IMG/VR virus record: IMGVR_UViG_3300017783_000001
Source: a virus
Length of the DNA: 64,000 bases
Reading direction: 5' to 3' (one strand)
In this document: piece after piece, positions 1-64,000 of the stretch
Layout of the letters: each line of letters opens with the position of its first letter
Position numbering within the stretch: position 1 is the first letter of the stretch
Made by a program: the position numbers and the translations under genes
The notes under the pieces: model-generated
What the model saw: the letters and a program-made list of their open reading frames with translations, nothing else
Database searches by the model: none
What the model was told of the DNA's origin: nothing

Positions 1-282
1 AAATGTTTCTTGGTCGTGGTTCTTTACGCTTTCTACAACTGCACTATTTCTTTGTTTAAATAGTTCAGTCATCATTTCTAATTCTCTTTTAGTTTCAGGA
101 CTATCATTTTCAGAAGGTGCTTTAACATCTATTTTTTTCCAGTCACCAACAATATTCTGTACAGGTTTGTTGTCAACTTTAGGGTGTGTTAAATCATTCA
201 AGTCTTCTGCTACAGACTTGCACTTCTTTAATAGTTCTTTAACATAGTCCATTCTATGTTTCTTTTGAAAATTATCTGGCAT
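1..282 (-). CDS. Partial CDS running off the left edge; PAP2/acid phosphatase-like protein N-terminus
   Basis: Manual translation from ATG at 282: MPDNFQKKHRMDYVKELL...APSENDSPETKRELEMM...; open to position 1; P-x-NDS-x-ET-x-x-EL resembles N-termini of phage PAP2-family proteins. Confidence 0.5.
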   Translation of the reverse strand, partial: MPDNFQKKHRMDYVKELLKKCKSVAEDLNDLTHPKVDNKPVQNIVGDWKKIDVKAPSENDSPETKRELEMMTELFKQRNSAVVESVKNHDQETF

Positions 283-946
283 TTCTTTTCTTCGCTAGTT
301 CTTGTTCTATCCATTTCTTTGCGACATAATTTTGAACAGGTTTTCTAACGAGTCCTCTAATTCGTGTGTAAACTTTGTTAAGTGTATCTTCACTTGCATT
401 ATTATTATCAACTACAATCATACTACCAGTACCAAATAGATTTTGAAATCTACCTATATTACTTTGTACAACATTCCAACTCTTCGTTGCAATATTTACA
501 GGCACGGTTCTAGTTCTAACTTTGTTTCTTTGTAATGCAACTTCTAAACTTGTATTTACAAACATCATATAAGTATCGTAACCTAACATTCTTAACATAC
601 TTCTTTGTTTATTAATAATATCATAGTCTCTACCTGTGGCGTCAATGACAAGACCTAATCTATTTCTAATATATAAGTCCATCTGGTCGCCTGTAATTTG
701 TTTTGCTCTCGCTCTTAATGGGTCTCTTTGACCTGCTTCTTTATCTGGCATTTTTAATGAGAGACCTGCCTTCTTTAAATACATTTCAAATCTGACATCT
801 GAATTAACTAATTTTAAACCCATACCAGCAGTTGTTCTATTGGTAACATATGACTTACCAGAACCAGGACCACCTGCTAAAAAGAACGCTTTGAATATAC
901 CTGGGTCGTAAACGCCTTCTTGTATTATGTGTTTAAAAGTTTTCAT
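272..946 (-). CDS. P-loop kinase/NTPase (AAA_33 / zeta-like), conserved in marine T4-like phages
   Basis: Walker A LAGGPGSGKS, LVIDATG, ALQRN..R..R lid motif. Confidence 0.75.
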   Translation of the reverse strand: MKTFKHIIQEGVYDPGIFKAFFLAGGPGSGKSYVTNRTTAGMGLKLVNSDVRFEMYLKKAGLSLKMPDKEAGQRDPLRARAKQITGDQMDLYIRNRLGLVIDATGRDYDIINKQRSMLRMLGYDTYMMFVNTSLEVALQRNKVRTRTVPVNIATKSWNVVQSNIGRFQNLFGTGSMIVVDNNNASEDTLNKVYTRIRGLVRKPVQNYVAKKWIEQELAKKRNAR

Positions 947-1239
947 ACTTTGTATAGAGTATACTTTAAAGTTAACTCTTCTCCTTCTTTTATATCTTCT
1001 AGTGTTTGTACATAATATTTTCCATCAACTTCTATCTTTTGACAATTAGGTTTATCACTATGATTTAAAAAACCACCAAGTGGTGTTCTATAAATTTCTC
1101 TACCCATAGTCAAATGAGAGATACCTAAATCTGTCATCTTATCAATTGTTGCTGTTGCAAATAAACCAAAACCTTCTATTGGCGATAACTTTATTGTTAT
1201 ATTATCAGGTAAAGGTCTATACTTATCTGTCATCTCCAC
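943..1239 (-). CDS. Minimal SET-domain (lysine) methyltransferase
   Basis: SET motifs SPIEGFGLFA, FLNHSDKPN, DIKEGEELTLKY. Confidence 0.85.
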   Translation of the reverse strand: MEMTDKYRPLPDNITIKLSPIEGFGLFATATIDKMTDLGISHLTMGREIYRTPLGGFLNHSDKPNCQKIEVDGKYYVQTLEDIKEGEELTLKYTLYKV

Positions 1240-1540
1240 TACCTTGTATTTTGTTTCTTTCTTGTCTATCTTTTAATTTTTGTAAATTTAATTGTGCGAT
1301 TGTATCTAAATCAATATCTAAATCTCTCGCAAGTGCTGATATGTACCATAACACATCACCTAATTCTTTTTTCATATCTTCTTTAAATGTAGGACTTGCA
1401 CCGTCTCTAATATTCTTTTTAACTTTTTCTGCGACTTCACCTGCTTCACCACATAATCCTAATGCAGGATAAGTTACCTTACTTGCAAGTGGATAAATTG
1501 CTGTGTTTGCAGCTAGAGTTTGGTATTCATTAAATTGCAT
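1223..1540 (-). CDS. mazG: MazG-like NTP pyrophosphohydrolase
   Basis: LGLCGEAGEVAEKVKK and KELGDVLWY motifs. Confidence 0.85.
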   Translation of the reverse strand: MQFNEYQTLAANTAIYPLASKVTYPALGLCGEAGEVAEKVKKNIRDGASPTFKEDMKKELGDVLWYISALARDLDIDLDTIAQLNLQKLKDRQERNKIQGSGDDR

Positions 1541-2129
1541 TTTCTATCTCCTTAATAATGTCTTTCGCAATATCTCCAGGTTCTTTTCCTTCAGCTTTGA
1601 TAGATATAAACCCAGGTCTTTTTTTGTAATGTTCAATGGCAGGTCCTGTTTCTTTTTTGTATAACTGGATTCTATCATTAATAATATCTGGCTTATCATC
1701 TTTTCTTCCTCTCTTTGTAAGTCTTCTAATAACTTCTTCATTACTCACATCAAGGAATACAACAACATCATAAGCGATACCATTTTTTTCCATATCTCTT
1801 ACTTGTTGCATATATCTAGGATAACCATCTAACACATAACCTTTTGAAGCGTCTTTCTCTTGTAATGCTTTCTTCACTAATTTTAAAACTATATCGTTAG
1901 GTGCAAACTTACCTTGGTCTAATAAGTTCTTAATCTTTTGTCCTTCAGGACCACCTTTATCAATTTCTTTTCTTAATAAACCACCTGGGTAAATATGTTT
2001 GATACCAAAGTGTCTTATAATGTATTCACTATAAGTTGATTTACCACTTCCTGGTCCACCCATTATAATAACTCTAGTTTGTTTTGCTTCGTTCAAAAAA
2101 TTGAATAGATATTGTTTAAATGTATCCAT
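1530..2129 (-). CDS. adk: Adenylate kinase (short-LID type)
   Basis: GGPGSGKST, GYVLDGYPR, RGRKDD motifs. Confidence 0.9.
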   Translation of the reverse strand: MDTFKQYLFNFLNEAKQTRVIIMGGPGSGKSTYSEYIIRHFGIKHIYPGGLLRKEIDKGGPEGQKIKNLLDQGKFAPNDIVLKLVKKALQEKDASKGYVLDGYPRYMQQVRDMEKNGIAYDVVVFLDVSNEEVIRRLTKRGRKDDKPDIINDRIQLYKKETGPAIEHYKKRPGFISIKAEGKEPGDIAKDIIKEIENAI

Positions 2130-2130
2130 A

Positions 2131-3345
2131 CTAACCTTTCACCCAATCTTTTGCAATCGTAAAGTTTGCTCTACTAAATTCTAATCTGTCTACAAGTTTA
2201 ACTACATTACCAATCTTATCTGTTGCAACATAACCTTCAGGTGATGTTACCTTAAAACCATTATCGGTTTTTAAAAAGTGTCCGATAGATTGTATCTGTG
2301 CTATTTTTCTTACTACAATGTTTTTGCAATTCTGTAATGTGATGTATGTTGCAATTGCGAAATATAAAGATTGTTTATTTCTTTGAATAAATTTTATGTT
2401 ATCTGCTTTTGCTTTAATATAAGGTGCTTTACCTTTTTCTGTTTTTCTATTATCTATTTCTTTGTCAATGAAACTTGTATAGTATGGTTCAAAACCATCT
2501 ACTAGTTGTTTAACACTACCCATACCTTGTGTACCTCTAACGATACTATTGAAATATGTTTTAATTTTAAAACCTACACTTAACTCGTCTCTACTATCAA
2601 ACTGATTTAACATAGGTCCTGCTTTAGATAAACTACCTTGTGCCATTCTTAACTGAGCATTGAATTGTGAAACTTCAGCACGATTGAAACTTGCACTACC
2701 ACTAGCGTCTTTGTATTCTGCACTTGGTACCCATACACTACCACTTCTGATTCCTCTAACATATCCAAAGTTAGCATTTAATTCTGACATTTTATTACCA
2801 ACATATTGAGTATGAAACACTATGCCCATTCTAGCACGAGCAATCTTACGACCGACAGCACTATTAACAGGCATAGCATATGTTATAGTATTAGGAGTAA
2901 AGGTAATCATTGATTGTCCGTCAATGTTATTCACTTTCTTATCTTCATTAGTAAAGAGACAATCACCTTGGACAATGCCTCTTATACCTAATTTTTTCAA
3001 TTCTCTTAATGCAACTTCTAATTTTGCACCAACACCACCTGGGTGATTTCTTCTTATGTCTGCTGAAGTGTAATTGATTTTAGGAGTTTTATTGAATACA
3101 GATTTTGTACCGACAAAGAATTTGCCGTTTTCAGGATTAGTTCCACATACTATCGCAGGAGCGCCGTCCCACTTAACGGTTACATTTACTCTATTGCTAA
3201 CATTACCTGTTAACATTTTCTGCAAAGATTGTAAGAACGCTATTGCGTTTCTACCGCCTTTGGCACCGTTATTAATTATTTCGTCTTCTAAATGCTCAAG
3301 GTGTGTGTTCGTACCCGAGCTAGAATATCCTTTAAAACTAAACAT
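2131..3345 (-). CDS. Conserved T4-like phage protein (DUF6267-like, possible ligase/nucleotidyltransferase fold)
   Basis: NTHLEHLED, TVKWDGAPA (KxDG), PEGYV, VKLVDRLEFSRANF motifs. Confidence 0.65.
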   Translation of the reverse strand: MFSFKGYSSSGTNTHLEHLEDEIINNGAKGGRNAIAFLQSLQKMLTGNVSNRVNVTVKWDGAPAIVCGTNPENGKFFVGTKSVFNKTPKINYTSADIRRNHPGGVGAKLEVALRELKKLGIRGIVQGDCLFTNEDKKVNNIDGQSMITFTPNTITYAMPVNSAVGRKIARARMGIVFHTQYVGNKMSELNANFGYVRGIRSGSVWVPSAEYKDASGSASFNRAEVSQFNAQLRMAQGSLSKAGPMLNQFDSRDELSVGFKIKTYFNSIVRGTQGMGSVKQLVDGFEPYYTSFIDKEIDNRKTEKGKAPYIKAKADNIKFIQRNKQSLYFAIATYITLQNCKNIVVRKIAQIQSIGHFLKTDNGFKVTSPEGYVATDKIGNVVKLVDRLEFSRANFTIAKDWVKG

Positions 3346-3415
3346 TTTTGTCCTTCATTTTTTCCATATACAAATAAACTATCCATTAATATAAATCTTC
3401 ACTTCGTTGTGCTAC

Positions 3416-3423
3416 TATTTATA
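3416..3423 (-). promoter_or_regulatory. T4-type late promoter TATAAATA driving the DUF6267-adk-mazG-SET-kinase operon
   Basis: Exact consensus in the intergenic gap. Confidence 0.7.
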
Positions 3424-3427
3424 AGTC

Positions 3428-4846
3428 TTATGACACCTTAACAAAGAAAGAAGATAAATCAGTACTAGAAGCTGCGTATTTTATAATATCCGTACATACA
3501 TTATTTCTTTGTGTTGATGTTGCACTCATCATAGTATCTAAAAATAGTAGACACATATTCTTACTGAATATAAAACTACCACCTTTATCTAAACATTGTT
3601 TGATAAACGGTTTAACATCTACTGGATTCTTCGCATACTTCTTATATAGGACATACATATCATTTAACTTGACTTGACTACTTGGTGTTTCTTTCCAACC
3701 AGATAATAAGCCTTGTGAACCTATAGATTTTCGTATGTGTTTCTCACAATAGAAATTTAAATTACCACCACCGATTTTACCACCGGCAGCACTCAATCCT
3801 TTTATCTCTCCTTGCCAAGATGAAGAAGAGTTAAATGCTCTAAACTGAACATTCGCACTACCCATATTCATATACATATCAATTGAAGAAAAGAAATCGT
3901 TATTTTTTCCAAATACATAATTCTTATAAGCGTGTGATACTAACTTCACTCTTTCAGGAGCATTGTACTCTTCTAACTTAACGGTACTACCTAATTTCTT
4001 TAGAGAGATACCTAGTAAGAAAGTTCTAGGAGTATTTAATCTACCTGCTTTGTCTAATACTGCTTGATTTAGTATTCCCCAATCTTGCTTAAACATTGCA
4101 AGAGGATCCGAACCTGGTGTCATTGTAGTCATCCATATATCACCTGGATTCCATTTATCATCTGAAAAACTACCTGGTGCTAATGGTGCTCTACCATCTT
4201 TCTGTGCCATTTGTTTATCTATTTTTATTACTTCTTTTTTAGCTGCATATACTTTACCCATAAAAGTACTGCCTCTATGAAAGTAAACACCACCTGTAAC
4301 CTTTGATGAATACTTTTTATAAATTTCGTTTGCTGTTTTTATAAATGTACCACTTTCAATCCAATCTGATGGTACTCTATCTTTAAATGCTGTATAAGCA
4401 ACGGTAGCCTGTACATAACGAGAAGCCTTTTCCATATTGGCGTCTGTAATGTCTGATAACTTTAGTGGACCTTTTTTAACATTAAATGCTAATGAACAAT
4501 AATAACATTGTCCACTTTCAGTAATTGCGGTCACAGCTGCACCACCACCTGAACCACCTCCACCACCAAATAGTGGTGACTTATAAATTTGTGTAAGAGA
4601 TATTTCTTCTATCTTACTTCCTGTAGAAGATTTGACTTGAATAACACAAGGCCAAGCATTAGGTTTTGATACAATTGCGATACCTTCTAGTTTACGACCA
4701 CTAGATGTTTTACCTTCAACAAATCTTTCTTTGTTGTTAATCATTAATTGTACAATTTCAAAACGAGACTTACCAGCATACTTACCATTCTTGGCTGCAT
4801 ATGGTTTATTATCTCTTATAAAATCGTTCTTCGTAAAAACTGCCAT
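3428..4846 (-). CDS. Hypothetical protein with PD-(D/E)xK nuclease-like motifs
   Basis: DKWNPGDIW...GISLKK pattern; Gly-rich linker GGGGGSGGG followed by TESGQC. Confidence 0.5.
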   Translation of the reverse strand: MAVFTKNDFIRDNKPYAAKNGKYAGKSRFEIVQLMINNKERFVEGKTSSGRKLEGIAIVSKPNAWPCVIQVKSSTGSKIEEISLTQIYKSPLFGGGGGSGGGAAVTAITESGQCYYCSLAFNVKKGPLKLSDITDANMEKASRYVQATVAYTAFKDRVPSDWIESGTFIKTANEIYKKYSSKVTGGVYFHRGSTFMGKVYAAKKEVIKIDKQMAQKDGRAPLAPGSFSDDKWNPGDIWMTTMTPGSDPLAMFKQDWGILNQAVLDKAGRLNTPRTFLLGISLKKLGSTVKLEEYNAPERVKLVSHAYKNYVFGKNNDFFSSIDMYMNMGSANVQFRAFNSSSSWQGEIKGLSAAGGKIGGGNLNFYCEKHIRKSIGSQGLLSGWKETPSSQVKLNDMYVLYKKYAKNPVDVKPFIKQCLDKGGSFIFSKNMCLLFLDTMMSATSTQRNNVCTDIIKYAASSTDLSSFFVKVS

Positions 4847-4905
4847 TGTTAATTCTCCATTTATATTCTCTCTTATACTACTACATATTTATTGATTTGT
4901 CAAGC

Positions 4906-4982
4906 TGGCGACCTCGGCAGGACTTGAACCTGCAACATCCAGTTTAGAAGACTGGTGCTCTATCCAGTTGAGCTACGAGGCC
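4906..4982 (-). tRNA. tRNA-Arg (anticodon UCU)
   Basis: Reverse complement GGCCTCGTAGCTCAACTGGATAGAGCA-CCAGT-CT-TCT-AA-ACTGG...GGTTCAAGTCC...GCCA; cloverleaf with encoded CCA. Confidence 0.95.
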
Positions 4983-4993
4983 ATACTCCAGAT

Positions 4994-5078
4994 TGGTGCC
5001 ACCGACCGGACTTGAACCGGTAAGGATTACTCCGACGGATTTTAAGTCCGTTGTGTTTACCAATTTCACCACGGTGGC
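4994..5078 (-). tRNA. tRNA-Leu (anticodon UAA)
   Basis: Reverse complement GCCACCGTGGTGAAATTGGTAAACACA-ACGGA-CT-TAA-AA-TCCGT, long variable arm, GGTTCAAGTCC, ACCA end. Confidence 0.95.
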
Positions 5079-5086
5079 GAAACTGA

Positions 5087-5368
5087 TTAAGCGGCTATTG
5101 TTTGTTGTGCGATAACCATATCAACTGCCTTTTCCCATAGTTTAGTTGCACCGTCATAAGTGTCAAAACCTTCTTCATCTGCAAAGTCCATAGTTGAAGA
5201 AGACATAACACCGTCAATAGGCATTGTATGATTGGTAATGATTTTAGCGATAGTCTCTACTTTCGCTGTGTTGTAGATAAGACCTTGTTCGGTAGTTATT
5301 TCAAGTTCACCATTGTTAGCAGACAAGAAATTGATTGGGTCGTTTGAGTTAGTGTTTGGAAAATTCAT
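5087..5368 (-). CDS. Hypothetical early protein
   Basis: ORF behind a strong sigma70 promoter; start moved to ATG 5368 (GAAGGA RBS). Confidence 0.65.
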   Translation of the reverse strand: MNFPNTNSNDPINFLSANNGELEITTEQGLIYNTAKVETIAKIITNHTMPIDGVMSSSTMDFADEEGFDTYDGATKLWEKAVDMVIAQQTIAA

Positions 5369-5402
5369 AGTATATCCTTCTTTCATCATTGATTATGTAT
5401 AT

Positions 5403-5431
5403 ACTATAACACACGCATAGCGTAGTGTCAA
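5403..5431 (-). promoter_or_regulatory. Sigma70-type early promoter TTGACA-17-TATAGT
   Basis: Near-consensus boxes, 17 bp spacer, upstream T-tracts (UP-like). Confidence 0.8.
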
Positions 5432-5465
5432 GCAAAAAACGAGCAAAAAGTAAAAAAAAATGAAT

Positions 5466-5729
5466 TTATTTTGGTTGCATTTCACAAAGAAAATGAGGTA
5501 TGCCTCCGTTAACTTCCCATACTCTTTCTTTATTCTGAAATCTAACTAGTGACCTAGCATCCTTTTCAAAAAAGAAGTCTTTGACAATAACATTAGTAGG
5601 TTTTTCTATTACTCTCCAGTAAATCTTACCTCTCTTCTTAATCATTGTCTTTGTGTAGTGTAGTTTTTCGCCAGGCTCTAACCGTCTACTTTGTTTTTGT
5701 TTTGTTGGTTTTGTATTTTTTCTAGGCAT
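5466..5729 (-). CDS. Hypothetical basic protein
   Basis: ORF immediately after gp41; likely start MPRKNTK at 5729. Confidence 0.6.
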   Translation of the reverse strand: MPRKNTKPTKQKQSRRLEPGEKLHYTKTMIKKRGKIYWRVIEKPTNVIVKDFFFEKDARSLVRFQNKERVWEVNGGIPHFLCEMQPK

Positions 5730-5733
5730 AAGT

Positions 5734-7098
5734 TTATACTTTAAAATCTGAAAATTTGTCGTAAGGGTCTTCAGCAAATTCTTTCTCCTGATTAGCGTCT
5801 ACAATGTTTTGTGCTTTTTGCTCTACATCATACAATCTCATCTTACTTCTATCAACGCCAATAATAAAACTACGATTGATTGAGGGATCGCTATATCTGT
5901 TCTTCAATTGTTTTACTTTCATTTGATTAAGACTATCTAACTCTTCGTTAGTCATCAAAGCAAACATAAAGTCAGCAGTAGCAGGTAGACCAAAACTTTC
6001 AGAAGTATCTTCTAATCCAATATCAGTAGATACAAAACCACTTCTTGTTGTTTGTGTAGCAGTAAATATAGGTAATTTAAATTCTACTGCAAGACCTCTT
6101 AACTCTTCTGCAATTGCTTTGATATAGAAATAAGATGATATGTTACCACCTTTAAATCTACTTGAAGCACATATGTTAAGATAATCTATGAATACAACAT
6201 CAGGTTTAAAACTTTTCTTTAATGCAAGTTCATTTAATAATCCTTTAAAGTGTCCACTATGAGCAGACGCTGTAGGATATTCTTTTACGATTAATGTACC
6301 AGGACTTTTTGCTTTTAACTTTTTAATTCTATCATCAAACATATCTTTAGGTAAAGCGTGTAAGTCATCTGTGGTAACATCTAATAAATTACTATCAATT
6401 CTTTCTGCGATTCTTTCTTCTGCCATCTCCATTGTAATGTATAAAACATTCTTACCTTCAAGTAATGAAGTAGCAGCGAGGTGACACATAAACAAAGATT
6501 TACCTACACCAGTACCGGCAAGACATACATTCAATGTCTTCTGTGGCACACCGCCTTTAGTTATTCTATTGAAATATTGTAAATCAAAAGGAAGTCTTAA
6601 TTCTTTCCTATGGTAATAATCAAATCTATCATCTGCATCCCCAATGTAATCGTGCCCAATGTGATTATCAAAAGACACAGCAAGAGCTTCAGATAAAATT
6701 GAAGGAATGGCCTCCGCATTTCTTTCCTTGTCTTTTCCATCCAAGATTTTAATGCCGTTAAGTACTGCATTGTTTACCGCCTTGTCTTTACAGAATTTCT
6801 CCGTAGTGTCAAACAACCATTGTATATCACTCTCTTGTGGAGTTAATCCGTTTATTGTTGTTTTAATAGCCTTAAACTCTTCCTCGTTAATATCTTTACG
6901 ATTGTTTAATTCTATAATCAAGGTCTCTTTTGTAGGAAGATTATTATATTTAGTTATGAAATCATAGATTGATGTAAATAAAAGTTTATCACTTCTTGTG
7001 CCAAAGTATTCATCTTTTAAAAACGGCAATACCTTTCTAGTATATTCTTCATTGAATATTAAGTTTGTCAGTATTGTGTCTTCAAGTCTATTTGTCAT
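5734..7098 (-). CDS. gp41: Replicative DNA helicase (DnaB-like)
   Basis: LAGTGVGKS, ITMEMAEERIAERID, IDYLNI, QLKNRY; start MTNRLED inferred. Confidence 0.95.
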   Translation of the reverse strand: MTNRLEDTILTNLIFNEEYTRKVLPFLKDEYFGTRSDKLLFTSIYDFITKYNNLPTKETLIIELNNRKDINEEEFKAIKTTINGLTPQESDIQWLFDTTEKFCKDKAVNNAVLNGIKILDGKDKERNAEAIPSILSEALAVSFDNHIGHDYIGDADDRFDYYHRKELRLPFDLQYFNRITKGGVPQKTLNVCLAGTGVGKSLFMCHLAATSLLEGKNVLYITMEMAEERIAERIDSNLLDVTTDDLHALPKDMFDDRIKKLKAKSPGTLIVKEYPTASAHSGHFKGLLNELALKKSFKPDVVFIDYLNICASSRFKGGNISSYFYIKAIAEELRGLAVEFKLPIFTATQTTRSGFVSTDIGLEDTSESFGLPATADFMFALMTNEELDSLNQMKVKQLKNRYSDPSINRSFIIGVDRSKMRLYDVEQKAQNIVDANQEKEFAEDPYDKFSDFKV

Positions 7099-7405
7099 CA
7101 AGGATTGTTCCGTCATTTATTCTCTCATCTAAAAGTTCAATTAATATATCACCAATATACACTAAAAATGCTTCTTTGTCAATATCCAAGTCAAGTTCTT
7201 CTGGTTTCTTTAATAGAGTCCATTCAAACTGCAAAGGCAACTTACCATCTGCGTTTTCTTCTTTTGCAAATTGTACTTTGCCGTACTTGTATATAACATC
7301 TTTGTACTTACCTTCAACGATTTTTATACAACTATAATCGTCTCCTGGTCTTTGTGCAAAAGTGTATCTTTTATCCGTAGAGGAATTTTCTTTTTGTTGC
7401 TTCAT
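7088..7405 (-). CDS. Hypothetical protein between uvsX and gp41 (gp40 position)
   Basis: [18 protein letters not shown]...[10 protein letters not shown]; synteny. Confidence 0.6.
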
Positions 7406-8384
7406 CTATCTTCTCTAATATCTCTTTTGTAAAGTACTCTTCTGGATTGTCAATGATTGTTTTACCAAACACTTTCTTACCATCAGGTGTTTCAATTCTA
7501 GTAGATACTTTTTTGAAGATACCTTCATCAACAGCAATATCTAATAGTCCATAGTATTTGTCTAAACCTTTTGTATAAGTTAACAATACATCAATTATAG
7601 CATTCTCTTTTGTTAACCTTGACTTATAGTTTTTACAATGAATAATATTACCGACAACTTCTGTGCCGTCTTTTACTTTTCTCTTTGATAGATAAACAAT
7701 ATTACTAGCGGCGTATTTCAATCCTGAACCACCACCCATTTCTTTTTGAGGGAACATAGAACCAATAACATCATAAGTGTGATTGGTCATAATCATAGGA
7801 ATATTTGCTTTACCAAGTTTTAATGTTAAAACTCTAAATGTAGATTTGACAATTTGACTTCTTGTCATATCTCTTGTTTCTTTACCGTCAGCAGTATCTT
7901 CCATTTCTTTTGTAGTAGATAACATACCTAAACTATCTAATACAAACATAATAGGTTTTCTAGCACTCTCTGGTTGTTCTAGGTACTTGTCTACTACTTT
8001 GATTGCTTGTGCTCTAAATTCTTGTACGGTTGCAACTGGTACAACTACAAATCTTTTACTATCAATGCCTCTATCTTCAATCATATTTTTAGATACGGCA
8101 CTTTCACTTTCAAAGTAAATAACACCTGCGTCTTTATCTGATTCTAAAAAATGTTTACAGATACCTAATGCGAAAAATGTTTTACCTGTAGCAGCTTCAC
8201 CTGCGATAGCAGTAATCTTATTACCTGGCATACCACCATATATACTGCCTGATAGTAAGGCATTTAATGAATAACAACCTGTATCAACAAAATTTGATAC
8301 ATCACCAGCATCCACACCTTCACTTGCAAGTGTGGCATATTCATTGCCAGTTTCTTTTATTATATCTTTTAAAAAATCACTCAT
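7371..8384 (-). CDS. uvsX: RecA-like recombinase
   Basis: [30 protein letters not shown]. Confidence 0.95.
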
Positions 8385-8408
8385 AGATTACTCCATTCAA
8401 TTATCTAC

Positions 8409-8437
8409 ATTGTATACTAATATAGCTTATTTGTCAA
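8409..8437 (-). promoter_or_regulatory. Sigma70-type promoter TTGACA-17-TACAAT for uvsX
   Basis: Consensus boxes with 17 bp spacer. Confidence 0.75.
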
Positions 8438-8484
8438 CAGCCTGTTTTGTTTTTTTATGACTAGGCTTGTATACTTCATTCTTA

Positions 8485-9717
8485 TCATAAAAAGTTTTCT
8501 AATGTACCTTTTCTACTACCAGAGAAGAAGTCATAATCCTTAGGACCAAAACACCAAACATTCTCAATATACTTCATTGCCATAAATTCGTTTAGTTCTT
8601 CTTTAGTTTTAAACTTTGCATTTCCTTGAGGTCGTTGCATAATAACCATACCGATTTGACCTAAAAACTTTTCTCTATGTCTATTTATTAACTCATCACT
8701 TGACCTATATCTTACATTCTTAATCTTTGGATCCATAATGTTAACTAACATAAACTTTGATTTGTTCATAGTCTTTTCTGCAACAGGTAAATAGAAGTCG
8801 TCTCTCCACTTCTCATATTCATTGAATTTAAACCACGATTGATTTTCTTCTTTCTCACCACCTTTATTATATTGTTCAGTACTAAAGTATGGTGGACTTG
8901 TAAAGGCACAATCTATATCTGGTAATTCATCATAAGGCAAATCTTCTGCACCACAATTATATATCTTAACTTTTTTATTAGGAAAGAATTTGCTATACTC
9001 TTCAATCTGTTTCATATATTGTTTATATGTGTTAGGGTTTGGGTCGCAACCATAATACTCTTCTGCATTACTACTAAAGAAACCTGCAAGTCTATCACCC
9101 CAACCACAAGAAGTATCTAGTACCGTTCTTGCCTTTGTCATATCATATAAAGTTTTTGCAACAACAGGTTTAAATTGTGTTGCAATATATGTACCTAATC
9201 TAAAGGCACTCATATATGTACCTTCTTTTAAATGTCGTTCACTATTAATACCACGCCAGATAGGACCTAGACAACGCCATACATCTTTTGCATTACCATT
9301 TTGCCATACATCTATAGGTGCTTTGAAACCATAACTACTACAATTTAATCTTAAATGTTGATGAAAATAATTAGATGATATATTATATGTACTAGGAGCG
9401 TCAATCAATCCTAGACCATACTTATCAAAACCATATTCATAATCATCATACTTCTCAAATACTTTCTTTTCAATCTGTTCTTTAGGCGTACATATCTTTG
9501 AAGTATCAAACTTTGATAAGTCAATAATACTTTTTCTCATATCTTCATATGATATTTGTTTGAGAGGAAACTTTGGTCTTTCAGTAGCAATATATTCTGC
9601 TAGTAATTCTCTAAATTTTTCTTTACCTAGTTCTTCTGTCCATCTATCAAACTGGATAGTGTCCATAATAGGCAAACCGTTTTCATCAGCGTATTGTTTA
9701 AGGTCTAGGGTCTTCAT
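8485..9717 (-). CDS. Amino (N4-C/N6-A) DNA methyltransferase
   Basis: SAM motif VLDTSCGWGDRL followed by catalytic FTSPPYF. Confidence 0.8.
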   Translation of the reverse strand: MKTLDLKQYADENGLPIMDTIQFDRWTEELGKEKFRELLAEYIATERPKFPLKQISYEDMRKSIIDLSKFDTSKICTPKEQIEKKVFEKYDDYEYGFDKYGLGLIDAPSTYNISSNYFHQHLRLNCSSYGFKAPIDVWQNGNAKDVWRCLGPIWRGINSERHLKEGTYMSAFRLGTYIATQFKPVVAKTLYDMTKARTVLDTSCGWGDRLAGFFSSNAEEYYGCDPNPNTYKQYMKQIEEYSKFFPNKKVKIYNCGAEDLPYDELPDIDCAFTSPPYFSTEQYNKGGEKEENQSWFKFNEYEKWRDDFYLPVAEKTMNKSKFMLVNIMDPKIKNVRYRSSDELINRHREKFLGQIGMVIMQRPQGNAKFKTKEELNEFMAMKYIENVWCFGPKDYDFFSGSRKGTLENFL

Positions 9718-9793
9718 TATTCCACATCATTAATAAAATTATTGGTATTAAAAATATAATTATTAGTGTTAATATACTATAAAAATACATCAT
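9698..9793 (-). CDS. Small single-TM protein (31 aa), not in ORF track
   Basis: MMYFYSILTLIIIFLIPIILLMMWNNEDPRP* fills the gap between flanking genes; overlaps a TTGACA-17-TATATT promoter (9771-9799). Confidence 0.45.
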   Translation of the reverse strand: MMYFYSILTLIIIFLIPIILLMMWNNEDPRP

Positions 9794-9795
9794 TG

Positions 9796-10392
9796 TCAAG
9801 CACCCATACCTGGCCAACCTTCACTTAATCCAAGGTCTTCCCATTTAGTATTACTCTCTTGTACATTTAGGTAAGGAAACTCACCATTGAGTAATTTATA
9901 TTCATCTACATAACTTTTTTCTATCGTATGATAATCTACACTAATGTAATGATATTGATAGTCACCATTCATTTTTTGTATTTGGACTTTAACTTCTGGT
10001 AGATTATAATAATAAACTTCTATTGTTTTACCTGCTTTGACTTGTTGATTGATATAGTTCCATACTGCATAAGTTCTTTTAGAATTACCTTCTCTAAAAC
10101 CACCTAGATAAGCATTGATTGTACCTTCAATACCACCTTTAGTTTGACTACCACCAATCTTAACTATTTTATCATCACAAGTAATAATGTATATTTTACC
10201 ACAGGAATTTTGTCGTTCTTGTTTTGATACTGCAAACTTAACTTTCAATGGTGTTTCTGGTAGATGTAAATAACCTGGGTCTTTATATATCTGTCCTAAA
10301 CATAACCAGTTGTCTAGTTTTAATTGTTGAATTTTATTTTTCTTTGCATATCCTAATTGTTCGGCAAGAGCATTCATACTTCGTTCCCCCAA
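9796..10392 (-). CDS. GIY-YIG family endonuclease
   Basis: GKIYII...VKIGGS, later IEKSY (catalytic E) and PYLNVQE (conserved N). Confidence 0.65.
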   Translation of the reverse strand: MGERSMNALAEQLGYAKKNKIQQLKLDNWLCLGQIYKDPGYLHLPETPLKVKFAVSKQERQNSCGKIYIITCDDKIVKIGGSQTKGGIEGTINAYLGGFREGNSKRTYAVWNYINQQVKAGKTIEVYYYNLPEVKVQIQKMNGDYQYHYISVDYHTIEKSYVDEYKLLNGEFPYLNVQESNTKWEDLGLSEGWPGMGA

Positions 10393-10913
10393 CTATCCCA
10401 ACCTTCTCTCTTCTGTCTTGCAAAGAGTTCAATGTATGGACCGTTTAATAAGTTTTCAATATGTGTATACATTATATCTGGTTTCTTACTATGTCGTTCT
10501 CTTTGTGATACGACTAATTGTGGTACTGATTTAGATTTTCTTTTAGGTTTACCTTTAGTTGCAAGTAAACACATTTCAGGATTACCTCTAGTCCAATATC
10601 CTAAACCTGTAAAGAAACCTAGTTTATTCTTATTTGTTTTTGCCCAAGTAAATCCTACCGTCTTATACTGAAAACCCCAGGCGTCTATTACATCAAATGC
10701 TAAATCTAAACTATGGTCAACAACCCACATCAATAAAGTACAATTGTCATCTGCAATATCTTTTACTGGTAAGTCTGTTATATCTTTAAGTTCTAAAGTC
10801 TGATAGTGTTGACTAGGATTTCTGTCATCACCTTTCGGACTAAACGATTTAAAAGACCACGGTGGGTCTGCATAGATTACACTATACTTTTTTTTCGGTA
10901 AGTTTATACTCAA
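10374..10913 (-). CDS. MT-A70 family adenine methyltransferase
   Basis: IYADPPW, HSKKPD, IELFAR, GWDSWGNE. Confidence 0.9.
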   Translation of the reverse strand: MSINLPKKKYSVIYADPPWSFKSFSPKGDDRNPSQHYQTLELKDITDLPVKDIADDNCTLLMWVVDHSLDLAFDVIDAWGFQYKTVGFTWAKTNKNKLGFFTGLGYWTRGNPEMCLLATKGKPKRKSKSVPQLVVSQRERHSKKPDIMYTHIENLLNGPYIELFARQKREGWDSWGNEV

Positions 10914-11379
10914 AATTTTGCGTCTCTTTGTTAATTAATATTTGTTTTGCACCATTACGAATATGAAAGTGTGTTGCCATAGGTGTAAGAGGTGATAATG
11001 TTACCACTCTTTCAATGTGATTTGCTTTTGCATATTCTAATACCTTATTAATAATCTCTTTACCTGCACCTCGTTTACGAGACCATACCGTGTATGCAAT
11101 AGCATTTCGTTTCTCGTTCTTTAGGTCTGCAAGTTCAGACATCATATCTAATTCTTTTACACTTGTAGGAATATCATTTGTAAACGCAATACAAATAATG
11201 CCTTCAATCTCTTCATTATATTTTAAACCAAATATCTTTCTACCTTTAGTAATACGCCAACCTAATGTTAGTTCAGGTCTTACTGGATCCTCTGATACAT
11301 CAATGTCATCTAACTCTACTAGTTCAGTTCCATTAACCCATCTAAAAAAATCATCTGTCTTATCTTTAAAAAATTTCAT
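10882..11379 (-). CDS. Conserved phage protein, GNAT-like fold
   Basis: YTVWSRKRGAG (acetyl-CoA loop-like), TLSP...MATHFHIRNGA. Confidence 0.55.
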   Translation of the reverse strand: MKFFKDKTDDFFRWVNGTELVELDDIDVSEDPVRPELTLGWRITKGRKIFGLKYNEEIEGIICIAFTNDIPTSVKELDMMSELADLKNEKRNAIAYTVWSRKRGAGKEIINKVLEYAKANHIERVVTLSPLTPMATHFHIRNGAKQILINKETQNFEYKLTEKKV

Positions 11380-11381
11380 CT

Positions 11382-11519
11382 TTAACTCATAGTTGCTATT
11401 TTAATTAATATACAAGATAACAAAAACGCTGGTGTTGTAATTCTTGTATATGCTATTGTTCTTCCAAGATTGTAACCAATCAATAAACATAACCATATCG
11501 TAAATAAATCGTATGGCAT
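11382..11519 (-). CDS. Small membrane protein (45 aa), not in ORF track
   Basis: MPYDLFTIWLCLLIGYNLGRTIAYTRITTPAFLLSCILIKIATMS*; start overlaps the gp43 stop (TAATG). Confidence 0.55.
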   Translation of the reverse strand: MPYDLFTIWLCLLIGYNLGRTIAYTRITTPAFLLSCILIKIATMS

Positions 11520-14011
11520 TATCCGAAAAATTGTTCCAAACTTGCTTGTGGTTCAGCGTGCCAACCTATCGCACCAAGAATAAATCTCATTGGGTCTAGG
11601 AATGTTTTTTCAAACTGCACCTCGTAATCTATATAGTCTTGCAACTTAAACTCTCTAGGTAATGTGGACAAATAAGCACACACATTAAACTTGAAAGGAT
11701 TAGGTTCTTTCAACAATATAAATTTGATTTTATCACCTTCTTGTATCAACGGATACCTTTGGTCTAAATTCTGATTTTTCAAATGCCAATTATAAATCAA
11801 ACTACCTTTGATATGAATAGGTGTACCTTTGATGAATATATCACTTGAAGATGAGTACTTTCTCAAATTATTACAACTTCTAGGAAATGCAATTTGTTCA
11901 GGTTCGTACTTCTTATAAATTTCTTTGAAATCTGAAATGTAATTATGTAATGCGTCTTCATCTTTATTCATAATCAATCTGATTGCTTCTTTAATTGCAA
12001 CACGACAAACTTCTGGTGTTGAAGATTTTACTGCTTCAATACCCATAATCTTTAGTTTAGGTTCTTCAAAACGGAAACCTTCTTCATCTAGCACATTCAA
12101 CATATATCTTTTCTTGGCAGTCCAGATACCTTTGTCTGCGATAACTTCTCGTTTCATAACCATCTTCTGTTGAAACGCATTTGTATAACCTGCGACTTCT
12201 TCAAAACACTTTTCAATAAATGGTTCAATCTTACCTTTTGCAACCTTATCAACAAAGTTTAGTTTCTGTTCTTTAGTTTTATCTTTACAAAACTTATCTA
12301 CTAATTTGTCTAGGCACAAATAGATACTATCAGTATCAGAAGCAACAATATAATCAATCTTATCTTTTGTTTGTAATATATCATTTACATATTTGTTGAC
12401 TTGTTGTTCAACATACTGAATAATAAACTGACCAGCAGTTGTAATTGCTGACGCTTGATTGACATTGTAAAATCTAAAATACTGATTACCGATTGCACCA
12501 TAAGCACTATTCAATGAAATCTTTTTTGCCCATTGAATATTATGACAACGAGATATTTCTTTCTCATAGATTGGGTCTTTTGTTTTTTGAAATTCTTTCT
12601 TTGCCTGAAATTCTAATTGTTTGTAATGTACTCTATCATTATACATACCTTCCATAATCTTCGGTAAGAAACCTTGACTATCTGTTTTAAACATTGCACC
12701 GTTAGGTGTAATAGTTGCACCTTGTGTTTGTAAATGTGTAAGAGGTGTAGCGTGTTTTAATAACTTGTCTACAGATATACCATTAGGTTTAACACCAATC
12801 ATCTTTTCAGGACTAATATTATATTGCATAATCAAATGAGGATATAGTGAGTTAATATCAAACGATACAATCCATTTGTGTTGACCAACTTGTGGTGTCT
12901 TAACATATGCACCGACATATTTCTCTTCTTTAATATTATCAGTACGAGGAGGAATATGTACATTGTCTTTTAATAGATGATTGTAAATTAATGTATCCCA
13001 AAGTCTAACTTCTGAAAACACATCTGTATAATTGACTTTTGCCTCATAGGCCATAGTCATAATCAATTCAATCAATCTTAACTTATCTTCTAGTTTATCA
13101 ACGAGTTCAACATCTTTAATATTGTACTCAACGAAAGATTGAAAATCATTCTTATACCACTCTCTAAAAGTTTCATATGGATTATTATCTTTACCATCAC
13201 CACCTAATTCTACCTTTGCGATATAATCAAGTTTATAACTTTCTTGTCTAGTCGGAATAAATTTTATGTACAAGTCTAGGTAATCTAAATTAGATATACC
13301 TGTAATCTTAAATATTGTTTGTTGTCTACCTCTAACGGTTAGTTTCTCTTCTTCAATCAAACCCCAAGGCGATAGTTTATTAATAACTTTATCACCTACA
13401 AGTCTTTTAGTTCTATTACATAGATATGGTATATCAAAAAATTTAGTATTCCAACCTGTAATAACATCAGGATAATTCTTCATCCAGAATTTGAAAAACT
13501 CCATTAACAATTGTTTTTCATTAGCACATTCTACATAGGTAACATTATCTTGTTTGACAAGAAATGGTTTAGTACCCCAAGTAATAATTTGTTTGTTAGA
13601 TTGATTTTTAATTGTAAGACAAATAATTTCTTCTGTCGGATTTTCTACATCAGGAAAACCACCTTCAGCAGTTGTTTCAATATCAATTGTAAAGATTTTA
13701 ATTAAACTTTTATCAAACTCAATTTGTTTTGGATATTCTTTACTGATATATTGAAAGTGCCATCTATCATTACCATATAGTGGACTATTAGAAGTTGCAT
13801 AACTTCTTTTAAATTCTCTTGCTTTTGAAATACTTTCAAAGGTAATAGGTTTTAGATTGTTGCCTTGTAAAGTTTTATGATTAGTTTCTTCTTGTGTTTG
13901 TGCATACATTGTAGGTCTAAAAGAAACCTTTTCTTTAAACTCTTGTCCGTCGTATATACCACGAACCAACAATTTACCTCTATGTTCAACTACATCTTTA
14001 TAAAAATTCAC
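11519..14011 (-). CDS. gp43: Family B DNA polymerase
   Basis: DIET exonuclease motif, SFDINSLYP, KISLNSAYG, SDTDS. Confidence 0.97.
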   Translation of the reverse strand: MNFYKDVVEHRGKLLVRGIYDGQEFKEKVSFRPTMYAQTQEETNHKTLQGNNLKPITFESISKAREFKRSYATSNSPLYGNDRWHFQYISKEYPKQIEFDKSLIKIFTIDIETTAEGGFPDVENPTEEIICLTIKNQSNKQIITWGTKPFLVKQDNVTYVECANEKQLLMEFFKFWMKNYPDVITGWNTKFFDIPYLCNRTKRLVGDKVINKLSPWGLIEEEKLTVRGRQQTIFKITGISNLDYLDLYIKFIPTRQESYKLDYIAKVELGGDGKDNNPYETFREWYKNDFQSFVEYNIKDVELVDKLEDKLRLIELIMTMAYEAKVNYTDVFSEVRLWDTLIYNHLLKDNVHIPPRTDNIKEEKYVGAYVKTPQVGQHKWIVSFDINSLYPHLIMQYNISPEKMIGVKPNGISVDKLLKHATPLTHLQTQGATITPNGAMFKTDSQGFLPKIMEGMYNDRVHYKQLEFQAKKEFQKTKDPIYEKEISRCHNIQWAKKISLNSAYGAIGNQYFRFYNVNQASAITTAGQFIIQYVEQQVNKYVNDILQTKDKIDYIVASDTDSIYLCLDKLVDKFCKDKTKEQKLNFVDKVAKGKIEPFIEKCFEEVAGYTNAFQQKMVMKREVIADKGIWTAKKRYMLNVLDEEGFRFEEPKLKIMGIEAVKSSTPEVCRVAIKEAIRLIMNKDEDALHNYISDFKEIYKKYEPEQIAFPRSCNNLRKYSSSSDIFIKGTPIHIKGSLIYNWHLKNQNLDQRYPLIQEGDKIKFILLKEPNPFKFNVCAYLSTLPREFKLQDYIDYEVQFEKTFLDPMRFILGAIGWHAEPQASLEQFFG

Positions 14012-14376
14012 TACACACTCTCCATACTTCTCAAATATATTTTCAAATTGTTATGTTTCTTTTCTAACATAACATTACAACCTAGTCTGGAATACATTCT
14101 ATCATATTCCATATTCATTTCTAATATCTCATTTTCTAAACTATTATACTCTACTCTTCCTACTTTGTCAATATCCTCTCGTATATTAATATGACAAGTA
14201 CCACAAGCAGTACACCCACCACAATCGCCTGGTACTTCATCAATCGTAGGTTCGGCAAATGTTCTTGCCGCCTCCATAATTGTATAACCTGTAGGTACTA
14301 TAACTTGTTGTGTCTTGCCGTTCTTACTTATGAAGTTAATAGTTATAGTATCCTTTGTTTGGATACTATCACTCAT
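14011..14376 (-). CDS. fdx: 2Fe-2S ferredoxin (adrenodoxin/ISC type)
   Basis: C-x5-C-x2-C (CGGCTACGTCH) and SRLGC. Confidence 0.85.
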   Translation of the reverse strand: MSDSIQTKDTITINFISKNGKTQQVIVPTGYTIMEAARTFAEPTIDEVPGDCGGCTACGTCHINIREDIDKVGRVEYNSLENEILEMNMEYDRMYSRLGCNVMLEKKHNNLKIYLRSMESV

Positions 14377-14675
14377 TAAGTTATTAAACCTGGTCCAGTT
14401 AAAATTTTAGAAACTGATTGTTCATATGACGCAAGTAAATCCTGTTTAGGTTCTACTACCGTTATAATCTTATCATCTTTAAATTTTATTTCTTCTGTTT
14501 CTGCATACGGAATGTATGTGAACATACCAAATTTAATTGCTTCGCCTGGTTTAGGCGCTGATGTTGGATAAATGATGTAAGGTTTTTTAACAACTACTTC
14601 ACCATTGCCTTGACTGAAATCGCCAATTATATCTTCACCTGTAATTATTCGTACTATCTTTATATTTTTTTGCAT
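14376..14675 (-). CDS. Conserved small T4-like protein (possible Sm-like fold)
   Basis: IKIVRIITGEDIIG...PY...; similar pattern to 34183-34641. Confidence 0.55.
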   Translation of the reverse strand: MQKNIKIVRIITGEDIIGDFSQGNGEVVVKKPYIIYPTSAPKPGEAIKFGMFTYIPYAETEEIKFKDDKIITVVEPKQDLLASYEQSVSKILTGPGLIT

Positions 14676-14699
14676 AATATCTCCATTATATATTAGTTG

Positions 14700-16193
14700 T
14701 TAGTCTTTGTCAATAGGTGGTAATCGTTTTGATAAAACAAATGTTCTATTAGGATTAACAGACGCATTGAATAATCTGATTACTTCTCTATTTAGTAATA
14801 CATCTGAACCAGACCTTGGTCGTTGGTCAAGTCCAAATTCTATATCAGGATATGTGAAACCGTTAAAGGTAAGTGGTAATTGAATTGTTGTTCTAGTTTC
14901 TGATGGTTCTTCACCTTCTGCATTAGCACGAAAGACTTTACTCTCCCCGTACTTCGGTGCTGAATATGTCTTACCATTATACTTCCAGGTTACCTTTTTA
15001 CCTTCTACTTTAATATTTTCAGCGTGCATTGAACAAGCGTGAGCACCGTTACCAGTATCCATTTTTGCTCTCATCTTACCGATGTCGCCTACTTCTATTG
15101 TTTCTAACCAACCTACTTCTGAAATAGATTGTCTGTCCCAATTCTTTCTTTCTGATAACCATTTAATTAAGTTAGTTACCAGTTTATCTCCTTTGATTGC
15201 ACCACTATTTTCTGGATCCGAATAGAAGTCTTTATAAACATATCCTTCGTATTCTGCACCAGTACCAGGTGAACCATTGACTTCTAATACATAAGGTTTT
15301 CCTTTGTGTATAATGTGGTCAACTCCACATAGATACGCCTTGGACGCCCTGCTGGCTCGTAGTATGATGTCTATTTCCTCGTCTTTCAACTTATAAGGAA
15401 CAGCGTCAGCACCTCTATGTGTATTAGTTCTAAAATCGTCTGAGCCTTGAATTCTTTTTGTACTTGCAAAGATTTTATTATCTACTACAAATGTTCTAAT
15501 GTCAAAATCACTTGGCATAAATTCTTGTATTAACAATTCTGCACCGTGTTTCCATAGTGCCTGAATAGTTGATACTAGTCCGTCATAACTATCTACCTTT
15601 ACAACACCGATACCTTGTGTACCAGTTAATGACTTTAAGATTACAGGAAACTTATCTACACCACCAATTAATTCTAATGCGTCATCTATATTTTTTTCGT
15701 TAGATATAAATGCTGTTTTAGGTGTTGGTATACCAAACTTCTCAAATAGTAAAGCAGAAGTAAGTTTGTTATTACAAGTTAACATTGCGTTTCTTGTATT
15801 ACACATAAATGAACCAGAGTTTTGAAAAGCAGAAACGATTGATAAACCACTTTCATCTTCTACAGAACCTGCTCTAGTAATACAAACGGTATCTTTACCT
15901 ATAAATGTATATTCAGTATCTTTACCATCAAAATTATAAACGGTTAAAGTATTTTTTTCTTCGTCTTTACCTGTGATAATAGCGTGTCTAGTTTCAATAA
16001 CTATACACTTAATCTTTAATTTTTCGCAAGCGTCATTGATTAACTTAACCGTCAGTTCTTTACTTTCCTTACCACCAACTTTTCTCTTCTTCAAGTCAGG
16101 ATTAGTTTTAGTAATTACTGCAATTGTGATTGGTTTGTTTTCTCTATCTAAAGTTTGTTCAGATAAGAAATCGGTAAAGTTTTGTACTTGCAT
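14700..16193 (-). CDS. RimK-like ATP-grasp ligase fused to a RimB/retropepsin-like protease
   Basis: PVILKSLTGTQGIGV, LLIQEF, DFRTNTHRG, LEVNGSPG (ATP-grasp); C-terminal VGWLE...AKMDTGN...SMHA...VLLNR (aspartic protease). Confidence 0.85.
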   Translation of the reverse strand: MQVQNFTDFLSEQTLDRENKPITIAVITKTNPDLKKRKVGGKESKELTVKLINDACEKLKIKCIVIETRHAIITGKDEEKNTLTVYNFDGKDTEYTFIGKDTVCITRAGSVEDESGLSIVSAFQNSGSFMCNTRNAMLTCNNKLTSALLFEKFGIPTPKTAFISNEKNIDDALELIGGVDKFPVILKSLTGTQGIGVVKVDSYDGLVSTIQALWKHGAELLIQEFMPSDFDIRTFVVDNKIFASTKRIQGSDDFRTNTHRGADAVPYKLKDEEIDIILRASRASKAYLCGVDHIIHKGKPYVLEVNGSPGTGAEYEGYVYKDFYSDPENSGAIKGDKLVTNLIKWLSERKNWDRQSISEVGWLETIEVGDIGKMRAKMDTGNGAHACSMHAENIKVEGKKVTWKYNGKTYSAPKYGESKVFRANAEGEEPSETRTTIQLPLTFNGFTYPDIEFGLDQRPRSGSDVLLNREVIRLFNASVNPNRTFVLSKRLPPIDKD

Positions 16194-16642
16194 TATTGAC
16201 CTTCATTTGAAACTGCTTTATCTTCTGTTTTTTCATCTAACTTTTTACCAATATTATATTTGGCAGATAGATTCCACTCTTTCTTTTCTTTGAAAGGTAG
16301 TACTTTGATTTGTGATAAAGGTGCTTTGGTTGTAGCGTCCTCTGGTTTCACTATAGTTATTAAGTTCCAGTCAGTAAGTAATACTGCAATAGTATTTCTT
16401 CTCTGGATATCATTGTCGGTCAAGGTTGCTTTCTTACCATCAAGGGCAAATAATTCTTTGAAGTGTACAATATAGTACTTACCTTGTTTGTGTAATATGT
16501 GGCAACTTTGAAATAGTGTTTTGTCTTTACGACTAGCAACACCAATTCTTGTTAGTGTTTCTCTTACTTTTAGGAAATCGTCAGGCTGCTTGATTGTAAC
16601 CTCTAGCATATCTTCCGGTGACCATTTTACATTGTCTGTCAT
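16193..16642 (-). CDS. regA: Translational repressor RegA
   Basis: DDFLKVRETLTRIGVASRK, QSCHILHKQGKYYIVHFKELF. Confidence 0.97.
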   Translation of the reverse strand: MTDNVKWSPEDMLEVTIKQPDDFLKVRETLTRIGVASRKDKTLFQSCHILHKQGKYYIVHFKELFALDGKKATLTDNDIQRRNTIAVLLTDWNLITIVKPEDATTKAPLSQIKVLPFKEKKEWNLSAKYNIGKKLDEKTEDKAVSNEGQ

Positions 16643-17034
16643 TTTCTTTTTCTCCCACCCTTATTTAAGGATTTTTTTATATGTTCAATATCGTTTTTAG
16701 TCAATATGCTTAGAGCGGTTTTAGCTTTCTCATTACTATAGCCATAATACTCTTTTACATAGTCTAAATCTTTAAGCTTTTCTGCTTTCATCCATTTCGC
16801 AAAACGCTTTTTCTTTCTTACTATATTTAGTAAAAAATGATATTGCATATTATTGGGAAGAAAATGATACCCATTCATTTCGTTGGCAGCGATTAAGGTA
16901 TCATAATGATAAGATAAACACTTGTTTACTATAAACGCAGGATACTTCTTTTCCCAAGTCAAGTCTTCGGTGTTCATCACATCCTGTTTAGTAAAGTTAA
17001 TACTATTCAGGTATTCTTTGAGTTCGTAAGCCAT
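16639..17034 (-). CDS. gp62: Clamp loader small subunit
   Basis: YPAFIVNKCLS, VKEYYGYSNEKA; synteny. Confidence 0.92.
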   Translation of the reverse strand: MAYELKEYLNSINFTKQDVMNTEDLTWEKKYPAFIVNKCLSYHYDTLIAANEMNGYHFLPNNMQYHFLLNIVRKKKRFAKWMKAEKLKDLDYVKEYYGYSNEKAKTALSILTKNDIEHIKKSLNKGGRKRK

Positions 17035-17978
17035 TATTTAAACTTACAATTTGCCATTATCTCGGTAAGACAAGCGACCATATTGATTTCTTGGTCTGCG
17101 ACAAAAGCCGCCTTGTACTGATAACCAGCGATAACTAAAACTGCCTGTGGTATAGATTTAGGATCAAGTGCTTTCTGCAATACTTCGTATATATTACGGA
17201 ACATACTTGTAGGTTCTTTATCTATGTTTTGAATAACCCACTTTCGCATATCATTAAATCTTTTTTCTTTTAATGTAGCGACTAGTTCTTTGTTATTTGC
17301 TTCAGATAATGTAAATAAAATACCACTATCAATCTTACCTCTTACAGAATATCTTTGAAGTTCATTGATAGTCCGTCTGAAATCAGGAAAGTATTTAATA
17401 ATAAGTTCTGCCAAAACTTTCTTATCAAAAGGAATAGATTGTTCATCTAATACTTTACCTAATCTAATCATCATAGCGTCAGCACACTTCTTCTTTTGTC
17501 CGTTGACAATTTTAAAGTCTACTACCGTACAACGACTATGTAATGGTGGTATGATTTTGTTTTTGAAATTACAAGTTAGAATAAATCTACAATTGTTATG
17601 GAATTCTTCCATAAATGCTCTCATTGCAGGTTGTACAGAATCAGCATTTGTATAATCTGCTTCATCTATAATAACTACTTTATGATTAGCGTCTTCTGTT
17701 AAAGACACCGTACTTGCAAAGTTCTTAATTTTAGTTCTTAATGTATCAATTTGTCTACCTTCATCTGAACCATTGATGATAAGATAATCACATTTTAACT
17801 CTTCACATAAGGCACGAGCAACCGTTGTCTTACCTGTACCTGCTGTACCTGATAAGAGTAGATTTGGTATCTCGCCTTGTTTTAAAAAGTTTTGAAAAGT
17901 TGATTTTATATCTTCTGGTAAGATACACTCTTCAATTTTCTTCGGTCGGTATTTCTCAACCCACAAAAAGTCTGCCAT
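17034..17978 (-). CDS. gp44: Clamp loader large subunit
   Basis: LWVEKYRP, GTAGTGKTT, IIDEAD, SRC. Confidence 0.97.
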   Translation of the reverse strand: MADFLWVEKYRPKKIEECILPEDIKSTFQNFLKQGEIPNLLLSGTAGTGKTTVARALCEELKCDYLIINGSDEGRQIDTLRTKIKNFASTVSLTEDANHKVVIIDEADYTNADSVQPAMRAFMEEFHNNCRFILTCNFKNKIIPPLHSRCTVVDFKIVNGQKKKCADAMMIRLGKVLDEQSIPFDKKVLAELIIKYFPDFRRTINELQRYSVRGKIDSGILFTLSEANNKELVATLKEKRFNDMRKWVIQNIDKEPTSMFRNIYEVLQKALDPKSIPQAVLVIAGYQYKAAFVADQEINMVACLTEIMANCKFK

Positions 17979-17995
17979 AATATATTCTCCATAAT

Positions 17996-18112
17996 TTAAA
18001 TTGTACCTTGTAATAGATTAAGTACAAGTGATAACGCTATCAAAAAGCAAGCGATACCACTTACACCAATTACATACTTGATTGCGATTTTAACTTTACT
18101 ATTAAAATTCAC
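17996..18112 (-). CDS. Small single-TM protein (38 aa), not in ORF track
   Basis: GTG start overlapping the end of gp45: MNFNSKVKIAIKYVIGVSGIACFLIALSLVLNLLQGTI*. Confidence 0.45.
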   Translation of the reverse strand: MNFNSKVKIAIKYVIGVSGIACFLIALSLVLNLLQGTI

Positions 18113-18770
18113 TTTCAGGCTCTAATGCAATCCAGTATTGTACTGGTCTTGTTCTATTAACAAAATGTGAAATCTTTTGTTTTGAGATTGCCACATCATA
18201 GTCATCTGATAACATTTTAAAGTTTTCTGCTTTGAAGAACGCTTTAAATGTTTTGTCAGTAGTGCCTACTTGGATATCAAACTTGTTAGAAGCTTTATTC
18301 TTTCTGTCTTCTGCAACAAGTGTCATATTTTTACCATCACCAACAACTGAAATGTCAGGTAAGTTAAGAGTAACCACACCTTTCATTAATCTCTCCATAT
18401 CTGCTTTCTTAAATAAGAAAGATACTTCTGTATCTGGCATAGAGATTGTTTTGGTAGGTGCAACGATAACAGATTCATCAGCAAAAGTATATTTACTTTG
18501 TGACCTTCCGTCTTTACCAGAAATACCTACACTAGAACCACCATTGAATTTTAAGTTAGGTGTCTCAAATAAGTCAACCGTTCTTAAAAACTCTGGTAAG
18601 TCATAGATTGCAAACTGCTGGTCAAAGTCTTCTTTAATATCTGCTGTTGCTAGAATATTTTTCATAGTAGAAATTGTATTTAATTTCTTACCAGGTTTAA
18701 TCAAAATATTCTGATTTATATTTGCAAAGTTTTTAAGCAATGCAAGCGTGTCGTTAGATAAGTTCATCAT
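18102..18770 (-). CDS. gp45: Sliding clamp
   Basis: LKNFANINQNI, FAIYDLPEFL, YWIALEPES. Confidence 0.95.
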   Translation of the reverse strand: MMNLSNDTLALLKNFANINQNILIKPGKKLNTISTMKNILATADIKEDFDQQFAIYDLPEFLRTVDLFETPNLKFNGGSSVGISGKDGRSQSKYTFADESVIVAPTKTISMPDTEVSFLFKKADMERLMKGVVTLNLPDISVVGDGKNMTLVAEDRKNKASNKFDIQVGTTDKTFKAFFKAENFKMLSDDYDVAISKQKISHFVNRTRPVQYWIALEPESEF

Positions 18771-18796
18771 ATATTCTCCTTTGTCATTATTAGAAC

Positions 18797-18825
18797 ATTA
18801 TATATCATAGTATCGTCTTTGTCAA
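18797..18825 (-). promoter_or_regulatory. Perfect sigma70 promoter TTGACA-17-TATAAT for gp45
   Basis: Exact consensus. Confidence 0.85.
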
Positions 18826-18829
18826 TAGC

Positions 18830-19375
18830 CTATTCACTTTGTCGTAAATAGTCTAACATCTTCTCTGGAGTTGTTTCTTCATAAGGGTCGTCATCTTTTC
18901 CTTCATTGTTGATACCTGCTTCTTGGAACCATTTCTCAACAACGCCGTTATTAATAACTGCCATATATCTCCAACTTCTATTACCGAAACCTAAATGGTT
19001 CTTACCAATTAGCATTCCCATAAATCTTGTAAAGTTTCCAGAACCATCTGGAATGAATTTTACTTTTTCAATGCCCATATGGTCTGCCCAGGCATTCATT
19101 ACAAAACTATCATTTACTGAAATACAATAAACTTCATCTATTGTAAACTTTGTGATAGTATCATATAGTTCTTCAAACCCTGGCAACTGCTGACTTGAAC
19201 AAGTCGGAGTAAATGCACCAGGTAGACTGAATAATACAACTCTTTTATTTTTGAAATAATCGTTTGTTGTCTTATTCAACCATTGACCACCGATAGCACA
19301 ACCGCCATCAGTTTCTACTTCGTCACCTTCTCTTACTCTAAAAGTGACCTTTGGTATCTTCATTTCATTTTTCAT
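18830..19375 (-). CDS. Peroxiredoxin (Prx5-type)
   Basis: LPGAFTPTCS, SVNDSFVMNAW, RSWRY. Confidence 0.92.
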   Translation of the reverse strand: MKNEMKIPKVTFRVREGDEVETDGGCAIGGQWLNKTTNDYFKNKRVVLFSLPGAFTPTCSSQQLPGFEELYDTITKFTIDEVYCISVNDSFVMNAWADHMGIEKVKFIPDGSGNFTRFMGMLIGKNHLGFGNRSWRYMAVINNGVVEKWFQEAGINNEGKDDDPYEETTPEKMLDYLRQSE

Positions 19376-19399
19376 ATTATTCCTTTTGTAATTCTCTAT

Positions 19400-19428
19400 A
19401 ATATAACATAACTAAACAATTAAGTCAA
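19400..19428 (-). promoter_or_regulatory. Sigma70-type promoter TTGACT-17-TATATT
   Basis: Near-consensus boxes upstream of the peroxiredoxin gene. Confidence 0.65.
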
Positions 19429-19529
19429 TAGGCGATGGTTGAATTCTATCTGGCGCACTTCCCATCGCCTATGTAAACCGTTCTCCTTTGTGTATGTTAT
19501 TAAGTAATATCCGAATCTAATTCTGCGAC

Positions 19530-19976
19530 TTACTTAATTTTGATTGTTCTAGGTTTTTTACTATCTGGAACAATCTTCTCTAAACTGACTTTTAAAAGTC
19601 CGTCTTTGAGTTCAGCACCTTTGATTTCTACATCATCAGCGATTGTGAAAGACCTACTAAAATGTCTTTTCGCAATACCTTTGTGTAAAACTTCAGGTCC
19701 TTTTTTATCACTCTCTTCTTTATGTAAAGATTTGATAGATAAAACACTATCAGCATAATCAACAGAAACATCTGATTTAGAATATCCTGCTAATGCTAAT
19801 TCAATATCGTAAGTAAAGTCTCCAGTCTTTACGATATTATATGGTGGAAAGTTTGGGACTCTATTACCGAAGTCTGTAGTATCTAACATAGTTTCAAAAC
19901 TATTAAATACATCATCAAACCCTACGGTCATAGGTCTTAAATTGTTAAAAAATGAAATTGCTCTGTGATTGGTCAT
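19530..19976 (-). CDS. hsp20: Small heat-shock protein (IbpA-like)
   Basis: FPPYNI, IELALAG, HKGIAKRHF, AELKDGLL, C-terminal IKI. Confidence 0.95.
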   Translation of the reverse strand: MTNHRAISFFNNLRPMTVGFDDVFNSFETMLDTTDFGNRVPNFPPYNIVKTGDFTYDIELALAGYSKSDVSVDYADSVLSIKSLHKEESDKKGPEVLHKGIAKRHFSRSFTIADDVEIKGAELKDGLLKVSLEKIVPDSKKPRTIKIK

Positions 19977-20037
19977 TATGAACCTCCTTATTAGTAAGCA
20001 AAGTTAATGTTAAGAGAACCCATTATGGCGTTCTCAT
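19977..20037 (-). promoter_or_regulatory. ROSE-like RNA thermometer in the hsp20 5' UTR
   Basis: CUUUGCUUA pairs with UAAGGAGG (SD) with a bulged G; upstream hairpin GAGAAC-G-CCAU-A-AUGG-GUUCUC. Confidence 0.65.
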
Positions 20038-20040
20038 AGT

Positions 20041-20072
20041 TATTTATATAATCATTATATCTCATTTGTCAA
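20041..20072 (-). promoter_or_regulatory. Overlapping sigma70 (-35 TTGACA) and late (TATAAATA) promoter for hsp20
   Basis: tgtcaa at 20067-72; tatttata at 20041-48. Confidence 0.7.
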
Positions 20073-20089
20073 GTCTTTCAAATAAATTA

Positions 20090-20280
20090 AGTGGTGGTTT
20101 CTTTTAATTGTGTACCACCAAAACAATCAGCGCTTTAGGTTCAGAATTTAGAGAGCAGAACCAGAGGTAACTTAATACCTAACTTACTCTAGCGACACCG
20201 TATTTAATGTTCTATCTACATTGGGTAATTACGGCACCCTATATCCTCTAATAGGTCTTATGAATTGCCTATCAGTATTA
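20090..20280 (-). ncRNA. Putative structured ncRNA between rpsU and hsp20
   Basis: At least five short inverted repeats in a non-coding gap; no family recognised; strand assumed from flanking genes. Confidence 0.4.
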
Positions 20281-20317
20281 TATATACACTCACAATCGGT
20301 GAGGAGGATAATTCCAT

Positions 20318-20527
20318 CTAAAAGCCTCTTTGTGCTTTTAATTTCTTTTGTTTCTTCTTCCAGGCAGCAGCCATTTCTTTATTCTTACGGATCCTTTTAT
20401 CACTAGGTTTCTCGTAATATTGTCTTTGGCGTATCTCCTTGACTAGTCCTTCTTTAGCAACTTTTTTCTTAAGCACTCTCATTGCTTGTTCCAAGTTACC
20501 ATTACGAACGGTTACAAGTATACTCAA
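20318..20527 (-). CDS. rpsU: Ribosomal protein bS21
   Basis: VRNGNLEQAMRVLKKK, RQYYEKPS. Confidence 0.92.
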   Translation of the reverse strand: MSILVTVRNGNLEQAMRVLKKKVAKEGLVKEIRQRQYYEKPSDKRIRKNKEMAAAWKKKQKKLKAQRGF

Positions 20528-20529
20528 AC

Positions 20530-20805
20530 TTATTTACCTCCTTTCAAGGTATTGTCTTCACTACTCATTAATAATATAACATAATGGATTGCTTTCAGCA
20601 AATCCTTTCTGTTTCTTCCTGCTTTCTTACCATACCTGCAAAGATACTTAATAGCATTTGCTTGGCAAAAATCTTTATCTACATTCAAGTGTCTTAACAT
20701 ATCTTGCACTTGAAAACCATCTTTGGTTGTACTATAATGTTCACCATATGTGCTTTCAACATATGTTTTAATTTCTTTTATAATTTTATCTTCATTGTAT
20801 TTCAT
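20530..20805 (-). CDS. DUF3310-like protein (putative nucleotide kinase family)
   Basis: HY...ANAIKYLCRYGKKAG..DLLKAIHY; start moved to 20805 downstream of late promoter TATAAATA (20817-24). Confidence 0.7.
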   Translation of the reverse strand: MKYNEDKIIKEIKTYVESTYGEHYSTTKDGFQVQDMLRHLNVDKDFCQANAIKYLCRYGKKAGRNRKDLLKAIHYVILLMSSEDNTLKGGK

Positions 20806-20840
20806 AATGTACCTTCTATTTATATTCAAATTACTAGTGT

Positions 20841-20873
20841 AAAAAATGGAGAGAGGCCACTACACCTCTCCCC
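20841..20873 (-). terminator. Rho-independent terminator after the cobS-like gene
   Basis: GGGGAGAGG-TGTAGTGG-CCTCTCTCC then ATTTTTT. Confidence 0.75.
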
Positions 20874-20898
20874 AAGGACCACACTATGAATAGATTTA

Positions 20899-22152
20899 TT
20901 AGACGAAGTCCTCTTCGGATTCGTCATCTTCCTCACTATCATTGGACATCATTTGTTCCTTTAATGCTGTGTCTTTCTGCTCTTGAGCAATACTCTCGGC
21001 AGTAGCACCGGCATCCACTTTCGTGTACAAGTCAACAAAAGAAGCTTTTGTATCGTTATCAAATCTATTAGTACATAGTTCAATCGCCTTCATCTTATTT
21101 CCAAAGATTGAATAAGCTTGTACAATGTGTACTAATCTTCTTGTACTGATAATCTCATCAACCCCACCGTCAAAGTAGGTCTTTCTGATTACATCAGCCC
21201 AAGTTGATAACTTCTCAACATACTGAACATCTTTCTTACCTGATTGAGCAAGAGTGTTGTTAAGTATTTTTTGTTCAGTTTTAGCAGATGGATACTGCTG
21301 TTCAAAGGTAACTGGAAATCTTTCTAGGAAAGCTTCGTTCAGTATGTTAGTACCGATAAACTTACCATCATCACTTCCTTGACCTTTAGTATTAGCAGTA
21401 GCGACTACATTGAAACCAGCACTTGGTTTAACGAATTTGTTAATCTTCTTAACATAAACTCCGTTACCTTCAAGGATTGGTTGTAGACACATAATCTTGT
21501 TAGAAGCAAGGTCAACTTCATCAAGGAGCAATATTGCACCTCTCTCCATCGCCTCAATAACAGGACCATTCTGCCAAACGGTTTGACCGTCTCTTAATCT
21601 GTAACCTCCAAGTAAATCATCTTCATCGGTTTCAATTGTAATGTTTACTCTTATCAGTTCTCTCTTTGCCTCAGCGGCAGCTTGAACAACTGAAAAAGTT
21701 TTACCATTACCAGATAGACCGGTTATGAATATTGGATAAAATTGTTTTGACTTAACAATGTTTCTAACATCAGGATGATTTCCGAAAGGAACGAAAGTAG
21801 CGTCTTTGTTCGGAACAAGGTTATCAACTAAAGACGAAACAACATACGCAGCTTCAGAAACTTTAGTAGTCTCTTCAACTTTTGGTATTGTTGGTGTTTC
21901 AGTTGCCTTATCATTTAAGACATTAGGCATTGTAATTGGAGTAGCAGTTGGCACTTCGCCATTCGTAGGAATCTTATAAGTTCCTCTGCCTACTCTTAAC
22001 TCTGGATTCCTAACTAACCATTGTGGTTTGAAATTCATACCGAGAGATTTAGATACTGATAATAATTCTGCATTATCTAAAGTATCTTTTTTCGGAAACA
22101 TCTTTGTACAAGCGTTTACGAATTCTTGTTGTTTTTCATTTAGTGTTATCAT
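20899..22152 (-). CDS. cobS: CobS-like MoxR AAA+ ATPase
   Basis: GLSGNGKT, LLLDEVD, ATANTKG, NEAFLERF, ISTRRL; start MITLN after AAGGA. Confidence 0.9.
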   Translation of the reverse strand: MITLNEKQQEFVNACTKMFPKKDTLDNAELLSVSKSLGMNFKPQWLVRNPELRVGRGTYKIPTNGEVPTATPITMPNVLNDKATETPTIPKVEETTKVSEAAYVVSSLVDNLVPNKDATFVPFGNHPDVRNIVKSKQFYPIFITGLSGNGKTFSVVQAAAEAKRELIRVNITIETDEDDLLGGYRLRDGQTVWQNGPVIEAMERGAILLLDEVDLASNKIMCLQPILEGNGVYVKKINKFVKPSAGFNVVATANTKGQGSDDGKFIGTNILNEAFLERFPVTFEQQYPSAKTEQKILNNTLAQSGKKDVQYVEKLSTWADVIRKTYFDGGVDEIISTRRLVHIVQAYSIFGNKMKAIELCTNRFDNDTKASFVDLYTKVDAGATAESIAQEQKDTALKEQMMSNDSEEDDESEEDFV

Positions 22153-22184
22153 AGTGTTTTCCTTTTGTTTCATTTTATACAAGT

Positions 22185-22213
22185 ATTATACCACACTTAA
22201 AAGCATATGTCAA
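22185..22213 (-). promoter_or_regulatory. Perfect sigma70 promoter TTGACA-17-TATAAT with extended TG
   Basis: Exact consensus; shares flanking motif with the 24612-24640 promoter. Confidence 0.85.
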
Positions 22214-22272
22214 GCGAAAAGTGAGCATTTTTTCATTTTTTTTTACTAAGGTTTTCAACGATTTCTCCCCCA

Positions 22273-24579
22273 TTAGGCAACCTGTCTGATAAATTTACTT
22301 AACAGCACTCTGGATACCGTTCTGGATTTCATTGATTTGGTAAATATTCTCTTAATATCACCTTTCTTAGCGTCTTCTTTTAACTCATTAAGGTCAGAAT
22401 TTTGTACTGACATATCCTTACCATTAATAAGATAAAATTCATTGTAACCGTTTTGAGATACAGCAACTGATTTGTTTTTTGAAAACTCTTTTTTCAATTG
22501 CATTGTTTTTTGTTCTCTCAAAGACCAATCTTTTATGTGTTCAAGTCCAAGGTATCTTTCAAACTCCCAACTTCTTCTAGTCTTAACAATAAAGAAACCG
22601 ATAGTTGTAATACCATATTTCTTTTTAAGTCCTTGAAGTAATAAAGCAGTTGTATTACCTTTAGTCTTAATATACTTACTACCAATTTTTAGTAATGCTG
22701 TCTTACCGTAACCGTCTCTTTTGACAGCAAGTCCATCTTCTGTATTAGTGTAAGTAGACTTGTTATCATTATTTGAGTGACCATCGGTCAATGTAATTAA
22801 TGACATTTTTTCTACTTGATACTTTTGTTTGAACATTGGAATAATCTTATTCATTGCAGCCAAACTTTCATTCAACGGTGTAGAAGAAAGACAAAATGCT
22901 CTTGGAGGATATAGATACTCAACATATCCGTCTCTTCTCCAGTTTCTATTATCTGAATAATGTTTAGCATATGACCACAAGAACATCATAGATTGCTCAA
23001 GGTCTGTTTTCTTTAATGTATGAGAAGCAACTTCTACTAGATTAAAGTCATCAAAGTGAGCGTTACCAACATTATAATTAAATGACTTTCTTGCTTTTCT
23101 AATTTCGTCTCTTTTCATCCAGTTGTAATCATCATCACTATCAATCTTGTCAGCAAAGAAATAAACTTTGAATGGAATATTGATTTGTTTTACAAACCAA
23201 ACTAGTTGACATAATTGTTCAACCGTTTTGTCAATAATAGGTGCCATACTTCCTGACCAATCAAGTAATAAAATCATACCGTGGTTTTTAGCGTCAGGAA
23301 TAACAGACATTCTTTTGAAAATATCTTCTGAAAATTTGTAGTCTTTTAGTTTAAGAGGATCCAAGATACCAGTTTTATCGGTAGTCATTCTCTTATAACC
23401 ATCAGCAGACTTTTTCATTTCAAATTCTTTTACAAGGTACTGAATAGTTTTTTTACTATCTCTATGGAATGTTTTAAATCTTTCCATATTGTCTTTATAT
23501 GTGTGAGTATAGTTTTGAGCATTTTTAATATTTCTATTTAACCATTGTTTAGTTGGAATAATAATGTCATCAAGGTTACTATCAGGTAAAGTCATATATG
23601 AATAACCTCTATGTTCGGTATTCACATAATCTTTTTTAGTATTCTGTTCGGCACTCTCACTAGTAATAGACTTCAAAGGCATATTGATTTTTACATCTTT
23701 ACCACCTGCACCGTCTGGATTAGCGTGTTGGTCTTTTACACTAGAAGATTTATCTTCTTTGTCTTCGCCGTCTCCGTTGTTCTTGTTTTCTCCGTCTTCT
23801 GATTTTGATGAGTTGTCTCCTTCTTCTTTTGAAGATTTGTTTCCGTCTTGTTTATTTTCTCCACTCTCCGTCTCTTCGTTAGATTGGTCAGACGATTGAG
23901 ATTGAGAAGGTGATTGTGAATTTCCATCAGTTTCTTGTTCCTTTTCTTTTTGTCCGTATGCTTTCACTAGAGGGTGATTATCAAAGTCAGGAAGTTTAGA
24001 TAAATTCTCGTTCATCTTCTTCTGCCAATCAGCAAGTCTCTTAGCAAGTTCAACAACATCTTTGTAAGTTTTAATTTTTTCTACTTCAGCAAACCAAGTC
24101 TTATCAATATCTGATAAATCAAATGATAATGTTTCAGATGATTTGTAAAAAAGGTTAATCTTGTCAATTAACATTAAGTCTGTATTTAAATTTTTGTCTG
24201 AACAACCAAAGAAGTTATCAGCCCATAAGATTTTGAAACCGTCTTGGTAGTCGGCAACTACACCAGGATATTGTTTCTTAATAATTTTGTCAATTCTGCA
24301 ATCTTCTAATACATTGATATAATCTCTAATATCACCATTCTCTTCTACTGATTTTTTCCAACCTTTTTGAGGAGTATGTAAAGCGTGGGCAACTTCGTGG
24401 GCAATCAACATATCGTAAACTGCACCTTTTGGATTTTTGAAAACTGGAATAGTAAGTACCCTATCTTCTAAATTAAAAGAAGCGGTCTGTACATTGTCGT
24501 GTTGTACTTGTAGATTTTCTGTTGCTAATAATTTAGCAAGTCCTGATTTTGCGTCAAAATTTATAGTAGTGTTTTTCAT
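22273..24579 (-). CDS. CobT-like metallopeptidase + vWA partner of the MoxR ATPase
   Basis: HEVAH zincin motif, acidic low-complexity linker, MIDAS LDWSGS...TPL...TDG. Confidence 0.85.
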   Translation of the reverse strand: MKNTTINFDAKSGLAKLLATENLQVQHDNVQTASFNLEDRVLTIPVFKNPKGAVYDMLIAHEVAHALHTPQKGWKKSVEENGDIRDYINVLEDCRIDKIIKKQYPGVVADYQDGFKILWADNFFGCSDKNLNTDLMLIDKINLFYKSSETLSFDLSDIDKTWFAEVEKIKTYKDVVELAKRLADWQKKMNENLSKLPDFDNHPLVKAYGQKEKEQETDGNSQSPSQSQSSDQSNEETESGENKQDGNKSSKEEGDNSSKSEDGENKNNGDGEDKEDKSSSVKDQHANPDGAGGKDVKINMPLKSITSESAEQNTKKDYVNTEHRGYSYMTLPDSNLDDIIIPTKQWLNRNIKNAQNYTHTYKDNMERFKTFHRDSKKTIQYLVKEFEMKKSADGYKRMTTDKTGILDPLKLKDYKFSEDIFKRMSVIPDAKNHGMILLLDWSGSMAPIIDKTVEQLCQLVWFVKQINIPFKVYFFADKIDSDDDYNWMKRDEIRKARKSFNYNVGNAHFDDFNLVEVASHTLKKTDLEQSMMFLWSYAKHYSDNRNWRRDGYVEYLYPPRAFCLSSTPLNESLAAMNKIIPMFKQKYQVEKMSLITLTDGHSNNDNKSTYTNTEDGLAVKRDGYGKTALLKIGSKYIKTKGNTTALLLQGLKKKYGITTIGFFIVKTRRSWEFERYLGLEHIKDWSLREQKTMQLKKEFSKNKSVAVSQNGYNEFYLINGKDMSVQNSDLNELKEDAKKGDIKRIFTKSMKSRTVSRVLLSKFIRQVA

Positions 24580-24611
24580 TAGTGTTGCCTTTTGTTTCAT
24601 TTAATATATAC

Positions 24612-24640
24612 ATAATACCATAGTTCGTAGCATATGTCAA
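24612..24640 (-). promoter_or_regulatory. Sigma70 promoter TTGACA-17-TATTAT with upstream palindrome GAGCAT-N-ATGCTC (24650-62)
   Basis: Consensus boxes, extended TG, adjacent inverted repeat. Confidence 0.8.
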
Positions 24641-24807
24641 GCACTTTCCGAGCATTATGCTCATTTTTTTCACTTTTTTTATCCGTATGGAATATAGGGT
24701 TTTGTGTATATCTTATCAATTTCTGCTAAAATCGTCAAAAAACGAGGGGCTAGGAGGGCGGACAAGAGGGTTTAGGGAGCTCCCGTGAGTGTTAGTATCT
24801 GCCGGAT

Positions 24808-25956
24808 TTAGGGTTTTTGTAGTATAAAGACTGGCTCGTATTTAGCGCCACTCTCTTGTGATGATAGTTGAAGCTTGTATGTATCAGTATGTTTGAAGCC
24901 TTCCTCAACTGCGATTCGCACCGTATCGTCTTCAAAGGTTTTATGTGATTTGATATTCGCTACATTCAATCCCATAAACTTACCTGGTTTCAATCCTTGA
25001 TAAACATTCTTAATAGTCTCTCGTAAGAAGCCATTGTTCCAATCTTCGTTAGTGCTGAAGTTTTTAAATGATTGTTCAGCGTCATCACTATATTGTTCCC
25101 AATTGAAATACGGTGGACTTGTAAATGCAAAGTCTAGTGTATTCTCTTTAGGTTTAAATGTTTCACTACCTTGTTTATTTAAGAAGTAGTGTCTATTAGG
25201 ATTAGCGTGATTTGCTTTAATTTCTGTTAGTCCTTTAAATGTCAATGTCGCTGGGTCTGTACCTACATAGTTAATATCTGAAATCATTGCACCAAGTATA
25301 CGACCACCATAACCCATACTCATATCCCAGACTAGTTCTCCAGGTTGCATAAAGTTTTGATATAAACAAGCAGCTGCTGTTGGTCTGAAATTAGATACAC
25401 ATTGAGTACCTGTATATCTTCTTAATAGACTTCGCATTGTACTTTCTGCTTTGTGTTTTGCTTGGTCGCTTGTATGTGTCTCATTACCATAGATGTCATA
25501 TGAAATAGGTTTCAATTGATTTACTGAATACTTACCAAAGAAAGAACCAGTTAATAGTTTCTTAATACCTTTCTTAAAGTGTTCTTCGTTCTCATATATC
25601 TCCATAGGAGTTTTCATCTTACCACATCTAATACCAAAACTATGTGGCATATAAGACCAAGCAAGTGATAGACCTTCTTGGTGTGGTTTGATTACTTTAT
25701 CTTGTGTCAATAAATCTTTACAATTTACAGCAGATAGTTTAGCAAACTTTTCTTTTCTCCATTGTTCGTCTACAGAATAATAAGGAAAGCCTCTAGTCTG
25801 CCAATACTCATAGACTTCATCTATGTTTCTTTCTAGTTCAGCTTCATCGGTTACAACACCTTTGAGATTACCTTTACTTGTGATATTCTCTTCGCCTTGT
25901 ATGTCAACAAACGCTTCTAGTGAAGCACTACCTTTTGTATCTGTAAGTTTTTTCAT
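24808..25956 (-). CDS. Amino DNA methyltransferase (same family as 8485-9717)
   Basis: VSNFRPTAA, WDMSMGYGGR, FTSPPYF. Confidence 0.8.
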   Translation of the reverse strand: MKKLTDTKGSASLEAFVDIQGEENITSKGNLKGVVTDEAELERNIDEVYEYWQTRGFPYYSVDEQWRKEKFAKLSAVNCKDLLTQDKVIKPHQEGLSLAWSYMPHSFGIRCGKMKTPMEIYENEEHFKKGIKKLLTGSFFGKYSVNQLKPISYDIYGNETHTSDQAKHKAESTMRSLLRRYTGTQCVSNFRPTAAACLYQNFMQPGELVWDMSMGYGGRILGAMISDINYVGTDPATLTFKGLTEIKANHANPNRHYFLNKQGSETFKPKENTLDFAFTSPPYFNWEQYSDDAEQSFKNFSTNEDWNNGFLRETIKNVYQGLKPGKFMGLNVANIKSHKTFEDDTVRIAVEEGFKHTDTYKLQLSSQESGAKYEPVFILQKP

Positions 25957-25959
25957 ATT

Positions 25960-26262
25960 CTATTGTCCACTCATATCTGATTTACCGGTGCCTTTAGGTC
26001 CATTTACTGGAACTTTGTCACCATATTCTACGGTTGCATTGCCGTAGGCTTCTTGTTGTCTTATAGAAGTTAAATCAGGAAGAGGTGCTGTACCTTTGTC
26101 TTTACCGGATTCTACTTCTTGTTTATTAAATCTAGGTTTTCCTGATTTGTCTAAACTGCCGACATTCAATGGAAATCCAGGTCTTAACTTCTCTACTTTG
26201 CCACCTCTTTTTAAAAACTCTTCAACGGTTTCTTTTTTCATAGGTATTTCTTTTTGTACCAC
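25960..26262 (-). CDS. Hypothetical protein
   Basis: ETVEEFLKRGGKVEK motif typical of small phage proteins. Confidence 0.6.
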   Translation of the reverse strand: MVQKEIPMKKETVEEFLKRGGKVEKLRPGFPLNVGSLDKSGKPRFNKQEVESGKDKGTAPLPDLTSIRQQEAYGNATVEYGDKVPVNGPKGTGKSDMSGQ

Positions 26263-26387
26263 GCATAGAATCTTTTATCAGTAAAGTATTCTGCAATCGC
26301 ATTAGCAGGAACTTGGTCACTTCTAATACAATCTGCTACATCCTGATAGTCTGTTATATCTACTTTGTGTTGTGTTTTCATTTTCAT
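26238..26387 (-). CDS. Hypothetical protein (49 aa)
   Basis: MKMKTQHKV...DCIRSDQVPA...; start shortened because a separate ORF occupies 26389-26547. Confidence 0.55.
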   Translation of the reverse strand: MKMKTQHKVDITDYQDVADCIRSDQVPANAIAEYFTDKRFYAWYKKKYL

Positions 26388-26388
26388 A

Positions 26389-26547
26389 TTACTTAATGTT
26401 ATTAGTGTTCTTCTTCTTTTTTCCTTCTCGTAGGATTCGTCCATAATTAGGCCACCCAAACTTATCAGGACTTTCGCCAACATATCGCCAACGAATAACA
26501 CCTGTGTTTGGATTCCTTTCGTATATTTTTTCTTTATTTTTATTCAT
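26389..26547 (-). CDS. Hypothetical protein (52 aa), not in ORF track
   Basis: MNKNKEKIYERNPNTGVIRWRYVGESPDKFGWPNYGRILREGKKKKNTNNIK*; tiles between neighbours. Confidence 0.55.
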   Translation of the reverse strand: MNKNKEKIYERNPNTGVIRWRYVGESPDKFGWPNYGRILREGKKKKNTNNIK

Positions 26548-26557
26548 AGTACTTATT

Positions 26558-27253
26558 CTACACTACTTTCCCAAACTTGTCAAGCAGGTCTAAACGATTA
26601 AAGTATGATTTATCAAAAACCTCTTTGTCTAGTTCAACTCCAATATATTGTCTTCTCATTTCTTTTGCAATCCAAGGTACAATACCACTACCAGCAAATG
26701 GGTCAAATACTATTTGATTCTCTTTTGATAGATAATCAACTATAAGTTTAATAAAATTATCGTTCCACACATATAGATTGAAAGGACCTTTGATATTACC
26801 TAGTCTTTTTGTTTCATATACTAATATATTCTTTAACCAGTCACCACCTCTTTTGATAGTACCTTTCTTTGTAAATACAAGTGTATGTTGATAATTGAAG
26901 TAATACATATCTCTTTTTTCAACAGGTGTATTTCTTACCATTATCTTATAGTCTTTTAATTTAAAACCATTTCTTATCATTGCTTGATGATATGTTATAT
27001 GGTTAGGTAGTATCTCACCATTAATCTTTCTATCTGTTTGAGATATAACTACAAAACCTTCATCTTTCGTAATTCTTGCCATCTGGTCGCAACTTCTATT
27101 TTGAAACTCTTGGTATTGTTCTATGTCTTTACCCCACGGACCTTGTGATATATCAGGTAAACTAGTAAAGGTCAAATCAATACTCTTGTCTGCTACTTTA
27201 GGAAATATATCAAAAGCGTCACCGTGATGAAACTTATTAACTACATCTTTCAT
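26558..27253 (-). CDS. Class-beta methyltransferase with atypical catalytic motif
   Basis: HGDAF, DLTFTSLPD (in place of SPPY/DPPY), VFDPFAGSG, IGVELD. Confidence 0.75.
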   Translation of the reverse strand: MKDVVNKFHHGDAFDIFPKVADKSIDLTFTSLPDISQGPWGKDIEQYQEFQNRSCDQMARITKDEGFVVISQTDRKINGEILPNHITYHQAMIRNGFKLKDYKIMVRNTPVEKRDMYYFNYQHTLVFTKKGTIKRGGDWLKNILVYETKRLGNIKGPFNLYVWNDNFIKLIVDYLSKENQIVFDPFAGSGIVPWIAKEMRRQYIGVELDKEVFDKSYFNRLDLLDKFGKVV

Positions 27254-27789
27254 TTCTTTATCTCCGGTATATAATATGCAAAGTGTATCAATCTTCTATT
27301 CCCACTTCCGTTGTTTGCTCTATGTTCAAATTGAGGCGATTGATTTAACCAGACAAATTGTCCTGGTCTACAGAATATTCTACACTTACTTACACCATAT
27401 GGTATGCCATCTTTATCTAAAATGTCTTCACCTGCAATCTCAATATAGTTTTCATTCATATCGTTACCTTCATCTAGGTATACTAATATGTTTGAATTAA
27501 ATTTATCTCCTGCAACAAAGTCATTATGAAATTCATTATTCTCTTTGGTTACTCCGTTCCACAAACCAGGTTCTTCTGTAAGTTCAAATTTAGGATATGT
27601 TTCTGATATAACTTCTTCTAGTTGTTCTTGTACTTTCTTAATCTCTTGTTTACAATTATCAGGTAGTTTTAAGTCTTCAGGATTGTAATCAATACTAGGA
27701 AACTTTACATCATCAAATAGTTGTACATTAATATCTACATCACCTGTATAAAAACCATCTTTAAAAAATGTTGTCATATCATACTTCAT
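27250..27789 (-). CDS. 2OG-Fe(II) oxygenase
   Basis: FHND...ILVYL...FEHRA...RRLIHF (HxD...H...R). Confidence 0.75.
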   Translation of the reverse strand: MKYDMTTFFKDGFYTGDVDINVQLFDDVKFPSIDYNPEDLKLPDNCKQEIKKVQEQLEEVISETYPKFELTEEPGLWNGVTKENNEFHNDFVAGDKFNSNILVYLDEGNDMNENYIEIAGEDILDKDGIPYGVSKCRIFCRPGQFVWLNQSPQFEHRANNGSGNRRLIHFAYYIPEIKK

Positions 27790-28685
27790 TGTATACCTCC
27801 GGTTATTTCGTGTACTTCACTTTGATTTAGTCTTCTACCAACACACCAGAATACATTAGTACCTTCATATATGTTTATGTTCTCGGTCATCCATTTATGT
27901 GCTTTTGCTTCGTATAAGTCATCTAACATAAATGATTTTTCTTTAGGATAGTACTCTTCTGAATCCGTGTAGTTAGGATTTGTTATCTCCGTTTTCAGAG
28001 GAGTACTATAACTAGTTTTAGGTGTGTGAAATTCAAAAGGATAATCATTTTGTTCTATGCCAAAATAACTTCTTATATTCTTTGTTCTATCAGGTCCTAC
28101 ACCGACACCGATAACTCTTTTTACTTTCTTATTATATTTCTTTAAACCATACATTACTGCTGACATCTGAATACCTACACCACAACTCATAACTAAATTG
28201 TCTATTTCATCTGGTAAGTTTTGCACTTGTTCGCCATTAGTCTCTAACATCAATTCAGGTTCTTCCATAATCCATTTATCAAAAGATGTATAGAAGTATT
28301 TTTCTTTTTCTATAATATCTTTTGTTCTCTTTGCAAGTACACTATTGATACCGTGTCCTGCAACTATTCTTATCTCTCCACCATAGTATTGTGCAAGGTG
28401 CATTATATGGCGTTTTTGTAATGTTTCAGGTTTAGTACCACCAACTGCAAATATTGATTTAAAACCAAACTCTTTTGCAACTCTACTGATAACACTAGCG
28501 GTAGGACTATGTACTGAAACAGATTGTATAACTCCGTTATTGTGTTCATTTTTTATCCTGTCTTTATATTTTTCAAACAAGGCAATCGTTTGTCTCATTT
28601 TGCCACCATTGACATCACCATATGGAGCAAACAAATCGTCTCGTTTATAATATATATTATCGTATTTTTCTATGGGCGTCAGCAT
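27786..28685 (-). CDS. PLP-dependent enzyme (fold type II, ACC deaminase/D-Cys desulfhydrase-like)
   Basis: TPIE...KRDDL...GGKMRQ (PLP Lys), SCGVG phosphate loop, LDDLYEAKA. Confidence 0.8.
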   Translation of the reverse strand: MLTPIEKYDNIYYKRDDLFAPYGDVNGGKMRQTIALFEKYKDRIKNEHNNGVIQSVSVHSPTASVISRVAKEFGFKSIFAVGGTKPETLQKRHIMHLAQYYGGEIRIVAGHGINSVLAKRTKDIIEKEKYFYTSFDKWIMEEPELMLETNGEQVQNLPDEIDNLVMSCGVGIQMSAVMYGLKKYNKKVKRVIGVGVGPDRTKNIRSYFGIEQNDYPFEFHTPKTSYSTPLKTEITNPNYTDSEEYYPKEKSFMLDDLYEAKAHKWMTENINIYEGTNVFWCVGRRLNQSEVHEITGGIQ

Positions 28686-29856
28686 TAAATAATTTTCTCA
28701 CTTTATCATTTGCAACAACATCAATAACTAAATGTGTTCTCCATTCGTCACCATTGTTAATTGCCATATGTGGTTTTCTAATATCTAGGTACCAGCAACT
28801 TCCTTCTTCCATATTAGTCATCACTTTAGTACCTGAAGTAGACCAACTTGTAAACTCTACATCTGGATTTGTTTTGATAGGTATATGTATTCTCATTAAT
28901 CTACCATCTGCAATTCCTAGGTCTGGGTCTACTTGGTCTGTATGTCTTTGTAATTCTCCACCACCTGGTTTCAAATTCATAAATCTTACTCTATGTATTT
29001 CTGTTTCAAATACATCTAATATCTTTTCTACTAGAGGAAACTTCTTACGCCAATCTGTATCTTGTAATTCAAATTGTTCATCTTTGTTTTCTTCTTTCCA
29101 CTTCTTATTCATTTCTACAGGTTTTGTAATAAACTTATAATCAGAAGAATAACCTCTTAATGAGATTGCACTCCAAGACTTTGCTTTGTTGTAGTTTGAA
29201 TAGTGATTAGTAAACTCTACTTCCATATCGTGTAATTGTTTTGCAAGTTGTTTTGTAATATCATCAAACGATACATTCATAGGTTTCAATGTATACTTCT
29301 CATAGACAGGTATTTTTGGGTGTTGTCTATCTTCTAATACATTACCTGCGTGTCTAAAATAAACTCCTATAATATCTGCAACTGAATTAAACTTACTACC
29401 TACATAATCAAATCCTGTCTCACTTGCGATATGTTTATCAGGACCACTTTCTTCATTAATAAACAACCATACATTATTGTTAATATATTGTGTATCTTCC
29501 ATTAATGTTGTAATAATATTTCTTTTATCAAATTCGTCTGTATAACCTAGATGTTTAATATGAATATCGCCAGGTAGTTTAGTACCTATCAATACACCAG
29601 GAAACATAAAGATATTAGATTTAACTTTTACTTGTGAATAGTGAATAAGACCTTTACCTAATAGTTGCAATTCATCTTTAGATAATGCTTCTGCAATATT
29701 GTTCTTCTTAAACTTGCTCATTTCGTGCTGAGCATAGTCATTATAAGAAGTAAATCTTTTTTCTAAATCTTTTAAATAATCTATTTGGAATCCTTTTTGC
29801 CAAGGTTTACTTTCTGTGGCTGGGACTCCTTCATTGCTTTTTGGTATCGTTTCCAT
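28657..29856 (-). CDS. GNAT-like domain fused to an Asp/Asn beta-hydroxylase-type oxygenase
   Basis: C-terminal RVRFMNLKPGG...RHTD...RIHIPIKTN...KPHMAIN...RTHLVID; the N-terminal GNAT call is weaker. Confidence 0.7.
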   Translation of the reverse strand: METIPKSNEGVPATESKPWQKGFQIDYLKDLEKRFTSYNDYAQHEMSKFKKNNIAEALSKDELQLLGKGLIHYSQVKVKSNIFMFPGVLIGTKLPGDIHIKHLGYTDEFDKRNIITTLMEDTQYINNNVWLFINEESGPDKHIASETGFDYVGSKFNSVADIIGVYFRHAGNVLEDRQHPKIPVYEKYTLKPMNVSFDDITKQLAKQLHDMEVEFTNHYSNYNKAKSWSAISLRGYSSDYKFITKPVEMNKKWKEENKDEQFELQDTDWRKKFPLVEKILDVFETEIHRVRFMNLKPGGGELQRHTDQVDPDLGIADGRLMRIHIPIKTNPDVEFTSWSTSGTKVMTNMEEGSCWYLDIRKPHMAINNGDEWRTHLVIDVVANDKVRKLFNADAHRKIR

Positions 29857-30653
29857 TTTTTCATCTCCTTTTCTGCCTTACGATATGCTAAGTCTAATTT
29901 TAGTTTGCTAACTTTCTGAACCATTAACTCACCTTTTTGGTGGTCGTATTCGTGTTGGCATACTCTACTCATCATACCATCTAAATGTGCTTCTTTTAAA
30001 TCTCTATTCTCGTCTTCGTATTTCATAACACATTTACGAGGTCTATTAATACTAACAAATAAAAAAGGAAAAGTCAAGCAGCCTTCTTTCATTAGTACAT
30101 CTTCACTACTGGTCTGTATAATTACTGGATTAAAGGCCGCTATCTTCAATCCTTTTTCTATTGATTCGTGGTCTCCTGCAACAAACATATTGAAAGGTAA
30201 CCCAATCTGTATCGCACTTAAACCGATACCACCATATTTGTGCATAAGAGCAAACATACCGTCCACAAGTTCTTGTCTACTTTTTAGACCATACTCTTCT
30301 AGCATTTCATCTTTGAAAGGTGCTACAGGTTGTCTAACTCTTGGATCCTGTGGTGGTAATAATTCGTATTGAAATGATTTAGGGTCTATACCTTTTCTAA
30401 TTTCAACATCTTTATTCTTATCTGTCATATCTTCAACAAAGCCTTGGTCTCTTTGTTCATTTAATTTTTTCATAATATCTTTGTTATCAATCCATTGACC
30501 ATCTTCTTGTTGTTCAACTTCACCTTTTTTAATCATACCTTCTGCTTGTTTCATCAAGTCATCTTTAAACTTTTCTTCTTCTGCAACAGACATTCTTTGT
30601 CTATCACCTGTATGAACAGCAGTAGTTGGATTATCTTTTAAATCTTTAGACAT
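29781..30653 (-). CDS. def: Peptide deformylase with N-terminal extension
   Basis: GIGLSAIQIG, EGCLT, QHEYDH. Confidence 0.92.
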   Translation of the reverse strand: MSKDLKDNPTTAVHTGDRQRMSVAEEEKFKDDLMKQAEGMIKKGEVEQQEDGQWIDNKDIMKKLNEQRDQGFVEDMTDKNKDVEIRKGIDPKSFQYELLPPQDPRVRQPVAPFKDEMLEEYGLKSRQELVDGMFALMHKYGGIGLSAIQIGLPFNMFVAGDHESIEKGLKIAAFNPVIIQTSSEDVLMKEGCLTFPFLFVSINRPRKCVMKYEDENRDLKEAHLDGMMSRVCQHEYDHQKGELMVQKVSKLKLDLAYRKAEKEMKKWKRYQKAMKESQPQKVNLGKKDSK

Positions 30654-32361
30654 TTTCTAACCTCGTAAAGTTTTGGTACTTTTCAAATTTAATTATATTA
30701 GTAAATTTGTCAAACATAATATCTCCTTTATGTGATATGATAAAGACATTTTCTTTTGAAAGTGTAGCGATAATCTTAAAGAAGTCATCTGTTCCTTGAC
30801 CATCTAAACTACTATCAAATATCTCATCAAGTATTAATAAATTTGTATTAACGGAGTTTTTCATCTTCGCAATACTTCTCCAAGTGAATAGTAATGACAA
30901 GTCAATTCTCATCTTCTCACCTTCACTAAAATTATTGTAGTTAAAAGAATCCATATGTCTACTCTTAACCGTCTCTTTAAACTCTTCGTCTAAATGAAAA
31001 GATATAAAGAAGTCCATTGATTGTAGGTACTGATTAATAAGTGTATTCATTACTGGAATATACTTCTTAATAATTTGTGCTCTTGCACCACTATCGTCTA
31101 CAATCTGTCTTAATACATCAATATATTTCTTCTCTTCAATAACTTCGTCTCGCTCTGCTATTGTCTTAACTAGGTCTTGCTTCAACTTCAATATCTCTTC
31201 TTTGATATTTAGGCCTGAGGCATCCTCTACTTGTAGCAGTTCAATCTCATCTTGTATTCTATCACTATGTCTTTTAATCTCATCAACACTATGATTAAGT
31301 TTTGAAACATTTGTTTCTATAGTTCTAATAGTTTCTGATACTTTATCAAGGTTTAGTATCTTCTCTTCTGTATTAGTAATTTCAGTTAATAGTTGTTTAT
31401 AACCTTCATTAAGTTTATCTACAGCAGCCTTCTCTTCATTGATTTTCTCTTGTTTGAAACTAGGTTCAAGTTCTTGTGTACAAACAGGACAATTAGTATT
31501 CTCTTCAAAGAATTTTAATGTTCTTTTGTGTGTCTTTAAATTAGTATCAATCTTACTTTCTAGTTTCTGTAATTGAAGAAACTTACTTTTAGTCGTTTCT
31601 TTGTTTTGTAGTTTTAATTTGTTTGTTTCAATTTCGTTATTGAGACTATTGATACGAACCATATAATCTCTTTTACCTTGTTGTGCTTTCTCTATGTCTT
31701 CTTTTTTTCTAGTGATAGCGTCTGTATCTCTACCTTGTAATTCTTCGTAATGTTTCTCTTGTAGATTAACTTTGTTTTCAATTAAATCTACCTGATGTCT
31801 CATTGTGGTAATGTCTTTGGTCAAGTCTTGTTGTTTACTTCTTAACAATAAGTTCATACTTGCAAATACTTTAATGTCTAGTATCTCTTCAATTACATCC
31901 CTACGATAACTTGCTCTCATCTTCATAAATGGTTCATAAGAAGAAGAACCTAAAATTACAACTTGACAAAATGACCTGTAATTAAGTTTCATTATATTCT
32001 GTTCAAGGTACTTTTGATAATCTATAGAAGAAGCATCCTGATTTAATAAAATGCCGTCTTGGTATATTTCAAATATGTTAGGTTTAATACCTCTTCGTAT
32101 TTTGTATTTCTTTGGACCAATACTAAAGTAAACTTCAACAACGGTATCAGCATTGTTGATTGTATTAACCATCTGGTCTTTTTTAATAATTCTAAAAGGT
32201 TTGTTAAACAATGCAAAGCATAAAGCGTCAAGTAAAGTTGATTTACCTGAACCATTAGTACCTATGATTAATGTCGTAGGTGATTCATTTAAGTTTACGC
32301 TGATTGGTGTATTACCTGTAGAAAGAAAGTTCTTCCAGGTTATGTTATGAAATATTATCAC
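30646..32361 (-). CDS. gp46: Recombination endonuclease ATPase subunit (Rad50/SbcC-like)
   Basis: GTNGSGKS, CPVC hook, FSEGEK, ILDEIFD. Confidence 0.96.
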   Translation of the reverse strand: MIIFHNITWKNFLSTGNTPISVNLNESPTTLIIGTNGSGKSTLLDALCFALFNKPFRIIKKDQMVNTINNADTVVEVYFSIGPKKYKIRRGIKPNIFEIYQDGILLNQDASSIDYQKYLEQNIMKLNYRSFCQVVILGSSSYEPFMKMRASYRRDVIEEILDIKVFASMNLLLRSKQQDLTKDITTMRHQVDLIENKVNLQEKHYEELQGRDTDAITRKKEDIEKAQQGKRDYMVRINSLNNEIETNKLKLQNKETTKSKFLQLQKLESKIDTNLKTHKRTLKFFEENTNCPVCTQELEPSFKQEKINEEKAAVDKLNEGYKQLLTEITNTEEKILNLDKVSETIRTIETNVSKLNHSVDEIKRHSDRIQDEIELLQVEDASGLNIKEEILKLKQDLVKTIAERDEVIEEKKYIDVLRQIVDDSGARAQIIKKYIPVMNTLINQYLQSMDFFISFHLDEEFKETVKSRHMDSFNYNNFSEGEKMRIDLSLLFTWRSIAKMKNSVNTNLLILDEIFDSSLDGQGTDDFFKIIATLSKENVFIISHKGDIMFDKFTNIIKFEKYQNFTRLENV

Positions 32362-33419
32362 TTATCTTGCACCTCACTATATAAGTCTTTCACTATACTA
32401 TTCATCTTATTTTTATCTAATTCAGTATCTAAACTATTAATATAATTTTGTAAGAAAGATAATGTATCTTCTCCTTGGTCCACTATATTAACATCAGCAG
32501 TTGAATTGATATTATAACTATCTTCAATAACATTTACTTCGTTTGTGTGTATATCATTATGTAGTCTATCAATAAAGTCACCAAACTGGTTGACATCTGT
32601 TTTTTCTTCTACAATAACTTTGACAAAACAATCTTCGTATTCACTTATGTCCATATTACTATATGAATTTGTTTTATCATTATATATTATCTTCTTAAAC
32701 ATATTGATAGGATTAGGAATTCTTGTTAGTTCTCTTGTATCTGTATCAAAGATATGAAAACCTTTAGGACATTGATAATCTGACCAAGTAATCTCGTATT
32801 GTGTACCTAGATAAAAGATAGTACCGTTATCTGATTTTCTATGATAGTGACCAGAATATACTTTCTCAAATCTTTTAAACAAGTCCATTTCTAAACCGTG
32901 TTCTTGGAAGTGTCCTTTGTGCATTTCAAAACCTTTAACTTCAAGGTGCCCCATACATATTTGTGCTTGACTTTCTGATATTGCTTTTAGACTTTCTTCT
33001 TCATTCTCTGGACATATCCAAGGTATGAATAGAATAGGCAAACCATCAAACTCAACCGTCTTTGGTTTCTCGTATATAAATGGTTCGTTTACACCATCAA
33101 AAGTTGTAATTAGTTGTTGCATACTATTAATAGAGTTTGTGTTCTTATAGTATGTGTCGTGGTTACCTAGTATAATATGTGTATCAATCTTCATATCCCA
33201 TAGTCTCTTCCAAAACTTATTTTGAAAGTTATGAGCAGTATTAAAGTTAATAAATTTTCTTCTGTCTACTACATCGCCTAAATGTATTAAGGTTGTGATG
33301 TTATTCTCTTCCAAGTATGGAAAAAATATCTCATCATAAAACCGGTTAAAATATTTAATAAATGCAGGACTATCACTTCTTGCACCGAAGTGAGTGTCGT
33401 TCAACAACGCTATTTTCAT
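32358..33419 (-). CDS. gp47: Recombination endonuclease nuclease subunit (Mre11/SbcD-like)
   Basis: DTHFG, LGDVVD, GNHD, GHYH. Confidence 0.96.
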   Translation of the reverse strand: MKIALLNDTHFGARSDSPAFIKYFNRFYDEIFFPYLEENNITTLIHLGDVVDRRKFINFNTAHNFQNKFWKRLWDMKIDTHIILGNHDTYYKNTNSINSMQQLITTFDGVNEPFIYEKPKTVEFDGLPILFIPWICPENEEESLKAISESQAQICMGHLEVKGFEMHKGHFQEHGLEMDLFKRFEKVYSGHYHRKSDNGTIFYLGTQYEITWSDYQCPKGFHIFDTDTRELTRIPNPINMFKKIIYNDKTNSYSNMDISEYEDCFVKVIVEEKTDVNQFGDFIDRLHNDIHTNEVNVIEDSYNINSTADVNIVDQGEDTLSFLQNYINSLDTELDKNKMNSIVKDLYSEVQDK

Positions 33420-33421
33420 AA

Positions 33422-34039
33422 TTAAAAGTTCTCTAAATTTATCTTTGCTTTTCTAGTTCTTTTTAGTTTTGCACCTTTAGGTTTTGCCTCGTAAGGTTCA
33501 CTTGTTGGTTCTTGGCTTGGTAAGTTCTTTTGTAAGAATTCTGTAAATTGATTTTTAAAGTCTCTATCATCACCTGGTTGCAAAGTCATATCGTCATAGT
33601 TTGCATCCATAATAAGCTTATGTTTGATTGTTGTTTGTTTCTTTTCTTTCTGTATTCGTCTTACAAAGGCATAATAGATAATTTGTGTAAAGTATGCAAA
33701 TGGATTGTTTGACTTCTCTGGATTAAAGTTACCTAGATATTGTAAACAATTCTCAATACCATCTGAAATCATATCGTCTCTAAAAGTATAATTGATAAAG
33801 TTAGGTCTATATGATAAGTGGTTTGCAATCTTTAAAAAACATTCTCCAATGTAATTAGTAACCGGAGGTTGCTTTCTGTTTCTTGCTTCTGCTTTATTAC
33901 ATTTCTCTTTATACTCTACCATTGCAGCTAGAAACTCTTTGTTATTAACATAGTGTTCCTTCTTCGCCGGTGTTCGTATGCGTTTCTTTTTTTCAGGCAC
34001 TTCGGCCGTTTCAATTTTTTTATTTGTTTTAGTTTTCAT
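33422..34039 (-). CDS. gp55: Late transcription sigma factor
   Basis: HYVNNKEF, DMISDGIENC, NPFAYFTQI. Confidence 0.96.
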   Translation of the reverse strand: MKTKTNKKIETAEVPEKKKRIRTPAKKEHYVNNKEFLAAMVEYKEKCNKAEARNRKQPPVTNYIGECFLKIANHLSYRPNFINYTFRDDMISDGIENCLQYLGNFNPEKSNNPFAYFTQIIYYAFVRRIQKEKKQTTIKHKLIMDANYDDMTLQPGDDRDFKNQFTEFLQKNLPSQEPTSEPYEAKPKGAKLKRTRKAKINLENF

Positions 34040-34048
34040 TATGTTCTC

Positions 34049-34077
34049 ACTATACTATATGTTGTTAAATAAGTCAA
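34049..34077 (-). promoter_or_regulatory. Sigma70-type promoter TTGACT-17-TATAGT for gp55
   Basis: Near-consensus boxes. Confidence 0.7.
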
Positions 34078-34112
34078 GCTCCTAACACTTTTAATTTTGT
34101 TGGCACAGGCGC

Positions 34113-34141
34113 TTGACATATCCTGGAACCTATGTTATTAT
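34113..34141 (+). promoter_or_regulatory. Plus-strand sigma70 promoter TTGACA-17-TATTAT with extended TG and no downstream gene
   Basis: gcTTGACAtatcctggaacctaTGtTATTAT; faces the 3' end of the uvsW operon. Confidence 0.65.
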
Positions 34142-34182
34142 CAGCGTGTCGCTGGGAGAGAATAGAGTCTATAGAGTAGCGT

Positions 34183-34641
34183 CTAATGAATTGTACTTTT
34201 CTTTTTAATGTCATTAAAGGCCTCAAATATCTCGTCATACTCTTCTAATTCTGCTTCTCGCATTACTTCTCTATCCATAAGTCTTTCAGTTCTCGGATTC
34301 TCTTCTCGTCTCATAACCTTGTCGTGGTTTGTGTAGTCGCTAATAACTTGTGTATATGATTTAATCATTTCAGCACTTGCATTTGTAATAGTTAATATCT
34401 TATCTTTAGGAATAGTAACCAATTGGTCATTTGTATATGCTGCCCACTTCACAAGCGCTATATAGTCTTTAATACCAAGATTAGTAATCTGTGGTACATA
34501 TTTTATTTCTAATGGTTTGTCTAATGTCAGCAACGGATTTCGTTGTTGATTTGCTACCTGAGGTATATGGCAAACAATATCTGTGCCATTCATAATCTTT
34601 ACGATTTTAATTTCTGGTTTAGTTTCGTTGTTTTTGTCCAT
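34183..34641 (-). CDS. Conserved T4-like protein between uvsW and gp55 (possible Sm-like fold)
   Basis: IKIVKIMNGTDIV...; C-terminal TIH; synteny. Confidence 0.6.
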   Translation of the reverse strand: MDKNNETKPEIKIVKIMNGTDIVCHIPQVANQQRNPLLTLDKPLEIKYVPQITNLGIKDYIALVKWAAYTNDQLVTIPKDKILTITNASAEMIKSYTQVISDYTNHDKVMRREENPRTERLMDREVMREAELEEYDEIFEAFNDIKKKSTIH

Positions 34642-34642
34642 A

Positions 34643-36127
34643 CTACTCCTTTAACTCCACATTATGTATCTCGTAATCAAAGTTTTCTTCGTTGTATATA
34701 TTTATTCTTTCTCTAAAGTGCTGTAGAGTATAATTCTCTTTTTCTCCATATGACACATCATCTGATATATCGTATAGTGTCGCATTAACCTTATTATCTC
34801 CTAGTCTTAATCCACGACCAATAGATTGTAAGTTTCTTATCCTAGACTTACTAGGACTAGAAAAAATAATATTATGTAGGTTTCGTATGTTGATACCTGT
34901 TGAAAAGGTACCGTACGAAGCCACAATAATTGCGTTATCACTTTTTTCTGTAATTGCTCTAATTTCTTCTCTATCATCTGCTGATACTCCTCCGTATACA
35001 AAAAATACTTTACGACCATCATCTACTTTCTTTTCAATTAGTTCTTGTAATACTTTACCGTGTTTCTCTACAAATTGAAATAACAATAGTGTATTACCTT
35101 GAAGACCATTTGTCAAGTTCGTAATGTATTTGTTTCTTGCTTTACTAGCACATAAGAAATCCATTTCTTCTTGGTAGTTCTTATCTTTTAAAAAGTCCTT
35201 ACTATTCTTTCCGTGTTTAAGTATTAAACAATGTATTTTAAAATCTGCTAGTTGTTTCTTCTCTATTAAGTCGGTTGTACTTGCAACTCTATTTACAGCA
35301 CCGAATAGACCTTCTAGCACTAGTTTATGTGTCTTTGAACCATCTAGTGTACCAGTCATACCTATTCTATATTTACAATTAGTCATCTTTGTCATTATAC
35401 TTGTAAGGGACTGGGATTTAAATAAATGTGCTTCGTCACCAAGTATACAACCAAATTGTGCAAACCACTTTTTAGGTAGTTTATATATTGATTGCCAAGT
35501 AGATATTACTACTTTCTTTGTTGTGTCTTTGTCGTGTCCTTGATATATTCTATGTATGTGTTTAGTATTATAACCATAGTCACCAAAGTCTTTATACAAT
35601 TGTTCTACTAATGAAGTTGTAGGTACAATAATCAATATCTTATTTGCTTTCTTTTCTTTAATTCTTAATAGTTGAAATCTCAATATAAGATACGCAATAA
35701 GTGATTTACCACTAGCAGTTGGCGATAATAATAAACATCTATCTTCTTGTATAGCGTGATAGAAAGCATTGAATTGATAATCTCTAATAGTAATTTTAGG
35801 TATGTTTAATGCTTTACAAAATTTAGCACACTCTAATTTATCTAATGGTTTTGCTTTCTCTTTTATTTTAGATACAATTTTTATATTGTTATCTTCACAA
35901 AACTTTCTGATATATGGTAAGAGACCATAGTAAATCTCACCACTTGCATACTTAAAAAGTCTTATCTTTCCGTCCCAATATCTATTTCTATATTGAGGCA
36001 TAAACTTATAACCAGGAACTTCAAATGTAAAAAACTCCGATAGTTCTCTACGAATATCGCTCTCGGCTTCTATTGAAAGATATACTTCGTCTTTCTTATC
36101 TAATATTAAATAACGATTTTCTACCAT
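34643..36127 (-). CDS. uvsW: RNA-DNA/DNA helicase
   Basis: SPTASGKS, DEAH, TGT, QSIGRGLR. Confidence 0.96.
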   Translation of the reverse strand: MVENRYLILDKKDEVYLSIEAESDIRRELSEFFTFEVPGYKFMPQYRNRYWDGKIRLFKYASGEIYYGLLPYIRKFCEDNNIKIVSKIKEKAKPLDKLECAKFCKALNIPKITIRDYQFNAFYHAIQEDRCLLLSPTASGKSLIAYLILRFQLLRIKEKKANKILIIVPTTSLVEQLYKDFGDYGYNTKHIHRIYQGHDKDTTKKVVISTWQSIYKLPKKWFAQFGCILGDEAHLFKSQSLTSIMTKMTNCKYRIGMTGTLDGSKTHKLVLEGLFGAVNRVASTTDLIEKKQLADFKIHCLILKHGKNSKDFLKDKNYQEEMDFLCASKARNKYITNLTNGLQGNTLLLFQFVEKHGKVLQELIEKKVDDGRKVFFVYGGVSADDREEIRAITEKSDNAIIVASYGTFSTGINIRNLHNIIFSSPSKSRIRNLQSIGRGLRLGDNKVNATLYDISDDVSYGEKENYTLQHFRERINIYNEENFDYEIHNVELKE

Positions 36128-36130
36128 CTA

Positions 36131-36559
36131 TTAAATAGCGCCAGAAGTAAACTTACGCCATTCAATAGCATCCTTGATTAGGAATCCACGATTTGATATT
36201 TGTTTGATTGTTTTATCCAGATAATCACATATAGTTTTTAAGTAATCTACTTTTTGTTTTATCTTTATGTAATCTTCATCTGCTTCAATGTACTTATCAA
36301 CATCTTGCTTTAGAATTTTTAAATTGAATGGTTTAGTTTGATAAACTGCTGGGTCCGCTTTCCCTGTGTAATATTCCCATTTATGTAATTTTATAATCTT
36401 TAACTCACTTTCAGTTTTAGTAAGCAAAAGATTAAACTTATTGTAATGTTTCAAAAACTCATTATGTAGTTGTGGTGTTTTAAGAGCTTCAATATCAAGC
36501 TCAGTATCATTGATTTTTAATTTCTTATCTGAAAGTTCTTGTAATTCTTCTAATGTCAT
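36131..36559 (-). CDS. uvsY: Recombination mediator
   Basis: KWEYYTGK, IKDAIEWRKF. Confidence 0.92.
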   Translation of the reverse strand: MTLEELQELSDKKLKINDTELDIEALKTPQLHNEFLKHYNKFNLLLTKTESELKIIKLHKWEYYTGKADPAVYQTKPFNLKILKQDVDKYIEADEDYIKIKQKVDYLKTICDYLDKTIKQISNRGFLIKDAIEWRKFTSGAI

Positions 36560-36590
36560 AATCTAGTATCTTCCTCTAGTTTTAAGTATA

Positions 36591-36619
36591 ATTATATACT
36601 AAATCTAGTTATTTGTCAA
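36591..36619 (-). promoter_or_regulatory. Perfect sigma70 promoter TTGACA-17-TATAAT for uvsY
   Basis: Exact consensus. Confidence 0.85.
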
Positions 36620-36623
36620 GCTT

Positions 36624-37247
36624 CTACGAGGAGAAGTTTACTTTTGGGTCTTTGCCTGGTTCAGCAAAAGAATAAGTCGTATATTTAAAACTAACACTAC
36701 TAGTTAAGTATTGAACATCACTCGCTTGTTGACTATAACTTACGCCGGTTAATGAAACAGGAAATATATCTTTAAATCTTACTTCTTTAATCGGATTATT
36801 CTTTGCACTTAATATTGTTAGTGTGGCGTCTGACAAAATACCTCCTTGAGGAGCAGCACTTCCTTCTCTACCAGCATTAGGATTTACTCTATCTTTGCCT
36901 TGCGTAGGAAATCTATCTCTTCCAGAAGATAACAAATTTGCATAATCACTATGGTCTTCAGGAAAACCTAGACCTCTTAACCAACCAAATATCTCTTCAT
37001 AGTTTTCTAACTTTTCGTCTATCATAAATGTAAGTACTAAATCTCCAAAGTCAAGTTTAGTTCCAGGCAAAGGTATATCTCTCAATGGAGTTACCTGTGT
37101 TGCATTGGTCATTTGTAGGCTTGGGATATTAACTTCTGTACAAAAGTATTCTACCTTTGGAAGCTTTATGATATTAAACTTAAATTGCGTTGGTGACGCA
37201 TAATCAAGTTGTGTTGGTTGTCGTGTTATTGCGTTTGTACTTGTCAT
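36624..37247 (-). CDS. gp3: Tail completion / tube terminator protein
   Basis: FKF...LPKVEYFC..VNIP, FMIDEKLENY, SDATLTIL; late promoter TATAAATA at 37253-60. Confidence 0.85.
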   Translation of the reverse strand: MTSTNAITRQPTQLDYASPTQFKFNIIKLPKVEYFCTEVNIPSLQMTNATQVTPLRDIPLPGTKLDFGDLVLTFMIDEKLENYEEIFGWLRGLGFPEDHSDYANLLSSGRDRFPTQGKDRVNPNAGREGSAAPQGGILSDATLTILSAKNNPIKEVRFKDIFPVSLTGVSYSQQASDVQYLTSSVSFKYTTYSFAEPGKDPKVNFSS

Positions 37248-37271
37248 ACTACTATTTATAAGACCTAATAA

Positions 37272-37299
37272 ACCCCTAGCAAACTGAATTACTAGGGGT
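37272..37299 (-). terminator. Hairpin terminator after the alkB-like gene
   Basis: ACCCCTAG...CTAGGGGT followed by TTATT. Confidence 0.6.
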
Positions 37300-37304
37300 C
37301 ATAA

Positions 37305-38372
37305 TTATACTAGTTTTTCTGCTATTTTAATCTCTTCATCACTTGCATAATCTCTATCCCATTTGTCTAAATGTTTTTTCATAAACTTATTAAACAATGG
37401 TGGTATTAACGCAATTGTGAAAAGTGTAAAGTAACCGACACCAGTATTAGGAGCACCAACATCATCAAGTTCCCAGAAGTGTGTTTCACCTCTATCGTGG
37501 TGGTCTGCTTGACGACCAATTTCTATAAAGAACCAACTTGTAAATAATGTTGAGTTATCCCAGTTATGGCGATAATCTATCGGTTGATTTTTTACTCTTA
37601 TTAAACCGTAGTGTTCTAGGTAGTTCAATGCTTCTAACTCAAAGTTTGAGATAACCCACATTGTTGCCAATACAGCAATACCTGTCCAACCACCTGCTAA
37701 AAAGAATAAACTTACAATAGGTACAGACATAAGATATCCTCTTATCCATCTGTTATCAAAACTGATAAAAGATTTACCTACTCTACTTAATCTTGCTTTC
37801 TCCATTTCAAAAAGAAACTTTGATTGACCAAGATAAGACAATAGATAATGTCCGTATATTGTGCGACCACGAGGTGCAGTCGCTGGGTCATCTTCACTTG
37901 CAAGTTCTAAATGATGATTATAACAATGAGCATAGCAAAAATGTGCTGACCCACTTAACGCCATCATCCATCTACTTACTACAAAAGACCAACCTTTTGT
38001 GTGCGATAGTTCGTGTCCATATATAATACCAATACCTAAAAAGATACCAGCAGATAATGTTGTACCAACTAACTCTACGCCACTTACTCCATTAAAGATT
38101 TTGTAAGCAACAACTAATTGTAGGATTAAGAAAACAGGTAACATTAAATACATAACGCTGTTTTGCAACCACGCAATACCTAATGTATCTCCATTCCCAT
38201 CAACCCCAGCACCTTTAGTTTGTTTTGTGATTAATGTATCTATTATTATTCCAAGACCTAATAATGCAACACCAGTCCACGCAAATAGACCACCTATGTG
38301 GATACCGTAAGCAGTTGTGATGATTAATATTGGTGCAATGAAATAACGAATATTTGTTAAGAGTTTTAACAT
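37305..38372 (-). CDS. Membrane di-iron monooxygenase (AlkB/XylM family)
   Basis: His boxes HELSH, HCYNHH, NYLEHYG, QADHH; DPATAPRG; multiple TM helices. Confidence 0.9.
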   Translation of the reverse strand: MLKLLTNIRYFIAPILIITTAYGIHIGGLFAWTGVALLGLGIIIDTLITKQTKGAGVDGNGDTLGIAWLQNSVMYLMLPVFLILQLVVAYKIFNGVSGVELVGTTLSAGIFLGIGIIYGHELSHTKGWSFVVSRWMMALSGSAHFCYAHCYNHHLELASEDDPATAPRGRTIYGHYLLSYLGQSKFLFEMEKARLSRVGKSFISFDNRWIRGYLMSVPIVSLFFLAGGWTGIAVLATMWVISNFELEALNYLEHYGLIRVKNQPIDYRHNWDNSTLFTSWFFIEIGRQADHHDRGETHFWELDDVGAPNTGVGYFTLFTIALIPPLFNKFMKKHLDKWDRDYASDEEIKIAEKLV

Positions 38373-38435
38373 AATATCCTCCGACTATTACTAGTCATTA
38401 ATTGCATAGTGATAAGTCTTTTATCACTCTAATAT

Positions 38436-38466
38436 TATTTATAACATAAAGATGTTTTCGTGTCAA
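38436..38466 (-). promoter_or_regulatory. Overlapping sigma70 (TTGACA-17-TATAAA) and late (TATAAATA) promoter for the alkB-like gene
   Basis: tgtcaa at 38461-66; tatttata at 38436-43. Confidence 0.7.
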
Positions 38467-38518
38467 GTATTTGATGTATATAATAAAATCTGAATATACT
38501 AATATTATAATTTGGGCT

Positions 38519-38550
38519 AAAAAAAAGGCGACTTTGACATCGCCTTTTTT
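38519..38550. terminator. Bidirectional Rho-independent terminator after gp23
   Basis: A-tract-GGCGA-loop-TCGCC-T-tract. Confidence 0.85.
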
Positions 38551-38585
38551 CGTAAGATTGTCTACTATACAATCGTTATTTGCAA

Positions 38586-39917
38586 TTACGCAAGGTTAAC
38601 GATTTGTACTTTTCTGTAGTATCTGTTTGAGTTCGCAGAACCAGCACCGTTAACAACAGCTGCATCGCCAGAACCAGCTTCAGCAAAAGGATTTGCTTGT
38701 AAGCCGTATCTAGTTTTGAAACCGATTTTCGGTTGGAAAGTGTCCTGACCAACTGCTCTAACCATTTGTAATGGCACATAAGGGCAGTAGAACATACCAG
38801 CGTCATAAGGTGAAGTACCTTTATAACCAACAACATAAAATTGTTTGCTTGCTTGGTTTGCACTATACGGGTCAATGTACACTTTAAATCTGCCGTTTAA
38901 TACTCCAGCAAAAGTGTTTCCTGTATCGTCAACAGATAAATTGTTGTTCAATGCAGGTGTATAGTCTAAAACACCAGCCATTTGTAATGCACTAGCAACA
39001 TCAGAAGAACAGATAATTACATTACCTTTTCCTCTTCTTGTTCTTTGTGCGATAGCGTTAGCGTCTCTTTCTAATTGGAACATAAGTCCTTTAAATCTTT
39101 CAACAGACCATCTACCGTTTGAGTCAGTATCTAAATCAAAGATACCAGCAGCAGTTGTGTCAGTTTGAGCACCTTTTTCTGAATTAACATAGATAGTTCT
39201 TACAACTTCTCTATTAATTTCAGCAAGGATTTCAGCAGAAAGAATATTCGCTAATTCAGACTCAGCGTCTAAACCGTGAATTGCTTTAAGGTCTTGTGCA
39301 AGTTCCATTGTGTACTCAGCTTTTAGAGCTCTTGACTTAGCAGTTACCGTTGACTTCTCAATTGAGAATGCCATTTCAGCAAAACTATTGTTCGCAGAGT
39401 CTCCTAATGCTTCTGCTGTCGCAGTAGCCATTCCACCTTCAGCAGTGTATGCCCCAGGTGATGAGTCGTTAAGTACAGCAGGATTTGTTTCTCCAGCAGA
39501 TGATGTTCCGGCAGAACCAGGTACATTCGCTGTAGTTTTCGCAGCTGAGAATTGTGATTCAGCTTCGTCAAATAATGCTTCAGTTCCGTTTTGAGCCTTA
39601 AATCTGCTTCTCATTGCAAAGATAAGTCCAGTTGGACCAGACATTGGTTGAACGCCGGCAATATCGTAAGCGATAAGGTTCGGCATAGCTCTTCTAACTA
39701 AACTAATTAGGATTGGATCCCAGTTAGCAATAGATGAACCAGTAGCGTTAGTAGGCGCAGTTTCAGTCATAAACTGAGCGTCTTCTTTTAGTGCTTTCTC
39801 TTGGTTTTCAAGGATAACACTGGTAACAGCTCGTTTATAAGTATCCGTGATTTTTGGTAAATCAGGATGCTCTAATACTGGCTGCCACTTTTTTTGGTAG
39901 TTTTCAGATAAGTACAT
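38586..39917 (-). CDS. gp23: Major capsid protein
   Basis: LVRRAMPNL, GVQPMSGPTGLIFAMR, ELAQDLKAIHGLDAE, FQPKIGFKTRYG. Confidence 0.98.
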   Translation of the reverse strand: MYLSENYQKKWQPVLEHPDLPKITDTYKRAVTSVILENQEKALKEDAQFMTETAPTNATGSSIANWDPILISLVRRAMPNLIAYDIAGVQPMSGPTGLIFAMRSRFKAQNGTEALFDEAESQFSAAKTTANVPGSAGTSSAGETNPAVLNDSSPGAYTAEGGMATATAEALGDSANNSFAEMAFSIEKSTVTAKSRALKAEYTMELAQDLKAIHGLDAESELANILSAEILAEINREVVRTIYVNSEKGAQTDTTAAGIFDLDTDSNGRWSVERFKGLMFQLERDANAIAQRTRRGKGNVIICSSDVASALQMAGVLDYTPALNNNLSVDDTGNTFAGVLNGRFKVYIDPYSANQASKQFYVVGYKGTSPYDAGMFYCPYVPLQMVRAVGQDTFQPKIGFKTRYGLQANPFAEAGSGDAAVVNGAGSANSNRYYRKVQIVNLA

Positions 39918-39959
39918 ATCTTGTTCCTCTCTCCTATTATTATTTTATTAACTTGAACA

Positions 39960-41129
39960 TTAAAGTTTCAAGTCTTTTGTTTTACTAATAGCGGTAGTAT
40001 AAGCAGCCATTGCATTAGATAAATCTTGTGTAGAATCTACACCGCCATTATCAGCTACCGCATTATCTACTTCGCTGTCAGAATTAGCTTCTTTTTTAGC
40101 ACCAAAATAACTTTCTTTGATAGTAGTTACCTTGTTTCTAAAATCTTCACCGTTTGAAAATTCAACCGCTTCAGTTAGTTTAGCAAATTTCTCTTTAGAG
40201 ACATCTGTTAAATCCGAAGCAACATCAGCTAAAATGTCAGATTTTTCAAGTAAGTTAGTCTTACTATTCAATTCAACATTTTTCGCAATCTGTTCGTTAA
40301 GTTTAGTTTCTAACGATTCGATTTTTGAAGCTTGGTCTTCTAACACATCATATTTTTCATCAGGTACATCTATATAGTGGTCTTCAAAAAGTTTTTTCAG
40401 ACCAGAAATAAAGTCCTCAGCAATTTCGCCCTTGATACCTTTTTCAATAGCAAGTTCGTTTTCTTTCATCCACTCGTTGACAACATAGTTCAAATAATTG
40501 TCTACCTTCTCAACTAGTTCAGATTTAGCTTTAGAGCTTTCTTCTTCAAATTTCTTATTATAGTCTACTTCCATTTCTTCAGCAATTTCTTTTACTTTAC
40601 TAGTAATTGCAGCTTCAAAAATAGTAGCAGCCTTTGTTTTAAATTCTTCGGACAAGTCTGATTCACCAGAGGTCAAAGCGTCAATGTGTTCTTTTACATC
40701 AATGTCTTTAGCTTTCTGGTCAGTAGATTCCTCAGATTTTTCAGCAGATTTAGCGTCTTTAGTTTCAGCTTCAGATTCTTTTTTCATCTTATAGCCTTCT
40801 TCTTTTGACTCTTTATCTTTCTTTTTATCTAGGAATTTTTTCAGACCGTCAGGCATTTCTCCCTCGGAAATCTTCTCGCCTTCAGAATCAGTTTCTTCCT
40901 TCTTTACAGAAGGCATTGGATCCGCACTACCAGAATTTTTCTGTTGAGCGTCACCTGAAACTTCTTTAACTTTTTTAGTTGCGTCTGGATTACTATCTGT
41001 AGGTTTTACTACAGCAGCACCTAAATCTTCAGCACTATTAGATAGTGGTGAAGTTTCAGCAGCTACAGCGTTCTTTTTAGGAGCGTCTGGAGCCGTCATT
41101 TCTACAACCTGTTTTTCTGTCTCGGCCAT
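39960..41129 (-). CDS. gp22: Prohead core scaffold protein
   Basis: LSEEFKTKAATIFEAA, YLNYVVNEW; late promoter at 41189-96. Confidence 0.93.
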   Translation of the reverse strand: MAETEKQVVEMTAPDAPKKNAVAAETSPLSNSAEDLGAAVVKPTDSNPDATKKVKEVSGDAQQKNSGSADPMPSVKKEETDSEGEKISEGEMPDGLKKFLDKKKDKESKEEGYKMKKESEAETKDAKSAEKSEESTDQKAKDIDVKEHIDALTSGESDLSEEFKTKAATIFEAAITSKVKEIAEEMEVDYNKKFEEESSKAKSELVEKVDNYLNYVVNEWMKENELAIEKGIKGEIAEDFISGLKKLFEDHYIDVPDEKYDVLEDQASKIESLETKLNEQIAKNVELNSKTNLLEKSDILADVASDLTDVSKEKFAKLTEAVEFSNGEDFRNKVTTIKESYFGAKKEANSDSEVDNAVADNGGVDSTQDLSNAMAAYTTAISKTKDLKL

Positions 41130-41199
41130 ATTGAAGTTCTCCTTATTTCTTTTAAAAAAAATAATTATTTTCTTGTTTTGTTATAAGATATTTATAATA

Positions 41200-41847
41200 T
41201 TACAATCCTTTAAGGAACTTACTAAATACCTCTGCTTTTGCTTCGGCAAGTTTTAGTCTTTTTGCTTCCTTAATGTATTGTTTATACTCTTCAATATCTC
41301 TTTCTTTTATTACACCATTATCCCAAACCCACTCTTTTCCTTCCATAATTCCTTCTACGAAAGCGTCTGGAGCACTCGGGTCTGCTACAATGTCAGCTGC
41401 AGTTGCAAGATAAAAGTCATTTCCTACTCTTGCCTCACCACCACGACTTCTCTCTAATGAACCCATACCACGAGAAGAAACGCCTAACTTAGCGCCTTCA
41501 TCTATAAGATTTTTTACAATCTTTCCGTAGGGTGTGTCCATTATCTTTGCTTCACCGATAAAGTTGTTACCGTCTGGATAGAGTTTTGTAATCATATGAC
41601 TTACTCTTTCCAAGTTAACCGTTGGTCCATCAGGATGTCCTAATTCACCAAACGCTCTTTTCTGTTCCACAAATTCTTTGTTATATCTACTAACTTCGTT
41701 AGATAGTGTTTCTTTAGGATAGACTCTACCATTTCTGTTTTTGATTTCAGATTGTAAAAATACACCACGAATTTTGTAATTCGTTTTACCTTTAACTTCT
41801 TCGGTAATGTATTCTACATTTTCTAAAGTTTCTGTAATTAATTTCAT
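41200..41847 (-). CDS. gp21: Prohead protease
   Basis: NRNGRVY, GELGHP, GVSSRGMGS, DIVADPSAPDA; late promoter at 41873-80. Confidence 0.96.
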   Translation of the reverse strand: MKLITETLENVEYITEEVKGKTNYKIRGVFLQSEIKNRNGRVYPKETLSNEVSRYNKEFVEQKRAFGELGHPDGPTVNLERVSHMITKLYPDGNNFIGEAKIMDTPYGKIVKNLIDEGAKLGVSSRGMGSLERSRGGEARVGNDFYLATAADIVADPSAPDAFVEGIMEGKEWVWDNGVIKERDIEEYKQYIKEAKRLKLAEAKAEVFSKFLKGL

Positions 41848-41887
41848 AATAGTTTATCTCTCTCTTTCCTAATATTTATAATAATTC

Positions 41888-42283
41888 TTATCTAAATTCA
41901 ACAACAATCGTATAATTATCGTTCAATGCAAAGTCTTTAGTACTTAAATAGACAAAACCGTTAGGGTTTGTCGCATTATTTACTATGTCATTTCCAGCAT
42001 CCCTAAAGTCTAAATACCCTTGTCCTGATAATAATAATGATGTTGTATTTTCAGTAGCGCCTCCCCAAGCAATCTCTACTGCTGATTTTCTGTTTGCAGT
42101 ATTAATAGAATACCACACTTTTGCAATCTCTTTAGTACCATCTGCTGTCATAAAGTTAGAAGTTGTAGGATTAGCAATCACGGTGTTTGTTTCACCTGTG
42201 CCGTCAGAATAGTTAGTTTGTTTTACAACATACTTAACACCTGCTGTATCCGATACTATCTGTTGTGTTACCAAATCTGCCAT
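41888..42283 (-). CDS. Hypothetical virion-associated protein
   Basis: Located in the head operon; beta-rich; ends in YTIVVEFR. Confidence 0.6.
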   Translation of the reverse strand: MADLVTQQIVSDTAGVKYVVKQTNYSDGTGETNTVIANPTTSNFMTADGTKEIAKVWYSINTANRKSAVEIAWGGATENTTSLLLSGQGYLDFRDAGNDIVNNATNPNGFVYLSTKDFALNDNYTIVVEFR

Positions 42284-42284
42284 T

Positions 42285-42626
42285 TTATTTTGTCTCCGTT
42301 TCTTTCTGTACTTCTACAGCCATATTAAATTTTGAAACATTAGCGTCTGTCGTAATCTCTAAAGTAGTTGCCGTATTTAATTCTTGTTCAATTACTTTAC
42401 GAGCTTCACCTTCTTTTAATCCCCAATTACCAAACCCTGTTAAACTTAAAGATTGGTCTCCGAGTTTAAGAGTCGCTGTGCCTGTTCCTCTAATTTCATA
42501 ATATACATTCGCTAAAGATACAGATTGACCAGCAGAATATAATGTTCCGCTTTCGTTGTCCGCACCACTAGCCGTAATAATAGCTTTAGTGGTATCGTCT
42601 ACCTTTGAGACAATACTTAATGCCAT
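42285..42626 (-). CDS. Hypothetical virion-associated protein, possible paralogue of 41888-42283
   Basis: Shared pattern V(W/Y)Y...L(S/T)G.G. Confidence 0.55.
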   Translation of the reverse strand: MALSIVSKVDDTTKAIITASGADNESGTLYSAGQSVSLANVYYEIRGTGTATLKLGDQSLSLTGFGNWGLKEGEARKVIEQELNTATTLEITTDANVSKFNMAVEVQKETETK

Positions 42627-42630
42627 CTAA

Positions 42631-42867
42631 TTACTCCGAAAAATATGTTGTCAATGCAGTCTCTACATCGCTATCGCCTGAAGCAACTTCTGTGATTTTA
42701 GTTTCAATAATGTCAACTAAATCTTGTGGTTGCGTCCAATCAATTGCGTCAAGGCCACTTACTAAAGTTTCTACACTAGTTTTCATCGCTGGTGATAGAG
42801 CGTTATATCTATCGTTTTTGATGTAACCAGATGTATTACCTACAATACTTGATACCGTTAATGCCAT
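42631..42867 (-). CDS. Hypothetical acidic protein
   Basis: ORF with AGGAG RBS in the head operon. Confidence 0.6.
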   Translation of the reverse strand: MALTVSSIVGNTSGYIKNDRYNALSPAMKTSVETLVSGLDAIDWTQPQDLVDIIETKITEVASGDSDVETALTTYFSE

Positions 42868-42869
42868 TT

Positions 42870-43202
42870 TTATTCTCCTGTGTTATCAGGTGTTGCCTGA
42901 TTAAATGCTTGTTGTACTTCGTCTTGTGTAGCACTTTGTCCAATAGGTGTAGCAACATCAGGTTTTGCGTCTGAATGGTCTTCAGCAGCATTTGTAGTAT
43001 CAACTACATCTGTTGCCTGTCCAGTCATAACATCAGCCGCACTTTGAAATAGAGAAGAAGCATATTCTTTTCTACTTGTATCTAATGCGTCTCCGACTTT
43101 ATCTCTTAAAGCGTCTTTAAAAGCGTCACCGGCTTCTGCGTTATTGCCTTTTGCTAATTGGTCTACAAAAGTATCTACTTTACTTATTTCATTGTCTGCC
43201 AT
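42870..43202 (-). CDS. Prohead core protein (gp67-like position)
   Basis: Acidic, follows the portal gene; AGDAFKDALRDKV...ASSLF. Confidence 0.6.
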   Translation of the reverse strand: MADNEISKVDTFVDQLAKGNNAEAGDAFKDALRDKVGDALDTSRKEYASSLFQSAADVMTGQATDVVDTTNAAEDHSDAKPDVATPIGQSATQDEVQQAFNQATPDNTGE

Positions 43203-43222
43203 TTTATTTTCTCCTTATTATA

Positions 43223-44743
43223 TTACATAATGTCGTTATCGTCAGGTACACTAGTTTGTGGAGCTGCGATAAGACCATCATCAATTTCTTTTTTAATTTG
43301 ATTATCAATTTGTTCAATTTCTCTTTCAGATTGTTTTAAAATACTTTGTCGTACAAATTTTACACTAAAGTATTTACCAACATAATCTCTCACATCATTT
43401 GCTAATGCTATTCTTTCTCTTAATAGTTCAGCGTCTTTCAGTTCCGAGAAATGACCGTCAGCAAGAAAATCATATTTAATTTTTTCACTTATTGACTGCC
43501 AATCTTCTTCATTTATAACTGCTTTTAAAACTAATTGAGTTCTAAGCAAGTCATTAAATAAATCTGTAAATTTCTTTCTTAATCTATGTACAAACTTTGT
43601 AAATTTAAGTTCGTCTCTTGTGATTTCAGTTGTTCTACCTAAATTGAAACCTTGACTTCCTTCTAATCTACTTACTGGTACATTTAAACTTCTGTATAAT
43701 TTTTTCTGGAAGTATTCAATATCAGATACTTCACCTAGGTTTTGTCCACCAGGTAATGTAGTAATATCAGTTCCTCTTCCACCTTCTCTACTAGGTAACC
43801 AAAAGTCTTCAAGCATAGACATATAGTTTCTATCGTCTCTAATCTCTCCTGTACTTGCGTCATAGACAAGTTTGTTTCTGTATCTTGCCATAACATCACG
43901 GAGATATTGCTCTGCTTTTACTTTAGGTAAATTACCTACATCAATTTTAAATATTCTTCTTTCAGGTGCTCTTGCAATTCTGTAAATAACAACAGCGTCT
44001 TCAATCATTCTTAATTGATTGACAGGTTTAATTGCCTTGTGCATATAACCCATAACCATATTCTTGTTCAAGTCTACTAATCCACTTGGACAAAATGAGA
44101 TAGCGTCTGTGGCAATCTTAATACCACCACTTGCCATACCAGGTCCTGCAACACCTTTTTCATTGTATAAAAAATATTCGTTGTAGTCGTGTACCACTTG
44201 TATGTTTGCCATAGCAACTGGACGACCTTTTTTAATCTCTCGTATTTTTTTAATCTTACGAGGATCAATATATCTTAATTCTGTTATACCTTTTACAGGT
44301 GATTCTCTATCAATAACTTTATGATAGTAAATTCTTCCATCAACATACCATCTTCTGAATATGTCGTGTCCTTTTGTACTAAAGTTCATTAACCTTAGAA
44401 TTTCTTTAAATTCATCTTCAACCTTACGCTTAACTTTATCGCTAAAGTCCGTGTCAGATAAATCTACTCGCACCGGGTCTCTATCTATCTCGTTTGCTAC
44501 TATAGCCTCGTTGACAATATCTTCAACAGCCATATCACATTCAGGATGGATTGAAATCTCTCTATACCTTCTAATTAAGTCTTGCTCTGTCTTGGCATTA
44601 CCTTCCATATCAAGGTATTGTCCAAAGTAACCTCCGGCAGCGACGGTTTGTGTACCGTCATCTGCCTTAGGTTGAGTAAAACTTTGCTTCGGGTCTGGAG
44701 TATCTTTAACTCTAGTAATTTGAAAACCGAAAAGTTCCGCCAT
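43223..44743 (-). CDS. gp20: Portal protein
   Basis: FRRWYVDGR, YRIARAPERRIF, EDFWLPSREG, ITRDELKF. Confidence 0.97.
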   Translation of the reverse strand: MAELFGFQITRVKDTPDPKQSFTQPKADDGTQTVAAGGYFGQYLDMEGNAKTEQDLIRRYREISIHPECDMAVEDIVNEAIVANEIDRDPVRVDLSDTDFSDKVKRKVEDEFKEILRLMNFSTKGHDIFRRWYVDGRIYYHKVIDRESPVKGITELRYIDPRKIKKIREIKKGRPVAMANIQVVHDYNEYFLYNEKGVAGPGMASGGIKIATDAISFCPSGLVDLNKNMVMGYMHKAIKPVNQLRMIEDAVVIYRIARAPERRIFKIDVGNLPKVKAEQYLRDVMARYRNKLVYDASTGEIRDDRNYMSMLEDFWLPSREGGRGTDITTLPGGQNLGEVSDIEYFQKKLYRSLNVPVSRLEGSQGFNLGRTTEITRDELKFTKFVHRLRKKFTDLFNDLLRTQLVLKAVINEEDWQSISEKIKYDFLADGHFSELKDAELLRERIALANDVRDYVGKYFSVKFVRQSILKQSEREIEQIDNQIKKEIDDGLIAAPQTSVPDDNDIM

Positions 44744-44790
44744 TATAATTTCCTCACAAGTTTACTTTTTATTATATATTTATTCAACTA

Positions 44791-45318
44791 TTAAGTAGTC
44801 GTTCTTGCTTCAAAGAAAAGGTATCTAAACGATACTTCAAATGTTTCAACTGCTTCTGTTGGTTCCATATTCAAATCAATAGCACCAATTGAAGTTGGGA
44901 AACAACTTCTTAAAGTGTATGATTTAATAGTAGAGCCATTTCTGTCTAAATGGTCAATAAATGCGTCTACTTGATAATCTACTGGATTAACTAATCCTTC
45001 GTTATCAGACATATTATTGATTCCATTTTGCCATCTTTCAAAAGCGTCTCTTAATTTAAAGTTTGTGTCGTTAAGTACCGTAATCGTCCAAGGTTCAAAG
45101 TTTCTATCAGCCGCCAAATATACAGGTCTTCCACGGAAGTTAACCGTAGTAGTTCCAATATTCATTGCCGGAATTGTAGTTGTTTGACATAAGAACGCCA
45201 ATTCTTCTGTTTCTCCACCAACTTGTGCATAACCAGGGAAAGGCATTGTTACCTTAAATTGGTTTGCTCTAGCGCCGCCGCCAGCAAGTTTAGTTTTGAA
45301 GTCATTAATGTTTGCCAT
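44791..45318 (-). CDS. gp19: Tail tube protein
   Basis: GGARANQF, WTITVLND..F..R..FERW. Confidence 0.95.
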   Translation of the reverse strand: MANINDFKTKLAGGGARANQFKVTMPFPGYAQVGGETEELAFLCQTTTIPAMNIGTTTVNFRGRPVYLAADRNFEPWTITVLNDTNFKLRDAFERWQNGINNMSDNEGLVNPVDYQVDAFIDHLDRNGSTIKSYTLRSCFPTSIGAIDLNMEPTEAVETFEVSFRYLFFEARTTT

Positions 45319-45337
45319 TTTTTATTTCTCCTCTTTA

Positions 45338-47269
45338 CTAACCTGCGACTTCTGTAAAAGCCACGCCAGTTCTTGTTGCGACAAAAGATAATGTGATAAA
45401 GTTGATACTTCTTGCTGGTTTAATGTAAATCTCAGCAATAAATTCGTTTCTATCAATTACTTCGCCTGTGTTATTAGTTTCATCACATACTACTAAAAAG
45501 TCTGTGATACCTCGTCTACCTTGTACTTCTCTTAAAAAAGGTTCTACTAGGTTTCTAAAGTTAGCTCTTGTAAACTCATCATTGAATTCAAAGAGTTGAA
45601 ATTTAGAAGCTGTAGCAATCGCCTTCTCTAAAACGATAAACAATCTTCGTACATTTATTCTATCAAATGCAGATGGTGTTGTTAGTCCAGTCTTATCACC
45701 AAACAAGATAATACCTTGACCAGGGAAAGAAACAACTGGGTTTACTCTCGCTCTGTAAAGTTCGTCTCGTTGAGTTTTGTTTGGACTATAAGCAAGTTTA
45801 ACTGCTCCTCTAATAATACCTCTGTTTAATCCAGCAGGACTAAACCAAGCGTCATTAGTTAAATCAGTTCTTGCTGACAAACCAGCCATATCTCCGTTTA
45901 ATGGTACATATCTATATACATCAGAATATCTGTCATACATATATTTGTAACCACTATCAAAGATTACATAACTAGATGATTGGATTGTATTAAAAAATCC
46001 AAGTACATTTTTAGTTTGAGTTATAGCAGAAGCAATATTAACTACATCACTTCTTTGTGGACTTGCAAATACTACACAATCTTTTCTTGTTTCAGCGATT
46101 GTAATTAAATCACCAATTAAGTTTGCGCTTGCGTTACCAGCCATAATCAATCCTACATCAACGGTTTCTGAATCTTGGAATAATTCAAATGCAGACTTTC
46201 TAGCACCGTCAGTTACCGTACCATCTAATCCACCTGTAAAGGTTAATGCGATTGGTCCTGCAACATCGGTGAAAGCAGTTGTCTTTGCTTGACCCCAAGT
46301 TGTTCCGTTTGAGTTATGGTCTCCCCAATAGATAAAAGATGATTTTCTGTAAATAACTTCTGGGTAGAAATTATTAGAACCACCACTATCTTTTGCGTCT
46401 TTAGCTTTTGATACTTTTTCGTATACTTCTAGTACTTCGCCTTTAGTTCCTGATATAGAACCATCAGCGTCTATAACAACAATGTGTAATTCATCATCAC
46501 TACCACCAGCAGTTGCTACATCTGGAGAAGTTCCAGGTGCACCACTTACTGAATCGTAATGTGACCATCTTCGTCTAACATTTGCGTTATCTACGATAAC
46601 TCTAGTTAAACCACCAGTACCAACTCTTTTCTTAATTGTAATGTCGTTAGAAGATACGGCTGTTACCTCGTATTCAATTCCGTCATCATAATCGTTAGTT
46701 GCGGCTGTTGTTGAAAATGCAATTATGTCACCAACATTAATGTTAGTTCCACTTGTCATTGTTATAGTTGTGTCGCCAACTGATACAGCACTATCGTTAA
46801 CGGTTGTTACCGCTTCTTGCTCATATGCAGTTAAAGAAGGACATACAGAAACAGATAATCCATTTCCATAAGCGCCTGCTGTTCTAGCAACAAACTCCCT
46901 ACCAGAAATACCAGTATAAGCACCATCTGCTAAGTATGTTGAGTTGTAATGGTCAGTATTTTTGACCAATACTGCTGAACCACCGTTGGTTACAGCGTTT
47001 ATAATTCCAGTGTTTTCAGTTCGTACAACTTTCAGAGCATTGGAATACTGAAGGAAAGATGAAGCAGTAAAGTACTCTTCAAAGTTGCTAGCAGTTGGTT
47101 TTCCAAAGATACTAACCAATTCTTGTTCAGAAGAGATAAGCGTTATCTCTCCAACTGGACCTCTTGTAGTATTAAAAGCAAATGCTCCAATACTAGTAGA
47201 AACAGCAGGAATTATGTTAGTTAAATCCTTTTCTTGTACGAGAACACCTGGTGATACTTGAAATGCCAT
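45338..47269 (-). CDS. gp18: Tail sheath protein
   Basis: SPGVLVQEKD, WFSPAG, FDRINVRRLF, KPARSINFI. Confidence 0.97.
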   Translation of the reverse strand: MAFQVSPGVLVQEKDLTNIIPAVSTSIGAFAFNTTRGPVGEITLISSEQELVSIFGKPTASNFEEYFTASSFLQYSNALKVVRTENTGIINAVTNGGSAVLVKNTDHYNSTYLADGAYTGISGREFVARTAGAYGNGLSVSVCPSLTAYEQEAVTTVNDSAVSVGDTTITMTSGTNINVGDIIAFSTTAATNDYDDGIEYEVTAVSSNDITIKKRVGTGGLTRVIVDNANVRRRWSHYDSVSGAPGTSPDVATAGGSDDELHIVVIDADGSISGTKGEVLEVYEKVSKAKDAKDSGGSNNFYPEVIYRKSSFIYWGDHNSNGTTWGQAKTTAFTDVAGPIALTFTGGLDGTVTDGARKSAFELFQDSETVDVGLIMAGNASANLIGDLITIAETRKDCVVFASPQRSDVVNIASAITQTKNVLGFFNTIQSSSYVIFDSGYKYMYDRYSDVYRYVPLNGDMAGLSARTDLTNDAWFSPAGLNRGIIRGAVKLAYSPNKTQRDELYRARVNPVVSFPGQGIILFGDKTGLTTPSAFDRINVRRLFIVLEKAIATASKFQLFEFNDEFTRANFRNLVEPFLREVQGRRGITDFLVVCDETNNTGEVIDRNEFIAEIYIKPARSINFITLSFVATRTGVAFTEVAG

Positions 47270-47404
47270 TAGGTTTTCTCCTCTATTTTATTGTTTGTAT
47301 TTTTATAAAAATACATAATGTTTTCCTTTGTCAAAATTCGTATTATTCATACGCCCATATTCAAATTTCTCAATCGTTTATATTTATGAAATAGGGGATC
47401 TTCA

Positions 47405-49036
47405 TTAACTACCTTTGCGTACCACGGGATGCCATACCTGTCCATATTCGTCCGAAAATGGTTGCTCTTCTGGTGTATCAACACCATTATCAACGAACCC
47501 AAACGGCGCCATATCTTGTTCTATTAACTTCTCTTGTTCTTTGTACATTTCTGCTCTGATATTTCTATCAGTCATTTCTTTAAAATACCTTTGGTTTGCA
47601 ACCCAACCTAATATAGTTAGACAAGTCATATAATCATCATTACAACCTTCTTCTGCTTGCCAACTTTGATTTTTTCTTGTAAAGGTGGACATTTCTCCGA
47701 CAATATTAAAGTCATTGATAACAAGTTTATCACTCTCAATAATTGCTTTAATATTTGCAGTACCCATTTTCTTAATCTGTTTAGTCATTCGTACACCTAA
47801 TTGTGAACCTCTTTGACTGAACATTGCACCAAGTATTTGTCCTGCTCTACCTTTTTGTGTAGTCATTAGTATATTATCATATTCTAATTCATAATGTAAA
47901 CCATCTGAAATCTGAGCGCCAATATCATTGACTTCTACAAGTATATGTGCTTTGTTAAATTGAGTACAAACTTTCGCAATCATTTCAGGAAACAATATAG
48001 GTTTAATTTCATTGTCTCTAAATGTTGCAACAACTTTATATGGTAAATCGGTTACATCAAATATAATAAACGCTGAGAAATCTTTTAGTGTACCTCTGGC
48101 AACATCAACCGTACATAAGTAAGTATGGCCTTTTATAGGTTCTTCAAAGATACTCAATCGTCCATTTGTTTTAAGTGGTGTCTTATACGGTGTCGCTTTG
48201 ATTTTAGCAGGACTGATAAGTGTATCAATACTTCCTAAAAACTCACACTCAAACTCACTAGCAAATTGAGACTCACTAGTGTTTCTTATTGTTTCTTCTT
48301 TCCACTTATTATCTCTACCTGGTACTTCTGACCAATGTACTTCAATAGGTATGTAATCGTTTTGTCCTGCTTCAGCGTCAACCCATAGTTTATAAAATTG
48401 ATTCATTCCGTGAGGAGTTGAAACAATAATAACTTTAGTTGACTTACCAGAAGTAATCGTAGGATAAACGGAACTAAAAAATTGTTCGGCAATAGTTGTA
48501 GGTACGAAAGCAAACTCGTCAAGGAAGATAATGTTATATGAACCTCCTCGTACAGCACTTGAAGATGTTGCAGCTGCTACTACTTTACTTCCATTCTCTA
48601 ATTCTATATTACCTTTATTCCAGTTTAACACACCTTGTTGTAACCATTTTGGTAAATTCTCATATGCAAGTTGTAGTCTTCCTAATATATCTCTTGCAGT
48701 AGAAGATTTGTTAGCAAGAATTGCTATATTACAATTAGGATTAAACAACGCATAGTGTAATAGATATGATATAGTTGTTGTAGACTTACCTGATTGTCTA
48801 GGTAGTTTACAAATCGTAAATCTATTTTCGTGTATTGTATTTACAATTTTTTCTTGGAAAGGATACATATCAAAAGGTACTAGTCCTTCGTCAAGTGAAA
48901 CAATTTGTACATACTTCTTCATAAAGTATATAGGATTATTTTCACACTTCTTAAACTCTTTAATCTCGTCCGAAGTAAACTCTTGTGGTGTGTTTACTTT
49001 TTTTAGATTAGGGTTACCTAGATATGCGTCTGACAT
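47405..49036 (-). CDS. gp17: Terminase large subunit
   Basis: YLGNPNLK, PRQSGKST, IFLDEFAF, STPHG. Confidence 0.97.
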   Translation of the reverse strand: MSDAYLGNPNLKKVNTPQEFTSDEIKEFKKCENNPIYFMKKYVQIVSLDEGLVPFDMYPFQEKIVNTIHENRFTICKLPRQSGKSTTTISYLLHYALFNPNCNIAILANKSSTARDILGRLQLAYENLPKWLQQGVLNWNKGNIELENGSKVVAAATSSSAVRGGSYNIIFLDEFAFVPTTIAEQFFSSVYPTITSGKSTKVIIVSTPHGMNQFYKLWVDAEAGQNDYIPIEVHWSEVPGRDNKWKEETIRNTSESQFASEFECEFLGSIDTLISPAKIKATPYKTPLKTNGRLSIFEEPIKGHTYLCTVDVARGTLKDFSAFIIFDVTDLPYKVVATFRDNEIKPILFPEMIAKVCTQFNKAHILVEVNDIGAQISDGLHYELEYDNILMTTQKGRAGQILGAMFSQRGSQLGVRMTKQIKKMGTANIKAIIESDKLVINDFNIVGEMSTFTRKNQSWQAEEGCNDDYMTCLTILGWVANQRYFKEMTDRNIRAEMYKEQEKLIEQDMAPFGFVDNGVDTPEEQPFSDEYGQVWHPVVRKGS

Positions 49037-49039
49037 AAC

Positions 49040-49528
49040 TTAATCTTTTCCTTCAATTGGTGTATCTTTAAAAGGATCGTTTGCTGTGTCTCTATTATTC
49101 TCATCAAACTTTTTATCTTTTAAATGTTTTTGTAGTTCAGCAGTTGAACCTACAAACAAAGCATTCTTAATGTTATTAGTTGTCTTGTTCGGTACATCTT
49201 TTAGTTTAGATAATTTACTTTGTAAGTCTTGTAATTTATCAACGGTGTCGGCTACATTTTTAATTAATGCACCTGCGACTTCGTATGCTCTCGGGTGTTG
49301 CCCTTCTTTTGCAACATCTAAAATGCCTTGTATTGCGTCTTGTCCTCGTTCAATTAAATTATAGTAATTCTCTCTACTATATTTGTAATCGTTTTCTATA
49401 TCATCTTTCTTTGGGTCTTCAACTCTAGGTACAGGTACAGACTTCTCTTGCAACATTAAATCTGCTACAGGAGTACTCTCTTCTTTGATACCTAAAATAT
49501 TATTTACTTTGTCTTCTAGTTTACCCAT
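49040..49528 (-). CDS. gp16: Terminase small subunit
   Basis: DYKYSRENYY, HPRAYEV, LFVGSTAELQK. Confidence 0.93.
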   Translation of the reverse strand: MGKLEDKVNNILGIKEESTPVADLMLQEKSVPVPRVEDPKKDDIENDYKYSRENYYNLIERGQDAIQGILDVAKEGQHPRAYEVAGALIKNVADTVDKLQDLQSKLSKLKDVPNKTTNNIKNALFVGSTAELQKHLKDKKFDENNRDTANDPFKDTPIEGKD

Positions 49529-50153
49529 TGTTTACAATCCTAAAGTTTGTATTTAAAACTATTCTATTATTATATGCACTTGGATTACTACTTGCGTGAA
49601 ATCTCCATCCATTAAAAATTACACAACGATTTGCTTTTGGTTCAACTCTCTTTGCAATAGTTAATTTTTCTGGTTTCTTATCTTTATTAAAAAACTCATT
49701 AAACAATACGGTATCACCATCTGTATCTTGTGGATAATAAATGCAAACAAGATGTTCTTCGTGTTCATCATCAATATGTGCTATATTATACTGACCTTCT
49801 TTAAAGTCAGGATGTGGAAACATTAAATTAAATTTTGCTCTTAACAATTCTACTTTATCAAAGTCTTTAGTTAACAGACCTGCTTTACCAACCATTTCAG
49901 ATAACGAATGTTTTATCGGTTCAATAGCAGGATTTTGTGGACCTTTTTGAGGTTGATTATGTAAATAAACTCTATGTACCATTTGTGTAGATGAAAATGT
50001 ATTCTCATCTTTCATAATACCTTTATTGTCCATTTGATTAGGTAGAATATCCATAGATAGGATATATGCTAACCTTGTAATGTTTTGTTGAAAGCTATTA
50101 TTTACAACTTCTGGTAAAACATTGTCTAATACTAGTATATCTTCTTTGTTCAT
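49521..50153 (-). CDS. 2OG-Fe(II) oxygenase
   Basis: HID...IYY...DGDTVLF...FHASS..R.VLN. Confidence 0.8.
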   Translation of the reverse strand: MNKEDILVLDNVLPEVVNNSFQQNITRLAYILSMDILPNQMDNKGIMKDENTFSSTQMVHRVYLHNQPQKGPQNPAIEPIKHSLSEMVGKAGLLTKDFDKVELLRAKFNLMFPHPDFKEGQYNIAHIDDEHEEHLVCIYYPQDTDGDTVLFNEFFNKDKKPEKLTIAKRVEPKANRCVIFNGWRFHASSNPSAYNNRIVLNTNFRIVNNG

Positions 50154-50165
50154 TTTTGCCTCTCA

Positions 50166-50978
50166 TTATGTATCACTTCCACTTGTTGGATCATATTTCT
50201 TTCCATCATTGAAGAATGATATATTTGTTGTGAATCCAAAATCGTCACCAGGTTTTGCTGTCGTAGGATTCGGTGTTATCACTATTCTTTCTTCTCTTGC
50301 TTTATCTATTGTATCTGTACCAAGGTCTGTTTGTACTTTTCTAACAACACCTTGATTTGAAGATGGTCCATATAGATAAGTTTTTGCAGTAAAGTTAATC
50401 GTATAAATTACTGCTCTTCTTGTATTAAAGTCTCCGTCATAATTATCTTCGTATGCAATGTCGCCTATAACAATAGGTACATCACGCTTAATATTTAAGT
50501 CTGGTATCATATTTATAGTCACCGTATAATCAGGTTGAAAATACGGAACTATCTGTTCCATAATCTGTAATCCGTTTTCTGCTGTTGCAGTAAAGATAAA
50601 CAAAGAATAAGTTATATTATACGGAACAGGTGTATAATTAAACTTCATATTGTTTTGTTGAAAAGAAGTAGAACCATCATCTGTTGTTGTTCTAGTTTTT
50701 GTCAACTTATTTAATTTTCTACTAGGGTCATATTGCAGACCAGATATTTCAAAACCCATACGAGGTAGAATAGTTGAAAATTGTGTATCTTGCAAGTCAG
50801 GTTGTTGTGTTAATCTTGTAATAAACTTTTCTTTAGGTGCATATGCAAGAGGCACCGTAAATCGTTTTACAACTGAACCATTTGCGTCTTTTGTTTGTAC
50901 AACAATCTTATTAAAAATCTGACCAAATGCAATAGTCAGTTTTCTTAATCCTTCGTTATAAAAATGTGTTCCGAACAT
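50166..50978 (-). CDS. gp15: Tail sheath stabilizer / completion protein
   Basis: VPLAYAPKEKF, LPRMGFE, EQIVPYFQP. Confidence 0.93.
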   Translation of the reverse strand: MFGTHFYNEGLRKLTIAFGQIFNKIVVQTKDANGSVVKRFTVPLAYAPKEKFITRLTQQPDLQDTQFSTILPRMGFEISGLQYDPSRKLNKLTKTRTTTDDGSTSFQQNNMKFNYTPVPYNITYSLFIFTATAENGLQIMEQIVPYFQPDYTVTINMIPDLNIKRDVPIVIGDIAYEDNYDGDFNTRRAVIYTINFTAKTYLYGPSSNQGVVRKVQTDLGTDTIDKAREERIVITPNPTTAKPGDDFGFTTNISFFNDGKKYDPTSGSDT

Positions 50979-51817
50979 TACTTAACATCTCCAAATGGGT
51001 TACTTTCTGTAAAGTCTAATATATCATCTGTCACCGTTGCAGTATCAAAACCTGCAGCCGAATCTAAATCTAAATTATCAGCGTAAACAGATTTTGTTTG
51101 TATACTTGTAGCGGCGTCTCCGTCTGTAGTAATATCATCAAATTCTTCTTGTATTACATATTGAGGATTACCATTTGCGTCACCTTGTTCTAATTGTAAG
51201 AAACCAGAATAAGAAGACTGATTTAGTGTACCATCTTCAAGTCTAAATTGATATTGTAAACTTGTATCTAATGATAGTCTATCATCTGCTGAATCTATAT
51301 CACCAATTCCTGTATTAAACTCTTCACTTGAATATTCAAAAGTTTTACATCTTAATTTGTAAACAGGTAAAGAACCTAATTGAAAGAAAGGCTCTTGGTC
51401 TTCAACAAATGAAACTTCAAAAAACTTGTTCATTAAAGGATAGTAAATTACATCACCTTCGTTAGGTCTACCGTCTACTACCAAGTTTGCAGTATCATCA
51501 ACTTGTTCTTGGAATCTTCTCTTTGCAATTACAAAAGTTGTATCGTCTCTTACTTCTAAACCAAACTTACTAATTATTTCTTGTTCGCCTTGGAATCCTT
51601 CTACCGTTTCAAAATACATTTCAACTAGATACGACTCGTCAAACCTAGACGCAGAGTCTTCGCCTAGAATTAAATCTCTATTGACAAGAGTTCTTGGTAA
51701 ATAGTAAACAGCGTGACCATAGATTTTTAAATTTTCAACGATTAAATCTTCTATTAATCTTTTCTCATTTTGACTACCTATGCCATCGCCGCCTTGAAAG
51801 TAATGATTAACGGCCAT
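50978..51817 (-). CDS. gp14: Neck protein
   Basis: YYLPR, SKFGLEVRD, RPNEGDVIY, DFTESNPFG. Confidence 0.93.
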   Translation of the reverse strand: MAVNHYFQGGDGIGSQNEKRLIEDLIVENLKIYGHAVYYLPRTLVNRDLILGEDSASRFDESYLVEMYFETVEGFQGEQEIISKFGLEVRDDTTFVIAKRRFQEQVDDTANLVVDGRPNEGDVIYYPLMNKFFEVSFVEDQEPFFQLGSLPVYKLRCKTFEYSSEEFNTGIGDIDSADDRLSLDTSLQYQFRLEDGTLNQSSYSGFLQLEQGDANGNPQYVIQEEFDDITTDGDAATSIQTKSVYADNLDLDSAAGFDTATVTDDILDFTESNPFGDVK

Positions 51818-51824
51818 TTTATTT

Positions 51825-52631
51825 TTATCCTATTAACATTGCTGGGTTTAATTCAAACGAGCTTCTAATTTCTGCTTCTAATTTTTCTACATCTTGTAGT
51901 GCTTCAGAATAGATTTGTTGTCCGTTTAATGTAACCCCACCAATCATTGCTACTCCATTAAATTTAGAGAGGTTGGCACCCCATTGTTTTTTAACTAATG
52001 CAGTTGTGTATCTCTTTAACCAAATGTCATCATATACATCTGTATAAGTGTCTGGGTCTAGTTTTCTGTATGCGTCAATAACTAGATACTCACCAACTGC
52101 TAAGTCGCTTCCCCAATCCATATCAATGTGTAATTTATTGTCGTGTTGATTAAACCTTAATGGTTTTTCACCAACTAATATATGGTCTAGGAAATCTAAT
52201 TGTCTCATTACAATATCATAGTTGATAACACTTGTAGATGAGAAATCGTAAAGGTCATTTAATCTTAATTGATACCTAACATCAAATAAGTTCAGACTAC
52301 CTTTATTAGAAAAAGGAAATATGTTAGTAACCGATACAATTGAATCAGGAACAACGATATAACCGTTTCCTGTTTTCCAAGTTGTGGTTACAGAATTTTT
52401 TGTAGCACCTTCAGAAGTATCTGTATTAATTCTATTATAATCTGCCTGTGTGTATTGATATTTTAAATATACTCTTTTGATACCGTCATAGTGATATTGT
52501 TGATAATATTGTATTGCTTCATCAACTCTATCGTCTACTTGGTCGTCATCAACATTAATTTCAATAACAGGATGTCCCAATGCTCTCTTTGCATATGAGA
52601 TAAGTGTCTGTCTAGTGTTAGGTATTGCCAT
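51825..52631 (-). CDS. gp13: Neck protein
   Basis: LGHPVIEINV, KKQWGANLSKF, GGVTLNG; late promoter at 52657-64. Confidence 0.93.
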   Translation of the reverse strand: MAIPNTRQTLISYAKRALGHPVIEINVDDDQVDDRVDEAIQYYQQYHYDGIKRVYLKYQYTQADYNRINTDTSEGATKNSVTTTWKTGNGYIVVPDSIVSVTNIFPFSNKGSLNLFDVRYQLRLNDLYDFSSTSVINYDIVMRQLDFLDHILVGEKPLRFNQHDNKLHIDMDWGSDLAVGEYLVIDAYRKLDPDTYTDVYDDIWLKRYTTALVKKQWGANLSKFNGVAMIGGVTLNGQQIYSEALQDVEKLEAEIRSSFELNPAMLIG

Positions 52632-52659
52632 AGTTTTATTCCTTTATCTTTAGCAATAT

Positions 52660-52860
52660 TTATAATTTTCCGTGAGGGTCGCTATAATCATTCTCCCCTT
52701 TATCGTCTTTTTTATCTAAATACCAACACATTATCACTAACAATAGACCAAATCCGATAAGACTTTGTAAAAATGGTTCGTGTTTCAACATAAACCACAA
52801 GATTTGTAGACCATTTGCACCATCAACTATCAACCAATCTATCTCTTCTTTTATGTTCAT
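52660..52860 (-). CDS. Small membrane protein
   Basis: Hydrophobic segment LIGFGLLLVIMCWYL; overlaps the ALAS stop. Confidence 0.55.
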   Translation of the reverse strand: MNIKEEIDWLIVDGANGLQILWFMLKHEPFLQSLIGFGLLLVIMCWYLDKKDDKGENDYSDPHGKL

Positions 52861-54050
52861 TTCTTTTTACCACATCTTCTCATTGCAGATTTTACTTTAA
52901 CTACCATATCAAATATCATTGTATCTGTATGAAATGGTGTAGGCGTAAATCTTAATCTTTCAGTACCAACAGCAACCGTAGGATAGTTAATAGGTTGTAC
53001 ATAGATACCATCTTTATAAAGTAATTCATCTGAAACTGCTTTACATTTTTTAGCGTCACCTATAATTACCGGTACAATATGACTATCGTTTTGTAATACT
53101 TCTATACCTTGTCTTGTTAATTCTTCTTTTGTTTTTTGTGCTCGTTCTTGTAGTTTTTCTCTTAATTCAGGATGGTCTTTAACATACTTAATACTCGTTA
53201 ATGCACCAGCACATAGTACAGGCGATAAACTAGTTGTAAATATAAACGCACTTGCCATACTTCTAATTGCGTCTATAAACTCTCTCTTTCCACAAATGTA
53301 ACCTCCCTGTACACCATAGGCCTTAGCTAATGTTCCATTGATAATATCAACATCAACTTTATCTCGTTCACAAATACCAGCACCGTTAGGTCCGTATAAA
53401 CCAACTCCGTGTACTTCATCAATATAAGTTATTGCATTATACTTTTTACATACTTCAACAATTTCTTTTACAGGTGCAATATCACCGTCCATAGAATATA
53501 CACTTTCAAATACAACACATTTAGGTCCTGGGTTAGACATTAATATACTTTCTAAATCTTGTACATCATTATGTTTAAATATTTCTTTTCTACATTTACT
53601 ATGCCTTAAACCTTGTATGATTGAAGAGTGATTTTGTGCGTCTGATATAAACAACAAATCAGGCATAATCTTGCCCATTGTTTCTAAAGTTGTTTGATTA
53701 GCATTGTATGCTGAAGTGAATAATAACGCACTTTCTTTGCCGTGTAATTGAGTTAATTCGTGTTCTAAAGCAATGTGATAGTGAGTTGTGCCGGAGATGT
53801 TTCTCGTCCCTCCAGCGCCCGCTCCGCTCGTCTCCAGTGCTGTTTTCATACTATCTAGCACATAGGAATGTTGTCCCATACCTAGATAATCATTTGAACA
53901 CCAGTTAACTATTTTTTTGATTGAGTATTTTGAATACCAGATTGCGTTAGGATAACTACCTCTGGTTCGTAGGATATCATTGAATACACGGTATCTACCG
54001 TCATCTTTTAATTCTGTTATTACTTGTTTAAACTTGTCTAAATGTTCCAT
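52857..54050 (-). CDS. hemA: 5-aminolevulinate synthase (Shemin pathway)
   Basis: WCSNDYLGM, GGTRNISG, ESVYSMDGD, DEVH, TLAKAYG, YVQPINYPTV; start MEHLD at 54050. Confidence 0.95.
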   Translation of the reverse strand: MEHLDKFKQVITELKDDGRYRVFNDILRTRGSYPNAIWYSKYSIKKIVNWCSNDYLGMGQHSYVLDSMKTALETSGAGAGGTRNISGTTHYHIALEHELTQLHGKESALLFTSAYNANQTTLETMGKIMPDLLFISDAQNHSSIIQGLRHSKCRKEIFKHNDVQDLESILMSNPGPKCVVFESVYSMDGDIAPVKEIVEVCKKYNAITYIDEVHGVGLYGPNGAGICERDKVDVDIINGTLAKAYGVQGGYICGKREFIDAIRSMASAFIFTTSLSPVLCAGALTSIKYVKDHPELREKLQERAQKTKEELTRQGIEVLQNDSHIVPVIIGDAKKCKAVSDELLYKDGIYVQPINYPTVAVGTERLRFTPTPFHTDTMIFDMVVKVKSAMRRCGKKK

Positions 54051-54751
54051 TATTCCACATAAGGAAATAAAGCGTCTGTACAAAATTCTTTTACATCATC
54101 TTCAGGTAAACCTAAACTTAACATAACTCTTGGTGTATGTGGATTTTCTCTTTGATGTTTTGCGTATCTGTTTTGTGCGTCTTTGATTTCCTGTAAGTCT
54201 CCTACTTCTTTGTTTCTTCTTAATAATGTAAAGTATACTTGTAAGTTTGATTGTGCCATACTTAATGCTTGTGTTAATTCTTTTTCAGTATTAATATTGC
54301 CGGCTGCAATCATACCTGGACTAAAAATTTTCATCGCCCAATCAGGTAATGGTCTAGGTTTTGATGGTGTATAAAGACTTGCTTCTTTTACAAACCAATC
54401 TACCATTGAATGGTCTCTTTTTGCAAGAGGAGAAAAGTCGTGGAAGAAACCTGTAACCTTTTTTGCACCTGCGATTACATCTAATCCAAATATAGGTGCT
54501 TCACTTGTTAGATTAGGAAACACGCAACAATGAAACATAAACAAACCTTTTTCGTCTCTAGCGTCAACTACATCTAAATGACATCTTCTTGCTTCAGGTG
54601 TTTTCCATACTCTATTGACCCAACCTTGTTCTGGTCTATTAAACTTCTTCATTGCAGGTTCAAATATCTCTTCACCTTCTCTTTCAAAATTTGCAATAAT
54701 ACTATGAGTGTGTTGCTCAAGCATTTCCCATATTCTACTTCTTCGTTCCAT
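54050..54751 (-). CDS. pcyX: Ferredoxin-dependent bilin reductase (PcyX/PcyA-like)
   Basis: RRCHLDVVD, HCCVFP, PIFGLDVIAG, FHDFSP, LPDWA..IFS, QRENPHT. Confidence 0.85.
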   Translation of the reverse strand: MERRSRIWEMLEQHTHSIIANFEREGEEIFEPAMKKFNRPEQGWVNRVWKTPEARRCHLDVVDARDEKGLFMFHCCVFPNLTSEAPIFGLDVIAGAKKVTGFFHDFSPLAKRDHSMVDWFVKEASLYTPSKPRPLPDWAMKIFSPGMIAAGNINTEKELTQALSMAQSNLQVYFTLLRRNKEVGDLQEIKDAQNRYAKHQRENPHTPRVMLSLGLPEDDVKEFCTDALFPYVE

Positions 54752-55394
54752 CACCAAACCTCTTTTCATTGTTATTAATAAATGTCATCATTTCTTTAAA
54801 TAGTTCCGTTGCAAAACTAAAACAAACTCTTGCTTCATATACAACATTGTTTACATTTTCTGTAAGTGTACTTGCGTCTGAATATTTTTGAAAGCTATCT
54901 ATCTTTAATCTTAATGCGTCTTTTATTTCTTGTACACTTTTATATTTTTGTATACCATCATCAACTTTTTTAAAATTAAAATCGTAATAATAATTACGAC
55001 TTGGTGTCTTTCTTTTAATCATTTGACCACCTGATAAATCACCCATATGTCTTACATAGATATGTGCAGCTATTTTTTCAGGATTATCCATTAAATTTTT
55101 ATTTACATATTCAACATATTTTTTTGTACTTTCACATAACCAAGGTTTATGTTTCCAAGTCCATAGTTCATTAAAATCTTTTAAGATTTCAGGTGCTCTT
55201 CTTAATTGTGGCATATCATCAAAGAAACCATCTGCCATTGCGACTGCTTCTAATATGTTATATGCTTGATGTTGATTGTAAAGATAAACAGCGTAAACTT
55301 CTTCTAATATCTTTCCAGACATTAATACTTTTACAAAGTGTTGTCTTTCTGCTTCTTTATGATGTTCCCAAGTTAACTCTTTTAATGTTTTCAT
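54735..55394 (-). CDS. hemO: Heme oxygenase
   Basis: LKELTWEHHKEAE (proximal His), AHIYVRHMGDLSGGQMI. Confidence 0.92.
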   Translation of the reverse strand: MKTLKELTWEHHKEAERQHFVKVLMSGKILEEVYAVYLYNQHQAYNILEAVAMADGFFDDMPQLRRAPEILKDFNELWTWKHKPWLCESTKKYVEYVNKNLMDNPEKIAAHIYVRHMGDLSGGQMIKRKTPSRNYYYDFNFKKVDDGIQKYKSVQEIKDALRLKIDSFQKYSDASTLTENVNNVVYEARVCFSFATELFKEMMTFINNNEKRFGDGTKK

Positions 55395-56206
55395 CTTTTA
55401 GGAGCTTCTTCAAATGTTTTTTCAGTCTCTTTTTTCTTTTGTTCAAGTTGATGTAAGTCTTCTTTTACAAAACTTTGATAATCTTCTGGCACATCATCCA
55501 TATCCATTTCACCTATAAAGATTTGATTTGCCATTAATTCTGCTCTTACTTTTTGGTCTTCTGCTTCGTCTCTACTACCACCAGACATATCATTTAAACC
55601 TGATTTGTCTTCACCAATTTCTTTAGCAGCAACTTTGAATAAAGAAATTCTAGGTAAGACTTCTTCTAAATGTTCGTTGTGTGCTTCTAAATCACCAGAC
55701 ATACCAATTTTAAAATCCCAATTTAGTTTTATAATGTTAAGCATTTCGTCTGGTCTACGATTGTATGCTTCTGTAAATTTTTCTGTAAGTCTATCTTTGA
55801 GAATTGAAGTACCTTGATTGGTCATTATCTCACTATGAGAGGCATATAGGTGTGCGAGTAATAAATCTTTATCTGCTTTAACATCTATAACAGAAGTACA
55901 CCAACTTTGCGTTGCGTACATTACAGATGGTTCTACCCAAGGTTTTGTTATATCATTAGCGTCATAAGGCCATTCTGCTTTCCACGCTTCTTTTAGGTTT
56001 TCTTTAATACAAATCTCTTCAATACCATCAAGTACACCTGCGTCTTTGCAATGTCCTTCTATTTGACATACATAGACCCATTGATTGTACAAGTAAGTAC
56101 CAACAGCTTCTTTGTGTTTAAGTTTCTTGTTTAGATAGTCGTTAATGAACGGTTGTGATTCAAACTTCTTGCGAGCCTGTTCTACAAATTCTTCTATTGC
56201 TTTCAT
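55391..56206 (-). CDS. Divergent heme-oxygenase-fold protein
   Basis: Parallels HemO (YLYNQ..Y..(I/L)E, PW...S, LAHLY) but lacks the proximal His and the GDLSGG motif. Confidence 0.55.
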   Translation of the reverse strand: MKAIEEFVEQARKKFESQPFINDYLNKKLKHKEAVGTYLYNQWVYVCQIEGHCKDAGVLDGIEEICIKENLKEAWKAEWPYDANDITKPWVEPSVMYATQSWCTSVIDVKADKDLLLAHLYASHSEIMTNQGTSILKDRLTEKFTEAYNRRPDEMLNIIKLNWDFKIGMSGDLEAHNEHLEEVLPRISLFKVAAKEIGEDKSGLNDMSGGSRDEAEDQKVRAELMANQIFIGEMDMDDVPEDYQSFVKEDLHQLEQKKKETEKTFEEAPKR

Positions 56207-56256
56207 TTTCACCTCAATTGTTTAATGTAAAAGACCGTTAAGTCTTATTGTATAAT

Positions 56257-56264
56257 TATTTATA
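56257..56264 (-). promoter_or_regulatory. T4 late promoter TATAAATA upstream of the heme/bilin cassette
   Basis: Exact consensus about 50 bp upstream of the start; no TTGACA seen nearby. Confidence 0.7.
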
Positions 56265-58460
56265 TTAGTCTCTAGGACCCAAATGGAAGAAGTAAGAAAC
56301 TTGGTTTGAGTTTGCACCTTCTGAATAGTAGTCATAGTTCATAGTTACCGAAGCACCACCATCATAACCAGTCCAGTATACTTGACCTCTTTGGTTAAGA
56401 GCTCTCGGTATATTTGAAGAACCAGTTCCTGAATAGAATAAATCAGTCCATCTATGTCCACCACCTGGTTGAAATACAATTTTCTTTCTTGTTCTAAACA
56501 TTTCATTGTCTTCCATACCTTGACCGGTATCGTTTCTACCACCGTTATTATCTTGGTCATCAAAGTTAGTGTCACCACCCATACCTTGCTCGTTGTTTGA
56601 ATATGGAGCACCACCCCAAATCAATCCTTCGTCATCAAGTATCATTGGGAAAGAGTACATATAAGAACCATCAGCTCTACTCATACCTACATCACATACA
56701 TTAACTGCCCATTTAGGACCTTTCATATGTATGAAACTTCCTGGGTGACCACCTGATTGATACCAATATCCATTGGACTCAACTGATTGACCACGACCAC
56801 CGTATGTACCATAGTTACCATCGTGTACCCATAGCATACCAGTAGTTTTCTGTCTGATATATAACCATTTGTTTTCATCTCCACCACACCAGAAGAAGTC
56901 AATGTCTCCATTTAAGAAGTGACCTTCTCTTCTGAACGAACCAATATGGTGCGTATCTGTGTAACCAGGTGAGCCGATTGGCCAAGCACCTGAAGTTGTG
57001 TAACCTGTAAACCACATATAGCCTTCGCCGTCTAATATGTGAGTACAAGAGTGTCCACCGTTTGAGTGAGTTGTCTTGTACATTTTAATTCCACCGTATC
57101 TGTTCCAGTTGACACCAACTCTTGTTGGGTGTGTGTAGTAATAAGAGCCATTTCTGTTTCCTACTCCTAATTCACCGTGTTGGTTATGTCCCCAAGCCCA
57201 TAGTTGACCGTGTTCGTCTAATGCGTGAAACCACGCCTCTTCTGAACCTGAAGTCCACATATCAATGATTTGTCTTCCATCAAAGTATGATTGAGGTAAT
57301 CTAACTGGTCTGGTAACATTGGCACTATAGAAAGCAGTACTTGTTGGTCCACCAGAAGCGTCTGCTGAATTGTTTATTCCTGGATTACCTAGTCCTAATT
57401 GACCGTTGTTATTGTAACCCCAAACCCATACTGAACCGTCATCACCTAATGCGAAACAAGATGATGTTCCAGCGTCGTGTCCGGCGTCGGACATACCGAC
57501 TTTAACCATTTTAGTTTGATTGAATGTTTTGCCTATAGTGTTTCCTTGCCAATCTTGTGTATCATTAGCAGTAACCCTTACACTATAATTTCTATCTGTA
57601 GTTTCTGAATTTCCTAAACCGTAGTTTCCATTTTCACCAGCGGCGTAAACTTCACCATTGTTCATTAACCAGAAAGTTCTATTTTGATTTTTTCTAACTT
57701 GTATTACTCTTGGTGCTTTTCCATCAGGTGTAGTCATTCTACCTGTAGCATTAATATTCCAAGATTGGTTGTCTGTAGAAGCCATCCAATCAGTAAATGT
57801 AAATCCTGTAGAAAAGTGTTTTCCAGGTTCGTCATTTCCAGCAACACCGTCACCTAATCCAGATGAACCAGTTCCTTCAGAAGAACCTACCCACATATCA
57901 GAACCATCTGAGCATAGTGTACAAGTTCTATATGTTTGGTCAGCACTATCTTGTGTGTCAACACCCATATTATATTTCCAACCTAACGGAGCTCGGTTGT
58001 TAAATGAAATAACTTCGTTTCTTGTACTCCACTTGTTTTCGTTAATGTAAACAAGTGCCCAATATTTTGATGGTCTACCATCGTGTTCTTCTACCCAAGT
58101 ATTACAATATCTTGTTTTTTTCAAACAAAGATAAATCTTATCGGCAACTTTACACATTTCACCTCTTTCATATTGTCTCCAATACTGCCAAGTTTCAATG
58201 TTGTCGTTACCTGCAAGCAATAGCGTCCAGTATCTATTGTTGTCGGGTCTATATGACCGTCTAACAACCGTAGGCTGATATTGGCCATAAGAGTTCGTAT
58301 TGACCATAGATTCACTTGAAATAGTAAAGTTATCAGGTGTCTCTTCTGTACATCTGTATGACTTACCTCTCCAGTAAACTATATCATTCTTATAATACTT
58401 CTCTTTATCTTTCCAGTTTCCTTTCCAGGATACTTTAAAGTTTTGTATATCTAGTGCCAT
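56265..58460 (-). CDS. RCC1-repeat virion fibre / receptor-binding protein
   Basis: N-terminal WKGNW...NDIVY..G.SY.C module; RCC1 repeats WGYNNNGQLG, WGHNQHGELG. Confidence 0.75.
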   Translation of the reverse strand: MALDIQNFKVSWKGNWKDKEKYYKNDIVYWRGKSYRCTEETPDNFTISSESMVNTNSYGQYQPTVVRRSYRPDNNRYWTLLLAGNDNIETWQYWRQYERGEMCKVADKIYLCLKKTRYCNTWVEEHDGRPSKYWALVYINENKWSTRNEVISFNNRAPLGWKYNMGVDTQDSADQTYRTCTLCSDGSDMWVGSSEGTGSSGLGDGVAGNDEPGKHFSTGFTFTDWMASTDNQSWNINATGRMTTPDGKAPRVIQVRKNQNRTFWLMNNGEVYAAGENGNYGLGNSETTDRNYSVRVTANDTQDWQGNTIGKTFNQTKMVKVGMSDAGHDAGTSSCFALGDDGSVWVWGYNNNGQLGLGNPGINNSADASGGPTSTAFYSANVTRPVRLPQSYFDGRQIIDMWTSGSEEAWFHALDEHGQLWAWGHNQHGELGVGNRNGSYYYTHPTRVGVNWNRYGGIKMYKTTHSNGGHSCTHILDGEGYMWFTGYTTSGAWPIGSPGYTDTHHIGSFRREGHFLNGDIDFFWCGGDENKWLYIRQKTTGMLWVHDGNYGTYGGRGQSVESNGYWYQSGGHPGSFIHMKGPKWAVNVCDVGMSRADGSYMYSFPMILDDEGLIWGGAPYSNNEQGMGGDTNFDDQDNNGGRNDTGQGMEDNEMFRTRKKIVFQPGGGHRWTDLFYSGTGSSNIPRALNQRGQVYWTGYDGGASVTMNYDYYSEGANSNQVSYFFHLGPRD

Positions 58461-58491
58461 TTGCTATTACCTTCTTTTTAATTAATTGTCT

Positions 58492-58881
58492 TTAGAATCC
58501 TAAGTTTGATAGGAATGAAGCTTTAGCAGCTTTGTGAGTTGCGATTGCAGTTTTAGTTCCTGCAGTATCATCAGCCACATCAGCTAATAAGTCAATCATT
58601 GATTTACCATTCATAAATTCGTTATCTAAATTTCCCAAGCCTTGTGCAACATAGTTTGAAGCAGCTTGTAGACTTGCTTTTTCGTCAGCGTCGGTTACAA
58701 TAGCTACACCGTATACAGAATCATTATCACCATCAGTTTTGATAGTAGTATTACCATCATCAATTGAGAAATAAGTTTTTCCACTTAATTCTCCTAAACT
58801 GATTGGCGTATCTCCTGTAGGAGCAGTATAGTCGTCACCTTGACCGATTCCAGCAGTCATTGAATAAATTACTTTTGCCAT
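58492..58881 (-). CDS. Hypothetical protein in fibre cluster
   Basis: ORF with GGAG RBS; late promoter at 58919-26. Confidence 0.6.
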   Translation of the reverse strand: MAKVIYSMTAGIGQGDDYTAPTGDTPISLGELSGKTYFSIDDGNTTIKTDGDNDSVYGVAIVTDADEKASLQAASNYVAQGLGNLDNEFMNGKSMIDLLADVADDTAGTKTAIATHKAAKASFLSNLGF

Positions 58882-58926
58882 TTTGTTTTTTCTCCGTTTT
58901 CTTTATTTGTTATACTTCTATTTATA

Positions 58927-61900
58927 TTATCTACCAATACCAGCATTCCACATTTGTGAACGACCCGTTGATGAGTAAGTTGCACTAGCGTGGTGTCCTA
59001 GGTTATTGTTGTTTGAGTAACCCCAAAGCAAGACTTGTCCATCTTCTGTTCCAACCATTGGTTGTAATCCGTAATAGCTAGTTGATTGGTCAATACCTTG
59101 AATACACATAGTTCTAATTCTAGTTCCTGCAGGTACAAAAGCGTGGAAAGGTTTGTATGTTCCATCTTCACCGTTCCAGTTATCTCCAGCAACACTATTT
59201 GGCATAGAACCGTATACATCACGGCCTTGACTAAAGAATTCACCATTATCTGTTAACCAATAACTTCTACCTTGGTCTGAATATGTATTACATATACAAA
59301 CTTCTTTTAGGTTAGTTATCTTATCTACTTGTACAGGTGCCTGGTTTGTTCCAGTTCCACCATCACCAGAGTTGTAGTATCCACCACTATGTCCAGCAGT
59401 CCAAGTTTCACCATTTTTCAATCTCATAAATGTTGTATGATATCCATTCCAGTACATTGTCCAGAAGTCTGCTATATCTCCATTAGGAGAAGCAGTTGAT
59501 TGAGTTAATTGTGTTCTATTAGATGTTGAGTTATCAACAAAGTTACCATAACCGTTGTAACCTGTTGCCCATATAAATCCGTTTCCGTCTAATATGTAGA
59601 AAGCAGAATTAGATGAGTGAGCGTCACCTTGCCATACAGCGATACCACCATTGTCAGCAGCAACAAATCCAGTCATTAATACTGGTCTGTATTTGTCAGT
59701 TGTTGTTGTATCTCCTAATTGGCCGATGTTGTTTCTTCCCCAACCGTAAATGTTGTCTTGTGATGTTCTAGCATAGAATGAAGTACTATCTCCACCAGTT
59801 GCTAAAATATCAATAATTTTTTCGTCATTAAAGAATTCTCTTGGTATTCTCTTAGGACCGTATGCGTTTTGTGTTCTACCGTCTCCGATTTCACCGTAAC
59901 CATTGTAACCCCAAGTATATACATCTCCATCATCTGTTAATCCGCAAGGAGTATGAGTTGAATCTTCGTTCATTAATTTCATTGCGATTTTGATAAAGTG
60001 TACATCTTCTAATCCGTCAGGTGACATTGCAGAACCAGGAGCACCATCATAACCAGTACCTTGTTGACCGTGTGAACCGTAACCACCGTGGAATACTTGT
60101 CCATTGTCAAACAAAATCATTGTTCCGTCGTAAGACATTTCAATTTGAATAGCTCTAGGTGTTCTCATTCTGTCATAACGAGTCCACTTACTACTTCTTC
60201 TTTCGTTGTAACCGCCTTCGTTTCTGTTTTCAGAATTGTAGAAATCTCTCCATCTAAAGGTTACTTCTCTAAAGTATGAAGAAGAACGGTCTTGTTCCAT
60301 ATTGCTTGATGAAGTACCGTGTCCGATTGTCCATACAGAACCATTTTTATCAATGTACATATGACATCTGTAAATGTTAGCACCACTAGAATGACCGTGT
60401 TTATATGGCCACGCAATAGGTCCTTTGTTCGGGAACCAAACACCAGCACCTTGTTCTTGGTTGTTCATTCCAGCCCAAGATTCCCAGCAGTTGTGGTACG
60501 ATTGAATATGTGCAGGATAATTCTTACCTGTCTCATTGTTTTGTTCGTGTTCACTTCTTCCAGTTAATCTTCCAGAAGTAACCGTTGATTTAGTCATCAA
60601 TGGCGACCTTGTAGGTTCTTGGAATCCGTGTTGAGGTGGTCTTCCTCTATTGTCTCTTAAACATCTGTATAAACCAGTACCGTGTTTGTAAAATTTCTCA
60701 CCAGTAGAAAGTCTTTTAAATGGTTTGTATGAAACAATATCATTATAGTTATATTGTGTATTAGGACTAAACTCTCCTCTAAATCTCATAGAAGATTGTA
60801 CTTTGTCCCAATGTCTGTAACCTCTCCAAGACTTTTCAATGTCCCAACCGAATGTGTTATACATTCCAGAAGTTTGTCTAGCAGTCGTTGTAGGTTCTAA
60901 ACAGAATGGATATATCTTTGTACTTTCAGCGTCTGATTGTGTTGCTTGATAAGGAATAGTTATCTCAACATATCTTCCTGCCATATGTTCAAAAGTATAT
61001 TTGTTTCCACCTTTAACTTTACCATTAGGCATAGTTCTAGGATAGTTTCTATCTTTTGTATTATTATCATTGAAAAATGTTTCAATGTAAGTGTTTTCGT
61101 CAACTTGTATGTTGTTTAAGTAATATTTAACAACACCGTTTTTGTTGTAACCTTGCCACTTTTTAATATTTCCAGGAGCGTATGTTTTTCCAAGATTTGT
61201 TGAAACATCAAAAGTTTCAGCAGCTTGACCCATACCAGAATGAGCATTACAATATAAGTAAAGTTTTGCTGTTCCGTTTCTTAATTTAATTTCTGTGTAT
61301 GCACCTCTGTTTCCAGGAGTACCTACATATTTAACACCAGCAGTAAGTTCAGCACCACCACCGTGTGTTCCGTCAGAAGTTGTAGATAGTTTTAATAAAT
61401 GTCCAGCATTTGTACTATCAGATTGGTCAAACTTATAAGTTTTTCCTTCTTCTAACATAATTGAAGTTGCAGTTGGTAAAACACCATCAATGTAGTATTT
61501 GTTTCCTGAACCAGGATTAGCAACTGAAACTTGCATTGTTCTTTCAACATTTGCTGTTGGGTCTGTAAGTTTCGGCATATACAAGTCTACTAAATTTTCG
61601 TTTGAAGTAGGACTTGCACCTAGAGCAGTAGTTGTTCCAGCACCAGCATTTGTAATTGCTTGATAAGCACCTGCGATACCACCAACCGTTGCAGTTGAAG
61701 CTTCGCCAACTAATTGATAAACAGGTTTACCATTTACTAATAATATCTTTCTTCCGGCACTATCGTTTGTAGTTGTTGTATCGTCTCTTTGTTGAGTGAT
61801 TACAGCAGAAACATTAGAACCAACTTTTAATGCACCTTGAACATACACATATGAGTGTGTGCTTCCAGTGATTGAATGATATTCAGTTGAGTCACCTGTG

Positions 61901-63030
61901 TTAATATAAATTGTTTTTCTTGCGTGTGCAGAAACACCACCTGATGTTTGTCCTGCCCAAGCATTTGATACTTGTAAGTATGTGTTATTACTAGCGTCTG
62001 TCAATACAGATACAACGGTATCTTTTAATTGAGTTCCGTCTGAATGTAAATGTCCTTGTAATGATGGACTTGCTTCTGTTTCCCAACCAGGTACATCACC
62101 TTGGTCAAAAGAAAGTTTATGAGCAACACCAGCACCACCTCTTCTTGTATCTTCAGCAATTGCAGCCGCTTCAGTTTTGTACATAGGTGAAAAGAATCCA
62201 CTATCACCATTTGAAGCAGTACCTTTAACATAGTAAGGTCCATCAGGATCTTGTCCTAATGACTTACCAGTATCGCCGGCATTGTGTATACCGTCAGAAG
62301 TATAAGAGAAACCTAATGGATAATATTTGTTATTAGGTTTGTCTTGTGAAAATCTGTATGTGTGTCCTTCTTTAAAGTTTTCCCAGTTTCTATAACCTTC
62401 AAATTGTCTACCTTTAGTATCGTTACCTACTCGGTTATCAATTTTGAAATCTGGAACACCACCTGATACATTAACCTCTACACTAAAAGTATTGTGTACA
62501 GGCATATAATGGTATTTAAAGTAATTTTGTTCGTAATGATTATATGTGTCTAATTGGTCATAGTCATCTTCGCATTGAGCAAACATTGCGTCATACTCAC
62601 CCATTAAGTTTTGTTGATGGCGAACAACCGTTCCTAATGATGAATCAATATAATCGTGTCTAATTTCATTTGCACCGTCTTCGTTAGAGCCGTAAGTAGA
62701 GTTTTTTGTGATAGGATTACCGTCTTGGTCAGTTCTACTTGTTTCGCCTCTTCTTTCATTTTCAGTCCAATATTGTGTATGATTAAAAGTGCTATCTACA
62801 CCATTGAAGTTCGGGTCATTTGACCAGAAGTCACCAGTATAGTCTTTTGGATTATATCCAAATATTTTTGTACCAGGAGCATACGCAGAAGAACCATCAG
62901 CAAAGTATTCTTGTTTCATAATCCACATTGCGTTATTATGATAAACAATATCGTCTCGTCTGTATTGTTGGTCCTTATTGAATTCTCCTTGGAATTGTAA
63001 TTTAATTCTTCCGAGATTAATTTTTGCCAT
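58927..63030 (-). CDS. Large fibre protein: CBM-like modules, cupredoxin-like domains and RCC1 propeller
   Basis: MAKINLGRIK start; YKFDQSD..N.GH...YCNAHSGMG; WGYNGYGEIG and WGRNNIGQLG repeats; late promoter at 63060-67. Confidence 0.75.
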   Translation of the reverse strand: MAKINLGRIKLQFQGEFNKDQQYRRDDIVYHNNAMWIMKQEYFADGSSAYAPGTKIFGYNPKDYTGDFWSNDPNFNGVDSTFNHTQYWTENERRGETSRTDQDGNPITKNSTYGSNEDGANEIRHDYIDSSLGTVVRHQQNLMGEYDAMFAQCEDDYDQLDTYNHYEQNYFKYHYMPVHNTFSVEVNVSGGVPDFKIDNRVGNDTKGRQFEGYRNWENFKEGHTYRFSQDKPNNKYYPLGFSYTSDGIHNAGDTGKSLGQDPDGPYYVKGTASNGDSGFFSPMYKTEAAAIAEDTRRGGAGVAHKLSFDQGDVPGWETEASPSLQGHLHSDGTQLKDTVVSVLTDASNNTYLQVSNAWAGQTSGGVSAHARKTIYINTGDSTEYHSITGSTHSYVYVQGALKVGSNVSAVITQQRDDTTTTNDSAGRKILLVNGKPVYQLVGEASTATVGGIAGAYQAITNAGAGTTTALGASPTSNENLVDLYMPKLTDPTANVERTMQVSVANPGSGNKYYIDGVLPTATSIMLEEGKTYKFDQSDSTNAGHLLKLSTTSDGTHGGGAELTAGVKYVGTPGNRGAYTEIKLRNGTAKLYLYCNAHSGMGQAAETFDVSTNLGKTYAPGNIKKWQGYNKNGVVKYYLNNIQVDENTYIETFFNDNNTKDRNYPRTMPNGKVKGGNKYTFEHMAGRYVEITIPYQATQSDAESTKIYPFCLEPTTTARQTSGMYNTFGWDIEKSWRGYRHWDKVQSSMRFRGEFSPNTQYNYNDIVSYKPFKRLSTGEKFYKHGTGLYRCLRDNRGRPPQHGFQEPTRSPLMTKSTVTSGRLTGRSEHEQNNETGKNYPAHIQSYHNCWESWAGMNNQEQGAGVWFPNKGPIAWPYKHGHSSGANIYRCHMYIDKNGSVWTIGHGTSSSNMEQDRSSSYFREVTFRWRDFYNSENRNEGGYNERRSSKWTRYDRMRTPRAIQIEMSYDGTMILFDNGQVFHGGYGSHGQQGTGYDGAPGSAMSPDGLEDVHFIKIAMKLMNEDSTHTPCGLTDDGDVYTWGYNGYGEIGDGRTQNAYGPKRIPREFFNDEKIIDILATGGDSTSFYARTSQDNIYGWGRNNIGQLGDTTTTDKYRPVLMTGFVAADNGGIAVWQGDAHSSNSAFYILDGNGFIWATGYNGYGNFVDNSTSNRTQLTQSTASPNGDIADFWTMYWNGYHTTFMRLKNGETWTAGHSGGYYNSGDGGTGTNQAPVQVDKITNLKEVCICNTYSDQGRSYWLTDNGEFFSQGRDVYGSMPNSVAGDNWNGEDGTYKPFHAFVPAGTRIRTMCIQGIDQSTSYYGLQPMVGTEDGQVLLWGYSNNNNLGHHASATYSSTGRSQMWNAGIGR

Positions 63031-63067
63031 TTTTATTTTCCTATCTTAATTGTTCTTTATATTTATA

Positions 63068-64000
63068 CTATCCTAAAACAGCGGGTTGTGGCATAGAGCA
63101 ATAGTCTCCGTCGTTTTGACCTTGCATATGGTCTCCACCGTAACCCCAAATTAGGTATCTGTTATCAAAAGTTCTAATTTCTCTAAAGTGGTATCTGTTA
63201 CCGTCTGTAGAGTAGTAACCTCGTCCTCTTACATCTTCAACTCTTCCGTGAGCGTAATTAGGCATTCTTTGCATTTGGAAATAGTAATCATCTGTTTCTT
63301 CAATACCATTAGTTGATTGTCTGTCATTATAAGAAGACGACCAACCTTGAGCACCTATTCCATAATTATTTCTTCCAGTATTAAACATAAATCCGTCATA
63401 TGTTAATACCCATACATTACACATCCATTGGTTACCATATTCACTATTACAACCAATGTCTTTAATGTTGTGTAAGTCAGAAGTTGTAGTTCCATTTATC
63501 TGCCATTTTGGTGAAACAGCAGCAGTTTGATTTGTTGAGTTTCCAATACCAAGTTCATAGTTACCATTGTAACCACAACACTTAATTTCGTCTTTACTAT
63601 CTTTAGTCCAGAAACTTGCGTATCTGCCGTTTCCTGTAAACCACATATTTTGACAATCAGAATATGTTCCACTACCTGGACCATTAGACATAATTGTAAA
63701 TGTGCTTACATCTGTAGTATTACCCATCATCGCCCAACCGTATTCATTTCTTCCACACCAATATATCTTACCTTTTTCAGTAAGAATGGCACATCTTTGA
63801 TATGATTGTTGCGAGTCTACTAATAATTTTTTAATCTTACCAGGATTACTTGCACCGTTATCCCAAACGATAGTTGGAATTTCAGTTGGTACTGATAAGT
63901 TAGTTGTGTTACCGTGTCCTAAAACACCGTAACCGTTGTAACCCCAAGTATATAATTTACCGGTTACATCTAAAGCAAAACAGAAAGCGTATCCTGCACC
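63068..64000 (-). CDS. Partial RCC1-repeat fibre protein (starts beyond the window)
   Basis: Frame open to 64000: ...LYTWGYNGYGVLGHG..., CGYNGNYELG. Confidence 0.75.
   Translation of the reverse strand, partial: GAGYAFCFALDVTGKLYTWGYNGYGVLGHGNTTNLSVPTEIPTIVWDNGASNPGKIKKLLVDSQQSYQRCAILTEKGKIYWCGRNEYGWAMMGNTTDVSTFTIMSNGPGSGTYSDCQNMWFTGNGRYASFWTKDSKDEIKCCGYNGNYELGIGNSTNQTAAVSPKWQINGTTTSDLHNIKDIGCNSEYGNQWMCNVWVLTYDGFMFNTGRNNYGIGAQGWSSSYNDRQSTNGIEETDDYYFQMQRMPNYAHGRVEDVRGRGYYSTDGNRYHFREIRTFDNRYLIWGYGGDHMQGQNDGDYCSMPQPAVLG

Follow-up and report, generated by a model that had tools for sequence, protein, structure and literature searches.

The window analysed here is a 64 kb stretch (positions 1..64000) of ocean phage DNA, and the phage belongs to the pelagimyophages, a clade of marine T4-like phages. 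Four methyltransferase-like genes lie on its minus strand: MT410 (8485..9717), a 410-aa methyltransferase-fold protein with the motif IV TSPPY; MT382 (24808..25956), its paralogue (27% identity), also with TSPPY; MT231 (26558..27253), a beta-class N6_N4 DNA methyltransferase (71.7 bits, motif IV TSLPD); and an MT-A70 adenine methyltransferase with the motif DPPW (10374..10913, 101.5 bits). Short words were counted exhaustively, and x/y denotes copies observed over copies expected. Expectations came from order-1 Markov models, maximal-order Markov models and synonymous-codon shuffles, the latter preserving all proteins and the codon usage gene by gene. The comparison genomes were G1 (97-98% identity), G005 (about 88-90%), G2 and the phages HTVC008M and Mosig.

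GATC occurs 16 times in the 64 kb, against expectations of 150 (order-1 Markov), 178 (maximal-order Markov) and 136 +/- 8 (synonymous-codon shuffles). The sequence-only reading had described GATC as very rare, always preceded by G on the plus strand (each site being placed at that G) and extended to GGATCC in more than half of the cases. The exhaustive count agrees, with the G present in 16 of 16 copies and GGATCC in nine of them. These palindromes, given without strand, lie at 4104..4109 (GATC start 4105; coding strand TCG GAT CCT), 8729..8734 (8730; shared with G005 and G2), 11285..11290 (11286; shared with G005 and Mosig), 15214..15219 (15215; TCG GAT CCA), 20389..20394 (20390; AGG ATC CGT), 23357..23362 (23358), 30343..30348 (30344), 39715..39720 (39716; within the major capsid gene and retained in G005, G2 and Mosig) and 40918..40923 (40919; GCG GAT CCA). 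The sites flanked on one side only, all on the plus strand, are GGATC(G) at 5885..5889 (5886; coding strand GAT CCC) and 49074..49078 (49075), GGATC(A) at 17161..17165 (17162), 44262..44266 (44263) and 50188..50192 (50189), and GGATC(T) at 47396..47400 (47397; intergenic) and 62246..62250 (62247). Neither HGATCC on the plus strand nor HGATCD has a single copy in the 64 kb. GGATCC itself is not depleted (9 vs 5.2 +/- 1.9 in codon shuffles). We rejected the idea that it is a conserved functional element, since the sites switch to GGGTCN (GAT/GAC at Asp-Pro) among relatives.

The asymmetric word GCATC/GATGC behaves similarly, with 12 copies in both orientations together vs 80 +/- 6 in codon shuffles. 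It had been proposed to survive almost solely as GCATCC/GGATGC, and this holds for 11 of the 12. Both orientations are depleted: GCATC has ten plus-strand copies, nine of them GCATCC (5557..5562, 6635..6640, 8308..8313, 21011..21016, 31220..31225, 32033..32038, 33603..33608, 36168..36173 and 41997..42002), while GATGC has two, both GGATGC (39865..39870 and 47427..47432, plus strand). The lone exception is a GCATC(G) in the capsid gene (38662..38666, plus strand). The flanked forms GCATCC and GGATGC are not depleted (11 vs 7.6 expected).

At the codon level, 13 of the 14 GATC sites inside genes (in the gene list used here) are GAT-CCN, encoding Asp-Pro, the AGG ATC CGT at 20389 being the only other kind. 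Where the next codon starts with C but does not encode Pro, Asp is never written GAT (none of 58). Asp-Ala uses GAC in 75 of 85 cases, in line with what the sequence-only reading had noted; after a G-ending codon the pair is written GAT-GCN in nine of ten cases, and otherwise in one of 75. Val-Thr pairs, which always create GTNACN, number 43, and all either come after a codon ending in G (27) or have ACC for Thr (17), a rare codon that makes up 7% of Thr codons. One could imagine that such a pattern is an artefact of codon usage or dipeptides, or simply chance, given that the surviving GATC sites are nearly all Asp-Pro and that GGT, the main Gly codon, raises GGTNAC counts. Codon-preserving shuffles, however, expect 84 HGATCD, 23 GGATCD and 75 +/- 6 unflanked GTNAC, with lowest values of 62, 12 and 57, where the window has none of each, and the sparing of GTNAC is reverse-complement symmetric. 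Codon and dipeptide bias, which had been named as a possible refutation, is thus ruled out, and we regard an artefact or chance as hardly credible. Counting by flank against codon-aware and Markov expectations, the check proposed at the outset, confirmed both the depletion and its restriction by flank.

GGAT is one instance of a wider rule: a surviving site has a specified C followed by C, which amounts to a specified G with another G before it. Copies that follow the rule compare with those that do not as 16/44 vs 0/106 for GATC, 11/17 vs 1/41 for GCATC, 132/67 vs 0/158 for GTNAC, 146/49 vs 0/180 for ACNGT, 75/52 vs 2/116 for TCNNGA and 5/4 vs 0/9 for GATATC. GTNAC survives only with a G before it or a C after it, so that the sparing is the same on both strands; the sparing base is always G or C and never A or T, and the base after CC is unconstrained. 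Other words are purged in the window, among them CATG (0/220, or 0 vs 112-220 across nulls), ACGT (0/151, or 0 vs 109-151), TCGA (1/113) and CGCG (0/20), and CASTG (5/95) and CTNAG (33/216) are depleted. Because the rule asks for a specified C and then C, CATG, ACGT, TCGA and CGCG are never spared. CCATG is never spared either (0/65 in the window, 0/116 in G005, 0/189 in G2), which indicates that, of the two Cs in CC, the first alone matters. The proposal that the survivors define the protected context therefore stood, and the identification of that context as GGAT/ATCC did not, since GGTNAC/GTNACC, ACCGT/ACGGT, TCCNGA/TCNGGA and GGATATC are spared too. A bare 5' G flank was superseded by the C-then-C rule, which also covers degenerate inner positions. 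A role for both Cs of CC, or an SC/GS context, was rejected on the absence of CCATG and the purging of unflanked GCGC and of all CGCG, and an adenine modification beside GG was rejected because the A would need to lie on either strand.

The rule recurs in relatives, namely in the pelagimyophages HTVC008M and Mosig and in two IMG/VR genomes. With and without it, HTVC008M has GATC at 83/86 vs 0/208, GANTC at 43/96 vs 0/232 and TCNNGA at 141/100 vs 0/227, and G2 has GATC at 121/114 vs 0/256; all 19 GATC copies in Mosig are GGATCC. Among 160 fetched IMG/VR loci, 55 purge unflanked GATC, and together these have 1/1042 unflanked copies, 221/408 with one flank and 102/39 with both. Even close relatives have purged markedly different sets of words. 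The podophages HTVC011P and HTVC019P, which infect the same host strain, lack the rule: GATC is at 0/43 with it and 0/109 without, GANTC at 0/50 and 7/126, and CCGG (0/19), CCWGG (0/46), GGWCC (0/31) and GGCC (0/59) are purged as well. The myophages, in contrast, tolerate CCGG (51/55, 53/55 and 30/30) and CCWGG (136/83, 125/87 and 69/35). Since podophages of the same strain also purge CC-flanked sites, the protection belongs to the myophages and not to the host enzymes, as the sequence-only reading had supposed. The rule is lacking in two other T4-like phages, both cyanophages: in S-RIM8 the flank has only a weak influence on the avoidance of GATC, and P-SSM2 has purged GCGC and CCGG altogether. 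T4-type repair alone therefore does not produce the rule.

The depletion bears the signature of restriction-site avoidance, as had been suggested. On the basis of these footprints, we consider that the balance tips slightly towards a CC/GG-directed modification of the phage's own DNA as the explanation of the conditional sparing, perhaps N4-methylcytosine. Host Type II restriction enzymes would have driven the purge of many short target words, and the clade would in addition shield its own DNA at CC/GG dinucleotide steps. The agent that we infer is a covalent mark, most likely a base modification added after replication to the 5' C of CC or to the G opposite it. Where a cytosine required by a restriction enzyme coincides with the marked C, the site would stay uncut and escape selection, while other copies would be eliminated. 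A single marked strand would suffice for GTNAC, ACNGT and TCNNGA; for GATC in the lineage of the window, only the doubly marked GGATCC would be fully neutral. Several observations weigh against a CC mark. In the window, GATC with one flank is strand-asymmetric (coding-strand HGATCC 7 vs 23.8 expected and GGATCD 0 vs 23.4 in codon shuffles), a 5' G spares CTNAG (as GCTNAG), as does a 5' C in the window, which the C-then-C rule does not predict, and G2 purges CCGG (1/69) though MT410 and MT382 are present.

It is tempting to attribute the pattern to separate phage methyltransferases with longer motifs, such as a BamHI-like GGATCC, a BstEII-like GGTNACC and a FokI-like GGATG, each guarding one class of sites. 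The four methyltransferase-like genes of the window would fit, as would the average of 2.2 methyltransferase genes and the several m4C motifs in marine myovirus-like genomes (PMC8919816), and Mosig and the close relatives of the phage spare only the full palindrome GGATCC. We nevertheless find this improbable: one flank is enough for GTNAC in the window and for GATC in G2 and HTVC008M, and no fewer than six site families obey one single-base rule, even at the degenerate positions within ACNGT and TCNNGA, which would take more specificities than there are methyltransferase genes. Moreover, the sparing base is G or C throughout, and HTVC008M follows the rule in three site families with no detectable methyltransferase.

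Two further explanations dispense with modification. Flanking sequence affects restriction cleavage rates in general, and sites next to GG or CC could be cut so slowly that T4-like phages survive by recombination repair, by shutting off the host rapidly or by injecting anti-restriction proteins; the window does encode UvsX, UvsY, UvsW and gp46/47-type repair genes. The contrast is binary, however, across at least six unrelated specificities, CC-flanked copies standing at or above expectation and the others at exactly zero. No flanked copies survive in the podophages of the same host, S-RIM8 and P-SSM2 lack the rule with similar repair genes, and CCATG, whose CC step is equally distant, is never spared, so that we give poor cleavage little credence. 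Alternatively, the myophages might meet other hosts than the podophages do, with enzymes that by their true specificity do not recognise the CC/GG variants (ACWGT, say, and not ACNGT). The strong variation of purged words among close relatives does imply different enzyme repertoires, and ACWGT alone could be a genuine specificity. But the enzymes for GATC, GANTC, GTNAC, GATATC, GCATC and TCNNGA would all need the same discrimination against a G or C flank, with the same discriminating base in several phage lineages, and we know of no class of restriction enzymes that shares such a discrimination. We therefore give this explanation very little credence.

Which gene would write the putative CC/GG mark can be narrowed by comparison among relatives. 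The four methyltransferases, or a modification cluster, had been proposed as the cause, a link that the comparison does not support: Mosig lacks MT410, MT382 and MT231, with MT-A70 its only one of the four, and HTVC008M has no detectable DNA methyltransferase (no match to PF00145, PF01555, PF05063, PF02086 or PF01702, and no jackhmmer match to MT410, MT231 or MT-A70), yet both follow the rule. The spared context thus does not co-occur with methyltransferase genes across relatives. MT410 and MT382 score 22.5 and 21.9 bits, below the Pfam N6_N4_Mtase cut-off of 26.7; FTSPPY (at residues 274 and 280) and an upstream D-x-S-x-G-x-G-x-R are invariant in 17 homologues, and the AF2 model (pLDDT 81) matches only generic class I methyltransferases, including RNA m2G/m6A enzymes, with a TM of about 0.3. 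As a general writer the pair was rejected as insufficient, since Mosig and HTVC008M lack both; the two TSPPY proteins are candidate writers in the lineage of the window only. No C5-methyltransferase (PF00145) was found in HTVC008M, Mosig, G1 or G2 or among the 40 window ORFs scanned, nor any queuosine-pathway gene among those 40 ORFs scanned with Pfam. A 7-deazaguanine modification was rejected on the lack of a TGT/DpdA homologue (PF01702) in HTVC008M, Mosig, G1 and G2. A GNAT protein of the window (GNAT165, ORF 10882-11379) is not supported as a Mom-like writer, as its homologues occur in its own lineage and Mosig only, not in HTVC008M or G2, and a sequence search against the PDB chains, Mom among them, gave no match. 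As a separate observation, a clade-specific MptE-like gene (in G1, L097:772-1566) is a candidate as a lead only, with a poor AF2 model (pLDDT 52). Because HTVC008M lacks any known methyltransferase, a new family of writers is a live possibility. It would be a bolder and rather doubtful step to propose that pelagimyophages mark every CC/GG step through an enzyme that belongs to none of the known families of DNA methyltransferases.

If the modification is real, the rule would point to the 5' C of CC as the dinucleotide-level target of a DNA-marking system, in a clade that infects SAR11/OM43-type bacteria, the most numerous cells of the sea, and whose members rank among the ocean's most abundant phages. 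It would also explain why the myophages tolerate CCGG, CCWGG and GGWCC, which co-occurring podophages must purge. The putative target motif is read here purely from the sequence, and the rule holds in HTVC008M and Mosig, which are both in culture. Phages CAjan and 9g reportedly carry 7-deazaguanine DNA modifications with motifs of 2-3 nt. In such phages part of the guanines is replaced in a short context, giving broad restriction resistance, as the CC/GG mark would (PMC5567051), but the four pelagimyophage genomes searched have no PF01702. Mom of phage Mu is likewise one phage enzyme that acts in a very short degenerate context and blocks many restriction enzymes; it is a GNAT-fold protein that adds an N6-carbamoylmethyl group to adenine in a SAS context (PMC13219725, PMC7261163), and that S-A-S context misfits GGATC, GGTNAC and ACCGT. 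Closer in position are the chlorovirus proteins M.CviPII and M.CviQIX, virus-encoded and with a dinucleotide target, which methylate the first C of CC, the very position that our rule implies from its footprint; in contrast, they are C5-methyltransferases (PF00145) of eukaryotic algal viruses, paired with a nicking enzyme (PMC9636781). SMRT metaepigenomics found the m4C motifs CCWGG, GGWCC, CCNGG, GGHCC and RGCY in marine Myoviridae-like genomes, with podo- and siphoviruses nearly devoid of methylation (Hiraoka et al. 2022, PMC8919816). This m4C at CC/GG-containing motifs fits the contrast between myophages and podophages seen here, although those motifs are palindromes of 4-5 bp and not bare CC, come with no link to conditional avoidance and belong to genomes that may not be pelagimyophages. 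Our literature search found no description of conditional site avoidance of this kind. If the mark is real, such avoidance would allow a modification motif, and the enzymes blocked by it, to be predicted without any data beyond the sequence. As in the avoidance of restriction sites by other phages, Type II-like words of 4-6 bp stand at least 10-fold below codon-aware expectation in both orientations, and the set varies by relative; here, however, the avoidance is conditional, with CC copies at or above expectation, so that the genome records the protected context as well.

Avoidance of short words in this phage is conditional: a site is spared when a specified C has another C directly after it or, equivalently, when a specified G has a G before it. 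The sequence-only reading had reported that GATC always reads GGATC on the plus strand, and this is so for all 16 copies in the window, nine of which are GGATCC. Its companion observation, that GCATC and GATGC survive almost only beside CC or GG, was borne out by ten GCATC (nine GCATCC and one GCATCG, at 38662) and two GATGC, both GGATGC. The 16 GATC observed compare with 150-178 expected from Markov models and with 136 +/- 8 from within-gene shuffling of synonymous codons. These shuffles place the spared hexamers at no deficit (GGATCC 9 vs 5.2; GCATCC plus GGATGC 11 vs 7.6), and HGATCD (H, not G; D, not C) and coding-strand GGATCD are absent (0 vs 84 and 0 vs 23, respectively). By the gene list used, 13 of the 14 in-gene GATC sites are Asp-Pro written GAT-CCN, GAT is found in 0 of 58 cases where Asp precedes a C-starting codon other than Pro, and Asp-Ala is, as first noticed, mostly written with GAC, GAT being used in 9 of 10 cases after a G-ending codon and in 1 of 75 otherwise. 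The shuffle deficits and the choice of Asp codon, both at Asp-Ala and before C-starting codons, therefore exclude codon or dipeptide bias as the cause.

The purge is much wider than these two words. GTNAC follows exactly the GATC pattern in the window: for copies with neither a 5' G nor a 3' C, 0 are observed and 158 expected (0/158, and so hereafter), whereas GGTNAC and GTNACC match or exceed the expected number (132/67). Val-Thr, obligatorily GTNACN, is depleted (43 vs 76), and each of the 43 that remain has a G-ending codon before it or writes Thr with the rare codon ACC. For ACNGT, ACCGT plus ACGGT stand at 146/49 and ACAGT plus ACTGT at 0/180, so the apparent purge of ACWGT (0 copies) is a purge of ACNGT from which the CC/GG variants are exempt. 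TCNNGA behaves likewise (75/52 with inner CC or GG, 2/116 without). Words that leave no specified C room for a following C are all purged, with none exempt: CATG 0, ACGT 0, TCGA 1, CGCG 0 and CASTG 5/95. Also missing is CCATG (0/65), in which the C belonging to the site comes second in the pair. The position beyond CC is unconstrained. GGATC and GGATGC are thus two instances of a broader rule. The earlier proposal of a protected context carried by the phage stands; its motif is CC/GG and not GGAT, since GTNAC, ACNGT and TCNNGA are spared in the same way.

The sparing rule is a trait of the clade. The window (G+C 33.7%, every ORF >100 aa on the minus strand) carries a T4-like set of replication, recombination and head/tail genes (gp43 polymerase, clamp, clamp loader, RegA, UvsX/Y/W, gp46/47, capsid, portal, sheath and terminase), and its closest named phages are the cultured pelagimyophages Mosig and HTVC008M (72-83% DNA identity in parts), with cyanomyophages next. 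Among IMG/VR contigs, G1 is 97-98% identical over 32430-64000 and extends 29 kb further, and G005 is syntenic across the entire window at ~88-90% identity. In HTVC008M, copies with and without the rule stand at 83/86 and 0/208 for GATC, 43/96 and 0/232 for GANTC, and 141/100 and 0/227 for TCNNGA; in G2, a complete 177-kb IMG/VR genome, at 121/114 and 0/256 for GATC; and in G005 at 249/119 and 0/281 for GTNAC and 262/83 and 0/323 for ACNGT. Across the 55 IMG/VR loci, of 160 examined, that purge unflanked GATC, unflanked copies were 1/1042 and copies with GG or CC at one edge 221/408 or at both edges 102/39; for GTNAC (25 loci) these were 0/528, 313/210 and 30/21. The cover needed at GATC varies by lineage: one strand suffices in G2 and HTVC008M, Mosig requires both (19 of its 19 GATC are GGATCC), and the window lineage is intermediate, with GGATCC neutral, coding-strand HGATCC reduced to 0.3 of the expected count and GGATCD absent from the coding strand. 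Where GATC has a single flank, the form with GATCC on the coding strand is consistently preferred. The sites are not conserved elements, since relatives that differ at one of them have exchanged GAT for GAC, or the reverse, in an Asp-Pro pair.

In the GATC-purging loci, which span L004-L177, GGATCC is 2.6-fold over expectation, and in the window GAT-CCN is preceded by a G-ending codon, often a rare one, in 7 of 13 cases, although such codons make up 11% overall. This excess and these codons reflect compensatory selection for sites covered on both strands.

Could the exemption belong to the host enzymes, or to T4-type repair? Podophages HTVC010P, HTVC011P and HTVC019P, which share a host strain with HTVC008M and Mosig, served as controls. 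HTVC011P and HTVC019P have zero GATC, with ~43 CC-flanked copies expected, and flanked GANTC at 0/50; they also purge CCGG, CCWGG, GGWCC, GGCC and GGATG, words that the myophages tolerate or over-use. In HTVC010P, CTNAG is 0/130. The rule is likewise absent in the T4-like cyanophages S-RIM8 and P-SSM2. The sparing therefore belongs to pelagimyophage DNA and stems from neither host enzymes nor T4-type repair.

Some words depart from the rule. CTNAG (33/216 in the window) shows a second flank dependence outside its prediction: survivors are GCTNAG in 47 of 48 cases in G2 and 32 of 44 in the window plus G1 tail, and in the window CTNAG additionally survives as CCTNAG(G); no survivor has A/T at both sides. 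G2 purges CCGG in spite of the rule. GGGCC/GGCCC is 0/13 in the window despite 22 HGGCCD, and 0/36 in Mosig; it is near zero in podophages and cyanophages too, and is thus a separate, widespread avoidance. In the window and also in G1, the plus strand is poor in GAACT (6 vs 50 expected) but not in AGTTC (111/102), as expected when avoiding a Type III enzyme that requires inverted site pairs; the survivors likewise carry a 5' G (6/6 GGAACT). The few survivors that break the rule lie close together in the capsid and scaffold genes at 38662-40321 (GCATCG 38662, CAGTG 39443, CACTG 39818 and the sole TCGA at 40318), and the G1 alignment is interrupted just upstream (37293-38487). This cluster may reflect recent exchange of the capsid/scaffold module or strong protein constraint.

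Which enzyme would write such a mark? The window has four methyltransferase-like genes: an MT-A70 protein (DPPW; 10374-10913, -), the beta-class N6_N4 enzyme MT231 (26558-27253, -) and two paralogous TSPPY proteins of ~400 aa (8485-9717 and 24808-25956, both -). MT231, the one clear N6_N4 DNA methyltransferase, has TSLPD at motif IV, where (D/N/S)PP(Y/F) is expected, and from its sequence it may have an unusual activity or target. The TSPPY proteins have a predicted class I methyltransferase fold with no specific match, and their homologues are common among marine viral contigs. G2 has both TSPPY proteins and Mosig MT-A70 alone, and HTVC008M gave zero matches to four DNA-methyltransferase Pfam families, TGT or iterative profiles of the window enzymes. 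The window enzymes are at most candidate sources of the protection. A GNAT protein adjoining MT-A70 is not supported as a Mom-like writer, as its sequence is not Mom-like and it is missing from HTVC008M and G2. In a crude presence/absence screen, the sole clade-specific non-structural family was an MptE-like protein (~265 aa) encoded outside the window; in G1 the locus L097:772-2527, ~10 kb beyond the position of the window's right end, holds it beside a radical-SAM/SPASM protein. HTVC008M has two or three paralogues, none were found in P-SSM2 or S-RIM8, and the predicted structure is too poor to interpret.

Between the TSPPY gene at 8485-9717 and MT-A70 lies a GIY-YIG-type endonuclease ORF (9796-10392, -), an insertion relative to G005, whose alignment passes over 9801-10395. 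It matches PHROG 1111 'endonuclease', with no Pfam match, and resembles a mobile or homing endonuclease more than a member of a fixed restriction-modification trio. A separate early-gene cluster at 272-2129 (-) encodes a Zeta-toxin/AAA_33-type kinase (272-946), a 98-aa SET-domain protein (943-1239), MazG (1223-1540) and an adenylate/dNMP kinase (1530-2129).

In our literature search, no paper described conditional avoidance for these phages. SMRT metaepigenomics has reported m4C at CCWGG, GGWCC, CCNGG and GGHCC in marine Myoviridae-like genomes, with hardly any methylation in podoviruses (PMC8919816), and chlorovirus-encoded methyltransferases methylate the first C of CC (PMC9636781). These marine motifs and chlorovirus enzymes are consistent with a phage-borne mark on CC/GG steps.

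What the first reader, a model, noticed from the sequence alone, without database searches (positions are those of the whole stretch)
24808..29856. Tailoring-enzyme cluster (GNAT+AspH oxygenase, PLP enzyme, 2OG oxygenase, TSLPD MTase, SPPY MTase): candidate new DNA hypermodification pathway
Seen: four overlapping or abutting genes for chemical tailoring enzymes (26558-29856) directly downstream of gp46/PDF, then three tiny ORFs and an SPPY MTase. Known: thymidine-hypermodifying phages (ViI, M6, PaMx11 types) use PLP enzymes and acetyltransferases to remodel amino acids attached to DNA bases. Inference: this set could decarboxylate, hydroxylate, acylate and methylate a base adduct. The non-canonical TSLPD motif suggests an amine substrate other than adenine/cytosine. 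No dU-hydroxymethylase or amino-acid:DNA transferase is recognisable in this window, so the scaffold is either encoded elsewhere or novel. A small-molecule or protein substrate is also possible.
Basis: partly seen in the sequence, partly recalled or inferred. Interest (0 to 1): 0.72.

Follow-up and report, generated by a model that had tools for sequence, protein, structure and literature searches.

The report
Methyltransferase-centred phage DNA hypermodification module
An abundant marine T4-like phage carries a conserved, mobile gene set (two DNA-methylase-like enzymes, a vitamin-B6 enzyme of the only family known to trim amino acids hanging on DNA, and an acetyltransferase-hydroxylase fusion) that most likely builds an undescribed complex modification on the phage's DNA by a route unlike the known thymidine pathways.

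Summary
They are an SPPY methyltransferase (MTase), an MTase with TSLPD in place of SPPY, a small probable 2OG oxygenase, a PLP enzyme, and a GNAT + AspH-type oxygenase fusion.

- **PLP enzyme.** It is not a bacterial D-cysteine desulfhydrase. It aligns over its full length with ViI gp226 and M6 gp52, the two characterised decarboxylases of amino acids attached to DNA, and shares their Schiff-base lysine.
- **Conserved core.** The core is a triad of the TSxPD MTase, the PLP enzyme and the SPPY MTase. It appears in two gene orders, at different genome positions in distant T4-like phages, and as natural fusions.
- **Accessory genes.** The GNAT-AspH fusion is present in only some lineages. Its nearest relative in a cultured phage sits beside an amino-acid:DNA transferase in mycobacteriophage LilMcDreamy. 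The small oxygenase is not conserved with the set.
- **Missing parts.** I found no hydroxymethylase, TET/JBP or amino-acid:DNA transferase in the window or in 109 kb of a close relative.

I read this as a post-replicative DNA hypermodification module built around amino-MTase-like enzymes. The chemistry is not shown; one possibility is a SAM-derived amino(carboxy)propyl group.

The scan had already flagged MTase-PLP pairs on other DNA. I found no paper describing the module.

The parts
24808..25956 (-). MTS: SPPY-type amino-methyltransferase-like protein, 382 aa. Class-I Rossmann MTase core (about residues 185-382) behind a helical N-terminal region.
   Evidence: Motif I D211-S-x-G-x-G-x-R and F278-TSPPYF-x2-E-x-Y-x5-QS are invariant across 16 relatives. 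N6_N4_Mtase scores 21.9 bits, below its cut-off; phrog_12517 at 2.5e-15. Model pLDDT is 84; the best structural matches are Trm11/TrmN m2G MTases at Z 17.5-17.7. A relative lies within 7 kb of the MT2 gene in 11 of 18 lineages.
25960..26241 (-). Small ORF, 93 aa by the JGI call, function unknown.
   Evidence: Gene call. Conserved at 76-85% in L003-L007. No confident family.
26238..26483 (-). Small ORF, 81 aa by the JGI call. It more likely starts at the internal Met near 26387.
   Evidence: In the zone that overlaps the 52-aa ORF, the substitution pattern fits the other frame.
26389..26547 (-). Small ORF, 52 aa, basic, function unknown.
   Evidence: 75-98% identical in L003-L007. Substitutions are third-position-biased in this frame. 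A sigma-70-like site lies just upstream at 26583-26555.
26558..27253 (-). MT2: beta-class N6/N4 amino-MTase-like protein with motif IV changed to TSLPD (family motif [ST][SG]xPD).
   Evidence: PF01555 at E 1.1e-19. T30, S31, P33, D34 and D184-P-F-A-G are invariant in 10 relatives. The xPD motif runs through a large family, while canonical (D/S)PPY proteins score lower. A PLP gene is adjacent in 13 of 18 lineages.
27250..27789 (-). Probable small 2OG-Fe(II) oxygenase, 179 aa. An accessory gene, not conserved with the module.
   Evidence: No Pfam or NCBIfam hit; phrog_19592 at 8.8e-5. Atlas neighbours partly carry PF13640. Absent from L008, L009 and L014, and replaced or duplicated in L006 and L007.
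27786..28685 (-). Fold-type II PLP enzyme of the ViI gp226 / M6 gp52 family, 299 aa.
   Evidence: hhalign over the full length: ViI-type gp226 99.8% (E 1.5e-27), Vincenzo gp2 99.6%, M6 gp52 97.5%. K29 is invariant and aligns with gp226 K92 and gp52 K36. The nearest solved structure is only ACC deaminase 1j0a at E 7.5e-7.
28657..29856 (-). GNAT-fold domain (about residues 24-173) fused to an AspH-type Fe(II)/2OG oxygenase (about residues 181-385), 399 aa.
   Evidence: PF05118 at E 4.6e-13. Model and fold matches. H305, D307, H363 and R373 are invariant in 31 relatives. 27.5% identical (E 6e-27) to LilMcDreamy gp4.
8485..9717 (-). Second MTS-family paralogue (410 aa), 15 kb away, of the type that sits directly beside AspH-PLP-MT2 in L008 and L039.
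   Evidence: hmmsearch with the MTS profile, E 1.3e-92. A second MTS lies a few kb from the module in L042, L044, L046, L049, L050, L053 and L101. Alignment of both types.

Best explanation
This is a phage module for post-replicative hypermodification of DNA bases. It is expressed with the replication and recombination genes.

Its conserved core has three parts:
- an SPPY amino-MTase-like enzyme (MTS);
- a second amino-MTase-like enzyme whose catalytic motif is [ST][SG]xPD instead of (D/S)PPY (MT2);
- a PLP enzyme of the gp226/gp52 family.

**Shown here:** family memberships, intact cofactor and metal motifs, conserved linkage, natural fusions, and the absence of the known thymidine scaffold genes in the DNA searched.

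**Inferred working model:**
1. One MTase-like enzyme flips a base and puts a SAM-derived group carrying a free alpha-amino acid or amine on an exocyclic nitrogen, rather than (or besides) a methyl group.
2. The PLP enzyme processes that amino-acid moiety, by homology through decarboxylation. It does so either on DNA or on the SAM-type donor.
3. The second MTase-like enzyme methylates the resulting amine or the base.
4. In this phage lineage the GNAT-AspH fusion then hydroxylates and perhaps acylates the side chain.

The likely benefit is resistance of phage DNA to host nucleases.
For: 1. **PLP family.** The PLP299 family aligns end to end with ViI-type gp226 (hhalign 99.8%, E 1.5e-27) and with M6 gp52 (97.5%, E 6.8e-12). 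Both were shown to decarboxylate amino acids attached to thymidine in DNA (PMC8989533). K29 aligns with their named Schiff-base lysines K92 and K36. Solved bacterial enzymes are far more distant: ACC deaminase at E 7.5e-7 and CysK at about 1e-4.
2. **Linkage.** Of 18 MT2 lineages (80% identity clusters) in IMG/VR, 13 have an adjacent PLP gene, in two opposite orders. Eleven have an MTS gene within 7 kb. The pair persists at 35% identity and in MAG contigs.
3. **Fusions.** L116 holds an MTS-PLP open frame of 580 aa. P0303 is an HNH-repeat + MTS + MT2 protein. Mycobacteriophage Vincenzo has a ParB + MTS-like gp1 followed by PLP gp2.
4. **Mobility.** The module sits after gp46 here and in the distant L071, beside gp43 in L008, and beside gp44 in L009.
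5. **Variable tailoring genes around a fixed core.** These are GNAT-AspH here, a glutamine-synthetase-like protein in L071, and a hexapeptide transferase and an ATP-grasp protein nearby in L009 and L008.
6. **AspH relative.** The only cultured-phage relative of AspH399 is LilMcDreamy gp4. It lies next to gp3 (Pfam ADDT, amino acid:DNA transferase, E 2.7e-12), a weak TET/JBP-like gp2 and a ParB-like gp1. That architecture is published as T-hypermodification machinery (PMC13229309).
7. **Other DNA N6-adenine MTases beside PLP relatives.** A D12 Dam-type MTase in L122 and a type I HsdM in L121.
8. **Timing.** There is no late promoter (TATAAATA) between 20.8 and 37.2 kb, although such sites precede the late genes elsewhere in the window.
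Against: - No chemistry was measured; every step of the mechanism is inferred.
- Five of 18 MT2 lineages have no PLP gene within 7 kb, and the MTS-MT2 fusion P0303 has none nearby. The MTase-like proteins can therefore work without the PLP enzyme and may simply methylate.
- A PLP relative occurs alone in G003 (126 kb), with the only PF01555-like match about 65 kb away.
- MTS relatives stand alone as ordinary annotated DNA methylases in Vibrio, Bacteroides and Staphylococcus phages.
- The closest structural matches of MTS are tRNA m2G methyltransferases, so an RNA target is not excluded.
- By inspection of the sequence and the alignment consensus, the GNAT domain lacks the usual Q/RxxGxG/A CoA loop.
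- About a quarter of the genome was not searched for scaffold genes.
Confidence: 0.55

Rival explanations
1. Cofactor tailoring. The PLP enzyme does not touch DNA. It converts SAM (or a by-product) into another donor, for example decarboxylated SAM. MT2 then uses that donor, much as CmoA makes carboxy-SAM for carboxymethyl transferases or SpeD feeds the MTase-fold aminopropyl transferases. The end product could still be a non-methyl DNA mark.
For: PLP and MT2 genes are tightly coupled and often overlap, in two orders. SAM is itself an alpha-amino acid attached through its side chain, like the substrates of gp226 and gp52 (PMC8989533). A phage DNA MTase homologue that uses a modified SAM has been published (PMC12783734 abstract). 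MT2-only lineages could draw on another source of the donor.
Against: The only characterised members of the PLP family act on DNA-borne adducts. No SpeD was found in G002, G003, G006, G007 or G008 to supply MT2-only phages, though those records are small or partial. MT2 keeps a canonical DPFxGSG SAM motif.
Confidence: 0.15
2. Plain methylation plus bystanders. MTS and MT2 are ordinary m6A/m4C DNA methyltransferases used against restriction. The PLP enzyme, the GNAT-AspH fusion and the small oxygenase are unrelated auxiliary metabolic genes that share a variable region of T4-like genomes.
For: MTS relatives occur alone as annotated DNA methylases. MT2 occurs without PLP in 5 of 18 lineages, among nucleotide-metabolism genes. 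The phage carries many auxiliary genes, including ho1, pebS, a desaturase and PDF. An earlier scan check also weighed this reading (e1-3446300).
Against: PLP-MT2 adjacency is kept in two orders, at several genome positions, down to 35% identity and in fusions. The PLP family's known members are DNA-adduct enzymes. The catalytic PPY of MT2 is replaced by xPD throughout a large family, which argues for a changed substrate or reaction. The AspH relative sits in a T-hypermodification operon.
Confidence: 0.15
3. The target is not DNA. The module modifies RNA (tRNA, rRNA or mRNA ends), a protein, or a free amino acid or polyamine.
For: MTS's best structural matches are the tRNA m2G MTases Trm11/TrmN at Z 17.5-17.7. 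(D/N/S)PPY enzymes also methylate RNA and protein glutamine (general knowledge). The oxygenase domain's best matches are free-proline hydroxylases and protein AspH. PDF and ribosomal protein S21 genes are nearby.
Against: MT2 passes the Pfam threshold for DNA N6/N4 methylases. MTS-like and MT2 genes are fused or adjacent to ParB, to HNH repeats and to a C5 DNA methylase. PLP relatives neighbour Dam and HsdM. The PLP family's characterised members act on DNA.
Confidence: 0.1
4. Classical thymidine hypermodification. The module tailors an amino acid installed on 5-hmdU by a kinase and an amino-acid:DNA transferase that are encoded elsewhere in the genome.
For: Homology of the PLP enzyme to gp226/gp52 and of the AspH fusion to LilMcDreamy gp4. 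A P-loop kinase (Zeta_toxin/AAA_33) lies at window 272-946. About 34 kb of the genome was not searched.
Against: No ThyA-family hydroxymethylase, ADDT or TET/JBP match in G002 (109 kb, the closest held relative) or G003. ViI gp243 kinase, ViI gp247 AADT and LilMcDreamy gp2/gp3 find nothing in the window by tblastn. The P-loop kinase is shared with HTVC008M and Melnitz phages. No cultured marine phage matched AspH399 at E <= 1e-5, and the one Pelagibacter record in the DNA search covered only 2% of the region. Whether HTVC008M or Melnitz hold the PLP or MT231 genes was not checked directly.
Confidence: 0.05

Closest known systems
ViI gp226 and M6 gp52: PLP-dependent decarboxylases of amino-acid:thymidine conjugates in DNA (Lee et al. 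2018, PMC5889632; Lee et al. 2021, PMC8989533)
   Same: Same protein family over the full length. The Schiff-base lysine aligns, and all share the C-terminal Y-E/D-x-K...W...FW-x-V/I-G block. All are phage-encoded and sit among DNA-metabolism genes.
   Different: PLP299 is about 100 residues shorter than gp226. Its partners are amino-MTase-like proteins, not a 5-hmdU kinase plus an amino-acid:DNA transferase. No 5-hmdU source was found.
ParB-dependent T-dioxygenase / AADT operons (PMC13229309); example examined here: mycobacteriophage LilMcDreamy gp1-gp4
   Same: LilMcDreamy gp4 is the nearest cultured-phage homologue of the AspH fusion (E 6e-27; the HxD...H and Arg motifs align). In both cases the protein is the last gene of a DNA-modification cassette.
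   Different: LilMcDreamy has ParB, a TET/JBP-like gene (weak Pfam hit) and ADDT, and no PLP enzyme or MT2. The window has none of those three.
PaMx11 gp48, a GNAT acetyltransferase of 5-aminomethyl-dU in DNA (PMC8989533)
   Same: A GNAT-fold domain sits within a phage DNA hypermodification gene set.
   Different: No sequence similarity was tested. Here the GNAT domain is fused to an oxygenase and lacks the usual CoA-binding glycine loop (inspection).
Beta-class N6-adenine/N4-cytosine DNA methyltransferases (Pfam PF01555)
   Same: MT2 has the fold, the domain order and the SAM-binding DPFxGSG motif, and passes the Pfam threshold.
   Different: The catalytic (D/S)PP(Y/F) motif is [ST][SG]xPD. 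The stacking aromatic residue is replaced by Asp across a large subfamily.
CmoX DNA cytosine C5-carboxymethyltransferase of Synechococcus phage S-B43 (PMC12783734)
   Same: A precedent, in a marine phage, for an MTase homologue that puts a non-methyl, SAM-analogue-derived group on DNA as a handle for further modification (abstract).
   Different: It belongs to a different MTase class (C5) and uses a different donor. That paper mentions no PLP enzyme.

Membership tests
gp226/gp52 family of PLP-dependent DNA-adduct decarboxylases | Full-length sequence homology to ViI gp226 and M6 gp52 | tested here: met
   hhalign 99.8% (E 1.5e-27) to the ViI-type orthologue moki_206 and 97.5% (E 6.8e-12) to M6 gp52. 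BLASTP to ViI gp226 itself gives E 1e-27. phrog_3650 at E 1.8e-36.
gp226/gp52 family of PLP-dependent DNA-adduct decarboxylases | Schiff-base lysine at the position named for gp226 (K92) and gp52 (K36) | tested here: met
   K29 in 'NGGKMRQ' aligns with K92 in 'NGSKLRQ' and K36 in 'SFSKIRG'. It is invariant in 29 relatives.
gp226/gp52 family of PLP-dependent DNA-adduct decarboxylases | Decarboxylation of an amino acid attached to a base in DNA | not testable with these tools
   This needs an enzyme assay.
Thymidine hypermodification pathway (5-hmdU -> kinase -> AADT -> tailoring) | A source of 5-hmdU (dUMP hydroxymethylase of the ThyA family, or a TET/JBP T-dioxygenase) | tested here: not met
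   No PF00303 or PF12851 match in G002 (109 kb, near relative), G003 or the other records. About a quarter of the genome was not covered.
Thymidine hypermodification pathway (5-hmdU -> kinase -> AADT -> tailoring) | Amino-acid:DNA transferase (Pfam ADDT / aGPT-Pplase) | tested here: not met
   No real PF18724 match; the single weak hit in G003 has 4 stop codons. ViI gp247 and LilMcDreamy gp3 find nothing in the window.
Thymidine hypermodification pathway (5-hmdU -> kinase -> AADT -> tailoring) | 5-hmdU DNA kinase | tested here: inconclusive
   ViI gp243 finds nothing in the window. The window's P-loop kinase (272-946) is shared with HTVC008M and Melnitz, and no cultured marine phage matched AspH399. 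No profile of the 5-HMUDK family was available.
N6/N4 DNA amino-methyltransferases (PF01555), for MT2 (26558-27253) | Pfam score above the gathering threshold, and SAM motif I | tested here: met
   71.7 bits against a cut-off of 26.7. D184-P-F-A-G-S-G is conserved.
N6/N4 DNA amino-methyltransferases (PF01555), for MT2 (26558-27253) | Catalytic motif IV (D/N/S)-P-P-(Y/F/W) | tested here: not met
   The motif is S-L-P-D here and [SG]-x-P-D across the family. Canonical DPPY/SPPY proteins appear only among the lower-scoring hits.
N6/N4 DNA amino-methyltransferases, for MTS (24808-25956) | Motif I and motif IV SPPY; family-model score | tested here: inconclusive
   The motifs are present and invariant. 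PF01555 scores only 21.9 bits, below the 26.7 cut-off. The fold is a class-I MTase nearest to the m2G tRNA MTases. A Vibrio phage relative (33% identity) is annotated as an N4-cytosine methylase.
AspH-type Fe(II)/2OG oxygenases (PF05118) | HxD/E...H iron triad, a 2OG-binding Arg, and the jelly-roll fold | tested here: met
   H305, D307, H363 and R373 are invariant. PF05118 scores 49.7 bits against a 22.6 cut-off. Fold matches: 4p7x at Z 15.6 and AspH at Z 14.9.
GNAT acyltransferases | GNAT fold | tested here: met
   Residues 24-173 match 2pc1_A (Z 12.1, rmsd 3.2, 142 aligned), 2fia_B (Z 10.9) and several others.
GNAT acyltransferases | Acyl-CoA pyrophosphate loop Q/R-x-x-G-x-G/A between beta4 and alpha3 | tested here: inconclusive
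   By inspection, the loop at 104-110 reads G-Y-T-D-E-F-D, with no glycine-rich motif in the consensus. No cofactor docking was done.

The most novel reading that the evidence does not exclude
One of the MTase-like enzymes transfers the 3-amino-3-carboxypropyl end of SAM, or the aminopropyl group of decarboxylated SAM made by the PLP enzyme, onto an exocyclic nitrogen of a DNA base instead of a methyl group. The gp226-like PLP enzyme supplies the decarboxylation. The xPD enzyme N-methylates the new aliphatic amine. The GNAT-AspH fusion beta-hydroxylates or acylates the chain. The result would be a cationic N-aminopropyl-type purine or cytosine hypermodification, a DNA base chemistry not yet described, carried by some of the most abundant T4-like phages in the ocean.
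Probability: 0.17. Interest if true: 0.9.

Novelty: new variant of a known kind. Interest (0 to 1): 0.68.

Why it matters
Known phage hypermodifications that use PLP decarboxylases all start from 5-hydroxymethyl-dU and an amino-acid:DNA transferase. This module keeps the PLP enzyme but swaps the scaffold for amino-methyltransferase-like proteins. That points to a second, independent way of hanging amino-acid-derived groups on DNA, possibly on adenine, cytosine or guanine nitrogens.

The genes are common in marine metagenomes. Single 90%-identity clusters were seen on 210-294 contigs of up to 173 kb. The modification would therefore affect how a large share of ocean phage DNA is read by restriction enzymes, sequencing chemistries and host defences.

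The enzymes would also be new tools for site-directed functionalisation of DNA. The question is directly testable by co-expression and nucleoside mass spectrometry.

Tried and rejected
- **Complex prediction, PLP299 with MT231:** no verdict (score 0.00, below the mark). It is not evidence either way.
- **P-loop kinase at 272-946 as a candidate 5-hmdU kinase:** rejected. It is shared with HTVC008M, Melnitz and other phages, and no cultured marine phage matched AspH399. ViI gp243 does not match the window.
- **7-deazaguanine route:** the preQ1 methylase DpdM belongs to DUF3109 and is unrelated to MT2. The 'queuine tRNA-ribosyltransferase' label on LilMcDreamy gp2 has no Pfam support; its only match is a weak Tet_JBP hit.
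- **SpeD as a donor source for MT2-only phages:** not found in five records, which are too small to be informative.
- **Whole-genome search:** the window's own assembly is not held, and the 144-kb JGI contig could not be searched. G002 served as a proxy.
- **The search for related loci with the 29-sequence MT2 alignment:** failed because no stretch was conserved enough. It worked with 10 sequences.
- **Literature:** searches for an aminocarboxypropyl or aminopropyl DNA modification, or for this gene set, found nothing relevant. Iyer et al. 2013 (NAR 41:7635) is not held, so I could not check what it says about ParB-MTase loci.
- **DNA-level search of cultured phages:** no relative of the cluster.

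Full report
**What the window is.** The window comes from a 144,087-bp marine T4-like myophage contig (JGI Ga0494206_0000001). It is 32% G+C and every gene lies on the minus strand. Its cultured relatives are the Pelagibacter and Methylophilales myophages HTVC008M, Mosig and Melnitz. It also carries ho1, pebS, S21, HSP20, a desaturase and PDF.

Reading 5' to 3' on the minus strand, downstream of gp47, gp46 and PDF, the genes are:
- a 399-aa protein (28657-29856);
- a 299-aa PLP enzyme (27786-28685);
- a 179-aa protein (27250-27789);
- a 231-aa N6_N4_Mtase (26558-27253);
- two or three small ORFs;
- a 382-aa SPPY protein (24808-25956).

These calls come, and the genes overlap or abut. No T4-type late promoter (TATAAATA) lies between 20.8 and 37.2 kb, although such sites sit just upstream of late genes elsewhere in the window. 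The cluster is therefore probably expressed with the replication and recombination genes.

**The PLP enzyme.**
- Against Pfam it is only a borderline PALP match (34.5 bits). Against solved structures it reaches only cysteine synthase or ACC deaminase, at E 1e-5 to 1e-7.
- It hits PHROG 3650 at 1.8e-36. Of its 347 matches among cultured phages, most by organism name are phages of enterobacteria: Salmonella 160, Klebsiella 44, Escherichia 29 and Dickeya 19, alongside 61 Vibrio records. The one I examined, phage moki, is a Kuttervirus (Ackermannviridae).
- moki_206 is the syntenic orthologue of ViI gp226 (YP_004327553).
- A profile of 29 relatives aligns over the full length with the gp226 type (hhalign 99.8%, E 1.5e-27), with mycobacteriophage Vincenzo gp2 (99.6%) and with M6 gp52 (97.5%, E 6.8e-12).
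- The invariant K29 aligns with gp226 K92 and gp52 K36. Lee et al. named these two residues as the Schiff-base lysines (PMC8989533).
- Both reference enzymes were shown there to decarboxylate an amino acid already attached to thymidine in DNA.

**The 399-aa protein.** AlphaFold gives a confident model (pLDDT 91.5).
- Residues 24-173 have a GNAT fold (2pc1_A: Z 12.1, rmsd 3.2, 142 aligned, plus several other GNATs).
- Residues 181-385 are a 2OG oxygenase, closest to proline hydroxylases and human AspH (Z 14-15.6).
- H305, D307, H363 and R373 are invariant in 31 relatives.
- By inspection the GNAT domain lacks the usual glycine-rich CoA loop, so its activity is open.
- Its only relative in cultured phages is LilMcDreamy gp4 (E 6e-27). 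That gene follows gp3, a Pfam ADDT (amino acid:DNA transferase, E 2.7e-12), gp2 (a weak TET/JBP hit) and a ParB-like gp1. This architecture is published as T-hypermodification machinery (PMC13229309).

**The two methyltransferase-like proteins.**
- *MT231* passes the Pfam threshold and keeps DPFAGSG. TSLPD sits exactly where T(D/S)PPY belongs. In an exhaustive search this [ST][SG]xPD variant characterises a large family, and canonical PPY enzymes appear only lower in the list.
- *The 382-aa protein (MTS)* has motif I and an invariant FTSPPYF-x2-E-x-Y-x5-QS block. It folds as a class-I MTase whose best matches are the m2G tRNA MTases Trm11 and TrmN (Z 17.5-17.7, against 14-16 for generic MTases).
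- MTS relatives in Vibrio, Bacteroides and Staphylococcus phages stand alone and are annotated as DNA methylases.
- A second MTS paralogue lies at 8485-9717.

**Conserved linkage.**
- Twelve IMG/VR loci found with the PLP protein and 78 found with an MT231-family alignment were scanned with profiles built here.
- At 80% identity the MT2 genes form 18 lineages. Thirteen have an adjacent PLP gene, 11 have an MTS gene within 7 kb, 4 have the AspH fusion, and 5 have no PLP gene.
- There are two gene orders. Marine relatives show MTS-[AspH]-PLP-MT2. A 39-47%-identity group shows MT2-PLP-MTS(long).
- In L071 the second order follows gp47-gp46 and is followed by a glutamine-synthetase-like protein.
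- The module sits beside gp43 in L008 and beside gp44 in L009.
- The pair persists at 35% identity.
- Fusions exist: an MTS-PLP frame of 580 aa (L116) and an HNH-repeat-MTS-MT2 protein (P0303). Vincenzo encodes a ParB + MTS-like gp1 followed by the PLP gp2.
- In MAG contigs, PLP relatives sit next to a Dam-type MTase (L122) and at the head of a type I HsdM-HsdS unit beside an integrase (L121).
- The 179-aa probable oxygenase is not conserved with the set.

**What is missing.**
- No ThyA-family hydroxymethylase, ADDT or TET/JBP was found in G002 or in G003. G002 is a 109-kb record 82-97% identical in these proteins, which by my mapping covers the window plus about 46 kb more.
- ViI gp243 and gp247 and LilMcDreamy gp2 and gp3 find nothing in the window.
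- The P-loop kinase at 272-946 also occurs in HTVC008M and Melnitz. No cultured marine phage matched AspH399. I did not check directly whether those two phages hold the PLP or MT231 genes.

**Interpretation.** The evidence fits a post-replicative DNA hypermodification module whose scaffold is an amino-MTase-like enzyme rather than 5-hmdU/AADT.
- The argument for a non-methyl group is logical, not experimental. A gp226-type enzyme needs an amino acid with a free alpha-amine. In the minimal MTase-like + PLP pairs and fusions, the only evident source is SAM, either as a 3-amino-3-carboxypropyl donor or as a substrate for decarboxylation.
- The Asp for Tyr change in MT2 would suit an aliphatic ammonium better than a stacked base.
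- AspH-type enzymes hydroxylate the beta-carbon of amino-acid residues (general knowledge).
- On the other side, MT2 and MTS occur without the PLP enzyme, and a PLP relative occurs far from any MTase-like gene in G003. Plain methylation with a helper enzyme, or an RNA target, therefore remain live alternatives.

**Novelty.**
- My literature searches found no description of this gene set.
- Earlier notes of this scan had independently flagged MTase-PLP pairs and fusions in other genomes, and a very similar marine T4-like module. One later check priced the SAM-amino-acid reading at about 15%.
- I treat those notes as leads only. Here I re-derived the linkage, the fusions and the fraction of MT2 genes without a PLP partner.
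- I class the finding as a new variant of a known kind (phage DNA hypermodification).

Noticed in passing
window 8485-9717 (-): A second SPPY-type MTS paralogue (410 aa, E 1.3e-92 to the MTS profile) lies between uvsX and a 179-aa MT-A70 methylase (10374-10913). With MT231 and MTS, the phage therefore encodes four DNA-methylase-like proteins.
   Followed up: partly
window 272-3345 (-) and beyond the window start (L024): A run of nucleotide-related genes: Zeta_toxin/AAA_33 P-loop kinase, a 96-aa SET-domain protein, MazG, adenylate kinase and DUF6267. Just outside the window lies a 974-aa PAP2 + cytidylyltransferase fusion.
   Followed up: partly
window, all 12 TATAAATA sites: Every TATAAATA lies on the coding (minus) strand, mostly just upstream of a gene start (for example 37253, 41189, 58919, 63060). 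None lies between 20.8 and 37.2 kb. The total count is not above chance, but the placement looks like T4-type late promoters.
   Followed up: partly
window 29781-30653 (-): The peptide deformylase carries an acidic/basic N-terminal extension of about 100 residues and a lysine-rich tail. Its last 76 nt overlap the start of the GNAT-AspH gene, whose conserved N-terminus (K17, W19, G22 invariant) shows the overlap is real.
   Followed up: partly
L015 (Mycobacterium phage LilMcDreamy) 855-2665: gp2 is annotated 'queuine tRNA-ribosyltransferase', but its only Pfam match is a weak Tet_JBP hit. gp3, annotated 'hypothetical', is a Pfam ADDT amino-acid:DNA transferase. Together with ParB-like gp1 and the AspH-like gp4, this looks like a ParB-dependent T-hypermodification operon.
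   Followed up: partly
L106 8001-10040 (protein P0303): A 679-aa protein on a 148-kb phage contig fuses HNH repeats, an MTS catalytic domain (SSPPYF) and an MT2 domain (MSPPDVSE). Two HNH-repeat proteins lie upstream.
   Followed up: partly
L071 10157-11380: A glutamine-synthetase-like protein (407 aa, weak Gln-synt_C hit) directly follows the MT2-PLP-MTS triad in a 44% G+C T4-like contig. It is a possible amide-ligase tailoring step.
   Followed up: no
L121 4576-9661 and L118 4578-8054 (Bacteroidales MAG contigs): PLP relatives (about 31% identity) sit between a tyrosine integrase and, respectively, a type I HsdM-HsdS unit or a NYN-domain gene. The family therefore also travels on integrative islands with restriction-modification genes.
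   Followed up: partly
window 52857-55394 (-): A class I/II aminotransferase (about 400 aa) sits directly beside pebS (Fe_bilin_red) and heme oxygenase.
   Followed up: no
L009 4358-4666: In one distant marine relative, a small cytochrome c-like protein (Cytochrome_CBB3, E 3e-8) is encoded between the MTS and AspH genes of the module.
   Followed up: no
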